Below are positions 1 through 64,000 of a DNA stretch of 64,000 nt, in pieces. Numbering within the stretch: position 1 is the stretch's first letter; the number at the start of each line of letters is the position of its first letter. The DNA is taken from IMG/VR virus record IMGVR_UViG_3300042465_006114; one strand, given 5' to 3'. This stretch comes from an uncultured virus (IMG/VR IMGVR_UViG_3300042465_006114). Its lineage: Duplodnaviria; Heunggongvirae; Uroviricota; Caudoviricetes. The notes below the pieces were generated by a model. That model had not been told where the DNA came from and made no database searches. It saw only the letters and a program-made list of their open reading frames with translations. A program made the position numbers and the translations under genes.

Positions 1-360
1 CCCCCCCTACCAACGTTACTGCAAAAAGTTAAAGAATTTTTTAATAAAATATTTTTGTTTTAAAAAACAGTACAGATAATCATTTTTTATATTAATTATA
101 GCTCTCTTTTTATTAAAAAATTTTTGACTTAATAATTTACAATTGTTTATAAATAATGTCTTAAACAAGCTTAAATCAATCGAATTAATTTGCGGTAAAA
201 AGCAATAAGTAGCTCCGCAGATATGCGTTGAATAGTTTTTTTTGATTTTTATTTATGTTTGCAGACCCAATGCACAGATAAAAATTGATTTTTTTTTAAA
301 TGCCTACTTTAAATTGAATTTTTAAGCATTTGGAGATGTTATTTTGTAGGTTTATGAAAC

Positions 361-490
361 TTTCGTGGGAAAAACTTTTTTTTTTGTGGAACTTTCGTGG
401 AACTTTTGGTATTGAAATACAACAAGTTGTAAAAATATTTGGGAACTTCGTGGGAATAGCTTTTTTTTTCGTGGGAATAACTTGGGAAAA
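361..490 (+). repeat. Cluster of short direct repeats TTCGTGG(G)AA in the non-coding left end
   Basis: TTCGTGGGAA at 362, 447 and 468; TTCGTGGAA at 394; degenerate copies at about 383, 438 and 482. Confidence 0.7.
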
Positions 491-587
491 AGTTGAAGAT
501 TTTAAATGGTTTTGAAGGACTTGATGTAGATGGGTCTGGAAGCATAAAAACTTTAACAGTTTTTTAACTAAAATAATGCAGTTTTAT

Positions 588-634
588 TTTGTCAAACCAA
601 AACACTTTTATATATTTGTACCAATGAACTACTA
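588..634 (+). promoter_or_regulatory. Bacteroidota sigma70-type promoter for the left early operon
   Basis: TTTG (588-591), 19-nt spacer, TATATTTG (611-618) matches the -33/-7 consensus. Confidence 0.75.
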
Positions 635-673
635 ATATTATTAAATTAAAAATTATAGGAACGGAAATTAAAT

Positions 674-895
674 TTGTACGCCAAAATGAGAAATAAAGAA
701 ACACTTGTCAAAGCAGCAAGAAATTATGTAATTAATAACCTTGTTGTAGGTTATGAATCAATTATTTTTAGTTCATTCATTGAAGGTGCTAAATTTCAAA
801 AACAGAATAGTTGCGAACATAATTACATTTTAACATCAGAACAAGGACACAGAGTAATAAAGTGCTTAAAGTGTAATAATACACAATCAATTTAA
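674..895 (+). CDS. Hypothetical protein with C-terminal Cys/His zinc-ribbon-like motif
   Basis: C-x-H...CxxC; the true start is probably the ATG at 686. Confidence 0.6.
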   Translation: MYAKMRNKETLVKAARNYVINNLVVGYESIIFSSFIEGAKFQKQNSCEHNYILTSEQGHRVIKCLKCNNTQSI

Positions 896-906
896 AAAGA
901 AATAAA

Positions 907-1173
907 ATGAAACAAACAGCAGTAGAATGGTTAATTGCAAATATTGATTGGCAATTATTAAAAAATACTACAACGCATTACGATATGATTGTAGAACAAG
1001 CCAAAGAAATGGAAAAGCAACAACAAGGCTATAGTGAGGAAGAAATGGAAAAAATATTTGACTATTGGAATATATTTAACTATCATCAAGATTCTTTTAG
1101 CGGTAAAGATGATTTAACTTTTAAACAATGGTTTAAACAATTTAAAAAGAATAATTATGCCGAGAAAATCTGA
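907..1173 (+). CDS. Small phage protein (MKQTAVEWL / YSEEE / WFxxFK module family)
   Basis: Motifs shared with the 3444 and 5024 ORFs. Confidence 0.7.
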   Translation: MKQTAVEWLIANIDWQLLKNTTTHYDMIVEQAKEMEKQQQGYSEEEMEKIFDYWNIFNYHQDSFSGKDDLTFKQWFKQFKKNNYAEKI

Positions 1174-1477
1174 CAACATCTGTATTAACAATGAATTACT
1201 TGATAGGAGAGTTAAATTAACAAAAGACGACAAAGACTTAATCGCTTATTTAAGAGAAGAAGATGGTACTTCTTATCAAAAATTAGCCAATCGGTTTAAT
1301 GTTTCTAAGAGAACTATAATTTTTATATGCAAACCAAAAACTTTAAAAGTAATGCTGGAATGTAGAAAAAAAAGAGGTGGGTCTGCTTTTTATTATAATA
1401 AAGAAGCACACGCAATCTCAATAAGAGAGCATAGAGAGTACAAAAAAGAATTATTTAATAAAGGTTTAATAAAGTAA
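1157..1477 (+). CDS. Helix-turn-helix DNA-binding protein
   Basis: SYQKLANRFNVSKRTI HTH pattern. Confidence 0.7.
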   Translation: MPRKSDNICINNELLDRRVKLTKDDKDLIAYLREEDGTSYQKLANRFNVSKRTIIFICKPKTLKVMLECRKKRGGSAFYYNKEAHAISIREHREYKKELFNKGLIK

Positions 1478-1479
1478 TT

Positions 1480-1800
1480 ATGGAAGAAGAAAACAATAAG
1501 GAGAAAAAGTTTTTATATGCAACTACTCCAGAGGGTAAAATTAAGATGTTAGATAGCTTTAGTTGTCAAGCAGAAAACAGAATTATTAGCTTATGTCATT
1601 TAGAAGATGAAAGCATAATAATTACGATTGATAGGTTTGAAGAAAGCGAAGAACAACCTTATACTAAAAAGGTTGTAAGTCAGCATTTGCGATTTAAAAA
1701 AATTGCCTTATTAATGGCTTGTTTAAATAAAGCAAATATTGATTTTGGAATAAATGCAGATAAAATAATTGAGGATTTAAACAATAAAAAACAAGAATAA
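1480..1800 (+). CDS. Hypothetical protein
   Basis: Tightly packed ORF in operon. Confidence 0.65.
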   Translation: MEEENNKEKKFLYATTPEGKIKMLDSFSCQAENRIISLCHLEDESIIITIDRFEESEEQPYTKKVVSQHLRFKKIALLMACLNKANIDFGINADKIIEDLNNKKQE

Positions 1801-1802
1801 TT

Positions 1803-2249
1803 ATGGCAATTAATCAAAACAGTATGGATGCTTTTAACCACATCAAAAAAAATGGTTTGTTATCCGATAAACGCTTAAAGGTTTATCAAATATTTGTTCA
1901 AAATCCAGAGGGATTAACTGGTTCAGAAGTGAGTGCTATTTACAAAAATAATTATCCATCTAGCCAATACTCTGAAACTATTAGAAACCGTATAACTGAA
2001 TTAAGAGAAATGGGTGTATTAGATGAAGTGGGTAATGTTGAGTGTAGATTTACAAAGCGAACTGTAATGAAGTATCGAGTAAATACCAAAATGCCTACTA
2101 AACTTGCTCCTAAAAAAAGCCTTAATACCAATATAGATGAAATAATTTCAGATTTGAAAAAATTATGGGAATTAACTATCGTTTCAGATATAAATAAAAG
2201 AATTTTGATTAGACAAATAAAACTTAAACTTGAATCCTTAAAAAAATAG
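1803..2249 (+). CDS. Winged-helix DNA-binding protein
   Basis: GLTGSEV...TIRNRITELREMGVLDEVG wHTH pattern. Confidence 0.65.
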   Translation: MAINQNSMDAFNHIKKNGLLSDKRLKVYQIFVQNPEGLTGSEVSAIYKNNYPSSQYSETIRNRITELREMGVLDEVGNVECRFTKRTVMKYRVNTKMPTKLAPKKSLNTNIDEIISDLKKLWELTIVSDINKRILIRQIKLKLESLKK

Positions 2250-2254
2250 AAATT

Positions 2255-2545
2255 ATGGAAATATATATTCCTTCTAAATTAGAGTTGATTAGATTGACCA
2301 TCAAGGGTAATTGCCAAGATACTGAATCTTTGAATCTAATAAACACTACTCACGCAGAAGTGATTGAGTATGTTATAAAAACCTTTTCTGGATATATGGT
2401 AAAATGTTCAAAGTTTAGAACCACTATTGATATGAGGTATTGCATTGGCGGAGAGAGTTTAAATTCTCAAAGAGTAGTTTTATATGGTATTAAACCATTT
2501 GAAGTGATGAAAGTATTAAATTTTAATTTACAAACTTTAAATTAA
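2255..2545 (+). CDS. Hypothetical protein
   Basis: ORF in operon. Confidence 0.6.
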   Translation: MEIYIPSKLELIRLTIKGNCQDTESLNLINTTHAEVIEYVIKTFSGYMVKCSKFRTTIDMRYCIGGESLNSQRVVLYGIKPFEVMKVLNFNLQTLN

Positions 2546-2651
2546 TAATATTAAAATATGATAAATTTTGTTATTGGAGTAATTATTGGATTATTACTTG
2601 CAGTTTTTTTATTAGAATTGTTTTTACAATATATAAATAAGAGAGAATAAT

Positions 2652-3113
2652 ATGAAACCGCCTAAAAAAATATTTAAAACTGGGAGTAACGGAGAAGAAT
2701 ATTTAGTTGATAATCCAAATTATTCAAAAAGAGGAAAGCCAACAAATGTTAAAATTAAAAAGAAAAAAAAGAAAATAGTTATGGATGCAACAGAAGTAAG
2801 AATTGGAAATTTAGTTAGATTAGATGGTAAAGAATATGAAGTGTCTATACAGTCTTTATATGAAGGTGCTAACGAATACTTTAAACCTATAAATTTAAAC
2901 AAGAAATGGTTTAACAAGTTTGGTTACTATAATGAAAATAGACCAAACCATTTTGCAAAAGACGAAATGACTATTGATGAACATATATTTTGGGATTGTA
3001 ACGGAATATTTATTGACGATAAAAATGGTGTTCGTATTAAATATGTCCACCAGCTTCAAAATCTATATTTCGCACTTAAACAAAGAGAATTAACAATTAA
3101 AAAAGAACAATAA
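2652..3113 (+). CDS. Phage protein of the ELRIGN...YVHQLQNLYFAL type, possibly with a separate start at 2781
   Basis: Motif typical of Bacteroidota phage small proteins; basic N-terminal extension. Confidence 0.6.
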   Translation: MKPPKKIFKTGSNGEEYLVDNPNYSKRGKPTNVKIKKKKKKIVMDATEVRIGNLVRLDGKEYEVSIQSLYEGANEYFKPINLNKKWFNKFGYYNENRPNHFAKDEMTIDEHIFWDCNGIFIDDKNGVRIKYVHQLQNLYFALKQRELTIKKEQ

Positions 3114-3115
3114 TT

Positions 3116-3361
3116 ATGGCAAGTATAACAGTAGATGTAGATTTAGGCGATTTTGATTTAGACGAACTTTTGGATGAAATTATAAATAGGTCTTTTTATC
3201 CTCTTTATAAGCAAGATATTGAGGATTGGGCAAAGGATATGTTTGATATTGAACCATTTAATGAAAATAGAAAATTAAGTCTTTTAGACAAGATAAAAAT
3301 AGATTTCCTTATGGATAATTTAGATAAAATTAAACTGAATGATTTAGAAAATTTAATTTAG
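3116..3361 (+). CDS. Acidic hypothetical protein
   Basis: ORF in operon. Confidence 0.6.
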   Translation: MASITVDVDLGDFDLDELLDEIINRSFYPLYKQDIEDWAKDMFDIEPFNENRKLSLLDKIKIDFLMDNLDKIKLNDLENLI

Positions 3362-3443
3362 AAAACTATGTTAGTAGGTATTTTTGATTTGTTATGGGAA
3401 TTAATTGAGATGATATTTAAAATTTTTAAAAGAAAATAAAATA

Positions 3444-3818
3444 ATGAAAAAAGAAACACTTGAAGAAGCAATAGGATTATTAAAACAGACAACTGAATAC
3501 GAAGTGTTGCAAAGTTTTAGGGATAAAGTGGTTAAGCTTGAAGAAGAAATAAGATATAGCGAGGAAGAAGTTCCGTACCAGCAAGAGTTATTTGACTATT
3601 TGGAAAATGAATTAGGTGTTATTGCTTTAATGGGTCAGATGCACGATATTGAAGATATAGTTTTGAATATGAAACCTAAACAAGTAAAAAGTTATGGCGA
3701 TGGGGAATTATTTAAAATCATTAACGATTTTTGCTTTGATTGGAATTACAATTACAAAGGAGAATTAAGCCAAAAGCAGTATTTGATAGAGTGGTTTGAA
3801 AAATTTAAAAACAATTAA
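3444..3818 (+). CDS. Small modular phage protein (ETLEEA / YSEEE / WFEKFK)
   Basis: Shared modules with 907 and 5024. Confidence 0.7.
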   Translation: MKKETLEEAIGLLKQTTEYEVLQSFRDKVVKLEEEIRYSEEEVPYQQELFDYLENELGVIALMGQMHDIEDIVLNMKPKQVKSYGDGELFKIINDFCFDWNYNYKGELSQKQYLIEWFEKFKNN

Positions 3819-3821
3819 GCT

Positions 3822-4031
3822 ATGATAAAAGAAGTGAAAATGTTCACATTGGTTTGTGATTGTTGTGGTAAAGATGTAAACGAAGATACTGCTTATTCTT
3901 GTTGGAATGAAACAAGTTATCTACACGATTTAGCAGATGATGAAGGTTGGGCAAAAGATGGAGATAAAGACTATTGTGAAGATTGCTTTGAGTATGATGA
4001 TAATGACCAGTTAATAATTGAAAAAAAATAA
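3822..4031 (+). CDS. Zinc-finger protein
   Basis: CDCC...GW...YCEDC. Confidence 0.65.
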   Translation: MIKEVKMFTLVCDCCGKDVNEDTAYSCWNETSYLHDLADDEGWAKDGDKDYCEDCFEYDDNDQLIIEKK

Positions 4032-4039
4032 ATAAGATT

Positions 4040-4324
4040 ATGAAAAACATACACATATTGCTATTAACACTACTACTTAGTTCTTGTACAGAGCCTAAAT
4101 ACACTCATATAGGTCAAGAAATAATTGATGGTAAAGTTTCCGCTATTAAAGGTGGCATAGAAAGACATTGTAGGGGCTGTATAAGTGATTATCCTATGAT
4201 TTGGGTACAAACTAGTACTGCAACTAGACAAGTGCAAATTCCTTTTGAATATGAAGGAAAATGGAAAATAGGAGATAGTTGTTTATTAATCATTGAAAAA
4301 TACAAAGAAAATGAAACCAAGTAG
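4040..4324 (+). CDS. Putative lipoprotein
   Basis: MKNIHILLLTLLLSSC lipobox-like signal peptide. Confidence 0.6.
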   Translation: MKNIHILLLTLLLSSCTEPKYTHIGQEIIDGKVSAIKGGIERHCRGCISDYPMIWVQTSTATRQVQIPFEYEGKWKIGDSCLLIIEKYKENETK

Positions 4325-5027
4325 AAACATACACATATTACCAACAGACAAACTAAGTAGGTTGTACTTCTTTAAAGGAAACAATGAATACCCAACGCAA
4401 TATGGATTAAGAAGTTTAAAAAGTTTGCCTTTTAATGATTCTATTGCTAATCAAAACATATACATCACTTCTGATGAATTTATAGACAACGACTGGGTGT
4501 TAAATACAATTATTGGTAAAGTGTTTTTTAACAACACAAAATTAGATTTAGTGTTGCCAGTTACTAAAAAAATCATACTAACAACAGACCCTAAACTTAT
4601 TGAAAATGGAGTACAAGCTATTGACGATGAGTTTTTAGAATGTTTTGTAAAGAACCCAAGTTGTGAGGAAGTTGAGGTAAATAAAAGTTATAGTGGTACT
4701 TATTATATTGCATTTCCTTACAAAATAATAATTCCAAAAGAAGAACTTGAAAAAGAAACAATTGAAGAAGTTGCTAAAGGAATATTAACTACAAATGGTT
4801 TATCAGATGAAGATATGATTATAAGCGATACTTTTTTAAAAGTTGTAAATTCAATGGTTGATATGGCTAGATGGCAACAACAAAATAATACTTCAAAAGT
4901 AAACAGAGTAGAAGTAATACAACATTCAGAACCTTTCAACGGTAGAGCATATACAAACTATAATGCTAAGTATGTTGAGATACAATTTCAAGATAATGGT
5001 AAAACACTTAAAATATTTTTAAAATGA
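4293..5027 (+). CDS. Modular phage protein (NIHILPTDK / QNIYITSDE / KKIILTTDPKLI type)
   Basis: ORF; contains an ETIEEVA module; start probably at 4311. Confidence 0.65.
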   Translation: MKNTKKMKPSRNIHILPTDKLSRLYFFKGNNEYPTQYGLRSLKSLPFNDSIANQNIYITSDEFIDNDWVLNTIIGKVFFNNTKLDLVLPVTKKIILTTDPKLIENGVQAIDDEFLECFVKNPSCEEVEVNKSYSGTYYIAFPYKIIIPKEELEKETIEEVAKGILTTNGLSDEDMIISDTFLKVVNSMVDMARWQQQNNTSKVNRVEVIQHSEPFNGRAYTNYNAKYVEIQFQDNGKTLKIFLK

Positions 5028-5299
5028 AACAAGAAACACTTGAAGAAGCTGCTGAAAGATTATATCCCGAAAATATAGAATCAATAATGGATGGATACCA
5101 CGATTCAAATAGTTATCAAAGGGAATCATTTATAAATGGCTATAAATTAGCACAAGAAATAAGTTATAGTGAGGAAGAATTGTTGAATTTATTAACCCAT
5201 TTTGCAGTTGAAATTCAAAGGCAAAATAAAAAAGGGCAATATCCAATCGAGATAAAAGGTTGGTTTGAACGCAATAAAGACAAATTTAAAAATAGATAA
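5024..5299 (+). CDS. Small modular phage protein (MKQETLEEAA / YSEEE)
   Basis: Shared modules. Confidence 0.7.
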   Translation: MKQETLEEAAERLYPENIESIMDGYHDSNSYQRESFINGYKLAQEISYSEEELLNLLTHFAVEIQRQNKKGQYPIEIKGWFERNKDKFKNR

Positions 5300-5552
5300 G
5301 ATGAAAAAATGTACTGGATGTGGCACACTTGATAACGAATCGTTAGGCTTAAATTCACTGGGTAATAAGTATCTTGGCTGTTGTCCAGATAATGATTATG
5401 TTGATTTGACTTTGCCAGAGTTAAGGCTTGAATTAAAGGAAGTTAATAAGCAACTTGACAAACTTTTGTCGTTTGGAAGTAATGATGAAAGTATTGTTGA
5501 CAAGAAAAGAGATTTACAAAAAGAGATTAGAGATTTAAAATCTAAAAAATAA
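5265..5552 (+). CDS. Cys-rich hypothetical protein with coiled coil
   Basis: CxxC...CCPD; start probably at 5301. Confidence 0.6.
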   Translation: MNAIKTNLKIDKMKKCTGCGTLDNESLGLNSLGNKYLGCCPDNDYVDLTLPELRLELKEVNKQLDKLLSFGSNDESIVDKKRDLQKEIRDLKSKK

Positions 5553-5935
5553 TGAAAAAAGAAACTACAAATCAGATTATTAAAAAATCAATAAATAAAA
5601 AACTAATGGATATAATTTTTGAAAAAGTAGGGGATATAGTTTTTGAAAGAGTAGAGGACTTAAAACCATTGTCTTATACAGACGAGGAGCAAATGCTATT
5701 ACATAGCGATAAATTTTTAAAAGTTAAAGTAAAGTCAGTTGCTTTGCCAAAAGGATTTGTTTTTTTATATAAAACAGAAGAAGAAACTTTAAAGTGGATG
5801 ACCGATAAAATCCATAACGTACACAGTGCCTTTTCTCAAATAAATTGCAAATATAAAGAGGATGCCTACCAAGTAAGCTGGAATAATAATAAGATGCAGA
5901 ATCAAAGATATTTAGAAACTACTGGAAAAATATAA
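5552..5935 (+). CDS. Hypothetical protein
   Basis: Overlapping stop/start with the upstream gene. Confidence 0.6.
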   Translation: MKKETTNQIIKKSINKKLMDIIFEKVGDIVFERVEDLKPLSYTDEEQMLLHSDKFLKVKVKSVALPKGFVFLYKTEEETLKWMTDKIHNVHSAFSQINCKYKEDAYQVSWNNNKMQNQRYLETTGKI

Positions 5936-5939
5936 ACCA

Positions 5940-6137
5940 ATGGAAGAACTAAAAAAAGCAATTTTAGAAAAGCAAAAATTGAGTGAAAATAAATGCGGTA
6001 CATCAATTGTTTATTTAATGCGAAAACTCAATTTAAGTTTAGAAGAAATTAAAATAATGCTAAATGAATTATACTCTCAAAAATTTATAATTATTAGACA
6101 AGGAATTAATGATAAATTGATATTTTTAAAACGTTAA
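5940..6137 (+). CDS. Small winged-helix-like protein
   Basis: Helical pattern ending in beta-hairpin IIRQGINDKLIFL. Confidence 0.5.
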   Translation: MEELKKAILEKQKLSENKCGTSIVYLMRKLNLSLEEIKIMLNELYSQKFIIIRQGINDKLIFLKR

Positions 6138-6259
6138 TTATCACGAAAATCTTAATTTGAAATGTTTGCACTCTCTCTTGTTCAGTTTATATTCTTCTTA
6201 TAAATAATATTTTTTAATATAAATTAGTATTTTTACAGATATTTATTTAAAAAAATATT

Positions 6260-7159
6260 ATGAAGTCAAAAAACTATATAATAATTGGAGGGATTGCAGT
6301 AGCATTGTTCTTATTATGGAAAAAAATTCAAAAAAATAATTTAAAAACTACTGTTATTAGTGGAGGTTCTAGTGTCGCACCTAATCCAATAGACGTAGTG
6401 CCGACTAATAACAATTCGCAATTAGCAGAACAAGCAAGGTTAGCCGAAATAGCCAGATTAAAAGCAATAGAAACTGCAAAGTTAGCAGAACAAGCTAAAT
6501 TAGCTGAATTAGCTAGATTAAAAGCAATAGAAACTGCAAGGATAGCTGAATTAGCAAGAGTAGCTGAACAAGATAGATTATCGGAAATAGCAAGATTAGT
6601 AGCAAAAGCTAAATATGAAGAAATAGATAGATTAAAAGCAATAGAAATTGCAAAATTAGTTGAAATAGCAAGGTTAGCAGAAGTGTCAAGATTAGCCGAA
6701 ATAGCAAGATTAGAGCAATTGACTGGACAAACAAGATTAGCTGAACAAGCGAGATTGTTAGAAATAGCAAGATTAAAAGCAATAGAAACTGCAAGATTGG
6801 CTGAACAAGCAAGGATGGCAGAAATAGCAAGATTAGCTTTAATTAATTTTGAAACTCCTACAAGAGGTTCTAATATTTTGCCTTACCCAACAGATGTAGT
6901 GCCAGTAAATACTTATACGCCTACTCCTTCACGAAGTGGTGGTGCAGTAAATCCGAATACTTATGTTCCTCCTGTTTATGTAGCACCTTATGTTCCTCCT
7001 TATGTTACTCCTAATGTTATTCCTAATTATGACGTAATTTTAACTCCTTCAATCGCTCCTTCTTATAGCGGTGGCGGTAGTGGCGGTAGTGGAGCTGGTT
7101 CAATTAGAGGTATAGATAATGTATTAGGGGCGATACCAAGACAAAAGTATATAATATAA
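6260..7159 (+). CDS. N-anchored membrane protein with ARLAEIARLKAIET repeats and Pro/Gly-rich tail
   Basis: N-terminal TM followed by KK; tandem helical repeats at about 6420-6840. Confidence 0.8.
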   Translation: MKSKNYIIIGGIAVALFLLWKKIQKNNLKTTVISGGSSVAPNPIDVVPTNNNSQLAEQARLAEIARLKAIETAKLAEQAKLAELARLKAIETARIAELARVAEQDRLSEIARLVAKAKYEEIDRLKAIEIAKLVEIARLAEVSRLAEIARLEQLTGQTRLAEQARLLEIARLKAIETARLAEQARMAEIARLALINFETPTRGSNILPYPTDVVPVNTYTPTPSRSGGAVNPNTYVPPVYVAPYVPPYVTPNVIPNYDVILTPSIAPSYSGGGSGGSGAGSIRGIDNVLGAIPRQKYII

Positions 7160-7172
7160 TAATTATTATAAT

Positions 7173-7637
7173 ATGAAAAATTCAACAAAATTAATAGGAG
7201 TAGGAGTAGTGGCTACAATAATAGCGTTACTATATTTTAAAAGTAAAAAAACAAATTCAACTTTAACTTCTAAAAGCATAACAACTAGCAATAACGAAAT
7301 TACAACTACTGATGAAGTTACTGCTCCAAAAAGCTCTAGTGTTTTGCCTTACCCAATAGATGTAGTGCCAGTAAAGCCTACTTATATAGCTCCAAGAACT
7401 CCTATTTATGTTGCTCCAACAACTCCTACTTATGTAAATCCTATTAACGGTGGTCGTATAATAGATTATGTAAGCGGAGGTTCAAGAGGAGTAGATGTAA
7501 CTCCAATTGATAGTATTGGCATAGATTACGGTGTTAGAATTGGAAATGGTGGAGGTAGCTCTGCCATTAATCTTGGCATAGGAGATTATGATTATAATCG
7601 TGTTAAATCAAATTATTATGAACAAGTAATGCAATAA
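7173..7637 (+). CDS. N-anchored membrane protein, partial paralog of 6260 ORF
   Basis: TM; shared LPYPxDVVPV segment. Confidence 0.75.
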   Translation: MKNSTKLIGVGVVATIIALLYFKSKKTNSTLTSKSITTSNNEITTTDEVTAPKSSSVLPYPIDVVPVKPTYIAPRTPIYVAPTTPTYVNPINGGRIIDYVSGGSRGVDVTPIDSIGIDYGVRIGNGGGSSAINLGIGDYDYNRVKSNYYEQVMQ

Positions 7638-7647
7638 TAACAATAAT

Positions 7648-7926
7648 ATGAAATTAGAAAACAAAAAATATTTAGTTTACGGAGGACTTGCAGTAATAGT
7701 AGGTTCTGTTGGGTATATACTTTACTCATTAATTTTTGTAAAAAAACAAATTGCTGAAAAAGACGAAACAGTTGAATCTGTAACTGAAACGCCTACTCAA
7801 ACAAATACTTTTAAAGATTTGTTAGATAATCCAGAAATACCATCTGGAATAGACTGGAAATTTAAAACCCCACCTATTGCTCCTAAAGGTTTTTTTGACA
7901 CAAGAAAAAATATTTTTATGAATTAA
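7648..7926 (+). CDS. Single-TM protein
   Basis: YLVYGGLAVIVGSVGYILYSLIF hydrophobic segment. Confidence 0.7.
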   Translation: MKLENKKYLVYGGLAVIVGSVGYILYSLIFVKKQIAEKDETVESVTETPTQTNTFKDLLDNPEIPSGIDWKFKTPPIAPKGFFDTRKNIFMN

Positions 7927-7948
7927 AACATAAATAATATTTAAAATT

Positions 7949-7970
7949 AAGGGCGAAAGTCCTTTTTTTT
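7949..7970 (+). terminator. Intrinsic terminator
   Basis: AAGGGC-GAAA-GTCCTT followed by T-run. Confidence 0.7.
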
Positions 7971-7982
7971 ATTATTTATTTG

Positions 7983-7990
7983 TATATTTG
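7983..7990 (+). promoter_or_regulatory. Bacteroidota -7 promoter element
   Basis: TATATTTG followed by TACCAA, as at 611. Confidence 0.6.
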
Positions 7991-8015
7991 TACCAACAAC
8001 CTAAATAAATTTATT

Positions 8016-8297
8016 ATGGCAAGACCAAGACAACTTAAAAATCAAGTATTAGCGTTGAGAGCAGAAGGAAAATCCTATCGTGCTATTCAAAAAGAATTAG
8101 AATGTTCCAGAGGAACTATTAATTATCATTGTAAAGATAACGATATGACCGATACTGGAATGAAGATACACCCAATAGCCAAAGAAATTAAAATACAAAT
8201 TGCTGAATACTGTCAAACTAATACAAGTGTTAAAGCAACTGAACATTTTGGATTATCATTATCGACTATCAAAAAGTATAGAAAATATCAAGGGTAA
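8016..8297 (+). CDS. Double HTH protein
   Basis: GKSYRAIQKELECSRGTI and KATEHFGLSLSTIKKY; ATG at 8016 downstream of the promoter. Confidence 0.7.
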   Translation: MARPRQLKNQVLALRAEGKSYRAIQKELECSRGTINYHCKDNDMTDTGMKIHPIAKEIKIQIAEYCQTNTSVKATEHFGLSLSTIKKYRKYQG

Positions 8298-8302
8298 AAC
8301 CA

Positions 8303-9175
8303 ATGAAAAAAAATTATTCGTTACGTATATTCAATCTTTTAGCAAAGAGGGTTTATAAGCTATCTAAAAAACGCAAGTTAGGTTGGAAATGGAGAGATGT
8401 TCAAAAATGGACATCGGCTAATCTATTCAAACTATACAAGGGTAAGCCAATATCTAAGATTAAAGTAACGGAAGTTGATTCTGTTATTATTTCTATTTTA
8501 GATGCTACGCCAACGCCTACTGGAGTACCTACACCTACACAAAAACCAAGTGTTTGTTTTGATGTTTTTAATATCCCTACAAAAGATTTAAAAGATATTA
8601 ATTGGTGGATGCTTTCTGACCAAGTTAATTTTTTTGACGACAACTTAAATATAAGAGTTGCTATTGGAAGTATTATTGATACTGGAGTAGTTAAAAAGTA
8701 TGAACTACCTAATTTAAACGAAACAGTAGAAGATTTGCGTAGAATTGGTTATGGTTCTGACGAGAATATAATTTTTAGAATATTAGTTGCTCCTAACAAA
8801 AGCGATGATGGCAAACCTTGCTCTTATTATGTATTGGTTACTTTAATGGGTTCTCCTTTAGATAGCGAAAGTTCACAAGAAGAAATTTTTAAGACAATTA
8901 CAGAAGAAGATTTACCAGCCAATTTAAAAAAGGTTAGGGAAATAAAAATGAAGAAACGCCAAGAGATTATTGATTTAAGAATAGCTAAGAAAAAATCATT
9001 AGAAAGAGTTCGACCAGAAAAAGTTGAAGGACAAGATGAAGCAGAAAAAAAACAGATTGAAGAAACTTTGAAAAATTTAGAAAGTCTATATTCTAAAAAG
9101 TTAATCAGTAAAGAGTTGTTTTTAGCTAACGTAAAAGAATTAAAATCTAAACTAAAATTTGGAGGTAAGATTTAA
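8303..9175 (+). CDS. Hypothetical protein with basic N-terminus, preceding the PolB-like gene
   Basis: 290 aa ORF; ends LKFGGKI. Confidence 0.7.
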   Translation: MKKNYSLRIFNLLAKRVYKLSKKRKLGWKWRDVQKWTSANLFKLYKGKPISKIKVTEVDSVIISILDATPTPTGVPTPTQKPSVCFDVFNIPTKDLKDINWWMLSDQVNFFDDNLNIRVAIGSIIDTGVVKKYELPNLNETVEDLRRIGYGSDENIIFRILVAPNKSDDGKPCSYYVLVTLMGSPLDSESSQEEIFKTITEEDLPANLKKVREIKMKKRQEIIDLRIAKKKSLERVRPEKVEGQDEAEKKQIEETLKNLESLYSKKLISKELFLANVKELKSKLKFGGKI

Positions 9176-9177
9176 AA

Positions 9178-9888
9178 ATGGATAACCAAGAAGAAAAACT
9201 AAAAAGGATATATTCAAAAACTAAAGTAGATACATTTTATAATAAACTGGTAAAAGGAAAAGGAAACTTTTTAATTAGGTTTGGTAGTGAATGTAACGAA
9301 TTGATTTTTGATAAAGTGCATAACGTATTTTCAACAATTAATAAGAACTTTGACCCAAAGTTGATTTGCTTATTTAATATGGTGCAGTGTGATGTTAAAA
9401 ACTTTTTGAATATCAATCCTTATATTGATATACCGCCAAAAGTAAATACAACCGAGCATAACTATAAATATGACGATGAAAAAGGAATCTTAACCGCTAC
9501 TGATTTAGACCACGCTTTTTGGAGAATCGCTTACGTGAAAGGTTATATAACCAAATCCACATATCAAAAAGGTTTGCCTACTTCTGGCAAAGCTATTAGA
9601 CTTGCTTCTCTTTCCGTACTAGGTAGAGGTAAAAAGTTTGATAGGTATGTTAATGGAGAATTTGTTGGAACAGTAGTAACAAAAGAATCAGACGAAACTT
9701 TACAAAAAGTCTATGTTGACATTAGATACTCTTGTTACTATATGATGTATGAATTGTCGCAAATGCTTAAAGATGATTTTGAAAGCTGGAAAACAGATTG
9801 TATTTACTACCGAGATACTCCAGAGAACAGAGCAATAGTACACAACTACTTCGAGGAAAGAGAAATGATGTTCAAGCAACTAATTTAA
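9178..9888 (+). CDS. Putative minimal family-B DNA polymerase-like palm domain protein
   Basis: Motif-A-like ATDLDHAFW, motif-B-like KAIRLASLSVLG and motif-C-like WKTDCIYY in the correct order; no exonuclease domain. Confidence 0.45.
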   Translation: MDNQEEKLKRIYSKTKVDTFYNKLVKGKGNFLIRFGSECNELIFDKVHNVFSTINKNFDPKLICLFNMVQCDVKNFLNINPYIDIPPKVNTTEHNYKYDDEKGILTATDLDHAFWRIAYVKGYITKSTYQKGLPTSGKAIRLASLSVLGRGKKFDRYVNGEFVGTVVTKESDETLQKVYVDIRYSCYYMMYELSQMLKDDFESWKTDCIYYRDTPENRAIVHNYFEEREMMFKQLI

Positions 9889-9956
9889 CTATTTCTTTTT
9901 ATTAAAATATTTTATTATTTTTTATAATATTTTTATTTTATATAATATTTTTTATT

Positions 9957-9964
9957 TATATTTG
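9957..9964 (+). promoter_or_regulatory. Bacteroidota -7 promoter element
   Basis: TATATTTG about 20 nt upstream of ATG 9984. Confidence 0.6.
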
Positions 9965-9983
9965 TATAATTAAACCAAGAAAA

Positions 9984-10283
9984 ATGAACTTAAAAACAAC
10001 ACCCTTTACTGATTACGAAAACAAAAAAACTTATATTATTTCCAGCTTTACAGAGCTAGATATGGACATTAATATTCTTAACGAAACCACGCAGTATCAA
10101 AAAAATCCAAGCGGAAATTTTTATAAGTTTGGAGTTATTATCAATGATGATTATAATTGGTATTTTAATGGAGTTTCGGTAGCAGACAGTAGAGAAAAAA
10201 TGCGAGAGATTTATAGTGCTATATTGCAAGTAAATTTGGAAACAGAAAACAAACCTTTCATTTATAAAGTAAAAAGAGTATGA
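9984..10283 (+). CDS. Hypothetical protein
   Basis: ORF after promoter. Confidence 0.6.
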   Translation: MNLKTTPFTDYENKKTYIISSFTELDMDINILNETTQYQKNPSGNFYKFGVIINDDYNWYFNGVSVADSREKMREIYSAILQVNLETENKPFIYKVKRV

Positions 10284-10708
10284 AACGTATATCAAAAGAT
10301 TTAGCAGACCAAATGGTTTTAGATGTGTTACTTTCTATTTCCAAATTAAATGAAATGAGTAGTGAGTTTTCAAAAAATTCATTAGACATTATGAATGACC
10401 CAATTGACAATTCTGTTCTTACTGGAGTTTTACTTACTAAAGCTAGACCATCTTTGTTTGATGATAGAGAAGTTGATATGAAGTTTACTATTATGTCATC
10501 GCTTCAAACTGTATATTGTTTTAATAAGGAAGAACCGATTGAAGATTTTGTATTTAACATAGATTTGTCAAAAGAGTTTTGCGAAATTGACGATGAAAAA
10601 TGTTTAAATAGCACAAAATTAAATTTCGCTTTAAATCAATTTGTAAATGCTTTTTATGAATACGAAAGGTTAGAGAAAAAATATCCAGAATTAATGAAAG
10701 TTATGTAA
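10280..10708 (+). CDS. Hypothetical protein
   Basis: ATGA overlap with the upstream gene. Confidence 0.65.
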   Translation: MKRISKDLADQMVLDVLLSISKLNEMSSEFSKNSLDIMNDPIDNSVLTGVLLTKARPSLFDDREVDMKFTIMSSLQTVYCFNKEEPIEDFVFNIDLSKEFCEIDDEKCLNSTKLNFALNQFVNAFYEYERLEKKYPELMKVM

Positions 10709-10710
10709 TT

Positions 10711-11031
10711 ATGAAGCCAAAACAATTCCACGATTTTAAAACTATTAAGGATAAGGTTAAACACCTTTTGCTTACAAACCCAGCTTTACGAGATAATGAT
10801 ATGAAGTTAGTCGCTACTTTTTATTTTCACGAGATAGGCAAAGAAGAAATTGACACTTTAACCGCTTACGATTTACTTAATAAAATTTCCAGTTCAAAGA
10901 TGCCTAATTTTGAAACTATTTGCAGAGAGCGTAAGGGGTTACAACAACACGATGAAAGTTTAAGAGGTTCTGAATACAAAAATAGAAAGAAAAAAGTTGA
11001 CCCATTTTTTAAAGTGTTTTTAAGGGAATAA
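10711..11031 (+). CDS. Hypothetical phage protein
   Basis: PALRDNDMKL...ETICRERKGLQ pattern common in phage ORFs. Confidence 0.6.
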   Translation: MKPKQFHDFKTIKDKVKHLLLTNPALRDNDMKLVATFYFHEIGKEEIDTLTAYDLLNKISSSKMPNFETICRERKGLQQHDESLRGSEYKNRKKKVDPFFKVFLRE

Positions 11032-11072
11032 AAAAAATAATCATAATTTGTTGTACCAATAGCTTTTTTATT

Positions 11073-11096
11073 TATATTTGTATCAACGAACTACTA
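11073..11096 (+). promoter_or_regulatory. Promoter plus conserved leader, near-copy of 611-634
   Basis: TATATTTGTATCAACGAACTACTA, 22 of 24 positions identical to 611-634. Confidence 0.7.
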
Positions 11097-11108
11097 AAAC
11101 AAAATAAA

Positions 11109-11399
11109 ATGAATGTAATTTTAATTACCACTGAAGGTAAAAAATCAAATGTAAGTATTAATACTTTTGATGAAGCACGAAAATTAATATGTAACCACTC
11201 CTCTATTGAAATTATAGTTTTAAATGATGGTGCTTTTTTAGCATTTGATGAAGAAGGAAAACTTAAAAAACTTGAAAAAAATCATTTAGCTACCGAAATA
11301 GCACACGAAAATAATTCAATATACCCAAGTGATTATATTGTTGGAGATGTTTTGTTTGTAGATAAAGTAAATGAATTTGACGAGCTACCGTACGAATAA
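11109..11399 (+). CDS. DUF3846-like protein
   Basis: IEIIV...DEEGKLKKLEKNHLAT...DYIVGDVL pattern. Confidence 0.6.
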   Translation: MNVILITTEGKKSNVSINTFDEARKLICNHSSIEIIVLNDGAFLAFDEEGKLKKLEKNHLATEIAHENNSIYPSDYIVGDVLFVDKVNEFDELPYE

Positions 11400-11400
11400 A

Positions 11401-11426
11401 AAAGGGAGGTAACAACTCCTCCCTTT
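11401..11426 (+). terminator. Hairpin/terminator
   Basis: AAAGGGAGG...CCTCCCTTT directly after the stop. Confidence 0.6.
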
Positions 11427-11550
11427 AAACCAAGAAACTTAATAACAACACTATGGATAAAGTGTTTATTAACTTATAAACAAAAATAATTATTATATAG
11501 TTATAAAAGGTTAATTTCCAAATAAATATCTAAAACTATCAGCTTAACAA

Positions 11551-11859
11551 TTGTTTTCATTTATGAGTAAAATTCGATTTTATAAGTATTTTTTTCGTGG
11601 TGTTGACAAGCCAGTGATAATGGAAGCGACTGATAGATTGAGTGCCGACCAAATGATGCAGAGCTTAAAGCAATCTACTACTGCTAATTTAAGTGCAAAA
11701 GATTTAATAGATATTAGAGTAGAAACCCCTATAACTGGAATATCAAAACGTAAAAGACACAATCAATATTATGTTTGGGTTGGAACTGAATTTACTTCCG
11801 ATGGCTGGTTACTTCAATCAGAATATGATGAAATAGAAAAACTAAAAAACAATAAATAG
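11551..11859 (+). CDS. Hypothetical protein
   Basis: ORF; start probably at ATG 11563. Confidence 0.6.
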   Translation: MFSFMSKIRFYKYFFRGVDKPVIMEATDRLSADQMMQSLKQSTTANLSAKDLIDIRVETPITGISKRKRHNQYYVWVGTEFTSDGWLLQSEYDEIEKLKNNK

Positions 11860-11900
11860 TTTAAGTTTTTAAGACAACATATTTTTAAAATAATTTTATA

Positions 11901-12116
11901 ATGACTGAAAAAGAAAATATTTTTCAAGAGATAAACGATGAAATTAATGAGCTTCAATATTATAAAAAACAATTGAGAAGATTTTTATTTCTTGAATCTG
12001 TTAAGTCTTGCATAACTGCATTAAATTTTAATCTTATACTTGATGAAATTGAAAGGGTTAGAGTAGAGATAACGCATTTAGAATACATAAAAAAAGATTA
12101 CTATAATATTGATTAA
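11901..12116 (+). CDS. Coiled-coil hypothetical protein
   Basis: ORF. Confidence 0.5.
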   Translation: MTEKENIFQEINDEINELQYYKKQLRRFLFLESVKSCITALNFNLILDEIERVRVEITHLEYIKKDYYNID

Positions 12117-12265
12117 TTATAAAAATAGCTTTTATTTCAAATTAACGAAAAAAAAGAAAATGACAATTTGAAATTGAAAAATAATATTGTAGTTTTGTAG
12201 TGTTGAGTGTTAGTATTAATCTGTATTAATTCTGCTGATAAATTTTAATGTTTCTTAATTCAATT

Positions 12266-12293
12266 AAGCGATTGGTATTCCAGTCGCTTTTTT
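12266..12293. terminator. Terminator at the convergent strand switch
   Basis: AAGCGATTGG-TATT-CCAGTCGCTT followed by T-run. Confidence 0.75.
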
Positions 12294-13482
12294 ATTGAGT
12301 TATTATTGTTACGCTATTTGAACCTGAATTTGCAACATAAATAGTTCCAGCAGAATCAATTGTTATTGCTCTTGGCAATACTCCAGTTGTGGCTAAAATA
12401 GTTGACACTCCTAAAGGCGTAATTTTACTAACGGTATCATTATCATTATTTGCAGTATAAATATTACCAGCTACGTCAATTGTTATCCCTATTGGTAATA
12501 TTCCAGTTGTGCCTAAAATAGTTGACACTCCTAAAGGTGTTATTTTACTAACGTTATCTGAATTATTATTTGCGGTATAAATATTACCAGCTCCATCTAT
12601 TGTTATCCCATAAGGAGTATTTCCAGTTGTGCCTAAAATCGTTGATACCCCCAAAGGTGTTATTTTACTAACGTTATTTGAACTGCTATTTGAAGTATAA
12701 ATATTACCAGCTCCATCTATTGTTATGCCATAAGGATTATTTCCAGTTGTGCCTAAAATTGTTGCTACCCCTAAAGGTGTTATTTTAGTTACATTATCTG
12801 CATTAAAGTTTGCGGTATAAAGATTTCCAGCACTATCAATTGTTATGCTTATTGGCTCTAAATCAGTACTTGCAAAAGGAATTTTAACGCCTAATGAAGT
12901 TATTTTAATAACATCATCATTTCCACCTATTTCCGTAACATAAAGATTATCAGAACTATCTATTGCAATTCCAAAAGGTGTGGATACTTGTGTTGCAAAA
13001 ATTGTTGATACCCCTAAAGGTGTAATTTTGCTAATATTGTCAGAACCATAATTTGAAGTATAGATATTTCCAACACTATCAACCGCTATTCCAATAGGAA
13101 AAACTCCAGTTAAATTTATTGTAACGTATCCAGAAAGTGTTAAGTTTGAATAAATGTAATAATTTGAAGATACATAAATTAAATTATTATCATATAAAAA
13201 CAAACCTTGATTAAGCGTGTTTAAGGCATCAATTACTCCTTGTATAGTTGGATTTTCTACATTGACGTTATAAGTCATTACCGTAGGGTTTGATGTGTTA
13301 GAGATATTTATACTTACACTTGTTATCCAGCTATATGATTGACCAGTAACATTATATTCATATATTGTATTAGCGTTATTTGAAGCGTTAGTATTTGGCA
13401 CAATTTCCAATATAGAAACTGGTTGTGGTAAAGCTGTGTTATTTACTAATCTTAAATTTATTGAACTTTCTAAATCACTCAT
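12292..13482 (-). CDS. NHL-repeat beta-propeller protein (probable spike/adhesin)
   Basis: About 7 repeats of PYGITIDGAGNIYTANxxSDNVSKITPLG; probable start MSDLESS at 13482. Confidence 0.85.
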   Translation of the reverse strand: MSDLESSINLRLVNNTALPQPVSILEIVPNTNASNNANTIYEYNVTGQSYSWITSVSINISNTSNPTVMTYNVNVENPTIQGVIDALNTLNQGLFLYDNNLIYVSSNYYIYSNLTLSGYVTINLTGVFPIGIAVDSVGNIYTSNYGSDNISKITPLGVSTIFATQVSTPFGIAIDSSDNLYVTEIGGNDDVIKITSLGVKIPFASTDLEPISITIDSAGNLYTANFNADNVTKITPLGVATILGTTGNNPYGITIDGAGNIYTSNSSSNNVSKITPLGVSTILGTTGNTPYGITIDGAGNIYTANNNSDNVSKITPLGVSTILGTTGILPIGITIDVAGNIYTANNDNDTVSKITPLGVSTILATTGVLPRAITIDSAGTIYVANSGSNSVTIITQ

Positions 13483-13958
13483 ATTTTCTTGTTTTTTAAT
13501 AAAAAATAAACTGCTAATCCTATTAACGCAACAGATGTCCATCTTAAAACTTGCGGACTTACATATTTCTTATCTTTTGCGAAATTCACAAAATGTTCAC
13601 AATTAAAATTTATGAAGTCGTATTTGTATTTTTTTAAGGTTTGATATATTTTTTCAATATCTTCTAGTTTTAAATCAGTTTGTTCTACTGAAACTATATG
13701 CCTATTTTTAATCCATTTATCTAAAGGTTCTCTTACTGTGTTACCACCTTTTGAATTTAATTTGTCTGGGTGGTTGTGTATAACAAAAATACCATCTAAA
13801 TTTTTTTCTACTATTCCATAATGATAAATCAACGGAAATACTTGACCCTTTGTTTTAATTAAATCTCCAGTTTCAAATTTTGAAATTATTACGTTTCTAT
13901 TTTCAATTTTTACTTTATTAAGCGGTAAACTATTAAATTTCGTCTTTGTATCCATCAA
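13479..13958 (-). CDS. LRAT/H-NC family (permuted NlpC/P60) acyltransferase/phospholipase-like protein with C-terminal TM
   Basis: GDLI...YHYGI H-box, second His (VIHN), YDFINFNCEHFVN NC-box. Confidence 0.8.
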   Translation of the reverse strand: MMDTKTKFNSLPLNKVKIENRNVIISKFETGDLIKTKGQVFPLIYHYGIVEKNLDGIFVIHNHPDKLNSKGGNTVREPLDKWIKNRHIVSVEQTDLKLEDIEKIYQTLKKYKYDFINFNCEHFVNFAKDKKYVSPQVLRWTSVALIGLAVYFLLKNKKI

Positions 13959-14382
13959 ATAAATTAAAAAAATCGTTGTTAAAAAAATTAGTTAGCGGAA
14001 GAAAATCTCTATTTGATTTTTGTCTTGTATAAAGTACTAAGTTTAAAAATTCATTTGGCAATATAGGAAAATCAAAAGCGGTTCTACCATCTAAAACAAC
14101 ATCATCTTGTGATAATTTTCGATTAATAGAAGGCTGAAATTGATATGGGTCGATTGTAGGTATATCAACAAATGAATCTATTGTACCGTTAGCGTTTTTT
14201 TTATTAAATCTATACGGTTGTAAAATCTGGCTTATAGAACCAGAATTTATGTACATCTCACTTACTTTATAAACAAAACTACCCATTGATTGAATAATAG
14301 ATTTATAAGGCGTTGCATCGGTGCTTACTACCGACACAACTCCATCTAGGAAAAATGTTGATGTTGGTATATAAGTAGGCAT
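13933..14382 (-). CDS. Paralog of the 231-aa capsid candidate (minor capsid protein?)
   Basis: NANGT...PTIDPYQFQ...LDG...LPN...LVLY aligns with DANGN...PTIDPYQQQ...IDG...LAN...LYFY. Confidence 0.6.
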   Translation of the reverse strand: MPTYIPTSTFFLDGVVSVVSTDATPYKSIIQSMGSFVYKVSEMYINSGSISQILQPYRFNKKNANGTIDSFVDIPTIDPYQFQPSINRKLSQDDVVLDGRTAFDFPILPNEFLNLVLYTRQKSNRDFLPLTNFFNNDFFNLFDGYKDEI

Positions 14383-14729
14383 TAATCAGTTGTTTCTTGT
14401 GAAATTACTTTTCCATCTTTAGCCATAGCTCTTAACAAACCAGTTTTTTTGTTAATCATAATTTTCACACCGTAGTCTTGTAAAATCATTGAACTCAACT
14501 TGTCTAATTCTTTTTTACTTTCTTTACTATCAATAGCTTCACGCATAGCTTGTAGTCCAATCACTGCGTTCTCTTTCAATTTATTTTCTGTATCAGAAAC
14601 TTTCTTCGGTTCTGAATATTTTACATCTAAAAGGTCTTTTTTACTTTTTGTGTTTTTAGGTCTTAATAGCCAAATAAGAAGCAATGCACCTCCTAGTGTA
14701 ATAAACAATGTTTTCGTATTCTTATCCAT
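14382..14729 (-). CDS. N-terminal single-TM protein
   Basis: LFITLGGALLLIWLL followed by a basic stretch. Confidence 0.7.
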   Translation of the reverse strand: MDKNTKTLFITLGGALLLIWLLRPKNTKSKKDLLDVKYSEPKKVSDTENKLKENAVIGLQAMREAIDSKESKKELDKLSSMILQDYGVKIMINKKTGLLRAMAKDGKVISQETTD

Positions 14730-15117
14730 TTTTCTTTTTTGCTAATTTTAATATTACTAACGCTAAAACCGTTACTCCTACTCCTAAAACAATATAAGAA
14801 GTATATTTTTTGGTTTGAACTCTATTTAGCATTTCATTGTTATTCTGAACTGCTAAAAATTGATAAACCATTCCTTGTCTTTCAGTTTCTGACTGAACAT
14901 CTTGCAATCTTTCTTCTAATTGCTTTTGTTGGTCTAAACTTAACTTTGATAATTCAGCTTGAAGTTTTAATGCTTTTTCATTTTCTCCTTTAGCAAAATA
15001 TCCAGCTATTACAGAGTTTATAACCGCACCGCCTAACATAACTCCTATGTCTGCTCCACTAACTCCTCCTTTAGGTGCTACCCCAGTTCCAGTAGCATTA
15101 TTATATAAATTTTCCAT
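14722..15117 (-). CDS. Membrane protein: Gly-rich hydrophobic helix, coiled coil, C-terminal TM
   Basis: Probable start MENLYNNATG at 15117. Confidence 0.7.
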   Translation of the reverse strand: MENLYNNATGTGVAPKGGVSGADIGVMLGGAVINSVIAGYFAKGENEKALKLQAELSKLSLDQQKQLEERLQDVQSETERQGMVYQFLAVQNNNEMLNRVQTKKYTSYIVLGVGVTVLALVILKLAKKKNG

Positions 15118-15119
15118 AA

Positions 15120-15665
15120 TTAATCTTTTGAGCCAATTAAATAAACTCCGTATAAAATTCCAAGTCCTATTCCTAATCCAGTTACATAAAGCCAAGTATC
15201 ATTTAATCTTGCAGTACTTTCTTTTTGCAAAGTTGTTCTGTAAGCTAACATACTATTTATCATAATTTCCAGCCTTGCAGTTTCTTGCATAGCTCTGATT
15301 TTTTCTTCCGCAAGTTTTTCATCTACTGACAATTGTGCTAATGCCAACTTCTTTTGTAAATCTCTATTTTTATCGCCTTCCTTAGCGGCTAAAATACCGC
15401 CAACAACAGAACTTACTACTGAAATTACTAATGAAGCGATAACATTATATTCGCCATCGTTCGCTATCGCATTATCTAATGCTTCCGCAAAAGGTTTGTC
15501 TTGATTTATATATAAAGCAGTATATACAAGTTTAATTATTTGCTTAAATGTTGCGGTTTTTAAATTTATATCATAGCCAAATTGTTGCAGTAAAACTACC
15601 GCAACATCTGGTTTGTCATATATAAAATCGTTTATTTGTTTATCTACTGGGGTTACTTTGTCCAT
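15120..15665 (-). CDS. Membrane protein: hydrophobic helix, coiled coil, C-terminal TM
   Basis: Two hydrophobic segments; architecture like 31432 ORF. Confidence 0.7.
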   Translation of the reverse strand: MDKVTPVDKQINDFIYDKPDVAVVLLQQFGYDINLKTATFKQIIKLVYTALYINQDKPFAEALDNAIANDGEYNVIASLVISVVSSVVGGILAAKEGDKNRDLQKKLALAQLSVDEKLAEEKIRAMQETARLEIMINSMLAYRTTLQKESTARLNDTWLYVTGLGIGLGILYGVYLIGSKD

Positions 15666-15725
15666 ATTTATAAAATATCTAAAATGAATTTAACCACAAT
15701 ATTACAAAAATTATTATTAAGAATA

Positions 15726-16601
15726 TTATTTCAAGGCATTTATTATTGATTGCGTATCAAAAACTTCTGAAAAATTATTGTACGGAAACGTAGAAATATC
15801 TTCGTAAAGTAAGTGCTTTGAGTAGCTATTACTTTCTAAATTAATCTCTTTTGTAGGTTCATTTGCTACAATATTATTATGCAAGTCATATCCAAAAACT
15901 TTAGGATTAGTTCCTATCCATCCAACTACGCTTGGTAAGTTTAATGCAGTACTAATGTGCATCGAGCTACTGTCAATCAAAAGTCTTTTGGTAGAAAGTG
16001 AAAGCATAATAGCTATGCTTCTCCAACTATCTAATGCTCCAATAGTATTTTCATAAATTAATTGGTCATCTCTTTTAATATGCAAAATAGCATAATCATT
16101 TTTAAATTGAGCAACTACTTCATTCACAACGGAAGCTGGAAAATCTCTTGTCCAACTATATTTTAAAGGCTGTCCTACCGCACCTCCGTTTGGCTGAATA
16201 GCCATAATTGGTTTGTCTAATTTATAAAAAGGTGCGAAATATTCTTTTTCTCCTTTAGATAAGAAAATTTCGGGTTGTTCGTTATCATACTTTAATCCAT
16301 ACATTTTGCACCAAATATCAAGCAAATGATTACTTTCTGTTATGAAGTCGCTTGTCATATAAGGGTCTGAAATAAAAACTTTTGTTTCTTTATTATGTAT
16401 GTAATTTTTATAAAAACCTACCGCTTGGGATGGATGCAATACTTTATTTACGTTCGGATTTCCAACAAAAACATCTGTATAACCAGTTACTACTATTATA
16501 TTTGATTTTTTGTATTCTTTTTTAATTACTTTAAGAATTGCGGTAGCCATAATTGATTTACCCAATCCCCCATCTATTTGAAAAATTACATTTTGTATCA
16601 T
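15726..16601 (-). CDS. GT9 (heptosyltransferase)-like glycosyltransferase
   Basis: GGLGKSI N-terminal motif; LLIDSSSMHISTALNLPSVVGW...P..FG. Confidence 0.8.
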   Translation of the reverse strand: MIQNVIFQIDGGLGKSIMATAILKVIKKEYKKSNIIVVTGYTDVFVGNPNVNKVLHPSQAVGFYKNYIHNKETKVFISDPYMTSDFITESNHLLDIWCKMYGLKYDNEQPEIFLSKGEKEYFAPFYKLDKPIMAIQPNGGAVGQPLKYSWTRDFPASVVNEVVAQFKNDYAILHIKRDDQLIYENTIGALDSWRSIAIMLSLSTKRLLIDSSSMHISTALNLPSVVGWIGTNPKVFGYDLHNNIVANEPTKEINLESNSYSKHLLYEDISTFPYNNFSEVFDTQSIINALK

Positions 16602-16611
16602 TTTTTTGTTT

Positions 16612-16932
16612 TTAGTTTAAATAAGCTATTGTTTTTTCAAATATAACTTCGTTAGTCGAATCTGTAACTATGCTATGTTTGTACCCATTAAAATCCTCGT
16701 ACAACTCACTTTCAGTTTTACAAGGTATATTTATCATTATTTCTGAAACTTGAAATTCTATTCCATCAATTACAATTCTCCATCTTCTTGTACCATCAAT
16801 ATCATTATGATTGAATCTAATTTGAATGAAATAGTTACCTTCTGGTTTTCTCATTAAAATTTTTTTCCCTTCTAAAATTAAATCTTGTAAAATACTTGCG
16901 GTTGAATTATTCTTTTTCAATTCCATTATCAT
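16612..16932 (-). CDS. Hypothetical protein
   Basis: ORF in operon. Confidence 0.6.
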   Translation of the reverse strand: MIMELKKNNSTASILQDLILEGKKILMRKPEGNYFIQIRFNHNDIDGTRRWRIVIDGIEFQVSEIMINIPCKTESELYEDFNGYKHSIVTDSTNEVIFEKTIAYLN

Positions 16933-17389
16933 TTGTTTTTTTAAATTGAATTTTATCTAGCAATTCGTTTATAGAAGTAAGTTCGTCAACATCAGTTGTG
17001 TCAATCTCAATAAAATTAGTTTCTGGCTTTTCAAAATTTTCAACGTGAAATCTTTCTCTACCTCTAATATTTTCTGTATGAATATAAATTTCTATTACAT
17101 CGGCAGTAAGTTTAAATTCTTCCCTTAAATCTAAAAAAGGAGAAACTACCGCTATAATTACATCGTATAAAAATTCCGCATCTAAATATTTAGCAATAGC
17201 ATACGCTTTACCAATGTTATCTCTACGACCTTTTTCCGAATAATCTTTATTGTTAAGAATTTTACGCAAAAAATCTCCATCTATTATAAATGCTTTTCTT
17301 AAAGGGTAGTTTATTTCTAAAGCAGTCCTTAAATGTCTAGCTAATGTGCTTTTACCAGAATGGGGTTGTCCAATTAAGTTGTAAATCAT
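16907..17389 (-). CDS. cysC: Adenylyl-sulfate (APS) kinase
   Basis: GQPHSGKSTLA, IDGDFLR, YSEKGRRDNI, VSPF..LRE, FEKPE. Confidence 0.85.
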   Translation of the reverse strand: MIYNLIGQPHSGKSTLARHLRTALEINYPLRKAFIIDGDFLRKILNNKDYSEKGRRDNIGKAYAIAKYLDAEFLYDVIIAVVSPFLDLREEFKLTADVIEIYIHTENIRGRERFHVENFEKPETNFIEIDTTDVDELTSINELLDKIQFKKTNDNGIEKE

Positions 17390-17417
17390 TTTGTTGTTAT
17401 TTTAAAGTTTCTCGGTT

Positions 17418-17425
17418 CAAATATA
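17418..17425 (-). promoter_or_regulatory. Bacteroidota -7 promoter element upstream of cysC
   Basis: TATATTTG on the minus strand. Confidence 0.6.
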
Positions 17426-17433
17426 ATAAAAAT

Positions 17434-18252
17434 TTAAACGTAACCAAAATAATCATAAAACCATTTATAAGTATTTTTTATTGATTGACTTAATTCATAC
17501 CCTAAAACTTCATTATAGTCATCGGGTTTCATTTGAAACTTATCTCTTAGCGTATGGTCGCCATATATTCCGTGAACAAGGTCGTTTTCTTGCGTGTGTT
17601 GAGTAATATTTTCAAAATCGTGTGATTCGTAGTAAGGCACTTCAAAATACTCGTATAAACGCTTCATTTCGATTTCTGGGTTTGCCATTAAATCTTCGTA
17701 ACGAATGAATAACATTTTTTTTGCAATTCCTTGTTGAATAGAATCTTTCAATCTATCCATTGAAACTCCAACTGGAACTCCATCCGCCCAAATATTAATT
17801 CGTTTGTCCAATGTTGTGCCAACTAATTGAGGTGCGTTTTGAATATGACTTTCTCTATGTGGGTTTTTACGAAAGTTTTTTTCCATCGAAGAATAAACCG
17901 AACGTACATCCCTAACCATACAAACGATTTTTGGATTTTCGTTTAGCATATTCAATAAATTATAGTGAATACCCCAATCTCTGCTTTTATCAACGATAAA
18001 TTCTTTTGGTGTAATGTTATTAAAGAAACCTTGCATACCAGCTCTGCAAAAACCTAAAAAAGCGTTTTCCATTACTTGTTTATCTTGCGACAATATGGCT
18101 TGGGAATGAGCATAAGTATTTTTTGAGCTTAACACTAAATCGCCTAATCCAGAGGTAGGCGTACAATAAAATTCTGGGTTTTGGGCAATTAAATTTTGAA
18201 GCAATGTACTACCGCTTCTTGGAAGTGAAGAATTAAAAAAAATTTTTTTCAT
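17434..18252 (-). CDS. PAPS-dependent sulfotransferase
   Basis: SLPRSGSTLL 5'-PSB loop, VRDVRSVYSS 3'-PB, IRYEDL; probable start MKKIFF at 18252. Confidence 0.9.
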   Translation of the reverse strand: MKKIFFNSSLPRSGSTLLQNLIAQNPEFYCTPTSGLGDLVLSSKNTYAHSQAILSQDKQVMENAFLGFCRAGMQGFFNNITPKEFIVDKSRDWGIHYNLLNMLNENPKIVCMVRDVRSVYSSMEKNFRKNPHRESHIQNAPQLVGTTLDKRINIWADGVPVGVSMDRLKDSIQQGIAKKMLFIRYEDLMANPEIEMKRLYEYFEVPYYESHDFENITQHTQENDLVHGIYGDHTLRDKFQMKPDDYNEVLGYELSQSIKNTYKWFYDYFGYV

Positions 18253-18341
18253 AGTTGTTTTTGTTACTTGGTTAAAAAGCCTTTCACTCGGTTTTATTTG
18301 AATTAACAAAGAGGAGTTACCGAGCATTGACTATTTTTTAA

Positions 18342-18671
18342 TTATTTTGCTACTTTTGGAGCGACTTCTGGTTGACTGTCTTTTGCGGTTTGCAATTCAG
18401 CAATTAAAGCATCAATTAAAGACTTTAAATCAGCATCATCTTTAACGATAAATCCTTCTTTTGACATCCAACGAACATCATTATAGTTAAATATATTAAT
18501 TGCGTGAAATTCTGTAATCAATGTTGGGTTTTCTGCTGGTTTTTTAGCAAATATTCCAGCAACTAAAGGCGTTACAGTTGTTAATGTGTCAGTAGCAACT
18601 TTTACTGACAAATCTTTTGAATTAATTTGTGTTTCTCCGTAACCGAAGATGTGAATTGTGAAATTTTCCAT
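18342..18671 (-). CDS. Hypothetical protein
   Basis: ORF. Confidence 0.65.
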   Translation of the reverse strand: MENFTIHIFGYGETQINSKDLSVKVATDTLTTVTPLVAGIFAKKPAENPTLITEFHAINIFNYNDVRWMSKEGFIVKDDADLKSLIDALIAELQTAKDSQPEVAPKVAK

Positions 18672-18721
18672 TTTATTTTATTTTAAAATTATTTTTTTTT
18701 GAAACATAAATATAAAAAAAA

Positions 18722-18880
18722 TTAGCTTCTATTTTTTATATTTTGTATTTCCTCATATATTCTTAAAAGCTCCGCTTCTTTTTCAGCTAAAATATCTTCA
18801 ATTAAATTATCTTCAATTTCAATAAATTCAACTCTTACCAAACCATTATCATCGTAAATTTCATTTCTAATTTGTTTCAT
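18722..18880 (-). CDS. 52-aa acidic coiled-coil protein downstream of the fibre genes (possible chaperone); absent from ORF track
   Basis: MKQIRNEIYDDNGLVRVEFIEIED...IKNRS read manually. Confidence 0.55.
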   Translation of the reverse strand: MKQIRNEIYDDNGLVRVEFIEIEDNLIEDILAEKEAELLRIYEEIQNIKNRS

Positions 18881-18891
18881 ATTTTTTATTT

Positions 18892-20226
18892 TTATAAAGT
18901 TATACCCACGAAAGGAACGGTTAAGTTTTGATTGGTTGGTGTTCCAAATGGAGATGGAGCAGAACCAAATGCTGGAGATATAGTAAATGAAGTGCTATAA
19001 ATTATTCCATTAATATTAAGAGGTGTTAATTGTGGAACTGGTACTCCAGATAAAGTTTGCGTTGATGAAACTTGAACACCTATCCAATATATTTGTCCAG
19101 CTTCAAATATTTGTACCGTTGTTGCGGTTTTCACACCCTGAGTTGAACAATCTAAATTTGCACTTTCGTATATTTTAGTATCTGGCTTTCCATCTAAATT
19201 AGAGTAAATTAAAATCCTTGCATTTGAACCAGCTATCAAAGTAGTAACGTTTATATATAAAGATGCAGAAGTTATTGTTTGTGATGGAATATATGGAATA
19301 ACAGTTAATTTATTTGCAATTCCAACTATTGTTAACATTGTAGTTCCGTTGATTGCCATTCCCGTACTTAAACCAACCGAAGGCTTTATAGAACTATGTA
19401 TTGCACCGCTTAAATTACACGAAACAAAAAGACCATCTGCATTTACTTTTACAGAACAACCATTGCCAGATGACATAGAGCAAACACTTAAATCATTTAC
19501 AAATGTTGTACAAGCTCTATTAGCAGTTATTTCACTCCCTATAATCATAGCGTTATTACAATTATTTGTGTTATTGTATCTTCCTCCTAAAACAGAAGAA
19601 TAAAAACCAGAAGCGAGATTTGAATAACCACCGCCAATTGTTGACCTTAAACCATTAGCAGTATTACTTCTTCCACCGCCAATTGTTGAATTAAGTTCAG
19701 AAGCAGTGTTGCCTTGACCACCGCCAACTGTTGAATAAGTGCAAGAAGCAATGTTACTAGACCCACCGCCAACTGTTGAATAAGCGGAAGAAGCAGTATT
19801 ATTTGTTCCGCCACCTATTGTTGAATAACTATTAGGAGCATTGTTGTATCCACCACCCCCAATAGTGGCGTAAGCTCCACTCGCATTATTGCTATTCAAA
19901 CAAGGCTCTATGCCACTTGAATTAACATTATACTTAAATGGACTGCATCCACCAACTACCGAGCCATCAAAACCTAAATTTGCTTCGGCAAAAGCAATAA
20001 ATGTAGCAACGGTAAAAGGTGTTCCAGTTGAATCTTCGCAATTTGCTAAAGGTTGATTAAATATAACGGTTGAGTTACTTAAATACTTATTGTATATTAC
20101 TACAAATGGTATTGCATCATACAAAGCTAAAACATCAATCGCACACGAATTTTTAGGTGCAACTAATATTATAGAACCTCCATTTGATATTTGCAAACTC
20201 CCACTTACTATTTCTAATTTTATCAT
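18892..20226 (-). CDS. Fibre/spike-like protein with STIGGGxxNxAS repeats
   Basis: Gly/Ser/Asn beta-solenoid-type repeats; distinct C-terminal beta domain. Confidence 0.75.
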   Translation of the reverse strand: MIKLEIVSGSLQISNGGSIILVAPKNSCAIDVLALYDAIPFVVIYNKYLSNSTVIFNQPLANCEDSTGTPFTVATFIAFAEANLGFDGSVVGGCSPFKYNVNSSGIEPCLNSNNASGAYATIGGGGYNNAPNSYSTIGGGTNNTASSAYSTVGGGSSNIASCTYSTVGGGQGNTASELNSTIGGGRSNTANGLRSTIGGGYSNLASGFYSSVLGGRYNNTNNCNNAMIIGSEITANRACTTFVNDLSVCSMSSGNGCSVKVNADGLFVSCNLSGAIHSSIKPSVGLSTGMAINGTTMLTIVGIANKLTVIPYIPSQTITSASLYINVTTLIAGSNARILIYSNLDGKPDTKIYESANLDCSTQGVKTATTVQIFEAGQIYWIGVQVSSTQTLSGVPVPQLTPLNINGIIYSTSFTISPAFGSAPSPFGTPTNQNLTVPFVGITL

Positions 20227-20246
20227 AATCTTTTATTTTTATTTTT

Positions 20247-20507
20247 TTAAAAACCTAAATTGGCTTCGGCAAAAGCTATAAATGTACTTGGCGTAAAAAC
20301 CGTATCTGTTAAATCAACACAACTTGACAAAGGTTGATTAAAAACTGGCGTAAAGTTAGCTAAATATTTATTAAAAATTGAAGCAAAAGGAGTTGCTTTT
20401 TTTAAAGCCAATGTATCAATAGCACAAGCATCTTTTGGTATAACAAGTATTATTACGCCATCTTTTGATACTTGTAAACTTCCAACGACTATTTCTAATT
20501 TATTCAT
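20247..20507 (-). CDS. Stand-alone copy of the N-terminal domain of the 18892 fibre
   Basis: MNKLEIVVGSLQ...FIAFAEANLGF nearly colinear with the first 87 aa of the 444-aa ORF. Confidence 0.8.
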   Translation of the reverse strand: MNKLEIVVGSLQVSKDGVIILVIPKDACAIDTLALKKATPFASIFNKYLANFTPVFNQPLSSCVDLTDTVFTPSTFIAFAEANLGF

Positions 20508-20527
20508 AATATTTTATTGTTTTATTA

Positions 20528-21784
20528 TTAAGATACTATTTCTAAAACCGTACCGTTTCTCCAAACTGAACCACTTGGTAAACCAGCACTTGCAGTTGGA
20601 ATGTTTTTAATTGATAAATTATTTACAAATGTTGTACAAACTCTATCCGCAGTAATATCACTACCGACAATTATTGCCTTTTCACAAGTGTTCGTGTTAT
20701 TATTACCACCTCCTAAAATTGCTGAATAATTCCCAGAAGCAGTATTACAAGAACCACCACCTATTGTTGAACTAGTACCAGAAGCAGTATTTTGAAAACC
20801 ACCACCAATTACTGAATTTTGACCACTATGACAAATAAGGTTAGAATATCCTCCACTTATTACGCTATTATATATTGGACTTGAAGAATTACCATTTATA
20901 CTATTAAAATTTCCTCCGCTAATTACACTAGCATTAGTTCTGCCTATAATAGAATTACAAAATCCAGCAATTATAATACTACTATTTTTACATCCAGTAT
21001 ATGAACTATATGGATGGTAAGTCGCTATTAAATTACAAAAACCTCCGCCAATAAAATCTCCAGTTTTTTGCGAACCGTACGTACCAGTACCTAGTAAAAT
21101 TTTATTATAACCTCCTCCTACAATTACAGAATTAGCTACAAAAGTTGTGTTTCCTATATAATAACCTCCACCACCAGCAATTACAGAATTAGAACCAGAA
21201 GCAGTATTACCACAACCACCCCCAACTGTTGAATTAAGTTCAGAAGCAATGTTATTTGTGCCACCACCAACTGTTGAGAAAATACAAGAAGCAATATTGT
21301 TTTTACCTCCACCAATTGTAGAACAGGCATTAGAAATAGAATTACTATTACCACCACTAATTGTAGAAGAAGGACTGCAATTAGAAATTAAATTAGATGA
21401 ACCACCGCCAATTGTTGAACGGTCGCCACAAGCTCTGTTAATACTACCACCACTAACTGTTGAATAAACATTAGAAGCACGGTTGTTCGAACCGCCACCA
21501 ACTGTTGATAAAATACAAGAAGCAATGTTGCCTTGACCACCACCAATAGTAGCGAAAACTCCACTTGCATTATTTGTTCCTAAAACTGGCTCTATACCAG
21601 TTCCGTTTGCATCATATTGAAATGGACTACTTGCTCCTAAAATTATAAAATCAGATAATGGTTGAATATTACCCATTACGTCTTTTACTTTCATTATTCC
21701 AGTTGTTCCTTCAACAAAAACCGCCAAACTATTACCGTTTGGACTTGTTATATTATTTTGTTGTGATTTAGTTACATTTCCCAT
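20528..21784 (-). CDS. Fibre/spike-like protein with STIGGG repeats
   Basis: Repeats plus C-terminal LPSGSVWRNGTVLEI. Confidence 0.75.
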   Translation of the reverse strand: MGNVTKSQQNNITSPNGNSLAVFVEGTTGIMKVKDVMGNIQPLSDFIILGASSPFQYDANGTGIEPVLGTNNASGVFATIGGGQGNIASCILSTVGGGSNNRASNVYSTVSGGSINRACGDRSTIGGGSSNLISNCSPSSTISGGNSNSISNACSTIGGGKNNIASCIFSTVGGGTNNIASELNSTVGGGCGNTASGSNSVIAGGGGYYIGNTTFVANSVIVGGGYNKILLGTGTYGSQKTGDFIGGGFCNLIATYHPYSSYTGCKNSSIIIAGFCNSIIGRTNASVISGGNFNSINGNSSSPIYNSVISGGYSNLICHSGQNSVIGGGFQNTASGTSSTIGGGSCNTASGNYSAILGGGNNNTNTCEKAIIVGSDITADRVCTTFVNNLSIKNIPTASAGLPSGSVWRNGTVLEIVS

Positions 21785-21795
21785 TATATTTTTTT

Positions 21796-22470
21796 TTAAT
21801 AAATTTTATTTAAAACGAAATTTTGTGATTGAATTTTATTAGCTACATTTGACGCCCCCCATTGAGCAGTAATTGATAATACATTACTAACAGTCGTATT
21901 AAAAGTTGTATTAGATACTAATGCAAAATTTACACCATCAAGATTAGTGTTAGCATTTTGATTGTATGAATATTGACCATTAACAAATAATTCAGCTACA
22001 CCTAATCCTCCAATTTTGGTTACTGTAAACTCTATAATTAATTCAAAAAACTTATTAGTAGTAATTTTCATTTGAAAAACACCAGCATCAGCTATCACGT
22101 TTCCGTCAGACTTAACTCTTATATGTATTGTTTCATTATTTGCACAAGAAAGACTTCCGCATATTTTTGCAGTAAAGCTATCTCCAACATTAAATCCGTT
22201 AGCTGGAACTGTTAAAGTACCTACTCCAGTACCAATAAGTGAAGTTTCAACCGTAGTGTTTGTTATAAGTGTTCCTAATGAAGTTTGAGCATAAAGACCG
22301 TAATTTCCATTTTGAACTATAATTGTAGGGATAAAATCAGTTATAGGTTGAATATTACCCATTACGTCTTTTACTTTCATAACTTGCGTAACTCCATCAA
22401 CAAAAACCGCCAAACTATTTCCGTTTGGACTTGTAATATTATTTTGACCAGAAGTCGTTACTTTGCCCAT
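21796..22470 (-). CDS. Beta-rich structural protein sharing its N-terminal domain with the 20528 fibre
   Basis: QNNITSPNGNSLAVFV...MKVKDVMGNIQP shared. Confidence 0.75.
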   Translation of the reverse strand: MGKVTTSGQNNITSPNGNSLAVFVDGVTQVMKVKDVMGNIQPITDFIPTIIVQNGNYGLYAQTSLGTLITNTTVETSLIGTGVGTLTVPANGFNVGDSFTAKICGSLSCANNETIHIRVKSDGNVIADAGVFQMKITTNKFFELIIEFTVTKIGGLGVAELFVNGQYSYNQNANTNLDGVNFALVSNTTFNTTVSNVLSITAQWGASNVANKIQSQNFVLNKIY

Positions 22471-22480
22471 TTTATTTTTT

Positions 22481-22786
22481 TTAGATTTTCCAAAACTTTA
22501 GTACTAATCCCCATAAAAAGGAAAGTACCAATCCCCCACCTACTAATCTTGACTTAAATTCTTTGTCTTTTTCAATGTAAGAAGTATGTTCATCAACTTT
22601 TTCAATCAAACCAGTTTGACCATAAATTTTATCTCCAATTACAGTTTGATTCAATTTCGTAAAATTGACATCTAAATCTTGAATTTTTGAACTCACAGAA
22701 GTAAGCGTTTGTTTAATCCATTCTATATCGGATGCACTAACTTCTATTGTATTTTTTTTAACCGCTGGTTTTCTTGTTAAAGCCAT
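22481..22786 (-). CDS. Coiled-coil protein with C-terminal TM
   Basis: GGGLVLSFLWGLVLKFW. Confidence 0.7.
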   Translation of the reverse strand: MALTRKPAVKKNTIEVSASDIEWIKQTLTSVSSKIQDLDVNFTKLNQTVIGDKIYGQTGLIEKVDEHTSYIEKDKEFKSRLVGGGLVLSFLWGLVLKFWKI

Positions 22787-22797
22787 ATTTTTTAATT

Positions 22798-23193
22798 TTA
22801 TAATCCTAATTCTCCCAAGTGTTTTCCTAAAGATATGTTTTTACCGTTTTTGTATTTATTGTAAAATGACAACCCAATATTATTATTGACTTGCAAAATA
22901 AATACGCAAACATTTAATACATCATCATTCGTTTCTTTCGCAAACAATTGTAACGATTTTTTTAAAAACGGATTTGCCAATGATTCGTATTGAAAAATAT
23001 CCATTTTTTTATCCATTATTTGTAAAAAAGAAACTCTTTCAACCTCTTTAAAGTTATTACACATTGTGTAAAAAACCGTACCATTTGGGTCATTAGTAAC
23101 TTTTATTTGAACTACATTTGATGGAACTTCATACGCTTTCGCATATTTATTGATTCCAGTATTCATAATCTTCTTAACTATTCCTTCTACCAT
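22798..23193 (-). CDS. Hypothetical protein
   Basis: ORF with its own leader. Confidence 0.6.
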   Translation of the reverse strand: MVEGIVKKIMNTGINKYAKAYEVPSNVVQIKVTNDPNGTVFYTMCNNFKEVERVSFLQIMDKKMDIFQYESLANPFLKKSLQLFAKETNDDVLNVCVFILQVNNNIGLSFYNKYKNGKNISLGKHLGELGL

Positions 23194-23229
23194 TTTGTTG
23201 TTTTTTTAAAGTTTCAAGGGTAAAATTAA

Positions 23230-23790
23230 CTATTTTATTCCAAAAAGTTTAGCTAATGTTGGATTTTTTGTTTTAAAATCACTAACTTTTTTACTCAATC
23301 CTATATCTTTAAGTAAATCCGTTGAATACTCAAACTTCTCTTTATTAAACTTTAACGTGTAATTAATTCCCAAGAATTTAACTTTTATAAAACCTACAAC
23401 TTCAACGTTTATAGGTCGTCTTGCCAAAACGTCTTGAATAAAAGGCAATACTGCAATTTTACTTTCTTTAATGTTTATTTCCCCAGTAGTTTTTAGAGTA
23501 AAAGAGCTATTAGGCATTACTGCAAAAGGTGTTTTAACATTTGTAGAAGCAAAGTTTTTACCATTAAAAAATAATTGTAAATCATATTCTTTAATTAGTA
23601 TTTCAAAGCTAGAATTGTTTTTAATTTCAATCTCTATTGAAACAGTAATCTTATTGTTGTCGTATTTTAAAACTTCAAAATTTTTGATTTTATAATCATA
23701 ATTCAAAGCCATATCAACTTGATATTTAAAATATCTATAAAATCCAAATCCAGCCAAGCCAATTCCGCTAAATAATAAAACTTTTTTCAT
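23230..23790 (-). CDS. LEA_2/WHy-like beta-sandwich protein with N-terminal TM
   Basis: IEIKNNSSFEILIKEYDLQLFFNG...VMPNSS pattern. Confidence 0.65.
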   Translation of the reverse strand: MKKVLLFSGIGLAGFGFYRYFKYQVDMALNYDYKIKNFEVLKYDNNKITVSIEIEIKNNSSFEILIKEYDLQLFFNGKNFASTNVKTPFAVMPNSSFTLKTTGEINIKESKIAVLPFIQDVLARRPINVEVVGFIKVKFLGINYTLKFNKEKFEYSTDLLKDIGLSKKVSDFKTKNPTLAKLFGIK

Positions 23791-23791
23791 A

Positions 23792-24001
23792 TTACTTTTT
23801 TTTATTTACTAATATACTAAAGACATATAAGCTTACAACAGCACCAGTTAATAGTAAGCCATATCGTATAATTTTTTTATTTTGAACTGATTTTTCTAAT
23901 TCAATTTTTTCTAGTTCTGAATCCAGCTCTTTAAGAGTATCTTCTAATCTTCCGTATTCTGCAATATCGTATGTTTTTCCAGATGTATTACTTACTGCCA
24001 T
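23792..24001 (-). CDS. Small C-terminal TM protein
   Basis: TM followed by KKK. Confidence 0.7.
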   Translation of the reverse strand: MAVSNTSGKTYDIAEYGRLEDTLKELDSELEKIELEKSVQNKKIIRYGLLLTGAVVSLYVFSILVNKKK

Positions 24002-24003
24002 AA

Positions 24004-24474
24004 TTATTTTTTATTTGTTAAAAATATTGATAACCCTATTAATAAAATACTTGCTCCAAAAAATATTCTTTTATTTCTTTCATAGGTAGTATTTTCATTT
24101 ATTCTCGAAGCGTCTAAAGCAGAAAAAGTATTTAATACATTTTTTAATACCACTTGTTTTTTTTCTTCTATTTTTTTTGCACAACCTAAATCATTAAATT
24201 CTTTTTTTAATAAATACAAAGTAGTATTAAATGAAGATGCTCCAGTTATATTTCCTTGTTGTAATTTGGCATCAAATGCGTTTGTCATATTGGAAATATG
24301 AGATTCTAAATACTGACATTTTTCCATAGCGGTATCTTTTCCGCAACCACCATTTTCATATTCTTTTTTTAATTTAAAAACATAACTTGTGTAATCGCCT
24401 AAATTATAATATTGACCACCTACATCGTATGCTTCCCATTCATTTTTTTTAGATTGACACTGTATTGGATTCAT
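24004..24474 (-). CDS. Cys-containing helical protein with C-terminal TM (paralog family A)
   Basis: YERNKRIFFG shared with 25407 ORF. Confidence 0.75.
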   Translation of the reverse strand: MNPIQCQSKKNEWEAYDVGGQYYNLGDYTSYVFKLKKEYENGGCGKDTAMEKCQYLESHISNMTNAFDAKLQQGNITGASSFNTTLYLLKKEFNDLGCAKKIEEKKQVVLKNVLNTFSALDASRINENTTYERNKRIFFGASILLIGLSIFLTNKK

Positions 24475-24475
24475 A

Positions 24476-24910
24476 TTATTTTTTTTTAATTAAAATAAAA
24501 GTTGCGGTTAATAGAATTATCCCTCCTAATATAATATAGATATTTTGCTCAACAAAAGATTTTTTTAAAACTGACTGTTCGGATAATATCGCACCTTTAG
24601 TTTCTAATGTAGCCGATTCAGCTAATCTAGTTTCTTCTATCCTAGTTTCACAATCAAATCCATTAAATTTCTTTAATATTAATTCTCTTGCATAGGAAAG
24701 AAATCCAATTTTTGTATCGTTATTAAAAGACTTTCTTAATTGTGCAATTTCATCTGTAATTTTTTTAACATCAAAATCTAAATCAATACAGTTAGCTCCT
24801 TTAGGAGATATTGCACCGTACTTAGTTACGTTTAAATATTTTAAAGCACCTTCATTGAACATTTTCATTTCATAAGATGTCATTTGATTTAATGTAATTG
24901 GATTATACAT
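24476..24910 (-). CDS. Cys-containing helical protein with C-terminal TM (paralog family A)
   Basis: CxxLD...C..RIE..R..ESA...EQSVLK shared with 25856 ORF. Confidence 0.75.
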   Translation of the reverse strand: MYNPITLNQMTSYEMKMFNEGALKYLNVTKYGAISPKGANCIDLDFDVKKITDEIAQLRKSFNNDTKIGFLSYARELILKKFNGFDCETRIEETRLAESATLETKGAILSEQSVLKKSFVEQNIYIILGGIILLTATFILIKKK

Positions 24911-24913
24911 ATA

Positions 24914-25405
24914 TTAACCTCTCCTTCCTATTGCGTAAACTCTCGTGTTTACTGTTGTTGATGGGGTTGATGATGTTGTTCCTCTAACTGTTGATGTTCC
25001 TACTTGTGTTACATCGGTAACATATACTGGTGTAGTTGGCACATATTTTGGAGTATCAGAAATACCCAAACTATTATTTACGATATTATTTTTAATTGTA
25101 TTTGTTATTTCAATACATTCCCTCCTAGATAAACCAGCACATTCAGAAGCTCTAATTTCACTATCTAAAGTTGTCGGAGAGTTTGTATATTGTGTAGGTA
25201 CATATACAGAACCTGTGTCTTTACTAGGATTAACTGTTGTTGACGAATTAGGTAATGTTAATTTTTCTTCAATTAAAGAAGTTGTATCTTTATTTAAAGA
25301 GTTTAATTGACTTTGAGATATTGTAGGTTTGTTTTTTTGCAAAAAATAATATCCCAACGCAATAACTGAACCTACCCCTAAATATATAAAAATTTTATTT
25401 TTCAT
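24914..25405 (-). CDS. N-terminal TM protein, Thr/Ser/Pro-rich
   Basis: N-terminus similar to 26305 ORF (KNKPT..S.QL). Confidence 0.7.
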   Translation of the reverse strand: MKNKIFIYLGVGSVIALGYYFLQKNKPTISQSQLNSLNKDTTSLIEEKLTLPNSSTTVNPSKDTGSVYVPTQYTNSPTTLDSEIRASECAGLSRRECIEITNTIKNNIVNNSLGISDTPKYVPTTPVYVTDVTQVGTSTVRGTTSSTPSTTVNTRVYAIGRRG

Positions 25406-25406
25406 C

Positions 25407-25853
25407 TTATTTCTTTTTACTAAACATTGTTAAAATTACAATTCCAGACACTAATATTAATCCGCCAAAAAATATCCTTTGATTTCTCTCGTATATACTT
25501 TCAGCTTCAATTCTTGTTTTATCTAAACCACTAAATTTATCAATTACAATTCCTAATTCAGACTGTCTGTATCGTTCTATTAATTGGGTACAATTTTTGT
25601 CGTCAAATTGTTTTCTAAGACTAGCAATTGATTTTGTGTAATCAATTCTTTCTGTATCAAATGGAGATAAAGATTTTGCACCAGCATATTGAATTAATGA
25701 CTGTAATGAACTATTAAGCCTTACACATTCTAACTCTTTTTCATCATATATTGAACATTCTTTATTATATTTATCTCGGTATTCTTTAGTACCGAAATCT
25801 GGACTTAATATTGAAATATTAAAAAAATCTGCACATTCTTTTTTAGTTGCCAT
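25407..25853 (-). CDS. Paralog family A membrane protein
   Basis: YERNQRIFFG followed by TM. Confidence 0.75.
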   Translation of the reverse strand: MATKKECADFFNISILSPDFGTKEYRDKYNKECSIYDEKELECVRLNSSLQSLIQYAGAKSLSPFDTERIDYTKSIASLRKQFDDKNCTQLIERYRQSELGIVIDKFSGLDKTRIEAESIYERNQRIFFGGLILVSGIVILTMFSKKK

Positions 25854-25855
25854 AA

Positions 25856-26293
25856 TTATTTTTTTATTATAATATATAAACCCACTAATAAAATTAACGC
25901 TCCAACTCCGATATAAATTCTTTGGTCGGTATTTGCTGGTTTTAAAACTGATTTTTCTTGTTCAATAGCTTGTTTAGTAATTAATACTGCACTTTCGTTT
26001 TGTCTTAATGTTTCTATTTTATCTAAGCAATTGCTTGAAGCAAATACAGATTCTAATAACGCTTTTTGGTCAACTAATGCTTGAATATAATTATTTGCAC
26101 TTGGTTCAAGACCTCTTGCAACACCATAATTATATGGCGTTGGTTTTAATCTTTCTGCAACTGTATAATCTCTAATTTTTAAAATTAGTTTGTCTAGCTC
26201 AACACAAGAACCTCCATTCCACCCAAATTCTTTTCGCACCCTTTCTTTAGTTGCGTTTATTTGTGTTGCGTTTCCTCCGTATATATCTATCAT
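25856..26293 (-). CDS. Paralog family A membrane protein
   Basis: QRIYIGVG followed by TM. Confidence 0.75.
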   Translation of the reverse strand: MIDIYGGNATQINATKERVRKEFGWNGGSCVELDKLILKIRDYTVAERLKPTPYNYGVARGLEPSANNYIQALVDQKALLESVFASSNCLDKIETLRQNESAVLITKQAIEQEKSVLKPANTDQRIYIGVGALILLVGLYIIIKK

Positions 26294-26304
26294 TATAATA
26301 ATAT

Positions 26305-26649
26305 TTATTTAAAATTATTTGGATTGGCTTTCATTGCTTTTTCAATTTCTTCTATCGTTGGTAATTTAAAATTTTTCATTTCGTCAATTTCTTTTTGTGT
26401 CCATCGAATCTGTACTGGAGAAAATATATTTTGACAAAATCCATCTATTATCATTTCGTTCTGATTGCAAGTTGTTATAGGCTTTATATAGCTTTCATCC
26501 CCTCCAGTTTTATATGAATTAGACAATTCCTCTAATTTTTTTAATTGAGTTGAAGCCACAGTTGGCTTATTTTTTTTGAAATAAACATAACCTAGAACTG
26601 CAATTCCTCCAAGAACAACCAAAGCACCTATTTTATTTTTTGTTTTCAT
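26305..26649 (-). CDS. N-terminal TM protein
   Basis: TM followed by KKNKPT. Confidence 0.7.
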   Translation of the reverse strand: MKTKNKIGALVVLGGIAVLGYVYFKKNKPTVASTQLKKLEELSNSYKTGGDESYIKPITTCNQNEMIIDGFCQNIFSPVQIRWTQKEIDEMKNFKLPTIEEIEKAMKANPNNFK

Positions 26650-27189
26650 CTACTTTAATTTTATAACATCTTCTCTAACGTAAAAAGTGTCTGTTTTTGT
26701 CGGAATTAATATATTTGAATCTTCTTTAATTGAATCAATTGCTTCTTGTGATGGCTTTACTTTAACCCATTTGTAAATAGTACCAGAGTTATTACTTAAT
26801 AATCCTTTGTCATTTACAACATCTGTAACAGTTCCAATCAATACGTCTTTTTGAGTAATTCTACCGCCAACACTATTATTTACAAACCATCCATTGTTAA
26901 CATAGGGTGTTTGTCTTGGATTAATATTTTCTACTTTTGAATAAATCTCTTTACCTAAAAGTCTTGCTTTTGCTTGTGCAAGTGGCAATTTTATAATTTC
27001 TTGTAATGTAGGGTCAATTACCGCTTGTTGAACACTAACAACATCGCCAGTAGAAGTAGTAACGTCTTTATCTACAATTGCACTTGGGTCAGTATCTGAT
27101 TTTTTCTTTTTTGTAATAACGACATAAGCTACTACCGAAAGGGCAATAGCTAATCCAGAATACAAATACAATTTATTATCGTTATTCAT
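26650..27189 (-). CDS. N-terminal TM protein with SH3-like C-terminal beta domain
   Basis: IGTV...KWVKV...FYVREDVI resembles the SH3b pattern. Confidence 0.55.
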   Translation of the reverse strand: MNNDNKLYLYSGLAIALSVVAYVVITKKKKSDTDPSAIVDKDVTTSTGDVVSVQQAVIDPTLQEIIKLPLAQAKARLLGKEIYSKVENINPRQTPYVNNGWFVNNSVGGRITQKDVLIGTVTDVVNDKGLLSNNSGTIYKWVKVKPSQEAIDSIKEDSNILIPTKTDTFYVREDVIKLK

Positions 27190-27194
27190 TTTTT

Positions 27195-27356
27195 TTATTT
27201 TTTTGCGTTATCTACTTTTTTTAATAACTCTTGAAAATCAATATCAGTTGAAATATCATTTTCCTCGTCAAATTTCTTTTTTCTGTATGCAAAATATAAA
27301 AGACCTAATACCACAATTGAAGTTCCAGCTATAATTAATGTTTTTTTATTTTTCAT
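27195..27356 (-). CDS. 53-aa single-TM protein (absent from ORF track)
   Basis: MKNKKTLIIAGTSIVVLGLLYFAYRKKK... read manually. Confidence 0.65.
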   Translation of the reverse strand: MKNKKTLIIAGTSIVVLGLLYFAYRKKKFDEENDISTDIDFQELLKKVDNAKK

Positions 27357-27358
27357 AA

Positions 27359-27787
27359 TTATTTTTTAAAAGTTTTATATGCGTATATCCCTCCGAAAAC
27401 TACTGCTCCAAGAGCAACTATATTAAGTATGTTTTTTACATTACTACTTGAAAAAAATGTAGAAATTCCTCCTAAAATTCCTCCAGAAACATCTTGAATG
27501 GTTGCAACTCCTTGTAATACTGGAGAAAATATTCCAGCGTTAGCAAAAGGATTTAATCCATTGTCTTTTACATAATTTCTAAAAGAAGAATTAAATGTTC
27601 TACAATCCAAATTACTACTCAAACTTCCGCTTTGAGAAAATGCGTAATCCCACATAAAATTAGCCTTTGTTTTGCCAAATTTACCTACTAGTAATTTATG
27701 CCATACTATCCAATCATTACAATTCCAAGAAGTATCACTTCCCCATTGGTCATAGTCTGGTGCGGTATTCCAAGTTGTTACTGCCAT
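27359..27787 (-). CDS. Trp-rich protein with C-terminal TM
   Basis: W/C-rich N-terminal domain, amphipathic helix, TM. Confidence 0.7.
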   Translation of the reverse strand: MAVTTWNTAPDYDQWGSDTSWNCNDWIVWHKLLVGKFGKTKANFMWDYAFSQSGSLSSNLDCRTFNSSFRNYVKDNGLNPFANAGIFSPVLQGVATIQDVSGGILGGISTFFSSSNVKNILNIVALGAVVFGGIYAYKTFKK

Positions 27788-27802
27788 AATTATTTTATTT
27801 AA

Positions 27803-28216
27803 TTAATTAATTTTCACTGGAAAACCATTAGATTCTGTGTAACCTAAATCGGCTAATACACTTAAAAGTTGACTTATTTCCTTATCAATTGCTATGTTTC
27901 TCTTTTCAATAACTAAACTTTTAACTTGACCAATAGTTCCCGACATTTTTGGTTTTAAAATATTATTTCGTTTTTCAGTTTTTAAATTGTCAATTTTAAC
28001 TGCGATTGCCCTTGCATCTAAAAGTTTTTTAGCGTATTTTTCAACTTCTTCTGGTGTTTGAGTTTGAGTTTGAGTTGAAGTACCTTTATTTAATGCATCC
28101 AACTCTAAATCTTTTAATTTAGATAAATCTTTAGATTTTTTATTTTTTAAAAACAAAAATGCTCCACCACCAAGTAACGCAACTGCTCCGACTATGTATA
28201 ATATGTTATTTTTCAT
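27803..28216 (-). CDS. N-terminal TM coiled-coil protein
   Basis: TM followed by a basic stretch. Confidence 0.7.
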   Translation of the reverse strand: MKNNILYIVGAVALLGGGAFLFLKNKKSKDLSKLKDLELDALNKGTSTQTQTQTPEEVEKYAKKLLDARAIAVKIDNLKTEKRNNILKPKMSGTIGQVKSLVIEKRNIAIDKEISQLLSVLADLGYTESNGFPVKIN

Positions 28217-28218
28217 AA

Positions 28219-28473
28219 TTAAACAGTTGTTGATTGATTTGCTGGTTTTGATTTAATTGCATTAATCAATTCTTTTAACTTGTCTAATGCAGTAAAAACC
28301 GTTGTTTCAGTAGATGTCGTGGTAGTTGTTATAACCCCATCTTTTTCTTCTGTAACGACCATAGGAGGATTAAGATTAGTAGTTGTTTTATTTTTATTTT
28401 TTGTACTATAAAGATAAATTCCAACTCCAACCAATACTGCTCCTATAACATAATATGTAGTGTGCTTTTTCAT
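28219..28473 (-). CDS. N-terminal TM protein, Thr-rich
   Basis: TM followed by a basic stretch. Confidence 0.7.
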   Translation of the reverse strand: MKKHTTYYVIGAVLVGVGIYLYSTKNKNKTTTNLNPPMVVTEEKDGVITTTTTSTETTVFTALDKLKELINAIKSKPANQSTTV

Positions 28474-28483
28474 AATATTTTTA

Positions 28484-28804
28484 TTATTTTTGGGATTTAC
28501 TAGTTATAAGTTTATTATAATCAGTAAGCGAAATACTTGTTTGTCCAGTTATTGCTTTTAATCTTTTTTCGGTTAATGCACCAAAATTTCCATCAACTAC
28601 AAGACCACCCTTTAAAGCTTTTTGCAATGATTCTACTTCTAAACCAGTAGAGCCTTTAGATAAAACTTTTGTTGTGTCCATTGCACCTTCTGGAACAACC
28701 GCATCTGCTTCTGGAGATTTTAATTTCATATTTTTATATATGTAATAACCACCTAATCCAATAAGTATAGCCGAAACTATTATTGCTTTTCTTTTGTTGT
28801 CCAT
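28484..28804 (-). CDS. Membrane-anchored peptidoglycan-binding (PGBD) protein
   Basis: LSKGSTGLEVESLQKAL...VDGNFGALTEKRL. Confidence 0.8.
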   Translation of the reverse strand: MDNKRKAIIVSAILIGLGGYYIYKNMKLKSPEADAVVPEGAMDTTKVLSKGSTGLEVESLQKALKGGLVVDGNFGALTEKRLKAITGQTSISLTDYNKLITSKSQK

Positions 28805-28805
28805 T

Positions 28806-29141
28806 TTATTTATTTGTTAAAATTTGTTTTAATGATATTGATTTCACTCCTTTTGCTTCTAATAGTGCTTTTTCAGTCATTGTTCCAAATTGTGAATCAA
28901 CTCCATCTTTATTTCCTCCACTATACCCTAAGTCTGCTCCATATTGATTAATCAATATTTTTTGCAATTCTGCAACTTCATCTCCAGTAGAACCTTTTGA
29001 TAAAACCATATCTAAATTTAATCCAGCATAAGCATCTGAACTAATTGGTTTAGGAACGCTTTTTAAATATTTGTTTATAGCATATATAACTGTTATAGCT
29101 ACTGCACCTATGAATAAGTATTTACTTGTGTTGTCTTTCAT
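28806..29141 (-). CDS. Membrane-anchored peptidoglycan-binding (PGBD) protein
   Basis: LSKGSTGDEVAELQKIL...VDSQFGTMTEKAL. Confidence 0.8.
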   Translation of the reverse strand: MKDNTSKYLFIGAVAITVIYAINKYLKSVPKPISSDAYAGLNLDMVLSKGSTGDEVAELQKILINQYGADLGYSGGNKDGVDSQFGTMTEKALLEAKGVKSISLKQILTNK

Positions 29142-29143
29142 AA

Positions 29144-29929
29144 TTATCGTATTACCATTTTATTTTTTTCAAAGTTTTTGATAAAATTATCAATTCTATC
29201 AAAACGCTTTTTATTGTTTTGGTTAGGAGCATCTTTAAAAACCTCCAGAAACGCTTGGTATCCTTCAATTCTTGGGTATCCTAATCCTAAATAAATCAAC
29301 AAACCATTAATGTCGGCTTCTGATTCATCATCCATATTATCATTAACGTAAAAATGACTAAACTCGTGGCAAAGAATAGCAAATCTCATTGGAACGGTAT
29401 AATCGTCAAATTGTTTTTTTGAAACTTGTATTCTTCCAGTTACTCTTGAAATTCTTGCTGGTGTTGTCAAAACTCTACCTTCGTGATTTATTATTTGTGG
29501 TAAATACTCAATCATAAACTCTCCGTTGTCTGATTGATATGATTTTCCAGTTTCCAAATAAGGTGCATTAAAACAAAATCTTTGTGCAAAATCAACAAAA
29601 TGCTTAACGCTTTTGTTTTGAATATCTACAACATCCATTCTTTTTTCCAAAGGTGTTTTATCAATAGACACTACATTTATATTACTTTCTTGCTCTTTAG
29701 GTGTGTTTCCTTTTTTATCATCATACACGCAAAGAATAACTGATTTTGAAGTTATTGGAAGTCTAATATAAAAAGTTTCTGAACTGTAAACAGTTTTGTA
29801 TCTGTCGGTAAAAACAATTTTAGGTTTTTCCTCGTCATAAATTTTTATTCTTACAACCGTTGGTACTGAACACGAAATTTTTACGCATAAGCACATTTCA
29901 TCGTATCTGGTTTGTATTCTAAAATTCAT
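29144..29929 (-). CDS. Zincin metallopeptidase (candidate maturation protease)
   Basis: FAILCHEFSH (HExxH) followed by ESEAD third-ligand helix. Confidence 0.75.
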   Translation of the reverse strand: MNFRIQTRYDEMCLCVKISCSVPTVVRIKIYDEEKPKIVFTDRYKTVYSSETFYIRLPITSKSVILCVYDDKKGNTPKEQESNINVVSIDKTPLEKRMDVVDIQNKSVKHFVDFAQRFCFNAPYLETGKSYQSDNGEFMIEYLPQIINHEGRVLTTPARISRVTGRIQVSKKQFDDYTVPMRFAILCHEFSHFYVNDNMDDESEADINGLLIYLGLGYPRIEGYQAFLEVFKDAPNQNNKKRFDRIDNFIKNFEKNKMVIR

Positions 29930-29930
29930 A

Positions 29931-30293
29931 CTATTTCTTTTTGTTATAAACTTTGTACGCTATCGCACCTCCTATTACCAATAAACTTGAAATTAACACC
30001 CATTTGTTAAGTCCAATAAATTTATTAGAATTTTTTTCGTAACCCCCATTATTTTTAATTCCAAGTATATCTTCAAATTTATTTGAATCTAAACCAAGAG
30101 AATCAACCGCTTTTGCATTTGCTTCTTCTAAAATTCTGTCTATTTCAGTTGAATCTATGCCATCTGCACCTTTAAATTTCTTATTAGGTATAAATTCTCC
30201 TTTTTCTTTTTCTCTGTCTAACCAGTGCTTAAAACTTAAAGTTGTGTTACTTTCTTTCCAAAGCTGATTTGCACTTTTTTTAAAATTATCCAT
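29931..30293 (-). CDS. C-terminal TM protein
   Basis: TM followed by KKK; FKGADG motif. Confidence 0.7.
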   Translation of the reverse strand: MDNFKKSANQLWKESNTTLSFKHWLDREKEKGEFIPNKKFKGADGIDSTEIDRILEEANAKAVDSLGLDSNKFEDILGIKNNGGYEKNSNKFIGLNKWVLISSLLVIGGAIAYKVYNKKK

Positions 30294-30296
30294 ATT

Positions 30297-30437
30297 TTAT
30301 TTTGTTGTTGTTTTTGTTTCTTGTGCTTTTTCTTCCTTAATTTCTTTATATGCTTTGTAATACGCATTGTACAAATAGGACAATGCGGTTACTCCACCTA
30401 CTATTAAGATAACTCCGATAATTTCTTTTTTCTTCAT
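30297..30437 (-). CDS. 46-aa single-TM protein (absent from ORF track)
   Basis: MKKKEIIGVILIVGGVTALSYLY... Confidence 0.65.
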   Translation of the reverse strand: MKKKEIIGVILIVGGVTALSYLYNAYYKAYKEIKEEKAQETKTTTK

Positions 30438-30470
30438 CTTTTTTTAAATAAAGTTATCTGAATAAATTAA

Positions 30471-30629
30471 TTAAGCCGATTTTTGACTTTTTCTCCACGC
30501 TTTACCTACAACCCAAACGGTTGCAAACAATACTGCTAATCCTACTCCAACGCCTACTAAATATTTAGTGGTTACTGTTGATTTTACATCTTCTTTAACG
30601 TTTGTCGCTACTTCTTTTACTGATTCCAT
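30471..30629 (-). CDS. 52-aa single-TM protein (absent from ORF track)
   Basis: ...GVGVGLAVLFATVWVVGKAWRKSQ. Confidence 0.7.
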   Translation of the reverse strand: MESVKEVATNVKEDVKSTVTTKYLVGVGVGLAVLFATVWVVGKAWRKSQKSA

Positions 30630-30662
30630 CTTTTAATTTTTTATAAATTTACTAATTATTTT

Positions 30663-30773
30663 TTACTCTTGTGATTTTTTCCATCCTTTTCCAACAACCC
30701 ACGCATAACCGTAAACTACTGCAAATGATAATGCAAGTCCTAAAACTGCTCCTACTAAATTTGGCTTTTTCAT
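30663..30773 (-). CDS. 36-aa single-TM protein, paralog of 30471 ORF (absent from ORF track)
   Basis: ...YAWVVGKGWKKSQE. Confidence 0.7.
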   Translation of the reverse strand: MKKPNLVGAVLGLALSFAVVYGYAWVVGKGWKKSQE

Positions 30774-30777
30774 CTTT

Positions 30778-31005
30778 TTATTTTTTATTAACAATCATTG
30801 CGGTTGCAACTCCGCCTATTACTGCTCCAATCAGACCACTTACATAAACATTTTTGCCTTTGTAATATCCAACCATTAAACCCAAAACAAGACCAGTTAC
30901 CGCACCGTTTACAGACGCTTTTGTAGTAAGCATAAGAACATCTCGTTTGTCTTTGCTAACTATATCTTTTACCTCTTGTAAATAATTTGTTTTTTCTTCT
31001 TCCAT
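30778..31005 (-). CDS. Two-TM glycine-zipper protein
   Basis: GAVTGLVLGLMVG and GLIGAVIGG. Confidence 0.7.
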   Translation of the reverse strand: MEEEKTNYLQEVKDIVSKDKRDVLMLTTKASVNGAVTGLVLGLMVGYYKGKNVYVSGLIGAVIGGVATAMIVNKK

Positions 31006-31009
31006 TGGA

Positions 31010-31432
31010 TTATTTTTTTCTTGTTACCACAAAAATTACAAGACCTAAAATAACAACTCCGCCAACTCCTAAAGCAATGTAAAGCGTTTTGTTTCCGCCA
31101 CTACTAGCTCCAGCTCCAGCTTTTGCAGTTTCTAAATCTAATCTTTTACCTTCCAATATCAATTGAGCAACCCTTTCTTGCGATACTCCTTGTGCAATTA
31201 AGGCATCTGCTTGTTTTTGAGCTATTTTTCTTTGAGCTTCACTTGCATAAATAGTACTTCCGATATTTACCGCAGAGCCTATTGTACCAGCCCAATCAAA
31301 TCCACTACCTTTTGAAGTAGTAGAAGGCTTTGATGTACCAGAACCAGAACCAGAACCAAAACCAAAATCAAAGGTTGGAATTGAGTAATCACTAGAATTA
31401 AATCCAGTTGCGTTTTTATACATATAATTCAT
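31010..31432 (-). CDS. Virion membrane protein candidate (YKNATG, amphipathic helix, C-terminal TM)
   Basis: NATGFNSSDYSIPTFDF shared with 31432 ORF. Confidence 0.75.
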   Translation of the reverse strand: MNYMYKNATGFNSSDYSIPTFDFGFGSGSGSGTSKPSTTSKGSGFDWAGTIGSAVNIGSTIYASEAQRKIAQKQADALIAQGVSQERVAQLILEGKRLDLETAKAGAGASSGGNKTLYIALGVGGVVILGLVIFVVTRKK

Positions 31433-32037
31433 TATTGTTTCTTTTTAATTATTAAATAAGTTATAAAACCAACTAATGTTAAACCCAACAAACTTATACC
31501 TACAATTGCTCCAGTACTCATACCAGTTTTAGCAGTTGAACCCTTTTCTTCTGGTTGTGTTTCAGAAATCTTAACACTTGCATTAGCTAATTCTCTTTTA
31601 GTTTTATTGTCATCTAATTGTAAATAACCTTGAAAACCAGTTTGTAGAATATTTAATCCTTGATTAAGCCAACTTGGACTTGAACTATTTGTTGAAACCG
31701 TTGTTGCTGGAGGATTTTTAATAGGTGTGTTTGTAACAAAATCAAAAGTTGGAAGTGTGTAGTCATTAGAACTGAATCCAGTTGCATTTGCATAAGAACC
31801 ACTCATATTTAATGAAATTCCAGAAACAACATCTTCACTTAACAATAATTTAGAAAAATCTCTGTAAAAAGATTTAGAAATTTTAAGCAAGTTAGTTACC
31901 AATAAGGCAATTTGAATATCGGAAGCATTGCTAGGTGCAACTACTCCGTTTTTAAGTAATAAAGATACTACTTCATTTTTTTTATTACGAACTACATACA
32001 TTATTCCGTATGCACCTACATTTGCTTTTGAAGTCAT
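31432..32037 (-). CDS. Virion membrane protein candidate (YANATG, C-terminal TM)
   Basis: NATGFSSNDYTLPTFDF; TM. Confidence 0.75.
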   Translation of the reverse strand: MTSKANVGAYGIMYVVRNKKNEVVSLLLKNGVVAPSNASDIQIALLVTNLLKISKSFYRDFSKLLLSEDVVSGISLNMSGSYANATGFSSNDYTLPTFDFVTNTPIKNPPATTVSTNSSSPSWLNQGLNILQTGFQGYLQLDDNKTKRELANASVKISETQPEEKGSTAKTGMSTGAIVGISLLGLTLVGFITYLIIKKKQ

Positions 32038-32038
32038 A

Positions 32039-32425
32039 TTAATTATTTTTATAAATTAAAGCAGTTACAATAAATAATGTAGCTACAACCAATATTACGT
32101 TAGTTTGATGTGCTAAAGTATCTGGTGTTTTTTCTTTTGGTGTTTCAGCACCACTTGCGTTCATATAATGCTCTTGCGTTTTTGTTCTTTGACAATTACC
32201 ACAACCACATTCAGATTTTTTATTATCTGACCATATTTCCAAAATAATATCTTTGTCTGGATGAAATTCCATAACTTTTTTCAAAGCTGGTTCTCCAATT
32301 TGTGATACTAATTCGCTTAAACTTTGACCTAAATTTCTTCTTTCGGTAACTTCATACCCAAATGAATTAATTATCATTTCAGCTCCTCTAGGGTCGTTGT
32401 CTGCAACATATTTATATACTGACAT
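32039..32425 (-). CDS. Membrane protein with CGCGNC cluster, YMNASG and C-terminal TM
   Basis: HPDKD...CGC; TM. Confidence 0.75.
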   Translation of the reverse strand: MSVYKYVADNDPRGAEMIINSFGYEVTERRNLGQSLSELVSQIGEPALKKVMEFHPDKDIILEIWSDNKKSECGCGNCQRTKTQEHYMNASGAETPKEKTPDTLAHQTNVILVVATLFIVTALIYKNN

Positions 32426-32439
32426 ATTTGTTGTTTTAT

Positions 32440-32480
32440 AAAAAAAGGCAAGTAGAATTGAATCATACTTGCCCTTTTTT
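32440..32480 (-). terminator. Intrinsic terminator after the capsid candidate
   Basis: GGCAAGTA...TACTTGCC stem with flanking A/T runs. Confidence 0.7.
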
Positions 32481-32517
32481 CAATTATACAATAATTCGAT
32501 TTTATCTCATAAAGATA

Positions 32518-33213
32518 TTATCCTTTAATTCTAATAGTTTGACCATTAGTAACTGGAGGAGTACCGAATTGTCTGCTTACAGATTGACCACCTAAAGCAC
32601 GAGCAAGGTTTATGTTGTCTGCTGGGTAGAAGTATAATTTCACAGTAGCATTTGCCAATACTTGACGAATGATAATTTTAGTGAAACCATCTATTCTATA
32701 CGCATATTTCATAGCGATAATCGTGGTTTGTTGTTGGTAAGGGTCAATTGTAGGCACAAGTGTTTTTTGTGCTAAATTACCATTTGCATCTTTAGTGTTT
32801 ACACTTAAAGTTTCCAATACTTGATTTGCAGTTGCAGACTGGATGTAAGTTAAACCAACTGAATAAGGATTATTCATAAATTGGTACAACATTTCACGGT
32901 AGTTTACATCTGAAATACCAGAGCTAATTGTGATTGAACCGATTACTAAATCTCCATTAGCTTGGAAACCAGCGTTGTTGATGTATTGGTAAGAACCTAA
33001 TACTTCAAAATTTGATACTGCCGAACCACTAGTAGATGTAATATCTAATATGTATGGTTGAGAAGTTTGAACGTTTCCGCCCCCCATTCCCTCTGCGTTG
33101 AAGAAGTCATCTCCAGTAAACGATAAATCGTTGTCGATGAAACCATCAGCGTTTGAGAAAGATTCCATTGCATTTCTTTGTGCATTGGCTAAATATTTAC
33201 GAACATTTGACAT
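32518..33213 (-). CDS. Candidate major capsid protein (beta-rich, possible single jelly-roll) with N-terminal propeptide
   Basis: Soluble beta-rich 231 aa protein among TM genes near the packaging ATPase; codons enriched in TTC/AAC/ATC/CGT; own terminator; has a paralog. Confidence 0.55.
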   Translation of the reverse strand: MSNVRKYLANAQRNAMESFSNADGFIDNDLSFTGDDFFNAEGMGGGNVQTSQPYILDITSTSGSAVSNFEVLGSYQYINNAGFQANGDLVIGSITISSGISDVNYREMLYQFMNNPYSVGLTYIQSATANQVLETLSVNTKDANGNLAQKTLVPTIDPYQQQTTIIAMKYAYRIDGFTKIIIRQVLANATVKLYFYPADNINLARALGGQSVSRQFGTPPVTNGQTIRIKG

Positions 33214-33246
33214 TTTTTCTATTTTTAGAATTTTTAATTAATTTTT

Positions 33247-33381
33247 TTACTCTTTTGTTGGTGCTACCATTGGTGCATCCACTTTGCTTGATAAAAGTTT
33301 TCTTTCAAGTGTATTTGCAAGTAATACGCCTACAACTACAATTCCGATTGCTTTTAATAATGTTACAACTTCGTTTTTCAT
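33247..33381 (-). CDS. 44-aa single-TM protein directly upstream of the capsid candidate
   Basis: MKNEVVTLLKAIGIVVVGVLLA... Confidence 0.65.
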   Translation of the reverse strand: MKNEVVTLLKAIGIVVVGVLLANTLERKLLSSKVDAPMVAPTKE

Positions 33382-33525
33382 TTCAGAATGAATTTTAATA
33401 ATTTTATTGTTTACGATAATTATATACAGATACAATATCATTTTTCAAAAGTATAACAAATAAATATTATAAAAACAACTTTTTTAATAAATAAACTGAA
33501 CAAACGCCTACCTAAAAAGTTTCAT

Positions 33526-34176
33526 TTATTTTAAAAGTAATACGCCACCAATAAATCCAATTCCTATTTTTATAATAGTACTATCATACCACTTGCTTGG
33601 TTGTTTAATTTCTATGTGCTGAATACCATCTGTTTCTACAAAAGGATTAGCGTGGGTAATATCTGTTACGCTTGTGCGTTTGCCCCAAAACCATTTTCTT
33701 TTATCTCCGCTTACTACAATTACACTATCTGGAATATTTAATTTAGTAATTTCTATTCCTTTTTGATTTGATTTATAAGCTATACTATACCATTGTTTAA
33801 AAACGCTATCTGTTATTTGAAAATTACAAGGAATTGAATCTTTATAAGTTAATTTAATAGTGTCAAACTTTGTATTGGTAACATACTTAGTAACCGCTTT
33901 GACTTTAGAAAACTTATTAGTTAATTCCTTTAGCTTTTTATCACTCATTAAAACAGAATTTTTTAACTGACTATTCGTATATGATAAGTTTTCGATGCTC
34001 GTAACTAATTGACCGTTTCTTAATTTATAAACTTTAGCTTTACTATTTAAGGATTTGATATTTGCTAATTGAGTTTTTTCGTTTTCACATTTTGAAAATA
34101 ATTGTGAAACTAAAAGAAAACAAGTCATTATTAATAATGATATGTAAACTTTTTTTGTGTCGATTGATGTGTCCAT
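33526..34176 (-). CDS. Spanin-like lysis accessory protein
   Basis: N-terminal TM/Cys, coiled coil, C-terminal KWY...GIGFIGGVLL; follows the lysozyme. Confidence 0.5.
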   Translation of the reverse strand: MDTSIDTKKVYISLLIMTCFLLVSQLFSKCENEKTQLANIKSLNSKAKVYKLRNGQLVTSIENLSYTNSQLKNSVLMSDKKLKELTNKFSKVKAVTKYVTNTKFDTIKLTYKDSIPCNFQITDSVFKQWYSIAYKSNQKGIEITKLNIPDSVIVVSGDKRKWFWGKRTSVTDITHANPFVETDGIQHIEIKQPSKWYDSTIIKIGIGFIGGVLLLK

Positions 34177-34182
34177 ATATTA

Positions 34183-34668
34183 TTATTTAAAAAATAAATT
34201 CACTTCTTCTTCTCTACGTTTTATTAAACCATTTAAAGTTTTACCTCCTCCAGTAATACATAGCTTTTTCCAATAAGCCTTCAATTCTTTTTCTGGCATA
34301 TTTGAATTAATATTATTAAATAAATTATAATATTGTTGCTTACCGTTTTTATCTATATAAGTTGCACCAGCATTATATAAAAAATCTACTACCGCATCAA
34401 ATTGATTTTGATTTAAGTTATCTCTACATAATTTATCGCATAATGGAGCAAATACTAAATTGATATGTCCTTTAGCTAACCTTACTGCTTCTTCGTGAGT
34501 TATTGGCTTATCATTTTGCTTAACCCTTTTTTTGGTATCGAAATAAAAAGTTGTTCCCAGTCCAATTGTCCAAATTTTAGCTGGACACTTATAAGGTTTT
34601 TCGGAAAACCCTTCGTATTTCTCTATTGATTTTATAAGTTCATCGCTTACTGTTGTTATCTTACTCAT
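34183..34668 (-). CDS. Phage lysozyme (GH24) endolysin
   Basis: YEGFSEKPYKCPAKIWTIGLG, NQNQFDAVVDFLYNAG, LNGLIKRREEE. Confidence 0.92.
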   Translation of the reverse strand: MSKITTVSDELIKSIEKYEGFSEKPYKCPAKIWTIGLGTTFYFDTKKRVKQNDKPITHEEAVRLAKGHINLVFAPLCDKLCRDNLNQNQFDAVVDFLYNAGATYIDKNGKQQYYNLFNNINSNMPEKELKAYWKKLCITGGGKTLNGLIKRREEEVNLFFK

Positions 34669-34862
34669 TGTTGTTTTGATTTATAAATTTTTTCTACTAC
34701 ACTTATCGCCCCCTCTACTGACATATAAGTAACTGCAATTATTACCCAATCGCCACTTTCTATTGATTTTGTAAAAAGTCCAGTTGATGCAACCGCAAAA
34801 ACTATAAGTTTTCTACTAATCCATTTTGATAAATATTTATCTATGTATTCTTGTCTGCTCAT
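34665..34862 (-). CDS. Putative holin
   Basis: 65 aa, SRK followed by two hydrophobic segments, overlapping the lysozyme start. Confidence 0.65.
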   Translation of the reverse strand: MSRQEYIDKYLSKWISRKLIVFAVASTGLFTKSIESGDWVIIAVTYMSVEGAISVVEKIYKSKQQ

Positions 34863-34864
34863 AT

Positions 34865-35686
34865 TTATCCTAAATAGTATTTAATAATTCTGTCTTTATG
34901 GTATCTGACTGCACTTTCTGGCGTATGAACTTTTGTTCCTCTACCTAAATCTCTTTTTTGAAGCATAGGACTAATTAACTTTTTATAGTTTTCAGAAATA
35001 TACTGCTCTACTATTGATTCAAATTTTTTCTTATCTACATTTTTAATCTTTTCATCATCAATATCTACATAACAAAAGTAACGTTGATTATCAAAATTAT
35101 GATATTCATTATTCGTATAGTTCTCTACTAATTTAAGCATTTCATATTTGTCCTCAAACTTTGTTCGGTGTTTATCAACACTATCTGTATTTTTATGAAA
35201 TCTAATCCAGTTAAGGTTTTGCCATATTTTAGGAGATACCCTACCAACCGATTGAAAGTGCAAAATAATATCTGTATCAGTATGTCTATTGGTACAAATC
35301 GCACCAACAAGGTCGTTTGGTAAATAATCAGAAACATATCTATTCACATCTTCTATTAACAACAACCCACCTCTAAAATCATTTAAAATTTTAAATAAAG
35401 TATCTTGAATTTCATTAATAGTCATCCTTTGTCCGTTGTCGTGAAAAGGTCTAATTCTTCTGGCTTCAATTCTGGGGTGTGCCGAAAACCTCATAACGTC
35501 AGAAAGTTTCAATGCTTTTATATCTTCAAACTCGTCATTTACATCCAATATCAATGCTCTACGAGGAGCAACCCCTTTAGATGGGTTGCCCAATATATAG
35601 CTTTGAATCATTTTAGTTGTCTGATACGTTTTTCCGCAACCCTTTCTACCAACCGCAACGCCTAATTTTGGTTCTCTTTCTTCCAT
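34865..35686 (-). CDS. FtsK/HerA-superfamily genome-packaging ATPase (A32/P9-like)
   Basis: Walker A GRKGCGKT, ILD, Walker B LLLIED, then NRH...IILHFQS (Arg-His plus Gln sensor) motif; stand-alone 273 aa. Confidence 0.75.
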   Translation of the reverse strand: MEEREPKLGVAVGRKGCGKTYQTTKMIQSYILGNPSKGVAPRRALILDVNDEFEDIKALKLSDVMRFSAHPRIEARRIRPFHDNGQRMTINEIQDTLFKILNDFRGGLLLIEDVNRYVSDYLPNDLVGAICTNRHTDTDIILHFQSVGRVSPKIWQNLNWIRFHKNTDSVDKHRTKFEDKYEMLKLVENYTNNEYHNFDNQRYFCYVDIDDEKIKNVDKKKFESIVEQYISENYKKLISPMLQKRDLGRGTKVHTPESAVRYHKDRIIKYYLG

Positions 35687-36735
35687 TATTTTTTATTTCT
35701 TGGTGTTCTAGGTTTTCTAGGTGTTGTTGATGCTTTTCTTTGTCTAACTGGTTTTGTTGGTTCTTCACTTAATTTTTCAAGTTTTGACAACATATCTTTA
35801 TCTCCGAATTGTGGCATACCATCTGGCTCAACAAACGCTTCTTTAAAACCACCTCTATCACTTAAATTAGCAAAAACACTATCTTCTTCTGGTTCAAAAT
35901 ATTGTATTTGTTCTTCTAAATTAGTTTTAGCTTTTGCTTTTGGTTGTCTAATTACTCTTTCTTCTACTTCTGTAACTTCTTCATAATAATCAACACTTTC
36001 CTCTTTTTTAGGTGTTGTTGGTGTTGGAGTAGGAGTTGAATTTCTTGGAGTAGCTTTTTGACTTTCTTTAATAGCCATAGTGTTTTCTTTTAACGAATCC
36101 AAAATGTTTTTTGAAGTTTTACGCAACATTAATGCTTGTGCAGTTTTAGTTCCTAAATCGGTAATAAAATAGTAAGCCAATAATTGCTCGTCAGTCATTC
36201 CTATTCCACGTTTTTTGAAAACACGAATAAGCGGTGGTCGTACATTATTTTTAAAATCTTCACTTACTTCAAAAGCATCTTTAATACTACTGTTATATTC
36301 AACTGCAAAATCTTTAACGCCTATATTTCCACTTTCAGTAGGTAACTGAATATCTGGGTCAATTTCTCCTTCTGCAATTAACTCGTCAAGTTTACTTTCG
36401 CTTATTTCTGGTAGTTTTCCTAAAAATCCACAACCTTTTTCATAGATGTCTAATGTCATTTCTGCCATCATTTCCGCACCCATTGTTTTTTCTTTACCAT
36501 CTAACTCGCTATACGCTTCATTAAAAGGCTTGGCTGGTTCTTTTTCTTCTTCTGCACTTGGTTCGTCAAAATCATTAAAGTTAGGTGCTTGAAAACTTGG
36601 TTCTTCCAAATCTGGCACTACTTCTGAATCTGAATATATTTTATGTTGGGTGTAAGACCTCTGCTTTACTGGTGCATCTAAAGGCGAAAAGTCATCCATT
36701 ACTTGTGCTTCTACAAATGTTTCTTGATTAGTCAT
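35686..36735 (-). CDS. Acidic protein with basic C-terminal tail, coupled to the ATPase
   Basis: Translationally coupled ORF. Confidence 0.7.
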   Translation of the reverse strand: MTNQETFVEAQVMDDFSPLDAPVKQRSYTQHKIYSDSEVVPDLEEPSFQAPNFNDFDEPSAEEEKEPAKPFNEAYSELDGKEKTMGAEMMAEMTLDIYEKGCGFLGKLPEISESKLDELIAEGEIDPDIQLPTESGNIGVKDFAVEYNSSIKDAFEVSEDFKNNVRPPLIRVFKKRGIGMTDEQLLAYYFITDLGTKTAQALMLRKTSKNILDSLKENTMAIKESQKATPRNSTPTPTPTTPKKEESVDYYEEVTEVEERVIRQPKAKAKTNLEEQIQYFEPEEDSVFANLSDRGGFKEAFVEPDGMPQFGDKDMLSKLEKLSEEPTKPVRQRKASTTPRKPRTPRNKK

Positions 36736-37168
36736 TGTTTAGTGATTTTAGTTTTATATTAATGTTTTTGATTTTTTCAATTATGTAAATATCTGATTTA
36801 TGATTTGGATTTAATTCATTAACCTCACTGCAATAAATCGAAACAAGGTTATTGGGTTTTTTTATTAGAAAGGATATGTCGGCTACATCAAGATTAAGAT
36901 AATCTTTAAGAACCATTGCGGTAATGCCTATTGCATATCTTCTGTTATTCTTTCTAGTTCTGGAATAAAAGTCATTGACTTCAATGTTAAATTCATCACA
37001 TACGATTTTAATAATCATTTTAGATTTTAATTTAACATCCTCTCCTAAATCACTATCATTTTCTCTTGAAATTTTCAATAACTCCAAAAGTTTTTCCGTT
37101 CCAATTACTTGAATGGTTTTGTTTAGTTCTGTCAAAACGCTGGAAATGTTGTTTGTTTCTTGGCTCAT
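36728..37168 (-). CDS. DnaA domain-IV-like HTH protein
   Basis: IIKIVCDEFNIEVNDFYSRTRK...AIGITAMVLKDYLNLDVADIS. Confidence 0.55.
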   Translation of the reverse strand: MSQETNNISSVLTELNKTIQVIGTEKLLELLKISRENDSDLGEDVKLKSKMIIKIVCDEFNIEVNDFYSRTRKNNRRYAIGITAMVLKDYLNLDVADISFLIKKPNNLVSIYCSEVNELNPNHKSDIYIIEKIKNINIKLKSLNND

Positions 37169-37173
37169 AACTA

Positions 37174-37557
37174 TTAGTTTAAATAATTATCAATAATTTC
37201 TTTTGTCATATCGAATCCCCAACTAAAATGTGCTGAATAACCTTTTTTATTAAGTTTTTCAATAGTTTCTAATTGTAGTTTCAAATGGTCATTGGTAGAA
37301 GCTTTAATTATACCATCTTTTTTAAATGGTGTTTCTAACTTCAATTCAATAAATAACCCATAGAAATTATTTTTCGGTTCGAAGATAAGCAAATCTAGCG
37401 TTTTAAATCCTTTTTTTTGAATTTTTTTATTTCTACTAGCTTGTGTTGCAGTTAATTTTAAATTAGCAATGGTGTCAGACATAAATTCTATATCTGGGTA
37501 TTGATAGCTTAAATATCTACAAACCGCTACTTGTAAGTCATACTCTAGGTGTTTCAT
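37174..37557 (-). CDS. VRR-NUC / PD-(D/E)xK nuclease (resolvase-like)
   Basis: EYDLQ...GFKTLDLLI...GLFIELK...Q...L..KGY. Confidence 0.8.
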   Translation of the reverse strand: MKHLEYDLQVAVCRYLSYQYPDIEFMSDTIANLKLTATQASRNKKIQKKGFKTLDLLIFEPKNNFYGLFIELKLETPFKKDGIIKASTNDHLKLQLETIEKLNKKGYSAHFSWGFDMTKEIIDNYLN

Positions 37558-37568
37558 ATTTATCCATA

Positions 37569-38234
37569 TTATATCCCATATTTTTTAGTAAATTCTGGGT
37601 GTTTTAAAATTTCTTTGGCTACTTCTTTTGCAAAATCATTATCTGTTGAATAATGTAATCCTAAATATAATCTACTAGATGCAATATCATCAATTAGTTC
37701 TCTACAAAATTGATATTGATTTGGGTTTTTATCTGCAATAACGTTTAAAATAACATACGCTTCTAAAGTGTGTCCAGAAGGATATGAAGGAGTGTCGGCA
37801 GAATAACTTTTATAAGGAAATAATTTTAACTTATAATATTGTGCTAATTGAGAAGGTCTTGGTCTTTGATACAAGTATTTTAATTTATAAATTAAATTTC
37901 TAATATCAATAACAATTTCTTCACATAAGCTTTCTACATCAATACCTTTTTGTTTGAAGGTCGTTGTTAAAACTTGAATCAAACTCCTATCGTATGCCTT
38001 ATATCTAATTAAAAACGCTTTGTTTTCTTCATCGCTAATAGAATTTATATAATCAACAATGTCATTTAATTCGTCTTTAACTAATTCTGAATCATTAAAA
38101 GGAAAATAATCGTCTTTAAATTTCAAAAATAAGTCATCCACAAGGGAGTTTTCTTCAAGATATACCTTATGTTCTATTGTTGGGTTTCCGTAAGTTACTT
38201 GGCTTAAATTCATATTATTTTGAGCAATTTGCAA
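37569..38234 (-). CDS. PAP2 / vanadium haloperoxidase-superfamily phosphatase
   Basis: K-x6-RP (KYLYQRPRP), SYPSGH, SRLYLGLHYSTD. Confidence 0.85.
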   Translation of the reverse strand: MQIAQNNMNLSQVTYGNPTIEHKVYLEENSLVDDLFLKFKDDYFPFNDSELVKDELNDIVDYINSISDEENKAFLIRYKAYDRSLIQVLTTTFKQKGIDVESLCEEIVIDIRNLIYKLKYLYQRPRPSQLAQYYKLKLFPYKSYSADTPSYPSGHTLEAYVILNVIADKNPNQYQFCRELIDDIASSRLYLGLHYSTDNDFAKEVAKEILKHPEFTKKYGI

Positions 38235-38475
38235 TATAGTTAGATTTTGACAATTCTCTTGCTTCCGAAGATATGAATTTTGACCTAGAGCCTATTTTGT
38301 TAATCCATTCTTGTTCACAACTACTTATTGCAATAGGTTTTTCTGTTAAATTTTCAACAGAATTGTTCGCTCCATCTTTTAATTCTGAAACTTCTTTCTT
38401 TTTTCTCATATTATTTAAAAAATAGTAAGCTAATAAAGCTAATACACCTCCAATAATTAATTTATTTTTTTTCAT
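38215..38475 (-). CDS. N-terminal TM protein with Cys pair
   Basis: TM followed by a basic stretch. Confidence 0.65.
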   Translation of the reverse strand: MKKNKLIIGGVLALLAYYFLNNMRKKKEVSELKDGANNSVENLTEKPIAISSCEQEWINKIGSRSKFISSEARELSKSNYIANCSK

Positions 38476-38512
38476 CTTTTTAAAATTTATTTATATTATT
38501 CTTAAAATTTAT

Positions 38513-38668
38513 TTATCTTGATTTTTCTAATTCTAACAATGCTTCTTCTACTGAAACAGTTCTGCTATCTATACGAGCATTATTTATATTTCTGATTATT
38601 AGATACGTTGCGTATCCGCCTACTCCTAATCCTAATCCTATAAACGTGTAAACTAAAACTTTTTTCAT
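38513..38668 (-). CDS. Small single-TM protein
   Basis: MKKVLVYTFIGLGLGVGGYATYLI. Confidence 0.65.
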   Translation of the reverse strand: MKKVLVYTFIGLGLGVGGYATYLIIRNINNARIDSRTVSVEEALLELEKSR

Positions 38669-38678
38669 ACTACTAATA

Positions 38679-39278
38679 TTATTCAATTCTACCAAATGGC
38701 AATAATTTTCTAACTCTGGAAATGTTACCTTTCATCAAATTAACGTATGTTGTTGAGTTCATTGTTGAATAACCAGCTTGAACTAACATTTTAATTTGCT
38801 CCTCTGGACTTTTAGCATTTAGTCTAGCGTTTTTATATCTATCTCCTAACAACACCGCAAAGTGCTTTTTTATTCCTTCTGTTGGGTCTTTAAATTTTGC
38901 AAACTTGGTATTAGGAACAGAAACTTTTCTCCCTCTTACCACTTCGGTTGTGTCTGCTACAACATAGCTATCGTGAATAGAAGGATTATATTTTATACCA
39001 GCAAAATTATTGCTAATAGCACCAGTTACTTTATCAGTTGGTAAATTTCTACCGTATCCGCTTTCAAAAATAGATTGAGCTATAATTCCACTTAAAAATA
39101 ATCCAGTACCTTTTACCGCAGTAATAAATGGTACTCCAAATTTATCTACAAAATACCTAACTTTAGTATCGGCATCAACATAGTTATTGAAAGTTGCTTT
39201 GTCTAACTTATCTAGGTAAGCAACTAATTCTTCATTAGTCATTTTTAAATAATCAGATTTTGATTTTAAACTTGCCAT
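38679..39278 (-). CDS. GH73 glucosaminidase (FlgJ-like) peptidoglycan hydrolase
   Basis: IAQSIFESGYG, NNFAGIK, TTE, FAKF, AGYST. Confidence 0.85.
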   Translation of the reverse strand: MASLKSKSDYLKMTNEELVAYLDKLDKATFNNYVDADTKVRYFVDKFGVPFITAVKGTGLFLSGIIAQSIFESGYGRNLPTDKVTGAISNNFAGIKYNPSIHDSYVVADTTEVVRGRKVSVPNTKFAKFKDPTEGIKKHFAVLLGDRYKNARLNAKSPEEQIKMLVQAGYSTMNSTTYVNLMKGNISRVRKLLPFGRIE

Positions 39279-39287
39279 AATTATAAT

Positions 39288-39425
39288 TTATTTAGCTTTA
39301 TACACTGTAACTCCAGTTTTTGTTTTTGAAGCTACATAAGTTTTACCGTTATATGTAAACGATGATGATTTTTTCTTTTTGGCTTCCAACATTGCTTTGA
39401 AATAACCATTTACCGCTTTTGCCAT
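39288..39425 (-). CDS. 45-aa highly basic protein (absent from ORF track)
   Basis: MAKAVNGYFKAMLEAKKKKSSSFTYNGKTYVASKTKTGVTVYKAK. Confidence 0.6.
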   Translation of the reverse strand: MAKAVNGYFKAMLEAKKKKSSSFTYNGKTYVASKTKTGVTVYKAK

Positions 39426-39436
39426 AATATTATTTT

Positions 39437-39781
39437 TTAAATTTTTTTTACTTTTTTACCCATTCCTACCTTTAGCTTTTCATTCTGTTTAGCTTTTAAT
39501 TTTGACTTGCTAATTTCTTGAACTGTTTTAGGCGTTTTGGATGAAACTTTTTTTGTCGGTCTGCAATATTCTTTTTTACCACCAGCTCCACAAGGTTTTC
39601 CAGTTAAGGTATCAATCCATTTTTCTGCACTCCACCTTTTTAAACTTAAACCCTCTTTTGACTTATTTACTACTCCAGATTTTTTTCTACATTTAGCAAT
39701 AGCTTGTGATGCTCTTGCCGAAGGAAAAACATCATAAGTAGCTTTTACAGTTTTGTAGCATTTATCTTTTACAGTTGCCAT
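39437..39781 (-). CDS. Basic Cys-containing protein
   Basis: LKRWSAEKWID...CG...YCRPTKKVSSKTPKT; very Lys-rich. Confidence 0.7.
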   Translation of the reverse strand: MATVKDKCYKTVKATYDVFPSARASQAIAKCRKKSGVVNKSKEGLSLKRWSAEKWIDTLTGKPCGAGGKKEYCRPTKKVSSKTPKTVQEISKSKLKAKQNEKLKVGMGKKVKKI

Positions 39782-39797
39782 AATTACATTTTTTTAA

Positions 39798-40145
39798 TTA
39801 TTTAAACCCTTTTTGTGGCATACCAGTTTTTTGTTCTATTTCTCTTAATCGTGCATTTTCATTTGCTCGTATGCTTGGTGGTACAAAAATACCCCAATAA
39901 GAGTTTTTACCACCACCCATAAACACATATTGTAATCCAGTTATTGCCACAATAGGAATAGAAACTAATAATGCACTTTTTAATAAACTAAATTTTTTCT
40001 TGTAACTATATGCTCCAATTAACGCTACTGGAACAATTGAAGCACTTGCTCTTTTTAAAAAATTAGCACTTGTGTAATATTTTAAGTTAGAAGTTTCTTC
40101 TTGTGTTTGTAAATATCCTAAAGGTTGATTTGGCATTTGGCTCAT
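39798..40145 (-). CDS. Two-TM protein
   Basis: Two hydrophobic segments. Confidence 0.65.
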   Translation of the reverse strand: MSQMPNQPLGYLQTQEETSNLKYYTSANFLKRASASIVPVALIGAYSYKKKFSLLKSALLVSIPIVAITGLQYVFMGGGKNSYWGIFVPPSIRANENARLREIEQKTGMPQKGFK

Positions 40146-40149
40146 AATT

Positions 40150-40902
40150 TTACTTTTTAAATTTATTAAATGCGATGTAACCTACAACTAAAGCTAAAGA
40201 AATTAATAAATATTTTTTATTTTTTTCTATAAAATTATTTGTTTCTGGAGTTGTTTTTAAGTCTGTTTTTACTTCTGTTTTAATTGGTGTTAAATAATCA
40301 GCAGAAGTATTCGTTAAATAATCAGCAGAAGTTCCAGTTGCGTTTAATAAACCTCTACTTTCCTCACTAGATAAATTATTTAATGAAGAATATAATTTTT
40401 CAGTTTCATTTGATGACATTGAAAATCCTTTTTTAAAGTGTTTTAATACTCTTTTAAATGTACTTGTAGGATTTGAAATTTTATTAATTACTATTTTACC
40501 ATCTTGTAAATCTCTAAATGAATTTTCCCCATAGTAAATTCTATTACCATCAGTAGCAAACATAGTTGCGGTAAAATCAGATTTATTAATAGTATCCATA
40601 GGATTATTAAAAAATACTTTAGCTAAATCAAAAGTATTGTTTTTATAAATAACTTTTACTCCTTTATCACTTTCATAAATAGTTCTTGCTCCTTTAGATT
40701 TTAAATAATTTTTAGCTTTATTAAACTCGTTTGCATTAGGAAAAAATATATCACAATCACTTGACCAAGTTCTGTCAGACAAATAATCTCGTAAAACTCC
40801 ACCAGCAATCCAACAATTAACCCCCTTATCCTTCAATTCTTTTAGAATTAAATTGTTGCAATAAACTATTGCGGATATTTTCTTTTTATCAATTTCTTTC
40901 AT
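40150..40902 (-). CDS. Class II nucleotidyltransferase (CCA/poly(A) polymerase head-like) with C-terminal TM
   Basis: WIAGGVLRDYL...SDCDIF, DFTATMFA; ends in TM plus KFKK. Confidence 0.8.
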   Translation of the reverse strand: MKEIDKKKISAIVYCNNLILKELKDKGVNCWIAGGVLRDYLSDRTWSSDCDIFFPNANEFNKAKNYLKSKGARTIYESDKGVKVIYKNNTFDLAKVFFNNPMDTINKSDFTATMFATDGNRIYYGENSFRDLQDGKIVINKISNPTSTFKRVLKHFKKGFSMSSNETEKLYSSLNNLSSEESRGLLNATGTSADYLTNTSADYLTPIKTEVKTDLKTTPETNNFIEKNKKYLLISLALVVGYIAFNKFKK

Positions 40903-40906
40903 AATT

Positions 40907-41158
40907 TTATTTTTTAAATTTTTTATATGCGAAGTAACCCAATACTAAAACTCCAGCGGTAACTAATATGTAATATATTGGTTCTTTTGTGTTATTTCCT
41001 TGTGTTCGATAAGAATTAGCTTGTGCTTCTTTTGTCAATTTTTCTGTAATTTGTAACATTTCCGCATATCTTCTTTTTTCTTCTTCTTCTAATCGTTGTT
41101 TTTCTGTTAGTGGTTTTACATTATTTTTTAAATAAACATCACTTGCTCTTATGCTCAT
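40907..41158 (-). CDS. C-terminal TM protein
   Basis: TM similar to that of the 40150 ORF. Confidence 0.7.
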   Translation of the reverse strand: MSIRASDVYLKNNVKPLTEKQRLEEEEKRRYAEMLQITEKLTKEAQANSYRTQGNNTKEPIYYILVTAGVLVLGYFAYKKFKK

Positions 41159-41160
41159 AA

Positions 41161-41481
41161 TTACGATTTTTTATATTTATTACCCAATGCTTTTTTCAAA
41201 TTAACATCGTGTTCATCTACTGTATTAGCTAAATCATCAAACTCCTCTGCACTTGGCATTTCGTCTATATTTTTTATTGCTTTTCTGTAATAAACAATTC
41301 CGTAAATAGATACCGTAATCAGCAATAAGCTAATAACAATATCTTTAATATTCATTTTTGGTTTTGCAACTGAATCCATTGCTCCACCATCTGCCATTTG
41401 AGGTGCTGGTGCTGGTGTTGGTGCTTGTACCGCAACTGGTGCTGGTGCTACGTCTGGGGTTGCTACTGCTGGTGCTTCCAT
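41161..41481 (-). CDS. Pro/Ala-rich single-TM protein
   Basis: PA-rich N-terminus ending in MADGGAM, then TM. Confidence 0.7.
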   Translation of the reverse strand: MEAPAVATPDVAPAPVAVQAPTPAPAPQMADGGAMDSVAKPKMNIKDIVISLLLITVSIYGIVYYRKAIKNIDEMPSAEEFDDLANTVDEHDVNLKKALGNKYKKS

Positions 41482-41900
41482 TATTTTAATTTTTTAATTG
41501 ATGTTAGTAATAATATTAAGCCTACTAAACCTCCTAATCCAGCGTAAACAAGTTTATGCTTTTGTAAATGTTCTTTAATGTCGCTTGGTTTTCTTGCCGA
41601 ATTTGTTGTTATTGGCTTATCTTTTGGGTTTATAACTACTTCTTTAAGTGAAATAGTATCTTCCTCTAATTTTATTGTCTTTTTTTGTAATTCACTTGCT
41701 TTATAAAATTGAGGTTTAAAACCTTGAAAAGTAATTTTAAATTGTGAATCTGGACTTATAATATCGTTGCTTAATGAAAACTCTCCGTTTTCGTTTGCAA
41801 CTGTTCCGAATTTATTGGTTTGACTTCCAGTTGTAATAGTAATATTAGCCAAATATAATGGGACTTTTGTACTATCTAATATCTTACCGCTTATTTCCAT
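41481..41900 (-). CDS. CarboxypepD_reg-like (SusC N-terminal-type) domain with C-terminal TM
   Basis: ISGKILDS...PL..ANI...GTVANENGEFSL...TFQGFK...LKEVVI. Confidence 0.75.
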   Translation of the reverse strand: MEISGKILDSTKVPLYLANITITTGSQTNKFGTVANENGEFSLSNDIISPDSQFKITFQGFKPQFYKASELQKKTIKLEEDTISLKEVVINPKDKPITTNSARKPSDIKEHLQKHKLVYAGLGGLVGLILLLTSIKKLK

Positions 41901-42064
41901 TATTTATTACCGTTCAATCTTCTAATTGTATAATAATTAACTATTGCTCCCAAAGTAAAAGATATAATGCCTACAACAACAAAAACCGTTGATAGGTGTT
42001 TATGTAATTGACTATTAACTTCTTTTTCAATTTTTTTATCTTCGGTATTATTTTTTTCTTCCAT
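41900..42064 (-). CDS. Small single-TM protein
   Basis: Probable start MEEKNN at 42064. Confidence 0.6.
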   Translation of the reverse strand: MEEKNNTEDKKIEKEVNSQLHKHLSTVFVVVGIISFTLGAIVNYYTIRRLNGNK

Positions 42065-42734
42065 ATTTATAATATAATGTCGCACCAGCTAATACTAATA
42101 GAATACCTACTGCTATTGTTGTTGTTGTTGTTTTTGATACCGCATAAGGCTTATTTAGTAAATAAAAAGCATCTAAACGATTAAACCAACCTTTTATATT
42201 AGATGGTTGATTAAATGAAGTGTATAAGCCTTTTCTAAAGTCATATAGTTTTTCAAATAATTCTGGGGTTTTCCCATTGTCATCTAATTCATTAACGTAA
42301 TCTACAATTTGAGTAATGTTGTCAAAGCTCTTATTGTATTTTGTTTTGAAAAAGTTTTTAAGATATGCAATCGCACCTCTTGACGAAGTATTACTTCCAA
42401 CTCCGCTTCCCCAAGCCATTTCTACAAATGTATTTGCAATAGCTTGATTTTTTACTCTATCGCCTTGCATTGGATTCCAATATCCATCTTTGTATATTTT
42501 ACCCCAAATATCATCTGGCATCTTTAAAAAATTATTGCAAGTAGCCGAATAACCTAATTTACTTGATAATCCTTTAAACGTACTCCAAGTAACTCCTTTA
42601 TTGGTATGGTATGGTTTTCCGTTAGAACCATTACCACAATTAGAAGGGTTATTAGAAGCGGTGTCAGTAGTAGCGGAACTTAATCCGCCCTCTTTAGATT
42701 TTATAAAAGTAATTATTTTAGTATATTGTGCCAT
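42048..42734 (-). CDS. GH108-like lysozyme with C-terminal TM anchor
   Basis: KEGGLS, TNKGVT, IYKDGYW, GWFNRL; TM. Confidence 0.75.
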   Translation of the reverse strand: MAQYTKIITFIKSKEGGLSSATTDTASNNPSNCGNGSNGKPYHTNKGVTWSTFKGLSSKLGYSATCNNFLKMPDDIWGKIYKDGYWNPMQGDRVKNQAIANTFVEMAWGSGVGSNTSSRGAIAYLKNFFKTKYNKSFDNITQIVDYVNELDDNGKTPELFEKLYDFRKGLYTSFNQPSNIKGWFNRLDAFYLLNKPYAVSKTTTTTIAVGILLVLAGATLYYKYGRKK

Positions 42735-43028
42735 TTACCATAAAATTTTATCTGCATAATAACCAGCACTACCAACAACGTGTCGGTCTTTTTCGTGTCG
42801 CTCTTTATACAATTTTCTTCTTTTATTAGCGTACCCTTTTTCGTAGTACCCTTTTTTCTCTTTTGCTAAATAGGTTGGATAGTCATTCATACCCCTTGCA
42901 CCTATTGAAGCGACTTTTTTACCATTTTTAAAAATATCAATTTTTTTAAGGACATTAGAGGATGGTTTTATTTCCACCCCCAAGTCCTTTGCCTTTCTAA
43001 AGCTATATGGTAAAATTTTATAAGCCAT
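42735..43028 (-). CDS. Basic hypothetical protein
   Basis: GARGMNDY...RRKLYKERH...SAGYYADKILW, a pattern I recall from aquatic viral proteins. Confidence 0.65.
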   Translation of the reverse strand: MAYKILPYSFRKAKDLGVEIKPSSNVLKKIDIFKNGKKVASIGARGMNDYPTYLAKEKKGYYEKGYANKRRKLYKERHEKDRHVVGSAGYYADKILW

Positions 43029-43442
43029 TTATTGTTTTCGGAAGTAATTAATTGCTCCTAAACTCGCAACAAGCAAAACGCTACCAATAACCAAAGTTAA
43101 TATACCAGAACCTTCTTTTTTAACCTCACTACTCACTAATGGAGTTTCTTTTGCAGTTTCTGTCGGTGCAATTGGTGCTTGTGGCGTATCTTTAGCTAAT
43201 TTTTCCTCTTTTCTTTTACTCAACAACGCTTCTAAATCAGCTATAATTCCTTGTTCTTTTTCTTCAACATAATCAATGATTTCATTGTATTTTTTTCTGT
43301 TGTCGTCAGATGGGTCTTTTTCGTATTCTTGTCCAGCAAGGTCAAGGTTATCGTTCAAGTCATCAAAAGCATCAAGCCTTTTAGCTAAAGAAGCGGTTAT
43401 TCTGTTTTCTAATTTCTCTAATAAAATTTCAATCTTTTCCAT
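43029..43442 (-). CDS. Helical protein with C-terminal TM
   Basis: TM; own promoter at 43475. Confidence 0.7.
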   Translation of the reverse strand: MEKIEILLEKLENRITASLAKRLDAFDDLNDNLDLAGQEYEKDPSDDNRKKYNEIIDYVEEKEQGIIADLEALLSKRKEEKLAKDTPQAPIAPTETAKETPLVSSEVKKEGSGILTLVIGSVLLVASLGAINYFRKQ

Positions 43443-43474
43443 AGTGTTTATAATTTTAAGTTTAATTTAATTTA

Positions 43475-43482
43475 CAAATATA
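43475..43482 (-). promoter_or_regulatory. Bacteroidota -7 promoter element
   Basis: TATATTTG on the minus strand. Confidence 0.6.
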
Positions 43483-43525
43483 AATAATTATTATTAGTAA
43501 TATTAAATAAACGCCTAGTTTTTAA

Positions 43526-44836
43526 TTATTTCAATTGTTGTCCAGCTCTTTTCAAAGCATCTTTCCAGCTTTCGCCATCTTTACGAATTTTTTTTGCTAA
43601 AACCATAACTCCACCTCTGTTGCCTTTTTTTACCTCTGTACCAGATTCAGCTTTTTTCATTAATTTAACTTTTCCAGCTACCTTGTTACCAACTTCTTTA
43701 GCTTCTGACTTACTATAAACTTTGCCATATTCTTTTTGATACTTCGGTTTAACTCGCTTTCCTTCATAATTCTTAGCTACTACTCTGGAAAGTCTTTCAA
43801 AGTTTGATATTCCACCGCCCTCTTTAAAGTTTCTTTTTCCTTTGTAACCAGTTCGGTTTGGTTTTTTCTTTGCATAACGTACTTCGTAATCTTCATTGTG
43901 GTTAACGTGTTTTCTTTCGTTTCTCCACGCACCATTCATACTTGAACGCAAAAGTTTAAAATCTTCTGAATCAATTTTTCCGTTATGGTTCATATCAATA
44001 CGCTTTTGATTTCCGACTAACGCACCACCATTTTTATAAATTGTTTCAACTTCTGAAATGTCAATTGTGCTAGGTTGTACTCCAGAACCAATTTTGCCAA
44101 ATTCTATAACCTTTAATTTATTTTCAGATTGTGAAAAAACCTTAACAAGTTTGCCATTTTTTAAAACAACGTTTTTATCTTCAAAGTTTGGATACCTAAC
44201 AGGTGTTGTGATTTTTTTAGCTCTGCTAAATAAACTACCTCCAAACGCTTTTTTTTCTTCCATAAATTCATACGCACTAGCGTTATGTTTTTCTGCTAAT
44301 TCTTGATTAGAAAGTTTCTTTGTAGGCATTGCTGGTTTCCCAACTCGAAGTCTATTGTCATCTGACATATCAATATCTTCCTCCATACCAATTCCACCAC
44401 CAGTTTCAAAAGGTAGTGGTGGTTGTTCATCTCTTTCTCCAGTAGATAAATCTATGTAAACAATTTTACCTTTTTTATCTTTTACTTTCTGAATATTTCC
44501 AGAAATAGTTTTTACAAACGTATCTCCTACTTCAATTCCGTGTGCTTGTAAAGAACCACCTTTAGCGTAAACACCAGATTGGAAGTCGCCACCTAATTCG
44601 TATTTAAAACTTTCGTTTGGATTTTCTATTCCCATAGCTTTTAATGCTCTTTTAGAAACTACTTTGTATTTTTTTTTGTCATCATAATCGTTCAACAAAT
44701 CTACTGCATCTTCTTTAAATTCAAATCCAGTTTCAGCTCTTTTAGTGTCTAAATTTACAACGTAAAAATTGTAAGCATCTACATCTTTATTATAAATATC
44801 TTTTCTTATTTGCTCTTTGGTTCTGCGAGTTCTCAT
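43526..44836 (-). CDS. Basic polyprotein segmented by hydrophobic-x-x-GG motifs
   Basis: YELGG, YAKGG, FETGG, YKNGG, FKEGG; EF-hand-like DMNHNGKIDSED. Confidence 0.8.
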   Translation of the reverse strand: MRTRRTKEQIRKDIYNKDVDAYNFYVVNLDTKRAETGFEFKEDAVDLLNDYDDKKKYKVVSKRALKAMGIENPNESFKYELGGDFQSGVYAKGGSLQAHGIEVGDTFVKTISGNIQKVKDKKGKIVYIDLSTGERDEQPPLPFETGGGIGMEEDIDMSDDNRLRVGKPAMPTKKLSNQELAEKHNASAYEFMEEKKAFGGSLFSRAKKITTPVRYPNFEDKNVVLKNGKLVKVFSQSENKLKVIEFGKIGSGVQPSTIDISEVETIYKNGGALVGNQKRIDMNHNGKIDSEDFKLLRSSMNGAWRNERKHVNHNEDYEVRYAKKKPNRTGYKGKRNFKEGGGISNFERLSRVVAKNYEGKRVKPKYQKEYGKVYSKSEAKEVGNKVAGKVKLMKKAESGTEVKKGNRGGVMVLAKKIRKDGESWKDALKRAGQQLK

Positions 44837-44857
44837 AGTGTTTTTTTTTATTAATTT

Positions 44858-44880
44858 AAAGGGGTTTTTACACCCCCTTT
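44858..44880. terminator. Intergenic hairpin
   Basis: AAAGGGG...CCCCTTT. Confidence 0.5.
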
Positions 44881-44895
44881 TATTGTTTAATTTAA

Positions 44896-47277
44896 TTATC
44901 TAACGTTGAAAACATATAAATCAGAATTGTAGTATATGTAAGCGTAATCATCTTCTAACGCATCTGCTAATTTATCATAATCAACTCTTACAAAATTTGC
45001 TTTAGCAAAACTTTCAGCATCATATAGTCCTTGTTCTTCTACTAAAAAGTAATAAGGGTCGCTTAATCCCTCATACCAATTATCGTAGTATTCATCATAA
45101 ACCATACTTTTTGCCAAATCTAGTAATTCTTCTTTAGTTTCATCACTTGCATCTTCGTATTCGTCAACATTTAAACCAGCTTCTTCAATGATTCTATTAC
45201 CGCCATCTTCGCCAATAATGTCATCTACATAGCTATCAGCCATTTCTTGCGACAATAATCTTCTATCTGTTTCAGAAACATCTAAATAATATTGAAAGTC
45301 ATTAAAACTTTCTATTCCAGTATCATCTACCAATTGTTCAGCAAAATCTACTGCACTATCGTATTTTCCAACAAATTCCTCAACCGCACTAGCACTATAT
45401 TGACTAACTACATCTTGAACTACCTCCAATGGTAAATCATTTTGTTTTGCTAAATCAATCATTTCATATAATTCTTCAAAATCTCTTTTACCCATATATT
45501 CTGAATACATACTACTTGGAACATATTCTACATCGTGGATAGCATATTCTTCAACTCCCCAACCAGTTAATAAATCTTGGATTGCATCCATTAATTCATC
45601 AGCATCGTCATAATCGGCTAAATCCAACCATTCTCCAATTAATCTACCATTATTATAGGCTTCTAAATTTGCAACGTAAATTCTCGGTGTTTCCATACTT
45701 CCTCCAGCCATAAATTTTCTTGCTCCTTTGTAACCTTTTCTACTCGCTCTTGGTTTTGCATAACGTACTTCGTAATCTTCATCGTGATTAACGTGTTTTC
45801 TTTCGTTAGTTACAGAACCACCTTTATTATATTGACCAGCTCTAATGTGGTCTAATAATGCAAACTTTACATATTTTGGTAATTCAGTATATTTTGTATT
45901 TACTATTTTATCAATATCTAAATACATAAATCCAACATCAGTTCCCATTGATGATTTTTTTTGCTTTGTTGTTCTTTTTGATTCATTATACAAATCTTCT
46001 TCAAATCCAATTTTTTCTCTATGGTCTGTTAAAAAATGATATTTTTGGTCATAATTCCAATCTTTCCAAACTTCATCTGCACTTTTACCTTCGTAGTTAT
46101 TTGGTATTCCGCCACCAGTTGCAAAATGTTGAGCTGGGTTTCCTAATGCTTCTGTAATCATATATGATTGTTCAGAACCTTGTGGAAGTCCACCCCCAGC
46201 CATAAACATTTCTCCACTTGACATTGCACCAGTTTCTCCAACTAATCCAGTATATCCAGTATTACTAAAACCATCTAAAGGTACACCAGCATTTAACCCT
46301 CCATCTCCAGCTCCAGTGTGTCCAGCTAAATCAACAACAACCGTTCCGCCTAATGCAAATCTTCTGTTACCACTATAACCAGTTCTACTTGGTCTTGGTT
46401 TAGAATATCTTACTTCGTAATCTTCTGAATGATTAACATTTTTTCTATCTCTCATTAAAGACGATTTTGGTCTGCCACTTGAAAAGAATCCACCACCAGC
46501 ATATTTTACATTTGCATCTTCTTTTAACATTTCTGCTGGTTGCGTACCATTGCTTTTTACCATTCTTAATGTAAAGGCATCAACATCTCCACCTTCGGCA
46601 TATACTTGACTTTGAAAATTTCCAAATGTAGGGTCGGTTAAATACGCACCATTTTCTAATAAAGGAGCGTTTTTAGGATAATTTGGAGCAAGTCTATCAG
46701 AGTGCCTATCTCTATTTTCATAATATTTTCTACCTAACTTATTGTTAAAAGTACCATATTGATTAGAAGTTTCCCCAGAGTGAGTTACAGTTCTTGCACC
46801 TCTTGGTTTTGCTTTTCTTACCGCATCTCTTTTAATATCAGTTCCAGAAATACCAGTAAGTTTTTGTTTTTCTTTTTGACTTCTTACAAGTTTAGTTAAT
46901 TTGTCAAGTTCGGTTTCAACAGTCTTGCTTAAATCCTTACTATCCTCTTTCATCATTTTACTTGCTCTTGCTCTTGCTTCATTCCAGCTCTCTCCTTCTT
47001 TACGAATTTCTTTAGCCAACGACATTGCAGTACGCTTTGGCTTTCTGGTTTGACTTGGTTTAGCACTAGAAGTTTTTTTTACTGGAGCAGACTTTACCGC
47101 TTCGGGCATTTTTTCTTTTGCTTTTGCAATAAAGTTATCTAAAGGTTGTTCCACCTTTTTATTCATTTCACTATCGGAAAAGTTTTTTGTTACATTTTTA
47201 ATTTTATCTAAAAATGATTTTTGGTCAGCAGTTAATTTGCTTTGGTCAATTGAACTGAATTTTTGTTTAATAGTCAT
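44896..47277 (-). CDS. Polyvalent protein with C-terminal ArdA-like antirestriction domain
   Basis: PRIYVANLEAYNNGRLIGEWLDL...EEYAIHD...VDYDKLA; 7 GG motifs in the N-terminal part. Confidence 0.8.
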   Translation of the reverse strand: MTIKQKFSSIDQSKLTADQKSFLDKIKNVTKNFSDSEMNKKVEQPLDNFIAKAKEKMPEAVKSAPVKKTSSAKPSQTRKPKRTAMSLAKEIRKEGESWNEARARASKMMKEDSKDLSKTVETELDKLTKLVRSQKEKQKLTGISGTDIKRDAVRKAKPRGARTVTHSGETSNQYGTFNNKLGRKYYENRDRHSDRLAPNYPKNAPLLENGAYLTDPTFGNFQSQVYAEGGDVDAFTLRMVKSNGTQPAEMLKEDANVKYAGGGFFSSGRPKSSLMRDRKNVNHSEDYEVRYSKPRPSRTGYSGNRRFALGGTVVVDLAGHTGAGDGGLNAGVPLDGFSNTGYTGLVGETGAMSSGEMFMAGGGLPQGSEQSYMITEALGNPAQHFATGGGIPNNYEGKSADEVWKDWNYDQKYHFLTDHREKIGFEEDLYNESKRTTKQKKSSMGTDVGFMYLDIDKIVNTKYTELPKYVKFALLDHIRAGQYNKGGSVTNERKHVNHDEDYEVRYAKPRASRKGYKGARKFMAGGSMETPRIYVANLEAYNNGRLIGEWLDLADYDDADELMDAIQDLLTGWGVEEYAIHDVEYVPSSMYSEYMGKRDFEELYEMIDLAKQNDLPLEVVQDVVSQYSASAVEEFVGKYDSAVDFAEQLVDDTGIESFNDFQYYLDVSETDRRLLSQEMADSYVDDIIGEDGGNRIIEEAGLNVDEYEDASDETKEELLDLAKSMVYDEYYDNWYEGLSDPYYFLVEEQGLYDAESFAKANFVRVDYDKLADALEDDYAYIYYNSDLYVFNVR

Positions 47278-47292
47278 AATCTGTTTTTTTTT

Positions 47293-48723
47293 TTAAAATA
47301 TGTTGTCTAAATCATCTAAAAAGGAAAGGTCATCTTCCACTTTTGGTTTTGTTACTTTAACTGGTTTTGGCTTCTCTACCTTAACTGGTTTTGGTTTTTC
47401 AATTGGAACTGGTTTTGGTTTTTCAACCTTAACTGGTTTTGGTTTTTCAACCTTAACTGGTTTTGGTTTTTCTACTTCAACTGGTTTGGGTTTTTCTACT
47501 TCAACTGGTTTAAAAGAATCTTCTAATATTTCACGATTTAATGATACCCTATCAATATCAGCATCTTTTTCATTAAAAACAGACCAATCTAATTCTGGCT
47601 CTACAAAAGTATCATATTGTTCTACTAATTTTTGTAAAATTTCAGAATAACTTTCATCATCTCTTATATAAACTTGTGTTGTATAGGTTGCTCCATCAGT
47701 AATCACATTAAAATTTAATTTTCGTGTACTTGTTTTTAATAAGCGAAAATAATTTGATATAAGAACCGATAATTCAACAATACAAAATGTTTTTATTTCT
47801 AAAACTCCTTCGCTTGGTGGGTAAACAATTAATTCTACATATTTCACTTCTTGCTTTGCAACAACTGGTGCTATTTTTAAAACTGGCTCTACTTCTTCAA
47901 CAACCTTTTTAGCTCTTGGTTTTCTTTCTGGTTTTTCAACTGCTGGTTCTTGTAGCAATTCTATTTGCTCGTTTACTGCCTTATTAACCGATAATAACAA
48001 AGTTTGAACACCTTTAAATAAATCTTCATTAACCTCTTTAATTTTATTAATTTCGTTACCTCTTAAACGCAACATAGTATCAATAAAAACATCCTTTTGT
48101 GATTTTATAGTAAGGTCTTTTTCCGCATTGACAGAATCAAACATTAATTCAACTTCTTCTTTTGTTGGTCTTGGCTCTATTACAGTTATGTACTCTGAAA
48201 AATCATTTGCATCTACCAAAGGAATAACCATATCAGCATCATACTTTCCAGCTTGGAAATTATCATTGATTTTACTATTAATTTGTTCTTCTGTTAATCT
48301 ACTTCCATATAAAGATTTATAATCGTTGTTTACGTTAGTTGGATTAAACAATAAAGGCGTTGGCATATTCCATTGTGCGTATGTGTTTACTACAATACCT
48401 AATACAACATACTTCAATCCATTATACCTAACTAAATCTCCAGAATGAAGTTTTGTTTGATATAAATAATCCGAACCGTATTGATTATACAAAAAAAGCA
48501 ATTGTTCTTGGGTATAAGCATTAAAAGGTCTAAATCCTTTAAATTGTTCAATATTTTTAAAATTAAACGCTTGAATACTATCTCCAGTATTTATTTTTTG
48601 AGGACTTGATTTTTCTACAAATAAAACAGTTGTATATAATTTACTAAAATCTGAAATTTTAGCTAAAGTCATATACGATGTATTTGAACCCCCCATTTTT
48701 ATACTAATTCTATCTAAATTCAT
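47293..48723 (-). CDS. Hypothetical protein with C-terminal PVKVEKPK repeats
   Basis: ORF in operon with the MoxR module. Confidence 0.75.
   Translation of the reverse strand: MNLDRISIKMGGSNTSYMTLAKISDFSKLYTTVLFVEKSSPQKINTGDSIQAFNFKNIEQFKGFRPFNAYTQEQLLFLYNQYGSDYLYQTKLHSGDLVRYNGLKYVVLGIVVNTYAQWNMPTPLLFNPTNVNNDYKSLYGSRLTEEQINSKINDNFQAGKYDADMVIPLVDANDFSEYITVIEPRPTKEEVELMFDSVNAEKDLTIKSQKDVFIDTMLRLRGNEINKIKEVNEDLFKGVQTLLLSVNKAVNEQIELLQEPAVEKPERKPRAKKVVEEVEPVLKIAPVVAKQEVKYVELIVYPPSEGVLEIKTFCIVELSVLISNYFRLLKTSTRKLNFNVITDGATYTTQVYIRDDESYSEILQKLVEQYDTFVEPELDWSVFNEKDADIDRVSLNREILEDSFKPVEVEKPKPVEVEKPKPVKVEKPKPVKVEKPKPVPIEKPKPVKVEKPKPVKVTKPKVEDDLSFLDDLDNIF
47338..47510 (-). repeat. 24-bp tandem coding repeat (PVxVEKPK, about 7 units)
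   Basis: Visible in DNA and protein. Confidence 0.85.
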
Positions 48724-48726
48724 TTT

Positions 48727-50301
48727 TTATAGTATTAAAGTATTTAATATGTTTAATAATTTTTCTCTCTCCTCGATTATATCATCAGCATCTTTCGGTG
48801 TGTCTAGCATAATCTCCACTCGTAATTTTTCCTCGTATTGCTTTTTAGTCAAACTTCCGCTATCCAACAATTTTTTTAATTCTGCTGGACTTTGTTTTTG
48901 AAATTCTTTAGTTGGCGACAATACATTGGTAATTGAGCTTCTAATATATCTTTTAATTTCGCTTTCGGATTTGCCATTATCTTTTTCTCTTTTAATAATG
49001 TCTTGCAACACTTTTCTAGGAGTATTAGATAACTGCATCTGAATATAATCCAAAACAGAATAGAATTTTTCAATTACTTTTTTTTCCATATCTAAAGATT
49101 CTATATCATCCCCAGCATTAACATCCATATTAGCAAACAACATCAATTTTTTATTGACTACTTGTGATGGAAATGCTCCAACACTTATTTGATAGCTTAC
49201 ATAGTTTCTAACCATTGGCAAAATATCTCTCATAAATGTTGTTGGGTCAAGTGTACCAGTTGTATCAAATCCACTTTTATCATCTCCACACATAAATTTA
49301 TACCAACCAACAGTTGAATTAGCCAACCAATATCTATAAAATCTTGTGTCAGAAGAAAATACTGCAATCTTATTTAAATCAATAGTTTCTCCGTAATTTT
49401 TCAACATAAACATAGTATTGAAATCTCTATCTTTACCATTATCTCTATTTGCCCAATAAGCAAATATTCTAACCCTTACACCAGCTTTTTCTAAAATCCT
49501 TGATAATAGTATATTTGGAAGTGAACGTATAATCATTTGTTCTGGCTCAATACTACCTAATCCACCAGTAGAAATATATAAATCTACATACGGTGCAATA
49601 CCGCCACCTTTTTTTTCTCTATACGCATAAACCTTTTTAGTTGTCGTAGCATATCTCAATTTATTTCCTTTGCACTCGTTTATAACTTTACCTTCTGAAT
49701 CGTATGGTAAAATTAATTTACTTTGCAAATCTTCTCTTAAAAGTACATCGGTGCAACTTTCGGCTATCTTTGTAGTTCCTTCTTGCCTTCTTTCAACAAC
49801 AACTTCTCTACCATCGTGATTATAATAAAAATAATCCAAACCTTTAAATTCTCCTTTAAAAACATCGTCTGGTAAAATCAATTTACCTTCTTCTTTGGAA
49901 TAATATTCTACTGGTCTAATCAACCCTTTACTTGCTTGTGCAAAAGAAAATATCCCTAATGGTTTTTCTGTAAATTTAATTCTTGAAGCTTTAAAATCTC
50001 CACCTAAATCTAACTTGGCATTTATGTTTGAATAAACTTGCTCTACTTTTGTTAATAGGTCTTGGTCTAAAAAACTCCCTAATCCAGAATTAATATCAAA
50101 TTGCTCTGCAAAAGATTTTGAAGAACCGCTTTTATAGCCAGACCAGTTATAATCTTTACCTCTGATTGGGGAGCGACCTACAACTCCACTCTCCTCGTAA
50201 ATAGTTCTTAATTTATCTTTTTTTACAATATCCAAACCTTCCTCTATAAATTTAAAAGGGTCAAATCCAAATACGATATAATTATCTTTTGCTTTTGGCA
50301 T
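48727..50301 (-). CDS. VWA-like partner of the MoxR ATPase
   Basis: VDLYISTGG...LEKAGVRVRIFA...LKNYGE resembles a degenerate VWA core; coupled to the AAA gene. Confidence 0.5.
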   Translation of the reverse strand: MPKAKDNYIVFGFDPFKFIEEGLDIVKKDKLRTIYEESGVVGRSPIRGKDYNWSGYKSGSSKSFAEQFDINSGLGSFLDQDLLTKVEQVYSNINAKLDLGGDFKASRIKFTEKPLGIFSFAQASKGLIRPVEYYSKEEGKLILPDDVFKGEFKGLDYFYYNHDGREVVVERRQEGTTKIAESCTDVLLREDLQSKLILPYDSEGKVINECKGNKLRYATTTKKVYAYREKKGGGIAPYVDLYISTGGLGSIEPEQMIIRSLPNILLSRILEKAGVRVRIFAYWANRDNGKDRDFNTMFMLKNYGETIDLNKIAVFSSDTRFYRYWLANSTVGWYKFMCGDDKSGFDTTGTLDPTTFMRDILPMVRNYVSYQISVGAFPSQVVNKKLMLFANMDVNAGDDIESLDMEKKVIEKFYSVLDYIQMQLSNTPRKVLQDIIKREKDNGKSESEIKRYIRSSITNVLSPTKEFQKQSPAELKKLLDSGSLTKKQYEEKLRVEIMLDTPKDADDIIEEREKLLNILNTLIL

Positions 50302-51668
50302 TATTTAATTTTGTTTATGTTTTTAGCATCAAATGCTCTAATCAATAAAGTTGCTTCTGTTTTATCCTCTGGCGAATCTAACGAATCTAATGGTTTTAAA
50401 TTTTTATTATCTACTAAATCGAAAAATTCGTTTACTCTTACATCTGCTTCTAAAACACTTCTTTGTTGCTCTGTAAACAAATCTAAAAATGTTTTAACTG
50501 CAATCTGTAAAGTTTTCGGACTTTTTATTCTTTTATCTCCTTGTCTTTCATTAAGCCTAAAAGCAATATAGGTATCTCTCATAGAAATCATTAACCTTTG
50601 AGAAACAAAAGCTCTACTTGAAAAATTATTATCCTCTACTGCGGTTCTTAATTTGAATAAGAAATTAAATATAAAAGTGAAATTTGCTAGTTCATCCCCA
50701 ATCTTAATATTGGACATTAAATTATCTAATTCGTATTGTGGGTCAATAATCAATTCGTATGTACTTCCAGCAAACCTATCTTGTAAAGATAAATCTTGTT
50801 TAAAATTCGCTTCATAGTTCACATCAGCTTCATTCAATAAAGAGTTTCCAGTTGCAATAACAAATACGTTTCCTTTTGTTATTACTTGTCCTCTACCGTT
50901 TGTAATTTCTGGTCTTATCTCTAAACCCTCTTGTGTTCTTTCGGAAGGGTCTTTAATTTTTGACAAACCATCATTTAATACCCCAGCGGTATTTGGGTCA
51001 AGTTTAGGTAACTCGTCTAATAATAAAACTGCACCAGAAAAATATTTTCCAGTTCTTTTATTCATTTCTTTTCTTGCATCTGTATATCCAAATGCATCAA
51101 TTAATCTACCCTCTTGATAACCCTCAATAGTTTGCCCACCAACTATATCCAAAGGAGAAGTAAATTGATTACAGTTCAAAGTTATCAATTTATAGTTTAA
51201 GGCATTTGCTACTTCTTTTGCAATAAAAGTTTTTCCAGTACCAGCACCACCATAAAGGTAAATATTGTTTCCAGCTTCAAAATCAGAAAGCATCAAATCA
51301 AAAATCTTTCTTTTCTTCCCATCTCCAGTTTTAACAACAACATTTTGCCAGTTAATAATCTGAACGGTTTGTGTTTTACCAATAAGCTCCAATACAGTTG
51401 AATCTAAATTATTTTTACCAATTTTGGTATCTCTAAATTTATCATCTACAATATCTTCAACTTGTTTCTTATCAACACCAGCTTTTGCTAACTTGTCTAT
51501 TGATTGATTAAACTCTCTTACCGCAAATAAAATATCATTATTAATACCTTCTACTCCAGAGGAAGTTTGCAAGGCATTTAACTTTCCTAATTGACCTTTT
51601 GCATCATCTCTTGTTTCTTGTGATAATGTTGTGTCGTTAATTACGATTTCTAATTCTTCTCTTGTCAT
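50301..51668 (-). CDS. MoxR/CbbQ/CobS-type AAA+ ATPase
   Basis: NIYLYGGAGTGKT, LLLDE, VIATGN, QDLSLQDRF, SQR. Confidence 0.9.
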   Translation of the reverse strand: MTREELEIVINDTTLSQETRDDAKGQLGKLNALQTSSGVEGINNDILFAVREFNQSIDKLAKAGVDKKQVEDIVDDKFRDTKIGKNNLDSTVLELIGKTQTVQIINWQNVVVKTGDGKKRKIFDLMLSDFEAGNNIYLYGGAGTGKTFIAKEVANALNYKLITLNCNQFTSPLDIVGGQTIEGYQEGRLIDAFGYTDARKEMNKRTGKYFSGAVLLLDELPKLDPNTAGVLNDGLSKIKDPSERTQEGLEIRPEITNGRGQVITKGNVFVIATGNSLLNEADVNYEANFKQDLSLQDRFAGSTYELIIDPQYELDNLMSNIKIGDELANFTFIFNFLFKLRTAVEDNNFSSRAFVSQRLMISMRDTYIAFRLNERQGDKRIKSPKTLQIAVKTFLDLFTEQQRSVLEADVRVNEFFDLVDNKNLKPLDSLDSPEDKTEATLLIRAFDAKNINKIK

Positions 51669-51671
51669 AAT

Positions 51672-52694
51672 TTATATATTTTCTAATTCTGTTATGAAAT
51701 TACTTGTTATTAATTTTTGTTTTTCAAATCTACTCAAACTTTCGGATAAACCAACTTGTGTGATTATAAAATCTAATTCATTTGGCGACAACAAACTTAC
51801 AAAAGATTTTACAGATTTTTCTGTTGGGAATTGTCTTTTAATATCTTCTCTATCAGTATGAAGCATATCTACAATAGCATTTAACACTCCATCTATTTTT
51901 TTATCTGAATTACTTTGTGGCTCTGGAAAATCTGGTAATTCAAAATCCATATCATCTGGCTCTCCTTCTCCTTGTTCTCCACGCTTTTCGTAGTCAATTT
52001 TATCCTTTAATTCTTTGTCTTTATAACCTTTCGTAAAATCGTTTTCGGCTTCTCCTTTTTCAACCTTGTCTAAAAAATCTTCTAAGTCAATTTCATCTCC
52101 AGTATTATCAGATTGACCGCTTTGAGATTTTCTTTTTTGGTCTTTTTTTAATTCGTCTAATAATTTTTTAATATCTTCTGACGACATTCCTTCTCCTTCT
52201 CCTTCTCCTTCTCCCTCTCCTTCTCCTTCTCCCTCTCCTTCTCCTTCTCCTTCTCCTTCTCCTTCTTCTTTTTCTTTTTCTTTTTCCTCTTGCTTCTTTT
52301 TTTCTTCCTCTAATTCATCTTTCAATTTTTCAAGTAGCATTTCATTAAAAACTTTAGCAACTATTTCATATTTCTCGTTAAAGAAATTTAAAACATCTGG
52401 TAGATTATTGAATTTTAAATCTGCATAATCATCTCTAAATTTATAATCCCCTTCTTCAAAATTATTTATAAGAAAATGCATTTCTGTATCAAAATTATCA
52501 CTTATAATTTCCATTGATGAATAAAAAGAACAACCTATTGGATACCTAACAAAAGTCATTTTTTGTCTAAAAAACACTTCATCAGAGGTAATTTTTAAAT
52601 CATCATTTTTATTTTTTTTACTACTATCAAAATAATAGTAATCTGGAAACAACGGAACTAATCCTAACTCTTTTATTTTTTCTTGAATATTCAT
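51672..52694 (-). CDS. Acidic protein with (EG)n linker
   Basis: EGEGEG tract, as found in CobT/VWA-associated linkers. Confidence 0.75.
   Translation of the reverse strand: MNIQEKIKELGLVPLFPDYYYFDSSKKNKNDDLKITSDEVFFRQKMTFVRYPIGCSFYSSMEIISDNFDTEMHFLINNFEEGDYKFRDDYADLKFNNLPDVLNFFNEKYEIVAKVFNEMLLEKLKDELEEEKKKQEEKEKEKEEGEGEGEGEGEGEGEGEGEGEGEGEGMSSEDIKKLLDELKKDQKRKSQSGQSDNTGDEIDLEDFLDKVEKGEAENDFTKGYKDKELKDKIDYEKRGEQGEGEPDDMDFELPDFPEPQSNSDKKIDGVLNAIVDMLHTDREDIKRQFPTEKSVKSFVSLLSPNELDFIITQVGLSESLSRFEKQKLITSNFITELENI
52188..52266 (-). repeat. 6-bp tandem repeat encoding (EG), about 13 units
   Basis: (CCTTCT/CCCTCT)n on the plus strand. Confidence 0.9.
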
Positions 52695-52696
52695 AT

Positions 52697-55600
52697 TTAT
52701 AAAATTCCTCCTAAATCAAATCTTGAATCATTAGACAATGCGTTAAACTCGTATGCATCTGCAAACTTAATTTGATTGCTATCAAAAGCACAATAAGAAA
52801 GCGATGCGTTTTCCAATCCACCATAAGGTTTTGTTGGTATGTATTCGTAAAAAATATAACCATCATAAGTTGTGAACACTTTTACATATTTTGTAAAAGA
52901 CTGCCACAATCTAATTATCTGCCAAGCATAAACCTCTGTGTCTTGTGTAAATCCACTATGTGAAGTTATGTTAGTCCAGAAATCAAAATCTCCAATATTA
53001 TAGTTTACTCTTAAAAAAGTAAGGTATTCTCTAATAGGATATTTTTCAACACCAAACCTTGAAAAATCAATTGGGTTCTTAATATCAATAAAGCATCTCA
53101 ATAAAAAATTACCTCTATTTGGATTTAACTTTTTAAGTATTTCCGAATCCACTCCAGCTTTATCCGCCCTATCTTCCCAACTTGTAGCAAAAAACTCCGA
53201 CATCTCTCTCTTGACTGCAAAATAATGTGCGTTATTGGTTTCGTATGTTTTCCAATTTACAAATAAAACGTTTGTTCCGTGAAATACTGGTTGTGGTTCT
53301 TTTGTAATTGGATTAATAACTTTCGATACTCCAGCATAACTATCGTTTAAATATGCGGTTTCCCAATCTCCAAAAAACGATTTAAACTCTGGCGTTCTAA
53401 CATTAAAATATTCTATTTCTGTTAATTGTGATTTTAAAGCGTTTATAGAGGTCATATCTGTTTCTTCGTATTGTTTATCAAAACTTGAAATCTTTAACCC
53501 ATATACACCTATTACTCTTTCCTCAATAGATTTTAAACTCATTTCAGCATCGTTAAGTTTTCTCAACTTCAAAATAAATGAATTAATCTCTCTTTGGTAA
53601 AAAGCAACTTCTTCATTTGATAGTATTGGTTTTTTTAAATCCAACTCTTTTGCTAAATCTGAAATCCTTTGCGATAAGTATTTACGTTCTAACTCAAAAT
53701 TACGTTTTGGTTTTTCGGTTTTGCTTGGCTTTGGTTCTTCAATAATTTCTTTTGGAGCATCATAAAGATTAAATTCATCCCAATTATATTTATCTGTAAA
53801 TTCTTTTCTACTATAAATAAAACCAACAAGGTCTGTATAATTTAATAAATTTCTTAAAAAAGTAACGTTACCGTATGTTTTACCATTTTGGTCAACTATT
53901 TTAAATTCAAAATAATCTCTTTTTGGAAATAGTGAATAATAATCTTTTAAATGGACTAGCAATTGTACAGCACTATAAATTCCAAAGTCAGAAGTGAATT
54001 GTCCATCTTCCGAAACTGGATACAGTTTCCAAACACTTACTTTTTCTTTTGATACTTCTTCATAATCATCATACATACCTATCTTTTGTAAAAACTTTAA
54101 TGTATTTGGGTCTGCTGGATATAATCCTTGACCATCAATAACAGTCAGCCTATAAACAGTAGGCGGTTCTAATTTATAAAATTCTTTAAAGTAACTTCCT
54201 TTTATGTCTAATATTCTTATTTCTTTTTCTAAAATCCAACCCCCTTTTTTAATAAATTCTAAAATTAATTTTTTAATTTCAACATCTTCATCTGTAATAC
54301 TTTCTTCATCAATTATAGGCGTTGAAGTTGATTGAGTTTTTTTCCAGTCTAAATAACCAAAAATCAATAATTTTGAATTATCAGAAATCATCAAATCTTC
54401 TTTAGGAATACCTAAACTATATTTATAAGACCGAAGTGTAACAACATCTCCAGTATCCGTATTTACTATGTCAAAATCTAATGTTTTATCGCCTTTACTC
54501 CAATCATTTATATTTACTAAGGTAAGATTATTATTCTCAATTACACTATCAATTTGCTTAAACATATCAATTTCTCCAGAAGTAAACTTACTAATAGTTT
54601 TTTCGGTTTTACTTGATATTCCTAAATCAGAAGCAAAAATTTCTTTTCTTTTTGAAGCATAAAATTCGCTTTTTCCATTATTATAAACTACAAAATCATC
54701 AGTAAATATTTCTATAAAAATATCTTCAATAGACAATAATTCCCTATCTCCGTAATTTTTATCAATTGGAATACCTATTTCAGTAAGTTTTTGCATTACC
54801 ATATCCCTTAAAGCTAAATCAGCTCCAATCCATATTTTAGATTGTTCTAATTCTTCTTTAATAAGTGTTTTACCAGTTTGTTCTTTGGTTTTACTTGGGG
54901 TAGCCTTTGGAGTTCTTTTAGCTCTTTCTTTTGTAGTTTTTATTTCTAAATCAACTAAACTACCATCAGCATTTCTTATTTCATTATCATCAAAATCAAA
55001 ATAAACATTTAACTTTGTATTTTTATCTTTATTTTCAGTACCATACATTCCAAGTTCTCCATAAACAAAAGGCATCATTAATCCAATAACGTCTTTACCT
55101 AAAGTAAAAGATGGGTAATAGGTAAAAATTAAAGCTCTTTTATTAGTTTGAAAACTAACATTCATAAATGTACTTCCGCCAAGCTTAACTAATGAACTTA
55201 AAAAGTTAATCATTAAATCTGGAAAAACAGCCATTTTTTCATCATTAATTTTAAATACAACTTCTTTATTATAAGAATAGTTTGAAGCTACTTTAAAGTA
55301 AGTTAATAACTTTAAAATATCAATATATACAACCCTTTTAACTTCTATTTCTTTAGGTATAACTTGTGCGTAATTTGGGTATTTAACATCAAGTTTAATG
55401 AAACCATCTGGAAACACCTCTTTTAAAGATTTTGAACTTAATTTTTCTTTTTTATAAACGCCTTTAAAATCTCTTTCGTCAGAAGGTATGGTTAATAAAA
55501 TATGTGCGTTAGTAGCGGTAATTCCATTTTCGTCAAAGTTAATACCAGTCATTGCTGGTCGTAATGGCTCTGTACCTAAAAACGGTTTTAAAATTTCATT

Positions 55601-56515
55601 TAACCCATCATCACTTGGACTTGCATCCCATTCTACCTTTTTTGGTAATCTAATATTTTTAAAAGAATCTGGTATTTCGCTCCAATTATTAACTGTAACG
55701 TCAGTAGCACCACCTTTTGCATAACTAAAAACAATAGAACCTCCATCAGCAAATAAACCAGTTTCAGCACCAACTACTCCATCAGCATCCATATCTATTA
55801 CATCATTGTAATTGTTTAAATCCCTTGCTGGTGTATTTCCTTTTTTTGAATCTCTAACAAGACTTACTTTACGAACTACTCCACCGTGTTTTAATCCAGC
55901 TCTTTTAAGTAAAGTATAATATTTTGGGTTTTCGTACAAATGGTCTTTTACGATTTTCATTTGTTCACGTTTACTAGAAGTATGTTCGCTTTCAGCTTTC
56001 ATACCTAAGTCAACTTGTGTTTGTAATTCTTTTACAGAAACTTTATGTTTTTTAGCAATTTGAGTAAGTGTCATTCCTTCGGCTAAATGTCCTCCAGTAA
56101 TGTGTTTGTATATTTCGTGGTCGGTCATTGTTTTACCACCATACTTATAACTTGCTCCAGTACGTTTTATGTTTTTAGGTATATCGCCACCTTTTGCAAA
56201 TGAAACTCCACCACCTTTTTCGTTTATTGCAGATAACACTTCTCTGTTAGTCATCATTTTACCATTAAACTCATTTTTGGTGTTGTCTGATACTGCTGGT
56301 GCGGTAATAACAACTTCTCCACCTTGCATTTCCAATGCTTGTCCAGTAGATTTGTTTACTGCTTTAATACCACCCTCTGCGTGAGTTTTACCTACTAAAT
56401 ATCCGCTTAAAGTTCCTTTGTTATGTATAATAGTCTGCCCTTGTCTTTTACCAACGAGTACTCCGCCAGTAGGCGTTTGTTCTGCTTTATTTTCTGTTAG
56501 GGTTGATTTTTTCAT
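52697..56515 (-). CDS. 1272-aa polyvalent protein: GG-segmented N-terminus, sliding-clamp-like domain, C-terminal ART-PolyVal-like domain
   Basis: GKTHAEGGI...EMQGGEVVI; ESEHT...DHLYENPKYY; RPAMTGI...ATNAHIL...YPNY (beta-clamp-like); VRTPEFKSFFGDW...VFHGT...YDG...FDSNQIK. Confidence 0.7.
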   Translation of the reverse strand: MKKSTLTENKAEQTPTGGVLVGKRQGQTIIHNKGTLSGYLVGKTHAEGGIKAVNKSTGQALEMQGGEVVITAPAVSDNTKNEFNGKMMTNREVLSAINEKGGGVSFAKGGDIPKNIKRTGASYKYGGKTMTDHEIYKHITGGHLAEGMTLTQIAKKHKVSVKELQTQVDLGMKAESEHTSSKREQMKIVKDHLYENPKYYTLLKRAGLKHGGVVRKVSLVRDSKKGNTPARDLNNYNDVIDMDADGVVGAETGLFADGGSIVFSYAKGGATDVTVNNWSEIPDSFKNIRLPKKVEWDASPSDDGLNEILKPFLGTEPLRPAMTGINFDENGITATNAHILLTIPSDERDFKGVYKKEKLSSKSLKEVFPDGFIKLDVKYPNYAQVIPKEIEVKRVVYIDILKLLTYFKVASNYSYNKEVVFKINDEKMAVFPDLMINFLSSLVKLGGSTFMNVSFQTNKRALIFTYYPSFTLGKDVIGLMMPFVYGELGMYGTENKDKNTKLNVYFDFDDNEIRNADGSLVDLEIKTTKERAKRTPKATPSKTKEQTGKTLIKEELEQSKIWIGADLALRDMVMQKLTEIGIPIDKNYGDRELLSIEDIFIEIFTDDFVVYNNGKSEFYASKRKEIFASDLGISSKTEKTISKFTSGEIDMFKQIDSVIENNNLTLVNINDWSKGDKTLDFDIVNTDTGDVVTLRSYKYSLGIPKEDLMISDNSKLLIFGYLDWKKTQSTSTPIIDEESITDEDVEIKKLILEFIKKGGWILEKEIRILDIKGSYFKEFYKLEPPTVYRLTVIDGQGLYPADPNTLKFLQKIGMYDDYEEVSKEKVSVWKLYPVSEDGQFTSDFGIYSAVQLLVHLKDYYSLFPKRDYFEFKIVDQNGKTYGNVTFLRNLLNYTDLVGFIYSRKEFTDKYNWDEFNLYDAPKEIIEEPKPSKTEKPKRNFELERKYLSQRISDLAKELDLKKPILSNEEVAFYQREINSFILKLRKLNDAEMSLKSIEERVIGVYGLKISSFDKQYEETDMTSINALKSQLTEIEYFNVRTPEFKSFFGDWETAYLNDSYAGVSKVINPITKEPQPVFHGTNVLFVNWKTYETNNAHYFAVKREMSEFFATSWEDRADKAGVDSEILKKLNPNRGNFLLRCFIDIKNPIDFSRFGVEKYPIREYLTFLRVNYNIGDFDFWTNITSHSGFTQDTEVYAWQIIRLWQSFTKYVKVFTTYDGYIFYEYIPTKPYGGLENASLSYCAFDSNQIKFADAYEFNALSNDSRFDLGGIL

Positions 56516-56538
56516 ATTTATTTTAGTATAATAAAAAG

Positions 56539-56546
56539 CAAATATA
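56539..56546 (-). promoter_or_regulatory. Bacteroidota -7 promoter element for the polyprotein operon
   Basis: TATATTTG on the minus strand, 24 nt before the ATG. Confidence 0.65.
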
Positions 56547-56715
56547 AATAATTAAATTGAATCATTTTAATTATATTTTAAATAATAATTATTTTGTATT
56601 TGTTTTAAACTGAACTAATTGCAAAATAAAAAATTTCATTTATTTTTAATATTATTTATAATATTATTTTATAATTATATATATTTGTGGTTATTAATTA
56701 ATAAAAATTAAAAAG

Positions 56716-56835
56716 ATGCAAGACGTATTTAACATTAAAAGTCCAAACTGGTTGGGAGGTACAAATGTACATAACACAATTACAATTGTGTTGTTAGTAT
56801 TAGTAGCTTACAAAGTTGGAGCATTTAAAAAGTAA
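56716..56835 (+). CDS. 39-aa single-TM peptide in its own transcription unit (absent from ORF track)
   Basis: TATATTTG at 56680, MQDVFNIKSPNWLGGTNVHNTITIVLLVLVAYKVGAFKK, terminator follows. Confidence 0.7.
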   Translation: MQDVFNIKSPNWLGGTNVHNTITIVLLVLVAYKVGAFKK

Positions 56836-56855
56836 TTAAATTATTTTTTTAGTGT

Positions 56856-56890
56856 AAAAAAAATGCCACTCTTTCGGGTGGCTTTTTTTC
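56856..56890. terminator. Bidirectional intrinsic terminator
   Basis: A-run, GCCACTC-TTTC-GGGTGGC, T-run. Confidence 0.8.
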
Positions 56891-57037
56891 GTTAATGCTA
56901 AAAACTATACAATCCTTTTAAAAAACATCAACTTCCTACTTACTCAATTATTGGCTCGGCTATCCGTTTCTATATATATGTTTATCTGAAACTTCAATAG
57001 ATTGTTGACTGTCCACTTCTACCTACTCAAATAGTTT

Positions 57038-57238
57038 TTATTTTTCTAATAATTCAACTCTAACAATTAGAATATTCAAATAATCATTCATAGATAATAA
57101 TTGATGTTTTAAAAGCAATTGATTAGCATCTGACAAGCCATCTATTTTGTCCGAATATAAAAACATACTTAATTTAGTTACTTTGTCAAGCAATTCATCT
57201 TTTTCTGTTTTCAATCTGTCTAAAAATGTGTTTTCCAT
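57038..57238 (-). CDS. Small helical phage protein (crAss001_48-like)
   Basis: RLKTEKDEL..K..KL..F...LL..Q...M..Y..IL..R pattern. Confidence 0.65.
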   Translation of the reverse strand: MENTFLDRLKTEKDELLDKVTKLSMFLYSDKIDGLSDANQLLLKHQLLSMNDYLNILIVRVELLEK

Positions 57239-57366
57239 AATATTTGTAGCACTTAACCTTGCAATCGGTTTCTTGGTTTATTTTGTTAAATTCAGCCTTT
57301 GAAACTTCCCTACTTTGTGTACAATTTTTCAGAAAGTTTCACTACTTGCCATTAACGCAGTTTTTT

Positions 57367-58650
57367 TTATTTTACTAATCTATCAATAATTACTTTGAAT
57401 TGCTTTGCAATACCTTCCCACTTCATTGCGGAAACTTTATTAAAAGCGTTTTCTATTTTTTGCTTAACTTGTTCTTGCAGTTCTGGTTCTTCGTTTGATA
57501 ATCCATAAACAACTTCGCATAAAGTTTTTACTTCCATTGGGTTTGTTGTAAGTCTTATTTTTTCAAAGTCATTTACAAATACCGATTGTTGGCTAAACAT
57601 AAAATTCAAAGTGTTTTCTCCGTTGTCTGTTATCTCTGTAATAGAAGTGTGTTTTGGACAAACCACAAGTGTTTTAGTAGCCATAGCTTCTGTTATTGTT
57701 AATCCCCAACCTTCCGCAGTTGTAGTGGTAATAAAGCAATCAAATGAATTGTAGATTTTATTTAGTTCTTCTGGAGTGCAACCTTTATTTTCTGAAAAAT
57801 CTTTTGGAACAATTACATCTTTACCTACTTCCAGTCCTACTCTATCGCAAAGTCTATAAATGTTTATCCCCATAGGGTCTGTTGGATTACAATGAAGATA
57901 TAACAAGGCATCAGCACCAGTAGTGTGTTTGAACATAGCAAATCCCATAATAAGACTTCCGAAATCTTTTCTAACTTGGTTTCTGTTTACGCTTCCGAAT
58001 ACAAATGTATTTTCTCTTTCAGCACCAAATAATTCAACTTTAGCTAATCCTTTGTTTAATTCCGAATAAGGATAAAAATCGGTTGTATTAGTTCCGTGCG
58101 GTATAATTTTAATCTTTTTGAATTGTGTGTCAGAAAGTAACGGTTTCATCACTCCTTTGGCGTATTGCGTATAAGTAACTACTTCATCGAAAAATGATAA
58201 TACTTTTAAATCAGCCATTCTTGGCTCACTATCAATTGGGAAATAAATTATCGACTTAAAGTTAGGTCGGTTTTCTTCTCTCTTTTTATTTTTTACTTCT
58301 TTTAGATTATCAGCCATTGCATTAATAACTTCTACATCTTGTAAAAAAAACAAAGCATCAAAATCGTTTTGATAAATTATTTGAAGTAACTCAATTCGTC
58401 TATAAACATCTCCTCTAGTGTCTTTGTCGCCAGTTTGCAAAGCTGGTATTACTTTTACGTTTGGTAAGTAATCATAAACTGCTTTACTCTTATCATTAAT
58501 AGCAAAAATGACAATACTTAAATTTTTGTCTTTCGCCCATTCATTTACAAGTTCTTTAGCAACTGCTCCAAATCCAGTTGTGCAATTCCAATCAGCATAT
58601 ACTAATAATGATTTTTGTGTTTCTACTTTTTTGCGGTGTACGACTTTCAT
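57367..58650 (-). CDS. GT4-family glycosyltransferase
   Basis: TGFG, IPHG, NRNQVRKD, EGWGLTITEAMA. Confidence 0.9.
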   Translation of the reverse strand: MKVVHRKKVETQKSLLVYADWNCTTGFGAVAKELVNEWAKDKNLSIVIFAINDKSKAVYDYLPNVKVIPALQTGDKDTRGDVYRRIELLQIIYQNDFDALFFLQDVEVINAMADNLKEVKNKKREENRPNFKSIIYFPIDSEPRMADLKVLSFFDEVVTYTQYAKGVMKPLLSDTQFKKIKIIPHGTNTTDFYPYSELNKGLAKVELFGAERENTFVFGSVNRNQVRKDFGSLIMGFAMFKHTTGADALLYLHCNPTDPMGINIYRLCDRVGLEVGKDVIVPKDFSENKGCTPEELNKIYNSFDCFITTTTAEGWGLTITEAMATKTLVVCPKHTSITEITDNGENTLNFMFSQQSVFVNDFEKIRLTTNPMEVKTLCEVVYGLSNEEPELQEQVKQKIENAFNKVSAMKWEGIAKQFKVIIDRLVK

Positions 58651-58994
58651 AATTTGTTGTTTTAAGTTTCTGGTTGTAAATATACTATTTATTAAATAAA
58701 TAATATTTGATTGTATGAATTAATGCTTTTATATAAAAGTATATCCATATTAAAACTGTTATCCAAGACATCACTATTAATATAGATAAAGTCAAATTAT
58801 AATAAAATTTTATACTTTTATGAAAACTAAATTCTTGTAAAATTTTTTGACTTTGTTCAAATAATCCTATTGTGTTTGGTTCATTTAAAATTTTTAAAAT
58901 GTAAATTCCAATTGGATATGCTACAAAGCATCCTAATAAATAAATTTGTAATCCGTTCATAATTTTTGTTTTTAAGTTTCTGGTTGTAAATATA
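58646..58994 (-). repeat. About 39-bp direct repeats (58646-58684 and 58956-58994) flanking a small membrane gene
   Basis: TTTAAGTTTCTGGTTGTAAATATA core identical in both copies. Confidence 0.85.
58685..58960 (-). CDS. Two-TM protein
   Basis: Hydrophobic segments. Confidence 0.6.
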   Translation of the reverse strand: MNGLQIYLLGCFVAYPIGIYILKILNEPNTIGLFEQSQKILQEFSFHKSIKFYYNLTLSILIVMSWITVLIWIYFYIKALIHTIKYYLFNK

Positions 58995-59508
58995 TGTTAA
59001 TTATTTTATTTTCTTTTTCGTATTCTAATCTTTTTAAGTATGCTTCTTCTTCGGTTTTAAACATTCCCAAATTTATTTTTTTGTGATTTATTTGAATTTG
59101 ACTTAACCATCTTTTATCTCTTGAAATATAAGAAACTCCTCTATAAACACTTGAAGTTTTTTTACCTATAAATCTATGACAATTATTTTCTGATGCTGAA
59201 ACCCATTCTAAATTTTCAATTCTATTGTCTTTTCGGTTTAAATTTTTGTGATTTACTTGTTTTTTATTATTTTCATTACTAATAAAAGATTTAGCAATCA
59301 ATCTATGAACTCTAAATAATTTTGTTTTTTTTTCAAAAATTAAGTGAATCAAACAATAACCATCTTTGTCTAAATATTGAGGTATTATTTTTTTTTCATT
59401 TTTAATTCTACCAAAATTACTTACTTGATACAAAATATCAAAACCATCTAACTCTTTCCAAATTTCGCCTTTTATATCTTTGTTAGATATATTTTTATGA
59501 ATTTCCAT
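58972..59508 (-). CDS. NUMOD4-HNH-AP2 homing endonuclease
   Basis: EIWKE...YQVSNFGRIK, VHRLIA, VNHKN...DNRIENLEW, SSVYRGVS AP2-like. Confidence 0.9.
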   Translation of the reverse strand: MEIHKNISNKDIKGEIWKELDGFDILYQVSNFGRIKNEKKIIPQYLDKDGYCLIHLIFEKKTKLFRVHRLIAKSFISNENNKKQVNHKNLNRKDNRIENLEWVSASENNCHRFIGKKTSSVYRGVSYISRDKRWLSQIQINHKKINLGMFKTEEEAYLKRLEYEKENKIINIYLQPET

Positions 59509-59636
59509 AATAATAAAAAGCACCTAATTTCGTAAAATGGTGGATTCACTACTCTCAAATGCTATTAAATTTATATTTTTTCGCCACTTACATTATTCCA
59601 CCATAGATAATGTATTGAAAATATAATAAAAAAAAT

Positions 59637-60263
59637 TTAATCTATTCCTTTTTCTCTATTATCTGATAAACTCATAACATAGTATGTAGCTGGGCAATTT
59701 TCCGCTTTTTTGTGCTTTCCATTTTGCATCATATTTTGTATTAAAGCAAAGTCGTGTCCATATTCTGCATCGTGCTTAGGCATTTGCTTTAAAAAATCAG
59801 TTCTTACAATTAGTTCACTATGACCTATCATACCGTATTCTAAACGAGAAACCCTTGTTCCGTTTACTGGTTTAACTTCCGAGTTAAAGTAAACAAAATC
59901 TAAATCAGTTCCTTCTATTTGAGAAAGATAATTTTCAAAATGATTAGGTAAAATAATATCATCGTTAGCAAAAAATACAAAATACTTTCCTTGTGCAATT
60001 TGTATGTTGTTATTGGTAATTGCAAAACCGTGTCCGCCTTGATTAATTGGATTGTTACATATCATCAAGTCATTTCCATTATGCGAACATTGGTCTATTA
60101 ATCCAGCAAAATATTCGCTATCTATAAAGTCTTGCATTACTGGACAACCATCTCCTACAACATAAGCTTCCCAACCATTTGTGTTTTGATTAGCAATACA
60201 ATTTATTGCTCTTATAGTTCTTTCTGGTCTGCCATAACTAGGCATTGATAATGTTAATCTCAT
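59637..60263 (-). CDS. GT2-family glycosyltransferase
   Basis: MPSYGR, VVGDG, GKYFVFFANDD, HDF. Confidence 0.8.
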   Translation of the reverse strand: MRLTLSMPSYGRPERTIRAINCIANQNTNGWEAYVVGDGCPVMQDFIDSEYFAGLIDQCSHNGNDLMICNNPINQGGHGFAITNNNIQIAQGKYFVFFANDDIILPNHFENYLSQIEGTDLDFVYFNSEVKPVNGTRVSRLEYGMIGHSELIVRTDFLKQMPKHDAEYGHDFALIQNMMQNGKHKKAENCPATYYVMSLSDNREKGID

Positions 60264-60517
60264 AATTTTTCTTCTTTTTTATATATTTCTAATAGTTCTT
60301 TTTGTATAGTAAGAATTTGTAAATCACTTAATGCTTCTACATCATAAGTTCTTGATTTGTCTATAACTTCTAAAAGTAAATCTAATTTATAAGCAAGAGA
60401 ACCTAATTCTTCTTGGGTTTCAATATCTTCAAAATCTTGTACAAAGTCAATTACTATTTGACTGTATTTTTCCATATTATAATAAGTATCGTTGCTTAAC
60501 TGCTCTATTGTTCTCAT
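60260..60517 (-). CDS. Hypothetical protein
   Basis: Ends KELLEIYKKE, as does 60690 ORF. Confidence 0.6.
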   Translation of the reverse strand: MRTIEQLSNDTYYNMEKYSQIVIDFVQDFEDIETQEELGSLAYKLDLLLEVIDKSRTYDVEALSDLQILTIQKELLEIYKKEEKL

Positions 60518-60519
60518 AA

Positions 60520-60726
60520 TTATTTAATTTTATTTTTAAGTTGCATTTCTAGTTTCTGAACATTAATCATTTGCGTTACTACATTGCAAATAGCGTTTGC
60601 TTGTGGTATAAAAGCTTTGTCTGATTTAACTTTTTCAAGCGTATCAAATAATACGCCTTTAATATCAAAATTAACATTTTCTGTTCTTACTATTTCTGAT
60701 ATTTTATTGTTTTGTTGTAATTCCAT
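60520..60726 (-). CDS. Hypothetical protein
   Basis: QANAICNV...INVQK pattern. Confidence 0.6.
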   Translation of the reverse strand: MELQQNNKISEIVRTENVNFDIKGVLFDTLEKVKSDKAFIPQANAICNVVTQMINVQKLEMQLKNKIK

Positions 60727-60989
60727 TTTTCTTTTTTGTAGATTTCTAATAGTTCTTTTGTCGTTAATTCTTTATGTCCAAAATCATTACTCCATCCATT
60801 TTCATAACAAGAATAAGTATGTTCATCTAAAAAATGAGCAAACCCAATAGTAAATTCATCTCTATCTACTTCTGTTTCTTCAATACCAGCCAATATACCA
60901 GCTTCAAAAAGTTCATCTTCTGTTTCTCTACCGTTTAAATTTTGTTTATGTAAAAAAGAATAATATTCTACTTTTTCTTTTAGTGTCAT
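60690..60989 (-). CDS. Hypothetical protein
   Basis: FTIGFA...TTKELLEIYKKEK. Confidence 0.6.
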   Translation of the reverse strand: MTLKEKVEYYSFLHKQNLNGRETEDELFEAGILAGIEETEVDRDEFTIGFAHFLDEHTYSCYENGWSNDFGHKELTTKELLEIYKKEKWNYNKTIKYQK

Positions 60990-61304
60990 AATTTAAAAAT
61001 ATTTTTTATTAAAAAAATAATTAACAAAATCATTGTTAGAATTATTATTAATCCAGAATAAAAAGTCAATATTCTTACTATTAATTTTTTATTTTTTTGT
61101 TTCATATTTTTTTTCTTTTTTGTCGTTTTCAATATAACCTACTAAAATAAACTTTCCATAAAACCATTTGTAGCAAGGAACTTTATCTTCTTTCATCTTA
61201 AAAATATTTAATGTACAATGCTGAAAAAATAACTGCAACAAAACCAAATAAAATTAAACAAACAATAAACTCAATAAAATTTTTTAAAACATAATTCCAT
61301 TTTC

Positions 61305-61988
61305 TCATAACTCCATTTTTTCAAATTCATCTATAATTTCTTGTATCTCTAATTCTGTAAATTTGTTTTTTAAATGTGTATTTTGTTTTATACATCTTGG
61401 GGGTGTTCCAACATAAAGTCCAAAGCATTTAGGATTTACTTTTTTAGTAATAACCGTTCCCATTCCAATCATACTTCCAGAACCAATTCTTGAATATTGA
61501 TGACAAACACTACCTAATCCCATATTGACATAACTACCTAACAATGTATGACCAGCGATTATTACATTACAAGCTAAAGTACAATTGCTATTTATTGTAC
61601 TATCGTGTCCAATATGACTAGCTTTTAACATAACAATATTGTCGCATAAAATAGTTGGTTTTTCACATCCAGCATTTACAGTAACAAACTCTCTAAACGT
61701 ATTGCCATTTCCGATTATCACTCCTTGATTTAGTTTTCCAAAATATTCCTTATGTTCTGGTTCAGTTCCAATTGAACAAAATGATTCAAAATGATTATTA
61801 TCGCCTATTACAGTATCTCCAGTAATATAACAAAAAGCACCGATGTAATTGTTTTTACCTAATACAACATCATTTCCTATAATAGCAGTAGGGTGTATGT
61901 AGTTACTACTATCTCTAACAATAAATCTATAAGTACCGCTTAAAGAAGCGTGTTGACTTTCGTCTTGATTTGGAGTTAAATCTTCCAT
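61305..61988 (-). CDS. LpxA-like hexapeptide-repeat (LbH) acyltransferase
   Basis: IHPTAII, IG..N.FREFVTVNAG, HIGHD, IAGH, HQYSRIG. Confidence 0.85.
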   Translation of the reverse strand: MEDLTPNQDESQHASLSGTYRFIVRDSSNYIHPTAIIGNDVVLGKNNYIGAFCYITGDTVIGDNNHFESFCSIGTEPEHKEYFGKLNQGVIIGNGNTFREFVTVNAGCEKPTILCDNIVMLKASHIGHDSTINSNCTLACNVIIAGHTLLGSYVNMGLGSVCHQYSRIGSGSMIGMGTVITKKVNPKCFGLYVGTPPRCIKQNTHLKNKFTELEIQEIIDEFEKMEL

Positions 61989-61990
61989 AG

Positions 61991-62617
61991 CTATTTATTG
62001 AATTTAGTTAAGTATATTTCCTCTGATGGTAAGCCACCCCACATATCAATATACATTGCTCTGTTTTGAGCAAAGCGATTGTTTAAAGATGGTTCTTTAG
62101 CAATAGTCATTGAATTACGATATACAATTGGGTCTAAAAAAGAAGTCCAAGTTTTGTTGGCTTTCATTAAACTCATTTTGTAATCAAACGAATTATCTTC
62201 AAAGTATGCTGGAAAAAACTCCTCGTCAAATTTACCAGCTTTTTTCCACATATCTACTTTCAAAATAAAACTGCACCAGTTCTGAAAAGAATTAATGAAG
62301 TCGGCATTTTGGTTATTTTTAATTACCATTTTAATTTCGTGTTCTGTTCTTCCTAAGTAAATATCATCGTTTAGCATTAAAACGTGAGTAGCATCTACTT
62401 TTTCTGCATAATCCATTATGTAGTTCCAGCTTTTTGCAACTCCTAAATTTTCTTCTGGTCGGTAAATTGCAAATTTTTCCTCTCTAGTTATTATGGATTG
62501 ATTTCCATTATCTACAATAAAGATTTCGTTATCTTTAAAATCCTCAAAGTATCCACTTAAAGCTTCGTTAAGCAAATCTGCTCTATTCAATGTTGGTATT
62601 CCAATTATTAGTTTCAT
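61991..62617 (-). CDS. GT2-family glycosyltransferase
   Basis: IPTLNR, IVDNG, NLGVAKSWN, LNDD, FDEEFFPAYFED. Confidence 0.9.
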   Translation of the reverse strand: MKLIIGIPTLNRADLLNEALSGYFEDFKDNEIFIVDNGNQSIITREEKFAIYRPEENLGVAKSWNYIMDYAEKVDATHVLMLNDDIYLGRTEHEIKMVIKNNQNADFINSFQNWCSFILKVDMWKKAGKFDEEFFPAYFEDNSFDYKMSLMKANKTWTSFLDPIVYRNSMTIAKEPSLNNRFAQNRAMYIDMWGGLPSEEIYLTKFNK

Positions 62618-62770
62618 ATTGATTTAATTTTAATATTCTATTCGTTCACATTCTTTTTTACACACTTTAGAGCAATAAATACTTTCGCAAGATTCTCCGC
62701 AAAAATCACAAAAATTGTTTATTGGTTCGTCTGGAGTTTGTTCTTTACATTCATCGTAGTTTCCCATATC

Positions 62771-63307
62771 TTATTTTATTAAAAATGTTTTTTTATGAAT
62801 AGCTACTTCTCCATCTTTAATTTGAGATTCAACAATTTTTTTAGAAATTACTTTGCTTAATTTTTTAAAACATTTGAATAATTGTTTACTATTTAAAATA
62901 CCAGCTTCGTTTAAACCGTGAATTTCTTTTCTAATTTTTTCCGCATCTGTAATAAACCCTTTAGATATTTTAAAACCTTGTTCTTTAATTTGTTCTTTCA
63001 AACTTAAATACGGTTCTGCTTTACCAAAAATTAAAGATATTGAAATATCTCTATTTTTTTTATCATACATTATTTCTTTTAATATATCAATATCTCTTTG
63101 TTGAATAATAGGTTCTCCAGTTTCTTTATTAAAGATTGTGCCATCAACATCTTTTTCTAATTTAATGTTTTTTAATGTGTTTAATGGTTTTTTAGGGTAA
63201 ACAATTCCAGTTGTTTTATCAATTATACCATCATTAGTGTCGCAAACTTTAGATACAATTTTTTCGACTTTTGAAATTTCTTTTAATTGTTTTTTTGTTG
63301 TTTTCAT
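62771..63307 (-). CDS. Basic hypothetical protein
   Basis: ORF. Confidence 0.6.
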   Translation of the reverse strand: MKTTKKQLKEISKVEKIVSKVCDTNDGIIDKTTGIVYPKKPLNTLKNIKLEKDVDGTIFNKETGEPIIQQRDIDILKEIMYDKKNRDISISLIFGKAEPYLSLKEQIKEQGFKISKGFITDAEKIRKEIHGLNEAGILNSKQLFKCFKKLSKVISKKIVESQIKDGEVAIHKKTFLIK

Positions 63308-63560
63308 TTTCTTAGTTTTAATTATTATTTAATTTTTAGCACCCTCTTTCTTCAATTAATATTCAAGCAAGGTTTAAGACCTTGTGTAAAAAAGTTAGGG
63401 TCAAGCCGAGAACTCATTTGTGTTGTATGGTGCGTAACTTTTATACAATTAAGTATTCTGTCCATCTAAATTCAGCAATTCCTTTCTCAAGGGAACAACA
63501 CATTCAGACTCACATCTGATATTCTTATTTATACTCGTGTCAATGTTTTCCGAGTTTTTA

Positions 63561-63908
63561 TTAGCAATGATGCTCTTCTCTATGACAATTTGAACAAAGA
63601 AGTATGCATTTATCTAACTCAAGTTTTAAATCATCTGATAGCCCACCTCTTGAATTAAAATAGTCTTTATCTTTTGTACTAGGGTCTATGTGATGAAACT
63701 CTAATGCTGCAATACATTTGTTGTATCCACATTTTATACATTTACCACCTTTATAATCTACCGCCAGTTGCTTTGTATTTCTTTGTCTTTCTTTATTAGA
63801 TATGACAATACAAGATTTACAATAAGAACTAGCTTTGGTTGATTTATAAAAATCATCTTTAGATTTACTTAATTTACACTTAGGACATACTTTATTACTC
63901 ATTGTCAA
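63561..63908 (-). CDS. HNH endonuclease with zinc-finger N-terminus
   Basis: CPKC...CKSC; CIKCGY...LEFHH...LLCSNCHREEH. Confidence 0.85.
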   Translation of the reverse strand: MTMSNKVCPKCKLSKSKDDFYKSTKASSYCKSCIVISNKERQRNTKQLAVDYKGGKCIKCGYNKCIAALEFHHIDPSTKDKDYFNSRGGLSDDLKLELDKCILLCSNCHREEHHC

Positions 63909-64000
63909 TTGTTTTAAAAATAAAGGTTTTATACATTATGGATAACCTTTAACCACCTACCATTACTGATAGTATCTTTGTGTAAAGCGTTAAAGTCTAT

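Follow-up and report, generated by a model that had tools for sequence, protein, structure and literature searches.

An aromatic-x-Asn-Ala-x-Gly peptide shared by a candidate coat protein and membrane-anchored proteins of an uncultured virus

The proteases of adenovirus and T4 drive maturation by cutting consensus sites. The adenovirus protease recognizes (M/I/L)xGG↓x and (M/I/L)xGx↓G; among the prohead proteases, T4 gp21 cuts at LxE↓ and the phiKZ-type enzymes at S/A/G-x-E↓. The locus described here lies in a window of 64,000 nucleotides (the whole stretch of DNA analysed) from an uncultured virus. It resembles these systems in that one short motif recurs in several unrelated putative virion proteins, including the candidate coat precursor, that the sites lie in flexible segments, and that a candidate protease gene is found within the morphogenetic module. 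It differs in the motif itself, in the class of the candidate enzyme (a zinc peptidase with M48 as its closest family, and neither a cysteine nor a serine protease), in conservation that spans about 20 residues and includes tandem units, and in the occurrence of the motif at extreme N-termini; cleavage is putative here. Asn-dependent autocleavage is known from the capsids of nodaviruses (N↓A) and tetraviruses (N↓F). The present motif also sets an Asn before a small or aromatic residue in a candidate jelly-roll coat protein; however, many homologues have G or S instead of this Asn, the coat copies are located in a disordered leader, and non-capsid proteins carry the motif as well.

Cargo-targeting peptides of protein shells include the encapsulin cargo-loading peptides, the microcompartment encapsulation peptides, and the capsid targeting sequence of T4 internal proteins. 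They share with the present motif a short conserved peptide, terminal or in a disordered linker, that is carried by unrelated proteins, is present or absent among orthologues, and marks (here putatively) its carriers for one particle; whereas the carriers here are membrane-anchored, the coat protein is tagged too, the tag is often bipartite, and its binding is putative. The endocytic adaptor motifs (DPF/W, FxDxF) are acidic-aromatic and multivalent, and bind beta-sandwich appendage domains. They are likewise short aromatic and acidic motifs repeated in disordered regions, and such repetition might suit low-affinity multivalent binding to a beta-sandwich platform; those motifs are eukaryotic and belong to unrelated biology, and the comparison is an analogy that implies no homology. 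The tripartite C-terminal sorting signals (LPxTG/sortase, PEP-CTERM/exosortase, and GlyGly-CTERM/rhombosortase) also consist of a motif, a hydrophobic segment and a basic C-terminal tail (here KKK or RKK). However, the present motif does not adjoin the anchor (median distance about 64 residues), the coat candidate carries the motif but no anchor, and in two carriers the motif is N-terminal.

The source is probably a large uncultured bacterial virus that is tailless and membrane-lined. The P-loop ATPase, a probable genome-packaging enzyme found in 70 related loci, provides context for this reading; its AAA match in Pfam is weak, and Zot or DUF87 occurs in 13-20% of the members among its Atlas neighbours. 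Glycosyltransferases are also encoded in the window (e.g. 57367-58650). The features considered are as follows.

32518..33213, minus strand: coat-protein candidate, 231 aa; helix 2-17, leader about 18-48, jelly-roll beta sandwich 54-215
33142..33159, minus strand: motif copy 1, FSNADG, residues 19-24 of the coat leader; followed by F25 and D27
33088..33105, minus strand: motif copy 2, FFNAEG, residues 37-42 of the coat leader; SFTGDD directly before it
32150..32167, minus strand: YMNASG, residues 87-92 of the 128-aa protein 32039-32425
31777..31794, minus strand: YANATG, residues 82-87 of the 201-aa protein 31432-32037; followed by FSSNDYTLPTFDF
31403..31420, minus strand: YKNATG, residues 5-10 of the 140-aa protein 31010-31432; followed by FNSSDYSIPTFDF
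15088..15105, minus strand: YNNATG, residues 5-10 if the start is the ATG at 15117 (MENLYNNATG); ORF 14722-15195
40333..40350, minus strand: LLNATG (relaxed), residues 185-190 of the protein 40150-40902
30159..30176, minus strand: FKGADG (relaxed, the weakest instance), residues 40-45 of the protein 29931-30293
34865..35686, minus strand: P-loop ATPase, 273 aa; candidate genome-packaging ATPase
29144..29929, minus strand: HEFSH zinc-peptidase candidate, 261 aa; beta sandwich 1-96 and helical catalytic domain

The earlier note had listed eight instances of [FY]xNAxG, and all were recovered where it had put them, in minus-strand ORFs. Six of the eight fit the strict pattern; LLNATG and FKGADG fit only a relaxed one. 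Among 113 non-overlapping ORFs (19,839 aa), 5 strict matches were counted, a number that excludes the sixth, YNNATG, whose ORF was removed by the overlap filter. Within-protein shuffles gave a mean of 0.41 matches, with at least 5 in 2 of 2000 shuffles; a repeat run gave a mean of 0.39 and at least 5 in 0 of 1000. The looser [FY]xNxxG was not enriched in the window alone (11 against 7.6 expected, matched by 154 of 1000 shuffles). The pattern was defined post hoc from the same data, and therefore the independent support is its conservation in relatives. The placement was as first noted, at the extreme N-terminus or at a domain/linker junction: the motif starts at residue 5 in two proteins, and in four it marks the junction between an N-terminal domain and a linker running to a C-terminal hydrophobic segment. 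In the coat candidate it falls within a stretch predicted to be disordered by AlphaFold2 (residues 20-40, pLDDT <50).

The product of 32518-33213 is likely the coat protein. The AlphaFold2 model (99-sequence alignment) has a pLDDT of 87.2, and the leader carries both motif copies, 18 residues apart. The fold matches only generic jelly rolls (best match VIA, Z 6.2; PR772 P31, Z 5.7; FLiP MCP, Z 5.2), and the capsid role is still inferred; Foldseek gave no match in the PDB at E<=1e-3, and TM-scores against BFVD were <=0.28. The protein has 550 cluster representatives as relatives at E<=1e-3. Copy 1 reads F[SA]NADGF in 32/32 orthologues at 63-97% identity. Across 99 representatives (26-60% identity), the successive columns hold F/Y in 74/92, N/S/G in 88/93, A/F in 66/93, D/N in 68/93 (D 54, N 14) and G in 81/93, then F/W/Y in 80/85; position 9 from the motif aromatic is D/N/E in 63/71. 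Copy 2 varies among close relatives (FFRADG, FFGADG, FYGADA), and family-wide (n=99) Ala40 is kept in 91/99 and Gly/Ala42 in 89/99. The information content of G24 (3.46 bits), A40 (3.69) and G42 (3.07) stands against about 1 bit in the flanks.

Conservation against variable flanks was found in the coat family (n=99) and also in the 32039 family (n=57). In the latter, YMNASG follows an N-terminal domain that contains a Cys cluster and precedes a linker with a C-terminal hydrophobic segment (residues 107-125). Among 57 distinct orthologues, Y/F is found in 57/57, N in 46 and G in 11 at the Asn column, A/F/V in 56/57 and the final Gly in 53/57; the +2 residue is S/T in 38/57, D in 11 and N in 4. 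The motif columns reach 3.3-3.95 bits (flanks about 1-1.7). The motif codons differ synonymously, which indicates selection on the peptide and not on the DNA. Moreover, one clade has the coat-type variant F-x-G-A-D-G at this site, which suggests that the coat and membrane versions can stand in for each other as variants of a single consensus.

The other carriers are more variable. The paralogous 31432 and 31010 proteins end in hydrophobic segments (178-196, tail KKKQ; 119-137, tail RKK). Variants in 31432 orthologues include YANANG, YSNAGG, YMNFTG and FSNASG, and 15/45 of its blast matches have no strict [FYW]xNxxG. Some short 31010 orthologues have the motif N-terminally (MQDLYNNYSGF, MIDMYNNAPGD, MESYNNLTG, MQDRYNNLTG), and others begin without it (MSKFDW.., MSFFTT..). 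The 15117 protein has a C-terminal hydrophobic segment with the tail KKKNG; among its six homologues, YxNxxG is present in three (YNNVEG, YRNAGG, YNNVGG), partial in one (KADGF) and absent in two. LLNATG separates a nucleotidyltransferase-like domain (phrog_4400, 1.4e-18; phrog_1614 nucleotidyltransferase, 1.6e-8) from a linker with a C-terminal hydrophobic segment (tail KFKK), and [LM]L[NS]A[NR]G is retained in 6 full-length homologues. FKGADG does exist as claimed, but it is weakly conserved and deleted in many orthologues; 29 homologues show FIGVNG, FLNFSG, LLNVTG, YLAFEG, FENFAN and many deletions at the site.

Motif columns are thus conserved in mutually unrelated families: the coat candidate, 32039, the 31432/31010 pair, 40150 and 15117. 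In the 71 related loci, 1894 distinct non-coat proteins contain 241 motifs against 52.0 expected (4.6-fold), with at least two copies in 22 proteins. Adjacent motifs 12-40 residues apart numbered 18 against 6.9 under random placement (reached in 0/2000), with a modal spacing of 16-22 residues; a C-terminal anchor was found in 136/216 motif-bearing and 498/1678 other proteins (odds ratio 4.0), and both statistics count orthologues, in which the set is rich, not independent events. The motif-to-anchor distance has an IQR of 15-103 residues, and 16/216 motif-bearing proteins have the motif inside the first 13 residues. More distant relatives contribute 12 distinct non-coat proteins with the coat-type unit FTG-x-[DE][DE]-F-[FY]-N-x-x-G, most with KKK tails and some with two or three tandem FTGxDDF units; the coat segment SFSNADGFIDNDLSFTGDDFF can be aligned with MYKNATGFNSSDYSIPTFDF and SYANATGFSSNDYTLPTFDF. 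The corrected consensus is aromatic-x-[N/G/S]-[A/F/V]-x-G, often with an aromatic residue next. The hexamer lies at the core of a longer module, bipartite and acidic-aromatic (..NADGF.D.D..FTGDDFFNAxG) and conserved over about 20 residues, in which a spacer of acidic and aromatic residues links the two copies. The proposal of a signal common to the coat candidate and several membrane-anchored proteins is therefore borne out in relatives at the protein level, and the same peptide on the coat arm and on small membrane-anchored proteins suggests a single signal, for assembly or processing, common to them all. The earlier note's proposal, cleavage during maturation or a signal for assembly, takes in both of the main readings below.

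A single reader of the motif probably exists. We give a probability of roughly 40% to its primary role being that of a non-proteolytic, multivalent docking tag, an assembly address; that one partner reads the motif, and that reading means binding, we infer. One virus-encoded partner would bind the tag multivalently in the space separating the inner membrane from the protein shell, and would gather into one assembly the coat protein together with selected membrane proteins. The N-terminal parts and the motif would face the shell and the basic KKK tails the DNA, a topology predicted from sequence. Docking would not need cleavage, which may come after. This reading is suggested by the enrichment of the strict motif (5 against 0.4 expected), its family-wide conservation in the disordered coat leader and, at the peptide level, in the 32039 family, the interchangeable coat and membrane versions, the paired spacing, and the association with C-terminal anchors. 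It also accounts for a motif and context longer than a typical cleavage site, and for the motif at residues 5-10 in two families, where no upstream domain could be released. Against it, only 6 of the approximately 21 C-terminally anchored proteins in the window have the motif, and its absence from some 31010, 29931 and 15117 orthologues means that it is dispensable for those proteins. The AlphaFold2 leader is not docked on its own barrel, which makes the monomeric coat core slightly less likely to be the receptor. Moreover, a conserved zinc peptidase in the module needs substrates, and the motif is an obvious candidate site.

That peptidase (29144-29929) is a candidate reader or cutter of the motif. 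Its identification as a zincin agrees with its modelled resemblance to zinc peptidases, and it is a core gene of the module: it is found in 64/71 loci, the other seven being contigs that end <3 kb beyond the coat gene, with HE[FY][SA]H in 64/64 and H188, E189, H192, E202, E204 and D206 invariant in 30 sequences. The model is confident (pLDDT 92.1), and the catalytic domain is closest to M48 (BepA 6sar_A, Z 8.5, rmsd 4.1, 122 aa; then 3c37_B, Z 6.8, and ZMPSTE24, Z 6.5). A somewhat less probable reading than docking is that the motif is the consensus site of this enzyme acting as a virion maturation protease; after assembly, a cut, perhaps behind the Asn and ahead of the small or hydrophobic residue, would take off the coat leader and release or shorten the N-terminal portions of the membrane-anchored proteins. 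The motif does lie in disordered linkers at domain boundaries of unrelated proteins, and the coat leader, about 48 residues long and with both copies, contrasts with the leaderless paralogue 13933-14382, which begins at the first barrel strand. Zinc endopeptidases usually have a small or hydrophobic P1', which position 4 (A/F/V 56/57) would fit, and a soluble nucleotidyltransferase-like domain tethered through motif, linker and anchor would suit an anchor-then-release scheme. However, the family assignment is weak (no Foldseek match at E<=1e-3; no above-threshold sequence match in Pfam, NCBIfam or PDB, the Pfam matches being sub-threshold), and an enzyme directed at the host surface could just as well have such a CBM-like sandwich at its N-terminus. 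The conservation over about 20 residues and the tandem FTGDDF units exceed what is usual for a cleavage site, and a motif retained four residues from the N-terminus leaves nothing to release. To our knowledge, no cultured prokaryotic membrane-lined tailless phage has a maturation protease.

The motif is unlikely to be a self-contained structural element, for example a tight Asx/Gly turn or a weak metal-binding loop of the EF-hand/dockerin kind (x-x-N-x-D-G-x-x-D), recurring because it suits membrane-adjacent linkers and having no common reader. In the coat segment FSNADGFIDNDL, loop positions 3, 5, 6 and 9 are occupied by N, D, G and D, and the family keeps D/N at position 5 and D/N/E at position 9; whereas EF-hand and DxDxDG loops begin with an invariant Asp, the first position here is aromatic (74/92 and 57/57), and the membrane proteins have T/S/A/V/G at position 5. 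That unrelated proteins of a single virus lineage carry the motif, with the same FTGDDF context, would also be hard to explain without a common partner. An N-glycosylation sequon (N-x-S/T) for a phage glycosyltransferase is very improbable. Five window instances read NAT or NAS, there are 6 NA[ST]G sites (0.73 expected), and glycosyltransferases are encoded in the same window; however, NxS/T overall is not enriched there (195 against 181). The earlier objection to a simple sequon holds, since the +2 S/T is not conserved (38/57 in the 32039 family, D and N dominating in the coat family). The same column set includes NAVG, NAAG, NVNG, NFNG, NAGG and GADG, the Asn is replaceable by G or S, and the best-conserved positions, Gly +3 and the aromatic -2, are not needed by a sequon. 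Chance or composition in N/A/T/G-rich linkers, or common ancestry of two paralogues only, is scarcely credible. The post hoc pattern, the paralogy of 31010 and 31432, and the unenriched loose pattern would favour it, but families without detectable relationship keep the motif columns while their flanks vary, and the 4.6-fold excess extends over 71 related loci.

The earlier note had claimed eight instances of a recurrent motif, [FY]-x-N-A-x-G, and all eight are present in the window. Six of them (FSNADG, FFNAEG, YMNASG, YANATG, YKNATG and YNNATG) fit the pattern; whereas LLNATG and FKGADG are relaxed forms. The first two lie in the leader of the coat candidate, and the others in proteins named here by one coordinate each: 32039 (YMNASG), 31432 (YANATG), 31010 (YKNATG), 15117 (YNNATG), 40150 (LLNATG) and 29931 (FKGADG). 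Genes of the window named in this analysis include:

29144-29929 (-): candidate zinc peptidase, 261 aa, with the signature HEFSH
32039-32425 (-): carrier of YMNASG
32518-33213 (-): coat candidate, 231 aa, with FSNADG (copy 1, residues 19-24) and FFNAEG (copy 2, residues 37-42)
34183-34668 (-): lysozyme, one of three peptidoglycan hydrolases in the block
34865-35686 (-): small P-loop ATPase; Zot or DUF87 is found in 13-20% of the members of its Atlas neighbours
38679-39278 (-): glucosaminidase, peptidoglycan hydrolase
42048-42734 (-): GH108, peptidoglycan hydrolase

In 113 non-overlapping ORFs of the window, the strict motif was matched 5 times vs. 0.41 expected, a number reached in 2 of 2000 within-protein shuffles (0.39 expected, and 0 of 1000, in a repeat run). 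The sixth strict match, YNNATG, is outside this count, as its ORF was removed by the overlap filter. Every match is located within the minus-strand block (14.7-40.9 kb), and none was found in the plus-strand ORFs scanned. The looser form [FY]xNxxG was not enriched in the window (11 vs. 7.6 expected). When a profile HMM of the coat leader (residues 15-46) was searched against all window ORFs, only the coat candidate was significant and the other carriers scored E 0.4-7, because the motif is too short for a profile method. The pattern had been picked after the data were seen, and therefore the case was rested on the relatives.

Copy 1 of the coat leader reads F[SA]NADGF in all 32 coat orthologues of 63-97% identity, among which copy 2 is variable (FFNAGG, FFRADG, FFGADG, FYGADA). 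In a distant set of 99 representatives, which are 26-60% identical to the query, the columns of copy 1 are F/Y in 74/92, N/S/G in 88/93, A/F in 66/93, D/N in 68/93 and G in 81/93, followed by F/W/Y (80/85) and then D/N/E (63/71); copy 2 retains Ala in 91/99 and Gly/Ala in 89/99. The information content of the leader reaches 3.1-3.7 bits at G24, A40 and G42, with flanks of about 1 bit. The 57 distinct orthologues of the 32039 protein have Y/F in 57/57, N in 46 and G in 11, A/F/V in 56/57 and G in 53/57, within a linker that is variable and gapped; in both families the motif columns hold 3-4 bits, vs. about 1 bit and many gaps in the flanks. Moreover, the motif codons of the 32039 family show synonymous variation, with AAT and AAC for Asn and four codons each for Ala and Gly, which indicates selection on the peptide, and a signal at the DNA level was rejected for the same reason. 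One clade has a 32039 orthologue with the coat-type variant F-x-G-A-D-G; the coat and membrane versions are therefore forms of one consensus. Across loci, covariation between copy 2 of the coat and the motif of the 32039 family was also considered and given no weight: the likeness is at clade level (F.GADG/A in both), would represent no more than one or two events, and does not extend to the most distant clade. A Cys cluster, CGCGNC (residues 73-78), is located just upstream of the motif in the 32039 protein; it is conserved in orthologues (C73 43/52, C75 45/54, C78 25/45), and may be a metal or disulfide site adjoining the tag.

Six full-length homologues of the 40150 protein have [LM]L[NS]A[NR]G at the site. 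Conservation of FKGADG in the 29931 protein is poor, and the site is frequently deleted. Of 6 homologues of the 15117 protein, 3 retain the motif and one more has it partially. The paralogues 31432 and 31010 and their orthologues have YxNxxG variants, which are missing from some of the orthologues. At a larger scale, [FYW]xN[AVFLMIY]xG occurs 166 times vs. 32.7 expected in 34 more distant loci (coat 43-74% identical), and 241 times vs. 52.0 expected in 1894 distinct non-coat proteins of 71 loci; both counts include orthologues and are not independent events.

The hexamer is the core of a longer module. Within the window, the coat segment SFSNADGFIDNDLSFTGDDFF aligns with MYKNATGFNSSDYSIPTFDF (31010) and SYANATGFSSNDYTLPTFDF (31432). 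Among more distant relatives, the coat-type unit FTG-x-[DE][DE]-F-[FY]-N-x-x-G was found in 12 distinct non-coat proteins, most of them KKK-tailed, and some of these have two or three FTGxDDF units in tandem. Two or more motif copies are present in 22 of the 1894 non-coat proteins. Adjacent pairs 12-40 residues apart number 18 vs. 6.9 on random within-protein placement (0/2000), with a modal spacing of 16-22; the spacing in the coat is 18. A C-terminal anchor is present in 136/216 motif carriers vs. 498/1678 other proteins (odds ratio 4.0), and in 16 of the 216 carriers the motif lies within the first 13 residues; these counts, like those of the pairs, are inflated by orthologues.

The window has a G+C content of about 29%, and a single long run of closely packed minus-strand genes occupies it between about 12 and 64 kb. 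Scans of 41 window proteins against Pfam and PHROGs revealed no terminase, portal, HK97-type coat or tail families, and the coat candidate, the ATPase and a 524-aa protein had no match by tblastn in GenBank phages. About 21 small proteins encoded in 22481-43442 (-) have a C-terminal hydrophobic segment and a basic tail (KKK, RKK, KFKK); another 12 in the same region have a hydrophobic segment at the N-terminus only, and four adjacent genes (24004-26293) are paralogue-like with conserved Cys pairs. Directly upstream of the coat gene is a probable lysis cassette (33526-34862, -), which includes a 65-aa membrane protein, the phage lysozyme and a DUF6549 protein that has a hydrophobic segment at its N-terminus. 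The lengths of related IMG/VR contigs range over 60-102 kb. The gene at 32518-33213 may reasonably be read as that of the coat protein of a large tailless, membrane-lined phage, and we infer virion membership of the motif carriers from gene position only.

The coat candidate has 1852 metagenomic homologues at E<=0.001 (one search, 90% clusters), and 550 cluster representatives at 50% identity. Its predicted model is confident (pLDDT 87.2) and consists of a helix (2-17), a disordered region (20-40, pLDDT <50) and a beta sandwich of the jelly-roll type (54-215). The VIA fold matches reach a best Z of 6.2 and include P31 of PR772 (5.7), phiCjT23 (5.3) and the FLiP MCP (5.2), with PM2 also at Z 5-6, mixed with many unrelated sandwiches. 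Foldseek against PDB found nothing at E<=1e-3, and the TM-scores in BFVD were all <=0.28; for this model, the structural matches are only generic jelly rolls. Sequence searches of PDB with the coat alignment, the peptidase alignment and the ATPase also gave nothing meaningful. A leaderless paralogue of 149 aa (13933-14382, -; BLASTP E 2e-10) begins at the first barrel strand and shares PTIDPYQ.Q with the coat candidate. It has homologues in 66 related loci, and a role as another coat protein or as a vertex (penton) protein is possible. In some relatives the coat-candidate gene is duplicated in tandem, and the leader motif is present in both copies (9276-9977 and 10001-10702 in the related locus L029); others have an extra divergent coat paralogue with a basic hydrophobic N-terminus in place of the leader (6784-7437 in L010).

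The HEFSH protein was found in 64 of the 71 related loci, and the other seven contigs end <3 kb past the coat gene. The signature HE[FY][SA]H is present in 64/64 of these proteins, and H188, E189, H192, E202, E204 and D206 are invariant in 30 family sequences. Sequence libraries gave sub-threshold zincin matches only: Peptidase_M48 of Pfam in 1 of the 30 members (E 0.14), SprT-like in 6 and M56 in 3. The predicted structure (pLDDT 92.1, pTM 0.90) combines a CBM- or GOLD-like beta sandwich at the N-terminus (1-96) with a catalytic domain that is helical and for which the best VIA matches are M48 peptidases, including BepA (6sar_A, Z 8.5, rmsd 4.1 Å over 122 residues), 3c37_B (Z 6.8), ZMPSTE24 (Z 6.5) and Ste24 (Z 6.4). 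The protein is a candidate zinc peptidase, and its gene is a core gene of the morphogenetic module. Its target might be virion proteins, or something else such as the host envelope.

Consensus-site maturation is known from adenoviruses and large tailed phages. As in those systems, a candidate protease gene is located in the morphogenetic module, and one short motif recurs in several inferred virion proteins including the coat precursor. The arrangement also resembles shell-targeting (cargo-loading) peptides, in that unrelated proteins have a short conserved peptide in a terminus or linker that is disordered. General knowledge underlies the comparisons with adenovirus, T4, encapsulin, sortase and nodavirus. 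Three other explanations were rejected. The earlier argument against an N-x-S/T glycosylation sequon is borne out by the 32039 family, in which S/T occupies +2 in 38/57 and N is present in 46/57; in addition, D/N dominates +2 in the coat family, the Asn column itself holds N, S or G, and variants such as NAVG, NAAG, NVNG and NFNG occur at the motif column. A C-terminal sorting signal of the sortase/exosortase type does not fit, as the motif is not next to the anchor (median distance about 64 residues, IQR 15-103), an anchor is absent from the coat candidate, and in two carriers the motif begins at residue 5. An EF-hand or DxDxDG calcium loop, which needs an acidic residue at position 1 and ligands at positions 3, 5 and 12, is incompatible with F/Y at position 1 (74/92 in the coat family, 57/57 in the 32039 family) and with T/S/A/V at position 5 in the membrane proteins.

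It is very probable that one partner reads the motif, and we tentatively favour non-proteolytic, multivalent docking as its primary role, with a probability of about 0.4. Docking is favoured because the conservation extends over about 20 residues, because there are tandem units and pairs with a preferred spacing, and because the motif is kept at extreme N-termini, where there is nothing to release. It is plausible that in the tail-anchored carriers both the motif and the N-terminal parts would face the shell, on the cytoplasmic side of the viral membrane, and the KKK tails would be on the lumen or DNA side, and that the coat leader would occupy the same interspace between the shell and the membrane. 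Against docking, AlphaFold2 leaves the coat leader undocked on its own barrel, and the motif is dispensable in some orthologues. The main rival, somewhat less likely, is that the motif is a consensus cleavage site for the candidate zinc peptidase (29144-29929); the core-gene status of that candidate, the motif positions in linkers, the presence of a leader on the coat and the hydrophobic position 4 all support this reading. What tips the balance somewhat towards docking is the bipartite spacing of the motif, its tandem FTGDDF units and its association with anchors, together with the M48-like fold. The two roles are compatible, since the tag could be cut after it has been bound, as happens with the capsid targeting sequence of T4.

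A broader scheme is rather unlikely as a whole: throughout a lineage of uncultured phages that would be large (60-100 kb), tailless and membrane-lined, a bipartite acidic-aromatic 'zip code' would tie the coat and chosen tail-anchored membrane proteins to a single hub, and the M48-like zinc peptidase may erase the code later. If true, prokaryotic jelly-roll viruses would gain their first described targeting-peptide system that is virion-wide, and possibly their first case of consensus-site maturation. How the shell recognizes the right membrane patch and proteins in membrane-lined tailless phages is poorly understood, even in PRD1 and PM2, and a portable peptide code common to the coat and the membrane proteins would be a concrete handle on this recognition. 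Such a code might also serve as a tag by which foreign proteins could be loaded into these particles. If the zinc peptidase does cut the motif, a new class of enzyme and a new group of viruses would be added to consensus-site maturation. The lineage is very common in metagenomes, and no cultured member was found in the GenBank phages searched. A full-text literature search with general terms returned nothing on the lineage or the motif, which is weak evidence that they are unpublished.

A relative with an 83% identical coat candidate is located on a contig of 132 kb that was binned into a Sediminibacterium MAG, which is a weak lead to the host. The G+C content of this contig is 0.29-0.34 over about 128 kb, and 0.457 in the last 4 kb only; 50 of 113 window proteins match it, spread over about 110 kb. 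The contig represents a relative of much greater size, or an integrated copy, or a chimeric assembly.

Several other genes in the minus-strand block were also observed. Two fibre-like proteins with GGGxxNxAS repeats are encoded within 18892-22470 (-), at 18892-20226 and 20528-21784; the short ORFs 20247-20507 and 21796-22470 precede them, each repeating the N-terminal module of its partner. Together with an NHL/beta-propeller protein (12292-13542), the fibre-like proteins are probably host-recognition spikes. In the late block (16907-18327, -), an APS-kinase-like gene (E 1e-10) adjoins a sulfotransferase gene (E 1e-18), and the pair suggests that the phage may sulfate some glycan or protein. 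Large proteins with repeated NERKHVNH.EDYEVRYAK-type units and GG-rich stretches are encoded at 43526-47277 and 52697-56515 (-), and an ArdA anti-restriction domain (E 3e-21) is found at 44896-47277 (-). A 1272-aa protein of the large-protein set looks like a 'polyvalent' injected protein, because it has DUF5661 and a sub-threshold ART-PolyVal match. Finally, a 159-aa protein (13479-13958, -) has sub-threshold matches to PPPDE (Peptidase_C97, E 8e-7) and LRAT; it contains His and NCEHF motifs and ends in a hydrophobic segment. It resembles the papain-fold acyltransferases or phospholipases of the H-box/NC (PLAAT/LRAT) type, and might serve the particle as another peptidase or as an enzyme that modifies lipids.

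Follow-up and report, generated by a model that had tools for sequence, protein, structure and literature searches.

Three large proteins of an uncultured virus of Bacteroidota, encoded in a 64,000-nucleotide stretch of DNA (hereafter, the window), carry many copies of a short Gly-Gly peptide, and this raises the question of whether the peptide marks sites at which the proteins are cut or acts as a tag in proteins that remain whole. The original prediction offered both possibilities, namely, packaged polyproteins cleaved at the peptide or a packaging or docking motif.

A Gly-Gly motif in linkers, at breakpoints, and at termini

The three proteins, p436 (43526-44836), p793 (44896-47277), and p1272 (52697-56515), are encoded on the minus strand and named by their lengths in residues. 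All 18 of the Gly-Gly heptads claimed for them were found at the implied residues: YELGGDF, YAKGGSL, FETGGGI, YKNGGAL, and FKEGGGI in p436; YAEGGDV, YAGGGFF, FALGGTV, FMAGGGL, FATGGGI, YNKGGSV, and FMAGGSM in p793; and FAKGGDI, YKYGGKT, LKHGGVV, FADGGSI, YAKGGAT, and the terminal FDLGGIL in p1272. The canonical motifs of p436 were located at aa 79, 90, 143, 267, and 337, along with a variant, KAFGG, at aa 195-199. The pattern [FY]xxGG occurred 17 times in the 2,501 aa of the three proteins and nine times in the 16,302 aa of the 92 other non-overlapping window ORFs of at least 80 aa each, corresponding to densities of 6.8 and 0.55 per 1,000 aa (ratio, 12.3; Fisher p 1.1e-9). When the residues of each protein were shuffled, the observed count was reached in 0/5000, 0/5000, and 1/5000 trials, and the enrichment over background was strong. 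The peptide is real and widespread; 148 diverse relatives contained 1,031 motif sites against 81 expected.

The full motif comprised eight residues, K-[FYM]-A-x-G-G-[GS]-hydrophobic, with information on either side of GG. Among 1,692 GG sites, position -4 was K in 29%, position -3 was F/Y/M in 62%, position -2 was A in 37%, position +2 was G/S in 34%, and position +3 was V/L/I/F/M in 67%. Codons at the sites differed (GGT/GGC/GGA/GGG and TTT/TAT/TAC), indicating repetition at the protein level rather than the DNA level and ruling out a DNA-repeat origin of the motif. A double motif, GG-DFQSGV-Yxx-GG, was common to p436, p793, and many relatives, and the two copies of such double motifs were 10-11 residues apart.

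AF2 models placed the motifs in low-confidence linkers between small folded modules; the motifs thus lay in predicted disordered linkers and not inside folded domains. In p436, a basic protein (pI 9.7) of five or six small modules, pLDDT was <50 at aa 77-91, 146-152, 198-206, and 269-272 and approximately 50 at aa 331-340, and the predicted folded modules spanned aa 21-70, 95-140, 210-265, 341-398, and 407-436. The module at aa 210-265 was SH3/KOW-like (Z about 6), and p436 matched no Pfam or PHROG family above threshold.

The two relative searches returned 804 and 765 matches in hundreds of clusters. Indels among the relatives of p793 (532 proteins at E<=0.001 among 8,000 scored candidates) started and stopped at motifs, and local alignments to 147 relatives (418 aligned stretches) likewise began and ended there. 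Homologs retained the motif while the intervening modules were inserted, deleted, or swapped. Division of 268 relatives at the motif yielded 2,223 segments in 226 families with many different neighbours, and most of these modules were small (median 67 aa) and outside any Pfam family.

The motif was also present at protein ends. It occurred within approximately the first 20 residues, behind a short leader, in 33 of the 148 relatives, and at least one copy was present in each of the 14 relatives no longer than 300 aa. Among the 120 p1272 relatives listed of 765 matches, 74 ended 2-4 residues past [FYM]xxGG, with endings (IL, KL, TL, and YVRI) in which the +3 residue stays hydrophobic. In p1272 itself, FDLGGIL (aa 1266-1272; 52700-52720, minus strand) is a complete C-terminal motif whose last residue occupies the hydrophobic +3 position. 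The two C-terminal endings are preceded by similar sequences (NDSRFDLGG and NDIRFKNGG), and they perhaps represent one inherited feature of the ART domain, which would weaken the case for a tag.

Domain content of the motif-bearing proteins

The p793 protein consists of a conserved basic N-region (aa 1-225), a variable region punctuated by seven motifs (aa 226-528; 45694-46602, minus strand), and a payload containing an ArdA antirestriction domain (aa 533-670; 45268-45681, minus strand; PF07275, E 2.6e-21; phrog_2059, E 1.3e-19). FMAGG (aa 522-526) precedes the ArdA match, as proposed, and a motif stood directly before ArdA in 24 of 24 aligned sequences. The p1272 protein begins with a conserved 130 aa, followed by motif-bearing linkers and then payload domains; its N-terminal region (aa 1-271; 55703-56515, minus strand) holds four canonical motifs and LKHGG. 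It matched DUF5661 at aa 152-205 (E 3.7e-10) and PHROG clamp-like families at aa 307-430, and the YAKGG at aa 265-269 lies upstream of the latter, in agreement with the original prediction, by 38 aa. An ART-PolyVal-like match at aa 1073-1254 scored 25 bits, under the cutoff of 31.2, and PF18760 was precomputed on many of the 120 listed p1272 relatives. Across these 120 of 765 matches, the N-terminal 130 aa showed 79-100% identity, and the payloads that follow this near-constant N-terminus varied (clamp, N6 methylase, GNAT, and ART). Judged from sequence, the architecture of the p1272 family appears to be that of a delivery domain with cargo. The payload parts of both proteins were motif-free (p793 aa 527-793; p1272 aa 270-1265).

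The three genes had been described as adjacent; instead, four genes on the same strand, kept in synteny (47293-52694, minus strand; p476, p524, p455, and p340), separate p793 from p1272. Of these, p476 has KPKPV repeats, p524 a weak DUF7192 match, p455 is a MoxR/CobS-like AAA+ ATPase, and p340 is acidic with an (EG)n run. None of the four contained a true motif, the sole match being a Walker-A stretch, YLYGGAGTGKT.

With several unrelated effector or anti-defence domains in one polypeptide, as identified in p793 and p1272, and combinatorial domain shuffling between relatives, p436, p793, and p1272 can be assigned to the phage-type polyvalent proteins by domain content. Like the proteins described by Iyer et al. 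2017 (PMC5512222), they combine anti-restriction and host-modifying domains (ArdA and ART-PolyVal) in one polypeptide, and LPD11, RadC-like JAB, and Zeta-toxin domains appear among their relatives, along with the extreme domain shuffling of polyvalent proteins. Polyvalent proteins are predicted in that study to accompany the DNA. They are thought to be the first weapons of a phage on cell entry, and one conserved linear motif at every joint makes their recognition for loading or processing an experimentally simple question. The available text of PMC5512222, searched on cleavage, processing, glycine, and linker, gives no junction motif, whereas one is present at the joints here. The motif was likewise not found in the literature searched with motif peptide strings.

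Loading tag or cleavage site

We favour, at a probability of roughly 0.38, an uncut loading or docking tag over a cleavage site. Each polyvalent protein would pair a conserved part for delivery or anchoring with exchangeable payloads (ArdA, clamp-like, ADP-ribosyltransferase-like, and many small modules), connected through disordered linkers that bear one and the same short linear motif. The motif would serve as a portable, multivalent address, uncut in the particle. Each of its copies would dock onto a site that recurs on the virion interior or on a loading factor, and any motif-flanked module would thereby enter the particle and be delivered alongside the DNA. Modules would exchange freely at the motif because each copy would load the module that it flanks. 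A tag works at N- and C-terminal positions, where a separating cut does not. None of three checks set out originally (enrichment, module swapping, and linker placement) refuted the idea. Of the two possibilities raised, cleavage was not supported by any result, and packaging or docking suited the data at least as well. Because no capsid, portal, or scaffold gene was recognisable in the lineage by Pfam or PHROGs (window and extra ORFs of a 132-kb relative), we infer packaging into virions, as we do the binding of a partner and the absence of cutting.

Encapsulin cargo-loading peptides are short Gly-small-hydrophobic peptides in a disordered tail that dock cargo inside a shell. The complete C-terminal motifs and the disordered context of the motif here show a similar layout; in contrast to encapsulin cargo, however, each protein holds many copies, most of them at internal positions, and no shell protein was recognised. 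A wider proposal, in which the Gly-Gly peptide would serve Bacteroidota viruses generally as a portable code for cargo, necessary and sufficient for loading by multivalent docking and possibly allowing later release, is tentative and rather unlikely. If true, such a code would account for thousands of phage proteins built as motif-flanked exchangeable cassettes and would provide a programmable tag for loading foreign proteins into phage particles.

The strongest alternative, doubtful but of substantial weight, is that the motif is a protease recognition site and that a viral enzyme (candidate p261) or a host enzyme cuts at or just after GG. Cutting would take place either inside the particle, where the N-terminal modular regions would be diced much as propeptides or scaffold are, or after injection, freeing ArdA and other payloads, and the latter is compatible with full-length proteins in virions. 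The presence of a motif in the disordered linkers at nearly all module junctions, including the one before ArdA, is the classic layout of polyprotein cleavage sites, which speaks for cleavage and against a tag; the residue specificity on both sides of GG and the leader-plus-motif N-termini, which resemble clip-off targeting leaders, point the same way. A zincin preferring a hydrophobic P1' residue would suit a cut before the +3 residue. In prohead processing, the motifs have a terminal Glu, and a serine protease of the herpesvirus/T4 type cleaves them. In T4 and giant phages, N-terminal regions of proteins to be ejected carry several copies of a short consensus, as here, and the ejection proteins of SPN3US, including gp245, are cut at several motif sites within N-terminal propeptides (PMC10052503). 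The motif-free payloads here resemble mature domains behind such diced propeptides, and a short N-terminal leader followed by a motif also recalls the capsid-targeting leaders of T4/phiKZ-like phages. Unlike in prohead systems, the motif is based on Gly-Gly and no prohead protease gene was recognisable; searches of the window, and of those ORFs that a 132-kb relative has in addition, detected no prohead protease, capsid, portal, or terminase family.

Substrates of adenovirus protease and of ASFV pS273R are alike in that Gly-Gly with an upstream hydrophobic residue marks the sites, in those systems in virion precursors, and these systems also share a linear genome with inverted terminal repeats. 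Their consensus is (M/L/I)-X-G-G↓X, and its hydrophobic residue takes the P4 position. The spacing here differs, which argues against cleavage of this type: the hydrophobic residue lies three before the first G (P5 if the cut follows GG), one further out, and Ala occupies the would-be P4. The host is bacterial, and no Ulp/adenain-like (GG-type) cysteine protease was found among the 95 window ORFs by Pfam or PHROGs, although a divergent enzyme could escape detection, since many window ORFs match no family.

Other observations weigh against cleavage. No cut was observed anywhere. Complete motifs at the extreme C-terminus and double motifs 10-11 residues apart offer no obvious use for a separating cut. 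Self-cleavage was rejected, as the residue after GG is not consistently a nucleophile (Ser/Thr/Cys). PMC5512222 predicts processing of polyvalent proteins by zincin-type peptidases, possibly after injection, which favours cleavage; the zincin domain is, however, expected there in the same protein (frequently, not universally), whereas Pfam detected no peptidase domain in the three proteins. In 39 long relatives (Pfam, E<=1e-5), the only exception was one RadC-like JAB domain, a type that the same study considers a probable nuclease.

Two window proteins had been put forward as the enzyme. The first, p261 (29144-29929, minus strand), combines a beta-sandwich domain with a downstream M48-like zincin domain carrying HEFSH, and the proposed metallopeptidase fold was confirmed in an AF2 model (pLDDT 91.5). 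The best structural match of aa 110-255 was BepA/YfgC M48 (Z 8.6, rmsd 3.8, 119 aligned), with 3c37 (Z 6.8) next, and H188, E189, H192, E202, E204, and D206 were invariant in 42 sequences. Since p261 gave no Pfam match at E 0.05, its M48-like assignment rests on fold and residues rather than on sequence family. It is the only recognisable protease candidate in the window and, on the modelled structure, could be a protease, which counts for cleavage. The gene was present in 7 of 8 related viral records with motif-rich proteins and in 0 of 2 without, a pattern confounded by shared ancestry, and a predicted complex of p261 with p793 residues 474-540 scored 0.00 in a run without controls, which counts neither for nor against binding. 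The genes beside p261 showed weak peptidoglycan-binding and lysin-like matches, suggesting that it may instead act on the cell wall. The second, the "Cys hydrolase" at 13479-13955 (minus strand), is probably not a motif protease. This LRAT/PPPDE-like Cys-His protein scored 29.4 bits for Peptidase_C97 (cutoff 29.2) and 23.2 bits for LRAT (cutoff 24.3), and it combines an NCEHF motif with a C-terminal membrane helix, which we take to be the signature of LRAT/PLAAT lipid enzymes; it looks like a membrane-anchored LRAT-type enzyme.

Sequence look-alikes of the window motif were found in two cargo proteins of Bacteroides phage crAss001, gp45 and gp47, both detected in virions by mass spectrometry (PMC10172136). 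They include FAEGG, FAYGG, and KAFGGSL, as well as look-alikes of the double motif (GGFQSPVYLQGG in gp47 and GGDFTNGV in gp45). In the same study, gp45 residues 425-552 are described as resolved by cryo-EM as one portal-wing-bound segment; this segment includes FGG-W (aa 425-428) and GGDFTNGV, and the continuity of a look-alike site in the solved virion argues against cleavage. The resolved gp45 segments described there (214-245 and 425-552) are bracketed by look-alike sites, and a word-stem search of the available text found no mention of cleavage or proteolysis. Gel bands of crAss001 virions at 150, 270, and >300 kDa, given in the methods of PMC6235969, are compatible with uncut gp49, gp47, and gp50. 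Enrichment in crAss001 was modest, with F/Y/M at -3 in 3 of 20 GG sites of gp45, 4 of 9 of gp47, and 0 of 8 of gp46, gp49, and gp50 together, and these look-alikes may not be equivalent to the window motif, which weakens their support for a tag. Searches of p436 and p1272 against PDB chains with phmmer gave nothing relevant and no homology to crAss001 cargo, and homology of the p1272 N-terminus to gp45 was rejected (BLASTP E 1.4 at best; hhalign probability 0.25%). In addition, the head genes of crAss001, a tailed phage, are known, whereas none were recognised in this lineage.

It is improbable that the motif is a mere hinge or swap joint, that is, an end-cap and flexible connector with neither a dedicated partner nor a protease, kept since in-frame recombination of modules succeeds best there. 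The coincidence of homology breakpoints with motifs, the many neighbours of the segment families, and the common use of GG as a flexible element agree with such a joint. A hinge, however, has no need for K at -4, F/Y/M at -3, A at -2, or a hydrophobic residue at +3, and the information in the eight residues appears to exceed the needs of a passive connector. The motif is, moreover, retained at N- and C-terminal ends that have nothing to connect; the varying codons leave little DNA homology to guide recombination; and low model confidence at the motif residues indicates that they are not predicted in domain cores. Very improbable is a role as aromatic-glycine "stickers" through which cargo would self-associate into a dense body in the particle or infected cell, as the conserved A at -2 and hydrophobic +3 residue suggest a defined binding groove and the linkers are short rather than long low-complexity stretches, although aromatic and Gly-Gly elements do recur 50-100 aa apart in disordered linkers, about seven per protein, and may resemble FG-type and kinked aromatic segments.

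Lineage and genome context

The lineage is unusual: it is a linear element of 72-132 kb that bears telomere-like inverted repeats and in which no capsid, terminase, or polymerase gene could be recognised. An ORF at 32518-33213, considered as a capsid or packaging gene, gave Atlas search scores of at most 0.83, and a 273-aa P-loop protein matched PDB chains by phmmer at E 0.09 or worse. No tRNA genes were found in the window, and a literature search on this virus lineage returned nothing relevant. Against 50,697 phage records, neither megablast with the region nor tblastn with p436 gave a match, and p1272 produced only short single-domain matches in 10 records. As indirect evidence for delivery with the DNA, DUF5661, found in p1272, is also part of a protein of the head module in Vibrio phage VPs20, encoded between the terminase and a capsid-like gene.

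Three polyvalent proteins and their Gly-Gly motif

The window has a G+C content of approximately 29%, and its genes form two blocks converging near 12 kb. The motif-bearing ORFs p436 (43526–44836), p793 (44896–47277), and p1272 (52697–56515) are all encoded on the minus strand. p793 contains an ArdA domain at aa 533–670 (PF07275, E = 2.6e-21; phrog_2059), and p1272 contains DUF5661 at aa 152–205 (E = 3.7e-10), matches at aa 307–430 to PHROGs with the annotation DNA polymerase or processivity factor, and an ART-PolyVal match at aa 1073–1254 that is below threshold (25 bits; cutoff 31.2). No Pfam or PHROGs family was assigned to p436. This domain set (ArdA, ART-PolyVal, and DUF5661) identifies the three as phage-type polyvalent proteins (Iyer et al., 2017; PMC5512222). 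Their long relatives further carry LPD11, DUF2958, and RadC-like JAB and Zeta-toxin domains; in a Pfam scan of 39 long relatives, 29 gave no family at E ≤ 1e-5. Across the best 120 of 765 matches, the N-terminal 130 residues of p1272 were 79–100% identical and were followed by a beta-clamp (DNA polymerase III), N6 DNA methylase, GNAT, ART-PolyVal, or other domains. Judged from these alignments, the layout of the p1272 family is a constant, putative delivery or anchor domain combined with exchangeable payloads.

Four genes on the same strand separate p793 from p1272: p476 (47293–48723), with KPKPV repeats (KPKPVxVE); p524, which matches DUF7192 weakly; p455, a MoxR/CobS-like AAA+ ATPase; and p340 (51672–52694), an acidic protein with an (EG)n run. 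The gene order p1272, acidic protein, AAA+ ATPase, p524, repeat protein, ArdA protein, and p436-like protein is conserved in related viral contigs and in a 132-kb relative. The KPKPVxVE repeat protein ranges from 311 to 680 aa across relatives, and both it and the acidic protein remain syntenic between the polyvalent genes, as do the MoxR/CobS-like AAA+ ATPase and its partner.

All 18 heptads that the original prediction had read as a probable protease-cleavage code were found in the three proteins, and the proposed enrichment over background was confirmed. The core [FY]xxGG occurred 17 times in p436, p793, and p1272 (2,501 aa) versus nine times in the 92 other non-overlapping window ORFs of at least 80 aa (16,302 aa), corresponding to 6.8 versus 0.55 per 1,000 aa (Fisher p = 1.1e-9). 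When the residues of each protein were permuted 5,000 times, the observed number was reached in none of the permutations of p436 (5 observed versus a mean of 0.31), none of p793 (7 versus 0.51), and one of p1272 (5 versus 0.63). Sixteen of the 17 sites were confined to three stretches, namely the whole of p436, p793 aa 226–528, and p1272 aa 106–269, and the remaining site formed the final seven residues of p1272; [FY]xxGG was absent from the payload parts (p793 aa 527–793 and p1272 aa 270–1265). Because the codons at the sites differ, the motif is a protein-level feature.

An exhaustive HMMER search with p436 detected 804 cluster representatives at E ≤ 0.001, and the 150 matches listed correspond to 148 proteins (two rows repeat earlier ids), one of which is 100% identical to the query. 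These 148 relatives contained 1,031 [FY]xxGG sites in 105,976 residues versus 81 expected from composition, mostly spaced 50–100 residues apart, and F or Y occurred three residues before 49% of the GG dipeptides versus 9% expected. A profile built from all 1,692 GG sites, with the aromatic residue not required and the first Gly counted as position 0, showed K at −4 (29%); F (26%), Y (27%), or M (9%) at −3; A at −2 (37%); D, K, N, or T at −1; G-G at 0 and +1; G (22%) or S (12%) at +2; and V, L, I, F, or M at +3 (summed, 67%). The full motif was thus K-[FYM]-A-x-G-G-[GS]-hydrophobic. With the N-terminal 530 residues of p793 as query, 532 proteins scored E ≤ 0.001 among 8,000 scored candidates, and the best 120 of these carried 3 to 13 copies of [FY]xxGG each (mean 7.8). 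We conclude that the sequence is a genuine short linear motif, recognized by a putative partner. Polyvalent proteins are already known; the literature searched by motif peptides yielded no conserved junction or terminal motif in them, and the text of PMC5512222 covered by keyword search contains no junction or Gly-Gly motif.

Motif positions relative to module borders

When p793 was aligned with 23 relatives, whole-cassette insertions and deletions started and stopped at the motif, and FMAGG preceded ArdA in 24 of 24 sequences, as the original prediction had noted for p793 itself. Local alignment of p436 with 147 relatives produced 418 aligned stretches, whose ends clustered at aa 73–90, 145–156, 193–198, 265–282, and 331–348; these clusters coincide with the motif positions and a variant, KAFGG. 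Both data sets bear out the expectation that homologs keep the motifs while the cassettes between them change. Splitting 268 relatives after each motif gave 2,223 segments (median 67 aa), and those of at least 25 aa yielded 226 families (123 of them singletons) with many different neighbors. The family count is approximate, since single linkage merged 1,063 segments into a single family.

The AlphaFold2 model of p436 (61-row alignment; mean pLDDT 73) predicted small, confident modules at aa 21–70, 95–140, 210–265, 341–398, and 407–436, and aa 212–267 weakly resembled SH3/KOW/Tudor barrels (Z 5–6). Segments with pLDDT below 50 (aa 77–91, 146–152, 198–206, and 269–272) overlapped four of the five canonical motifs, and the fifth (aa 337–341) lies in a ten-residue block with a mean pLDDT of 50. 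Since the motifs fall in low-pLDDT segments between modules, the objection that they might lie inside folded domains fails for p436 as modeled.

A basic linker of approximately 35 residues, NERKHVNHxEDYEVRYAKPRxxRxGYKGxRKF, always lies between two Gly-Gly motifs (p436 aa 300–341; p793 aa 272–311 and 488–526); it is the best-conserved piece of these proteins, yet has low model confidence. A basic helical element is common to the p436 C-terminus (43526–43600; LAKKIRKDGESWKDALKRA) and p793 aa 84–110 (LAKEIRKEGESWNEARARA), where it falls in the conserved N-region.

Docking tag or cleavage site

We favor, at a probability of slightly under 40%, an uncut motif that acts as a multivalent loading or docking tag. 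The main alternative, which we rate only somewhat less probable, is a protease site, possibly used after injection. Cleavage would suit a motif that stands at nearly every junction and directly before payloads, in disordered linkers and with specificity on both sides. In 33 of the 148 relatives, the motif follows a short leader and lies within approximately the first 20 residues, and such N-termini resemble clip-off targeting leaders. Moreover, ejection proteins of SPN3US undergo cleavage at several consensus sites in long N-terminal propeptides (PMC10052503), and processing of polyvalent proteins, possibly after injection, was predicted by Iyer et al. (PMC5512222). Three observations speak against cleavage or in favor of a tag. 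First, 74 of the best 120 of 765 p1272 relatives end 2–4 residues past [FYM]xxGG, 46 as FDxGG plus two residues and 28 as FKxGG plus four, and the +3 residue stays hydrophobic; because both endings follow similar sequences, they may share one origin. Second, at least one motif was present in 14 of 14 relatives of 300 aa or less, some of which begin with Met at the −3 position, where miscalled starts are possible. Third, double motifs 10–11 residues apart have the conserved spacer GG-DFQSGV-YxxGG.

The Bacteroides phage crAss001 offers a comparison, provided that its sites are equivalent to the window motif. Mass spectrometry detected gp45, gp46, gp47, gp49, and gp50 in its virions (PMC10172136). 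The cargo protein gp45 contains the motif-like sites FDTGG, FAEGG, FAYGG, KAFGGSL, and GGDFTNGV, and gp47 contains GGFQSPVYLQGG and three further sites where −3 is F, Y, or M. Such a residue occupies −3 in 3 of 20 GG sites of gp45, 4 of 9 of gp47, and 0 of 8 of gp46, gp49, and gp50 jointly. Packaging of p436, p793, and p1272 in virions is suggested by their membership in the polyvalent family, by the motif they appear to share with crAss001 cargo, and by the presence of DUF5661 in a head-module protein encoded by Vibrio phage VPs20.

In the crAss001 particle, gp45 was resolved on the portal wing as a single segment, aa 425–552, and in the tail barrel at aa 214–245 (PMC10172136). The portal segment begins with FGG-W (its aa 425–441 are FGGWLNTQGGDFTNGV) and includes GGDFTNGV, and being inside one resolved segment, the Gly-Gly bonds at these two sites are intact. 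Motif-like sites flank both aa 214–245 (aa 206–209 and 259–263) and aa 425–552 (aa 424–427 and 558–562). If these were cut, the two pieces would need no bridge through the portal; PMC10172136 treats gp45 as one continuous chain and contains no wording for cleavage or proteolysis. Virion gel bands of 150, 270, and >300 kDa (PMC6235969) are compatible with uncut gp49, gp47, and gp50. On our analysis, these data would argue against in-particle cutting in that phage, and cutting after injection remains compatible with them.

The search for an enzyme gave one visible candidate. Neither an Ulp/adenain-like nor a prohead protease family was detected by Pfam or PHROGs in any window ORF. The proposed zincin, p261 (29144–29929), does exist, although no result connects it with the motif. 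It contains HEFSH, and H188, E189, H192, E202, E204, and D206 are invariant in 42 sequences; 946 homologs were found at E ≤ 0.001, the best 120 of which are 240–264 aa long. Its predicted model (pLDDT 91.5) has an N-terminal half formed by a beta-sandwich that resembles carbohydrate-binding modules, and aa 110–255 best matched the M48 peptidase BepA/YfgC (Z 8.6, rmsd 3.8, 119 aligned), followed by 3c37 (Z 6.8); Foldseek alone gave no match at E ≤ 0.001. p261 was present in seven of eight related viral records with motif-rich proteins, the exception being a fragment rated 35% complete, and missing from both records without them, a co-occurrence that may only reflect shared ancestry because all records are kin. 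Its neighbors have weak peptidoglycan-binding and lysin-like matches.

The second enzyme suggested originally, a Cys hydrolase encoded at 13479–13955 (minus strand), is unlikely to be a protease. This LRAT/PPPDE-like Cys-His protein with a membrane helix scored just above the cutoff for Peptidase_C97 (29.4 bits; cutoff 29.2) and below that for LRAT (23.2 bits; cutoff 24.3). Its NCEHF motif and C-terminal hydrophobic helix are what we take to be the signature of an LRAT/PLAAT lipid enzyme, and its substrates may be lipids, not proteins. The ORF adjoins an NHL/beta-propeller protein (12292–13542).

Apart from tag and cleavage, the motif could serve as a hinge and swap joint that has no dedicated partner, a reading that we consider unlikely. 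Self-association of the motifs as aromatic-glycine stickers is highly improbable, and other readings share the remainder.

The carrier element

The window and its relatives are a lineage of 72–132 kb linear elements with inverted terminal repeats. Two related records were rated 100% complete, one of 72,545 bp, classed with inverted terminal repeats and with small ORFs only at its ends, and one of 84.7 kb. A contig of 132,486 bp that was binned with a Sediminibacterium MAG showed synteny with the window over approximately 110 kb, and both of its ends bear an 11-base tandem repeat in four inverted copies. Terminase, portal, capsid, and DNA polymerase families were found neither in the window (Pfam and PHROGs) nor in 15 ORFs of the 132-kb relative (Pfam), and the window has no ORFs longer than 450 aa beyond the polyvalent genes and their neighbors p476, p524, and p455. 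The lineage has several lysin genes and many membrane proteins, and may be a virus type with unrecognized structural genes.

A 273-aa protein (34865–35686, minus strand) carrying the Walker A sequence GRKGCGKT and the Walker B sequence LLLIEDV had no family, and a PDB sequence search gave nothing; it could be a small packaging-type ATPase. A 231-aa beta-rich protein (32518–33213, minus strand), the best-conserved ORF at 84% identity in the 132-kb relative, could be a capsid candidate; an Atlas search with it gave nothing.

The minus-strand regions 16907–18327 and 57367–62617 contain an APS-kinase-like gene beside a sulfotransferase gene, along with genes for several glycosyltransferases and one hexapeptide transferase, which suggests that a glycan, or the particle itself, is modified by the element. 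Several HNH/NUMOD homing-endonuclease-like genes occur at dispersed positions: 58972–59508 and 63561–63902 (minus strand) and 8016–8297 (plus strand).
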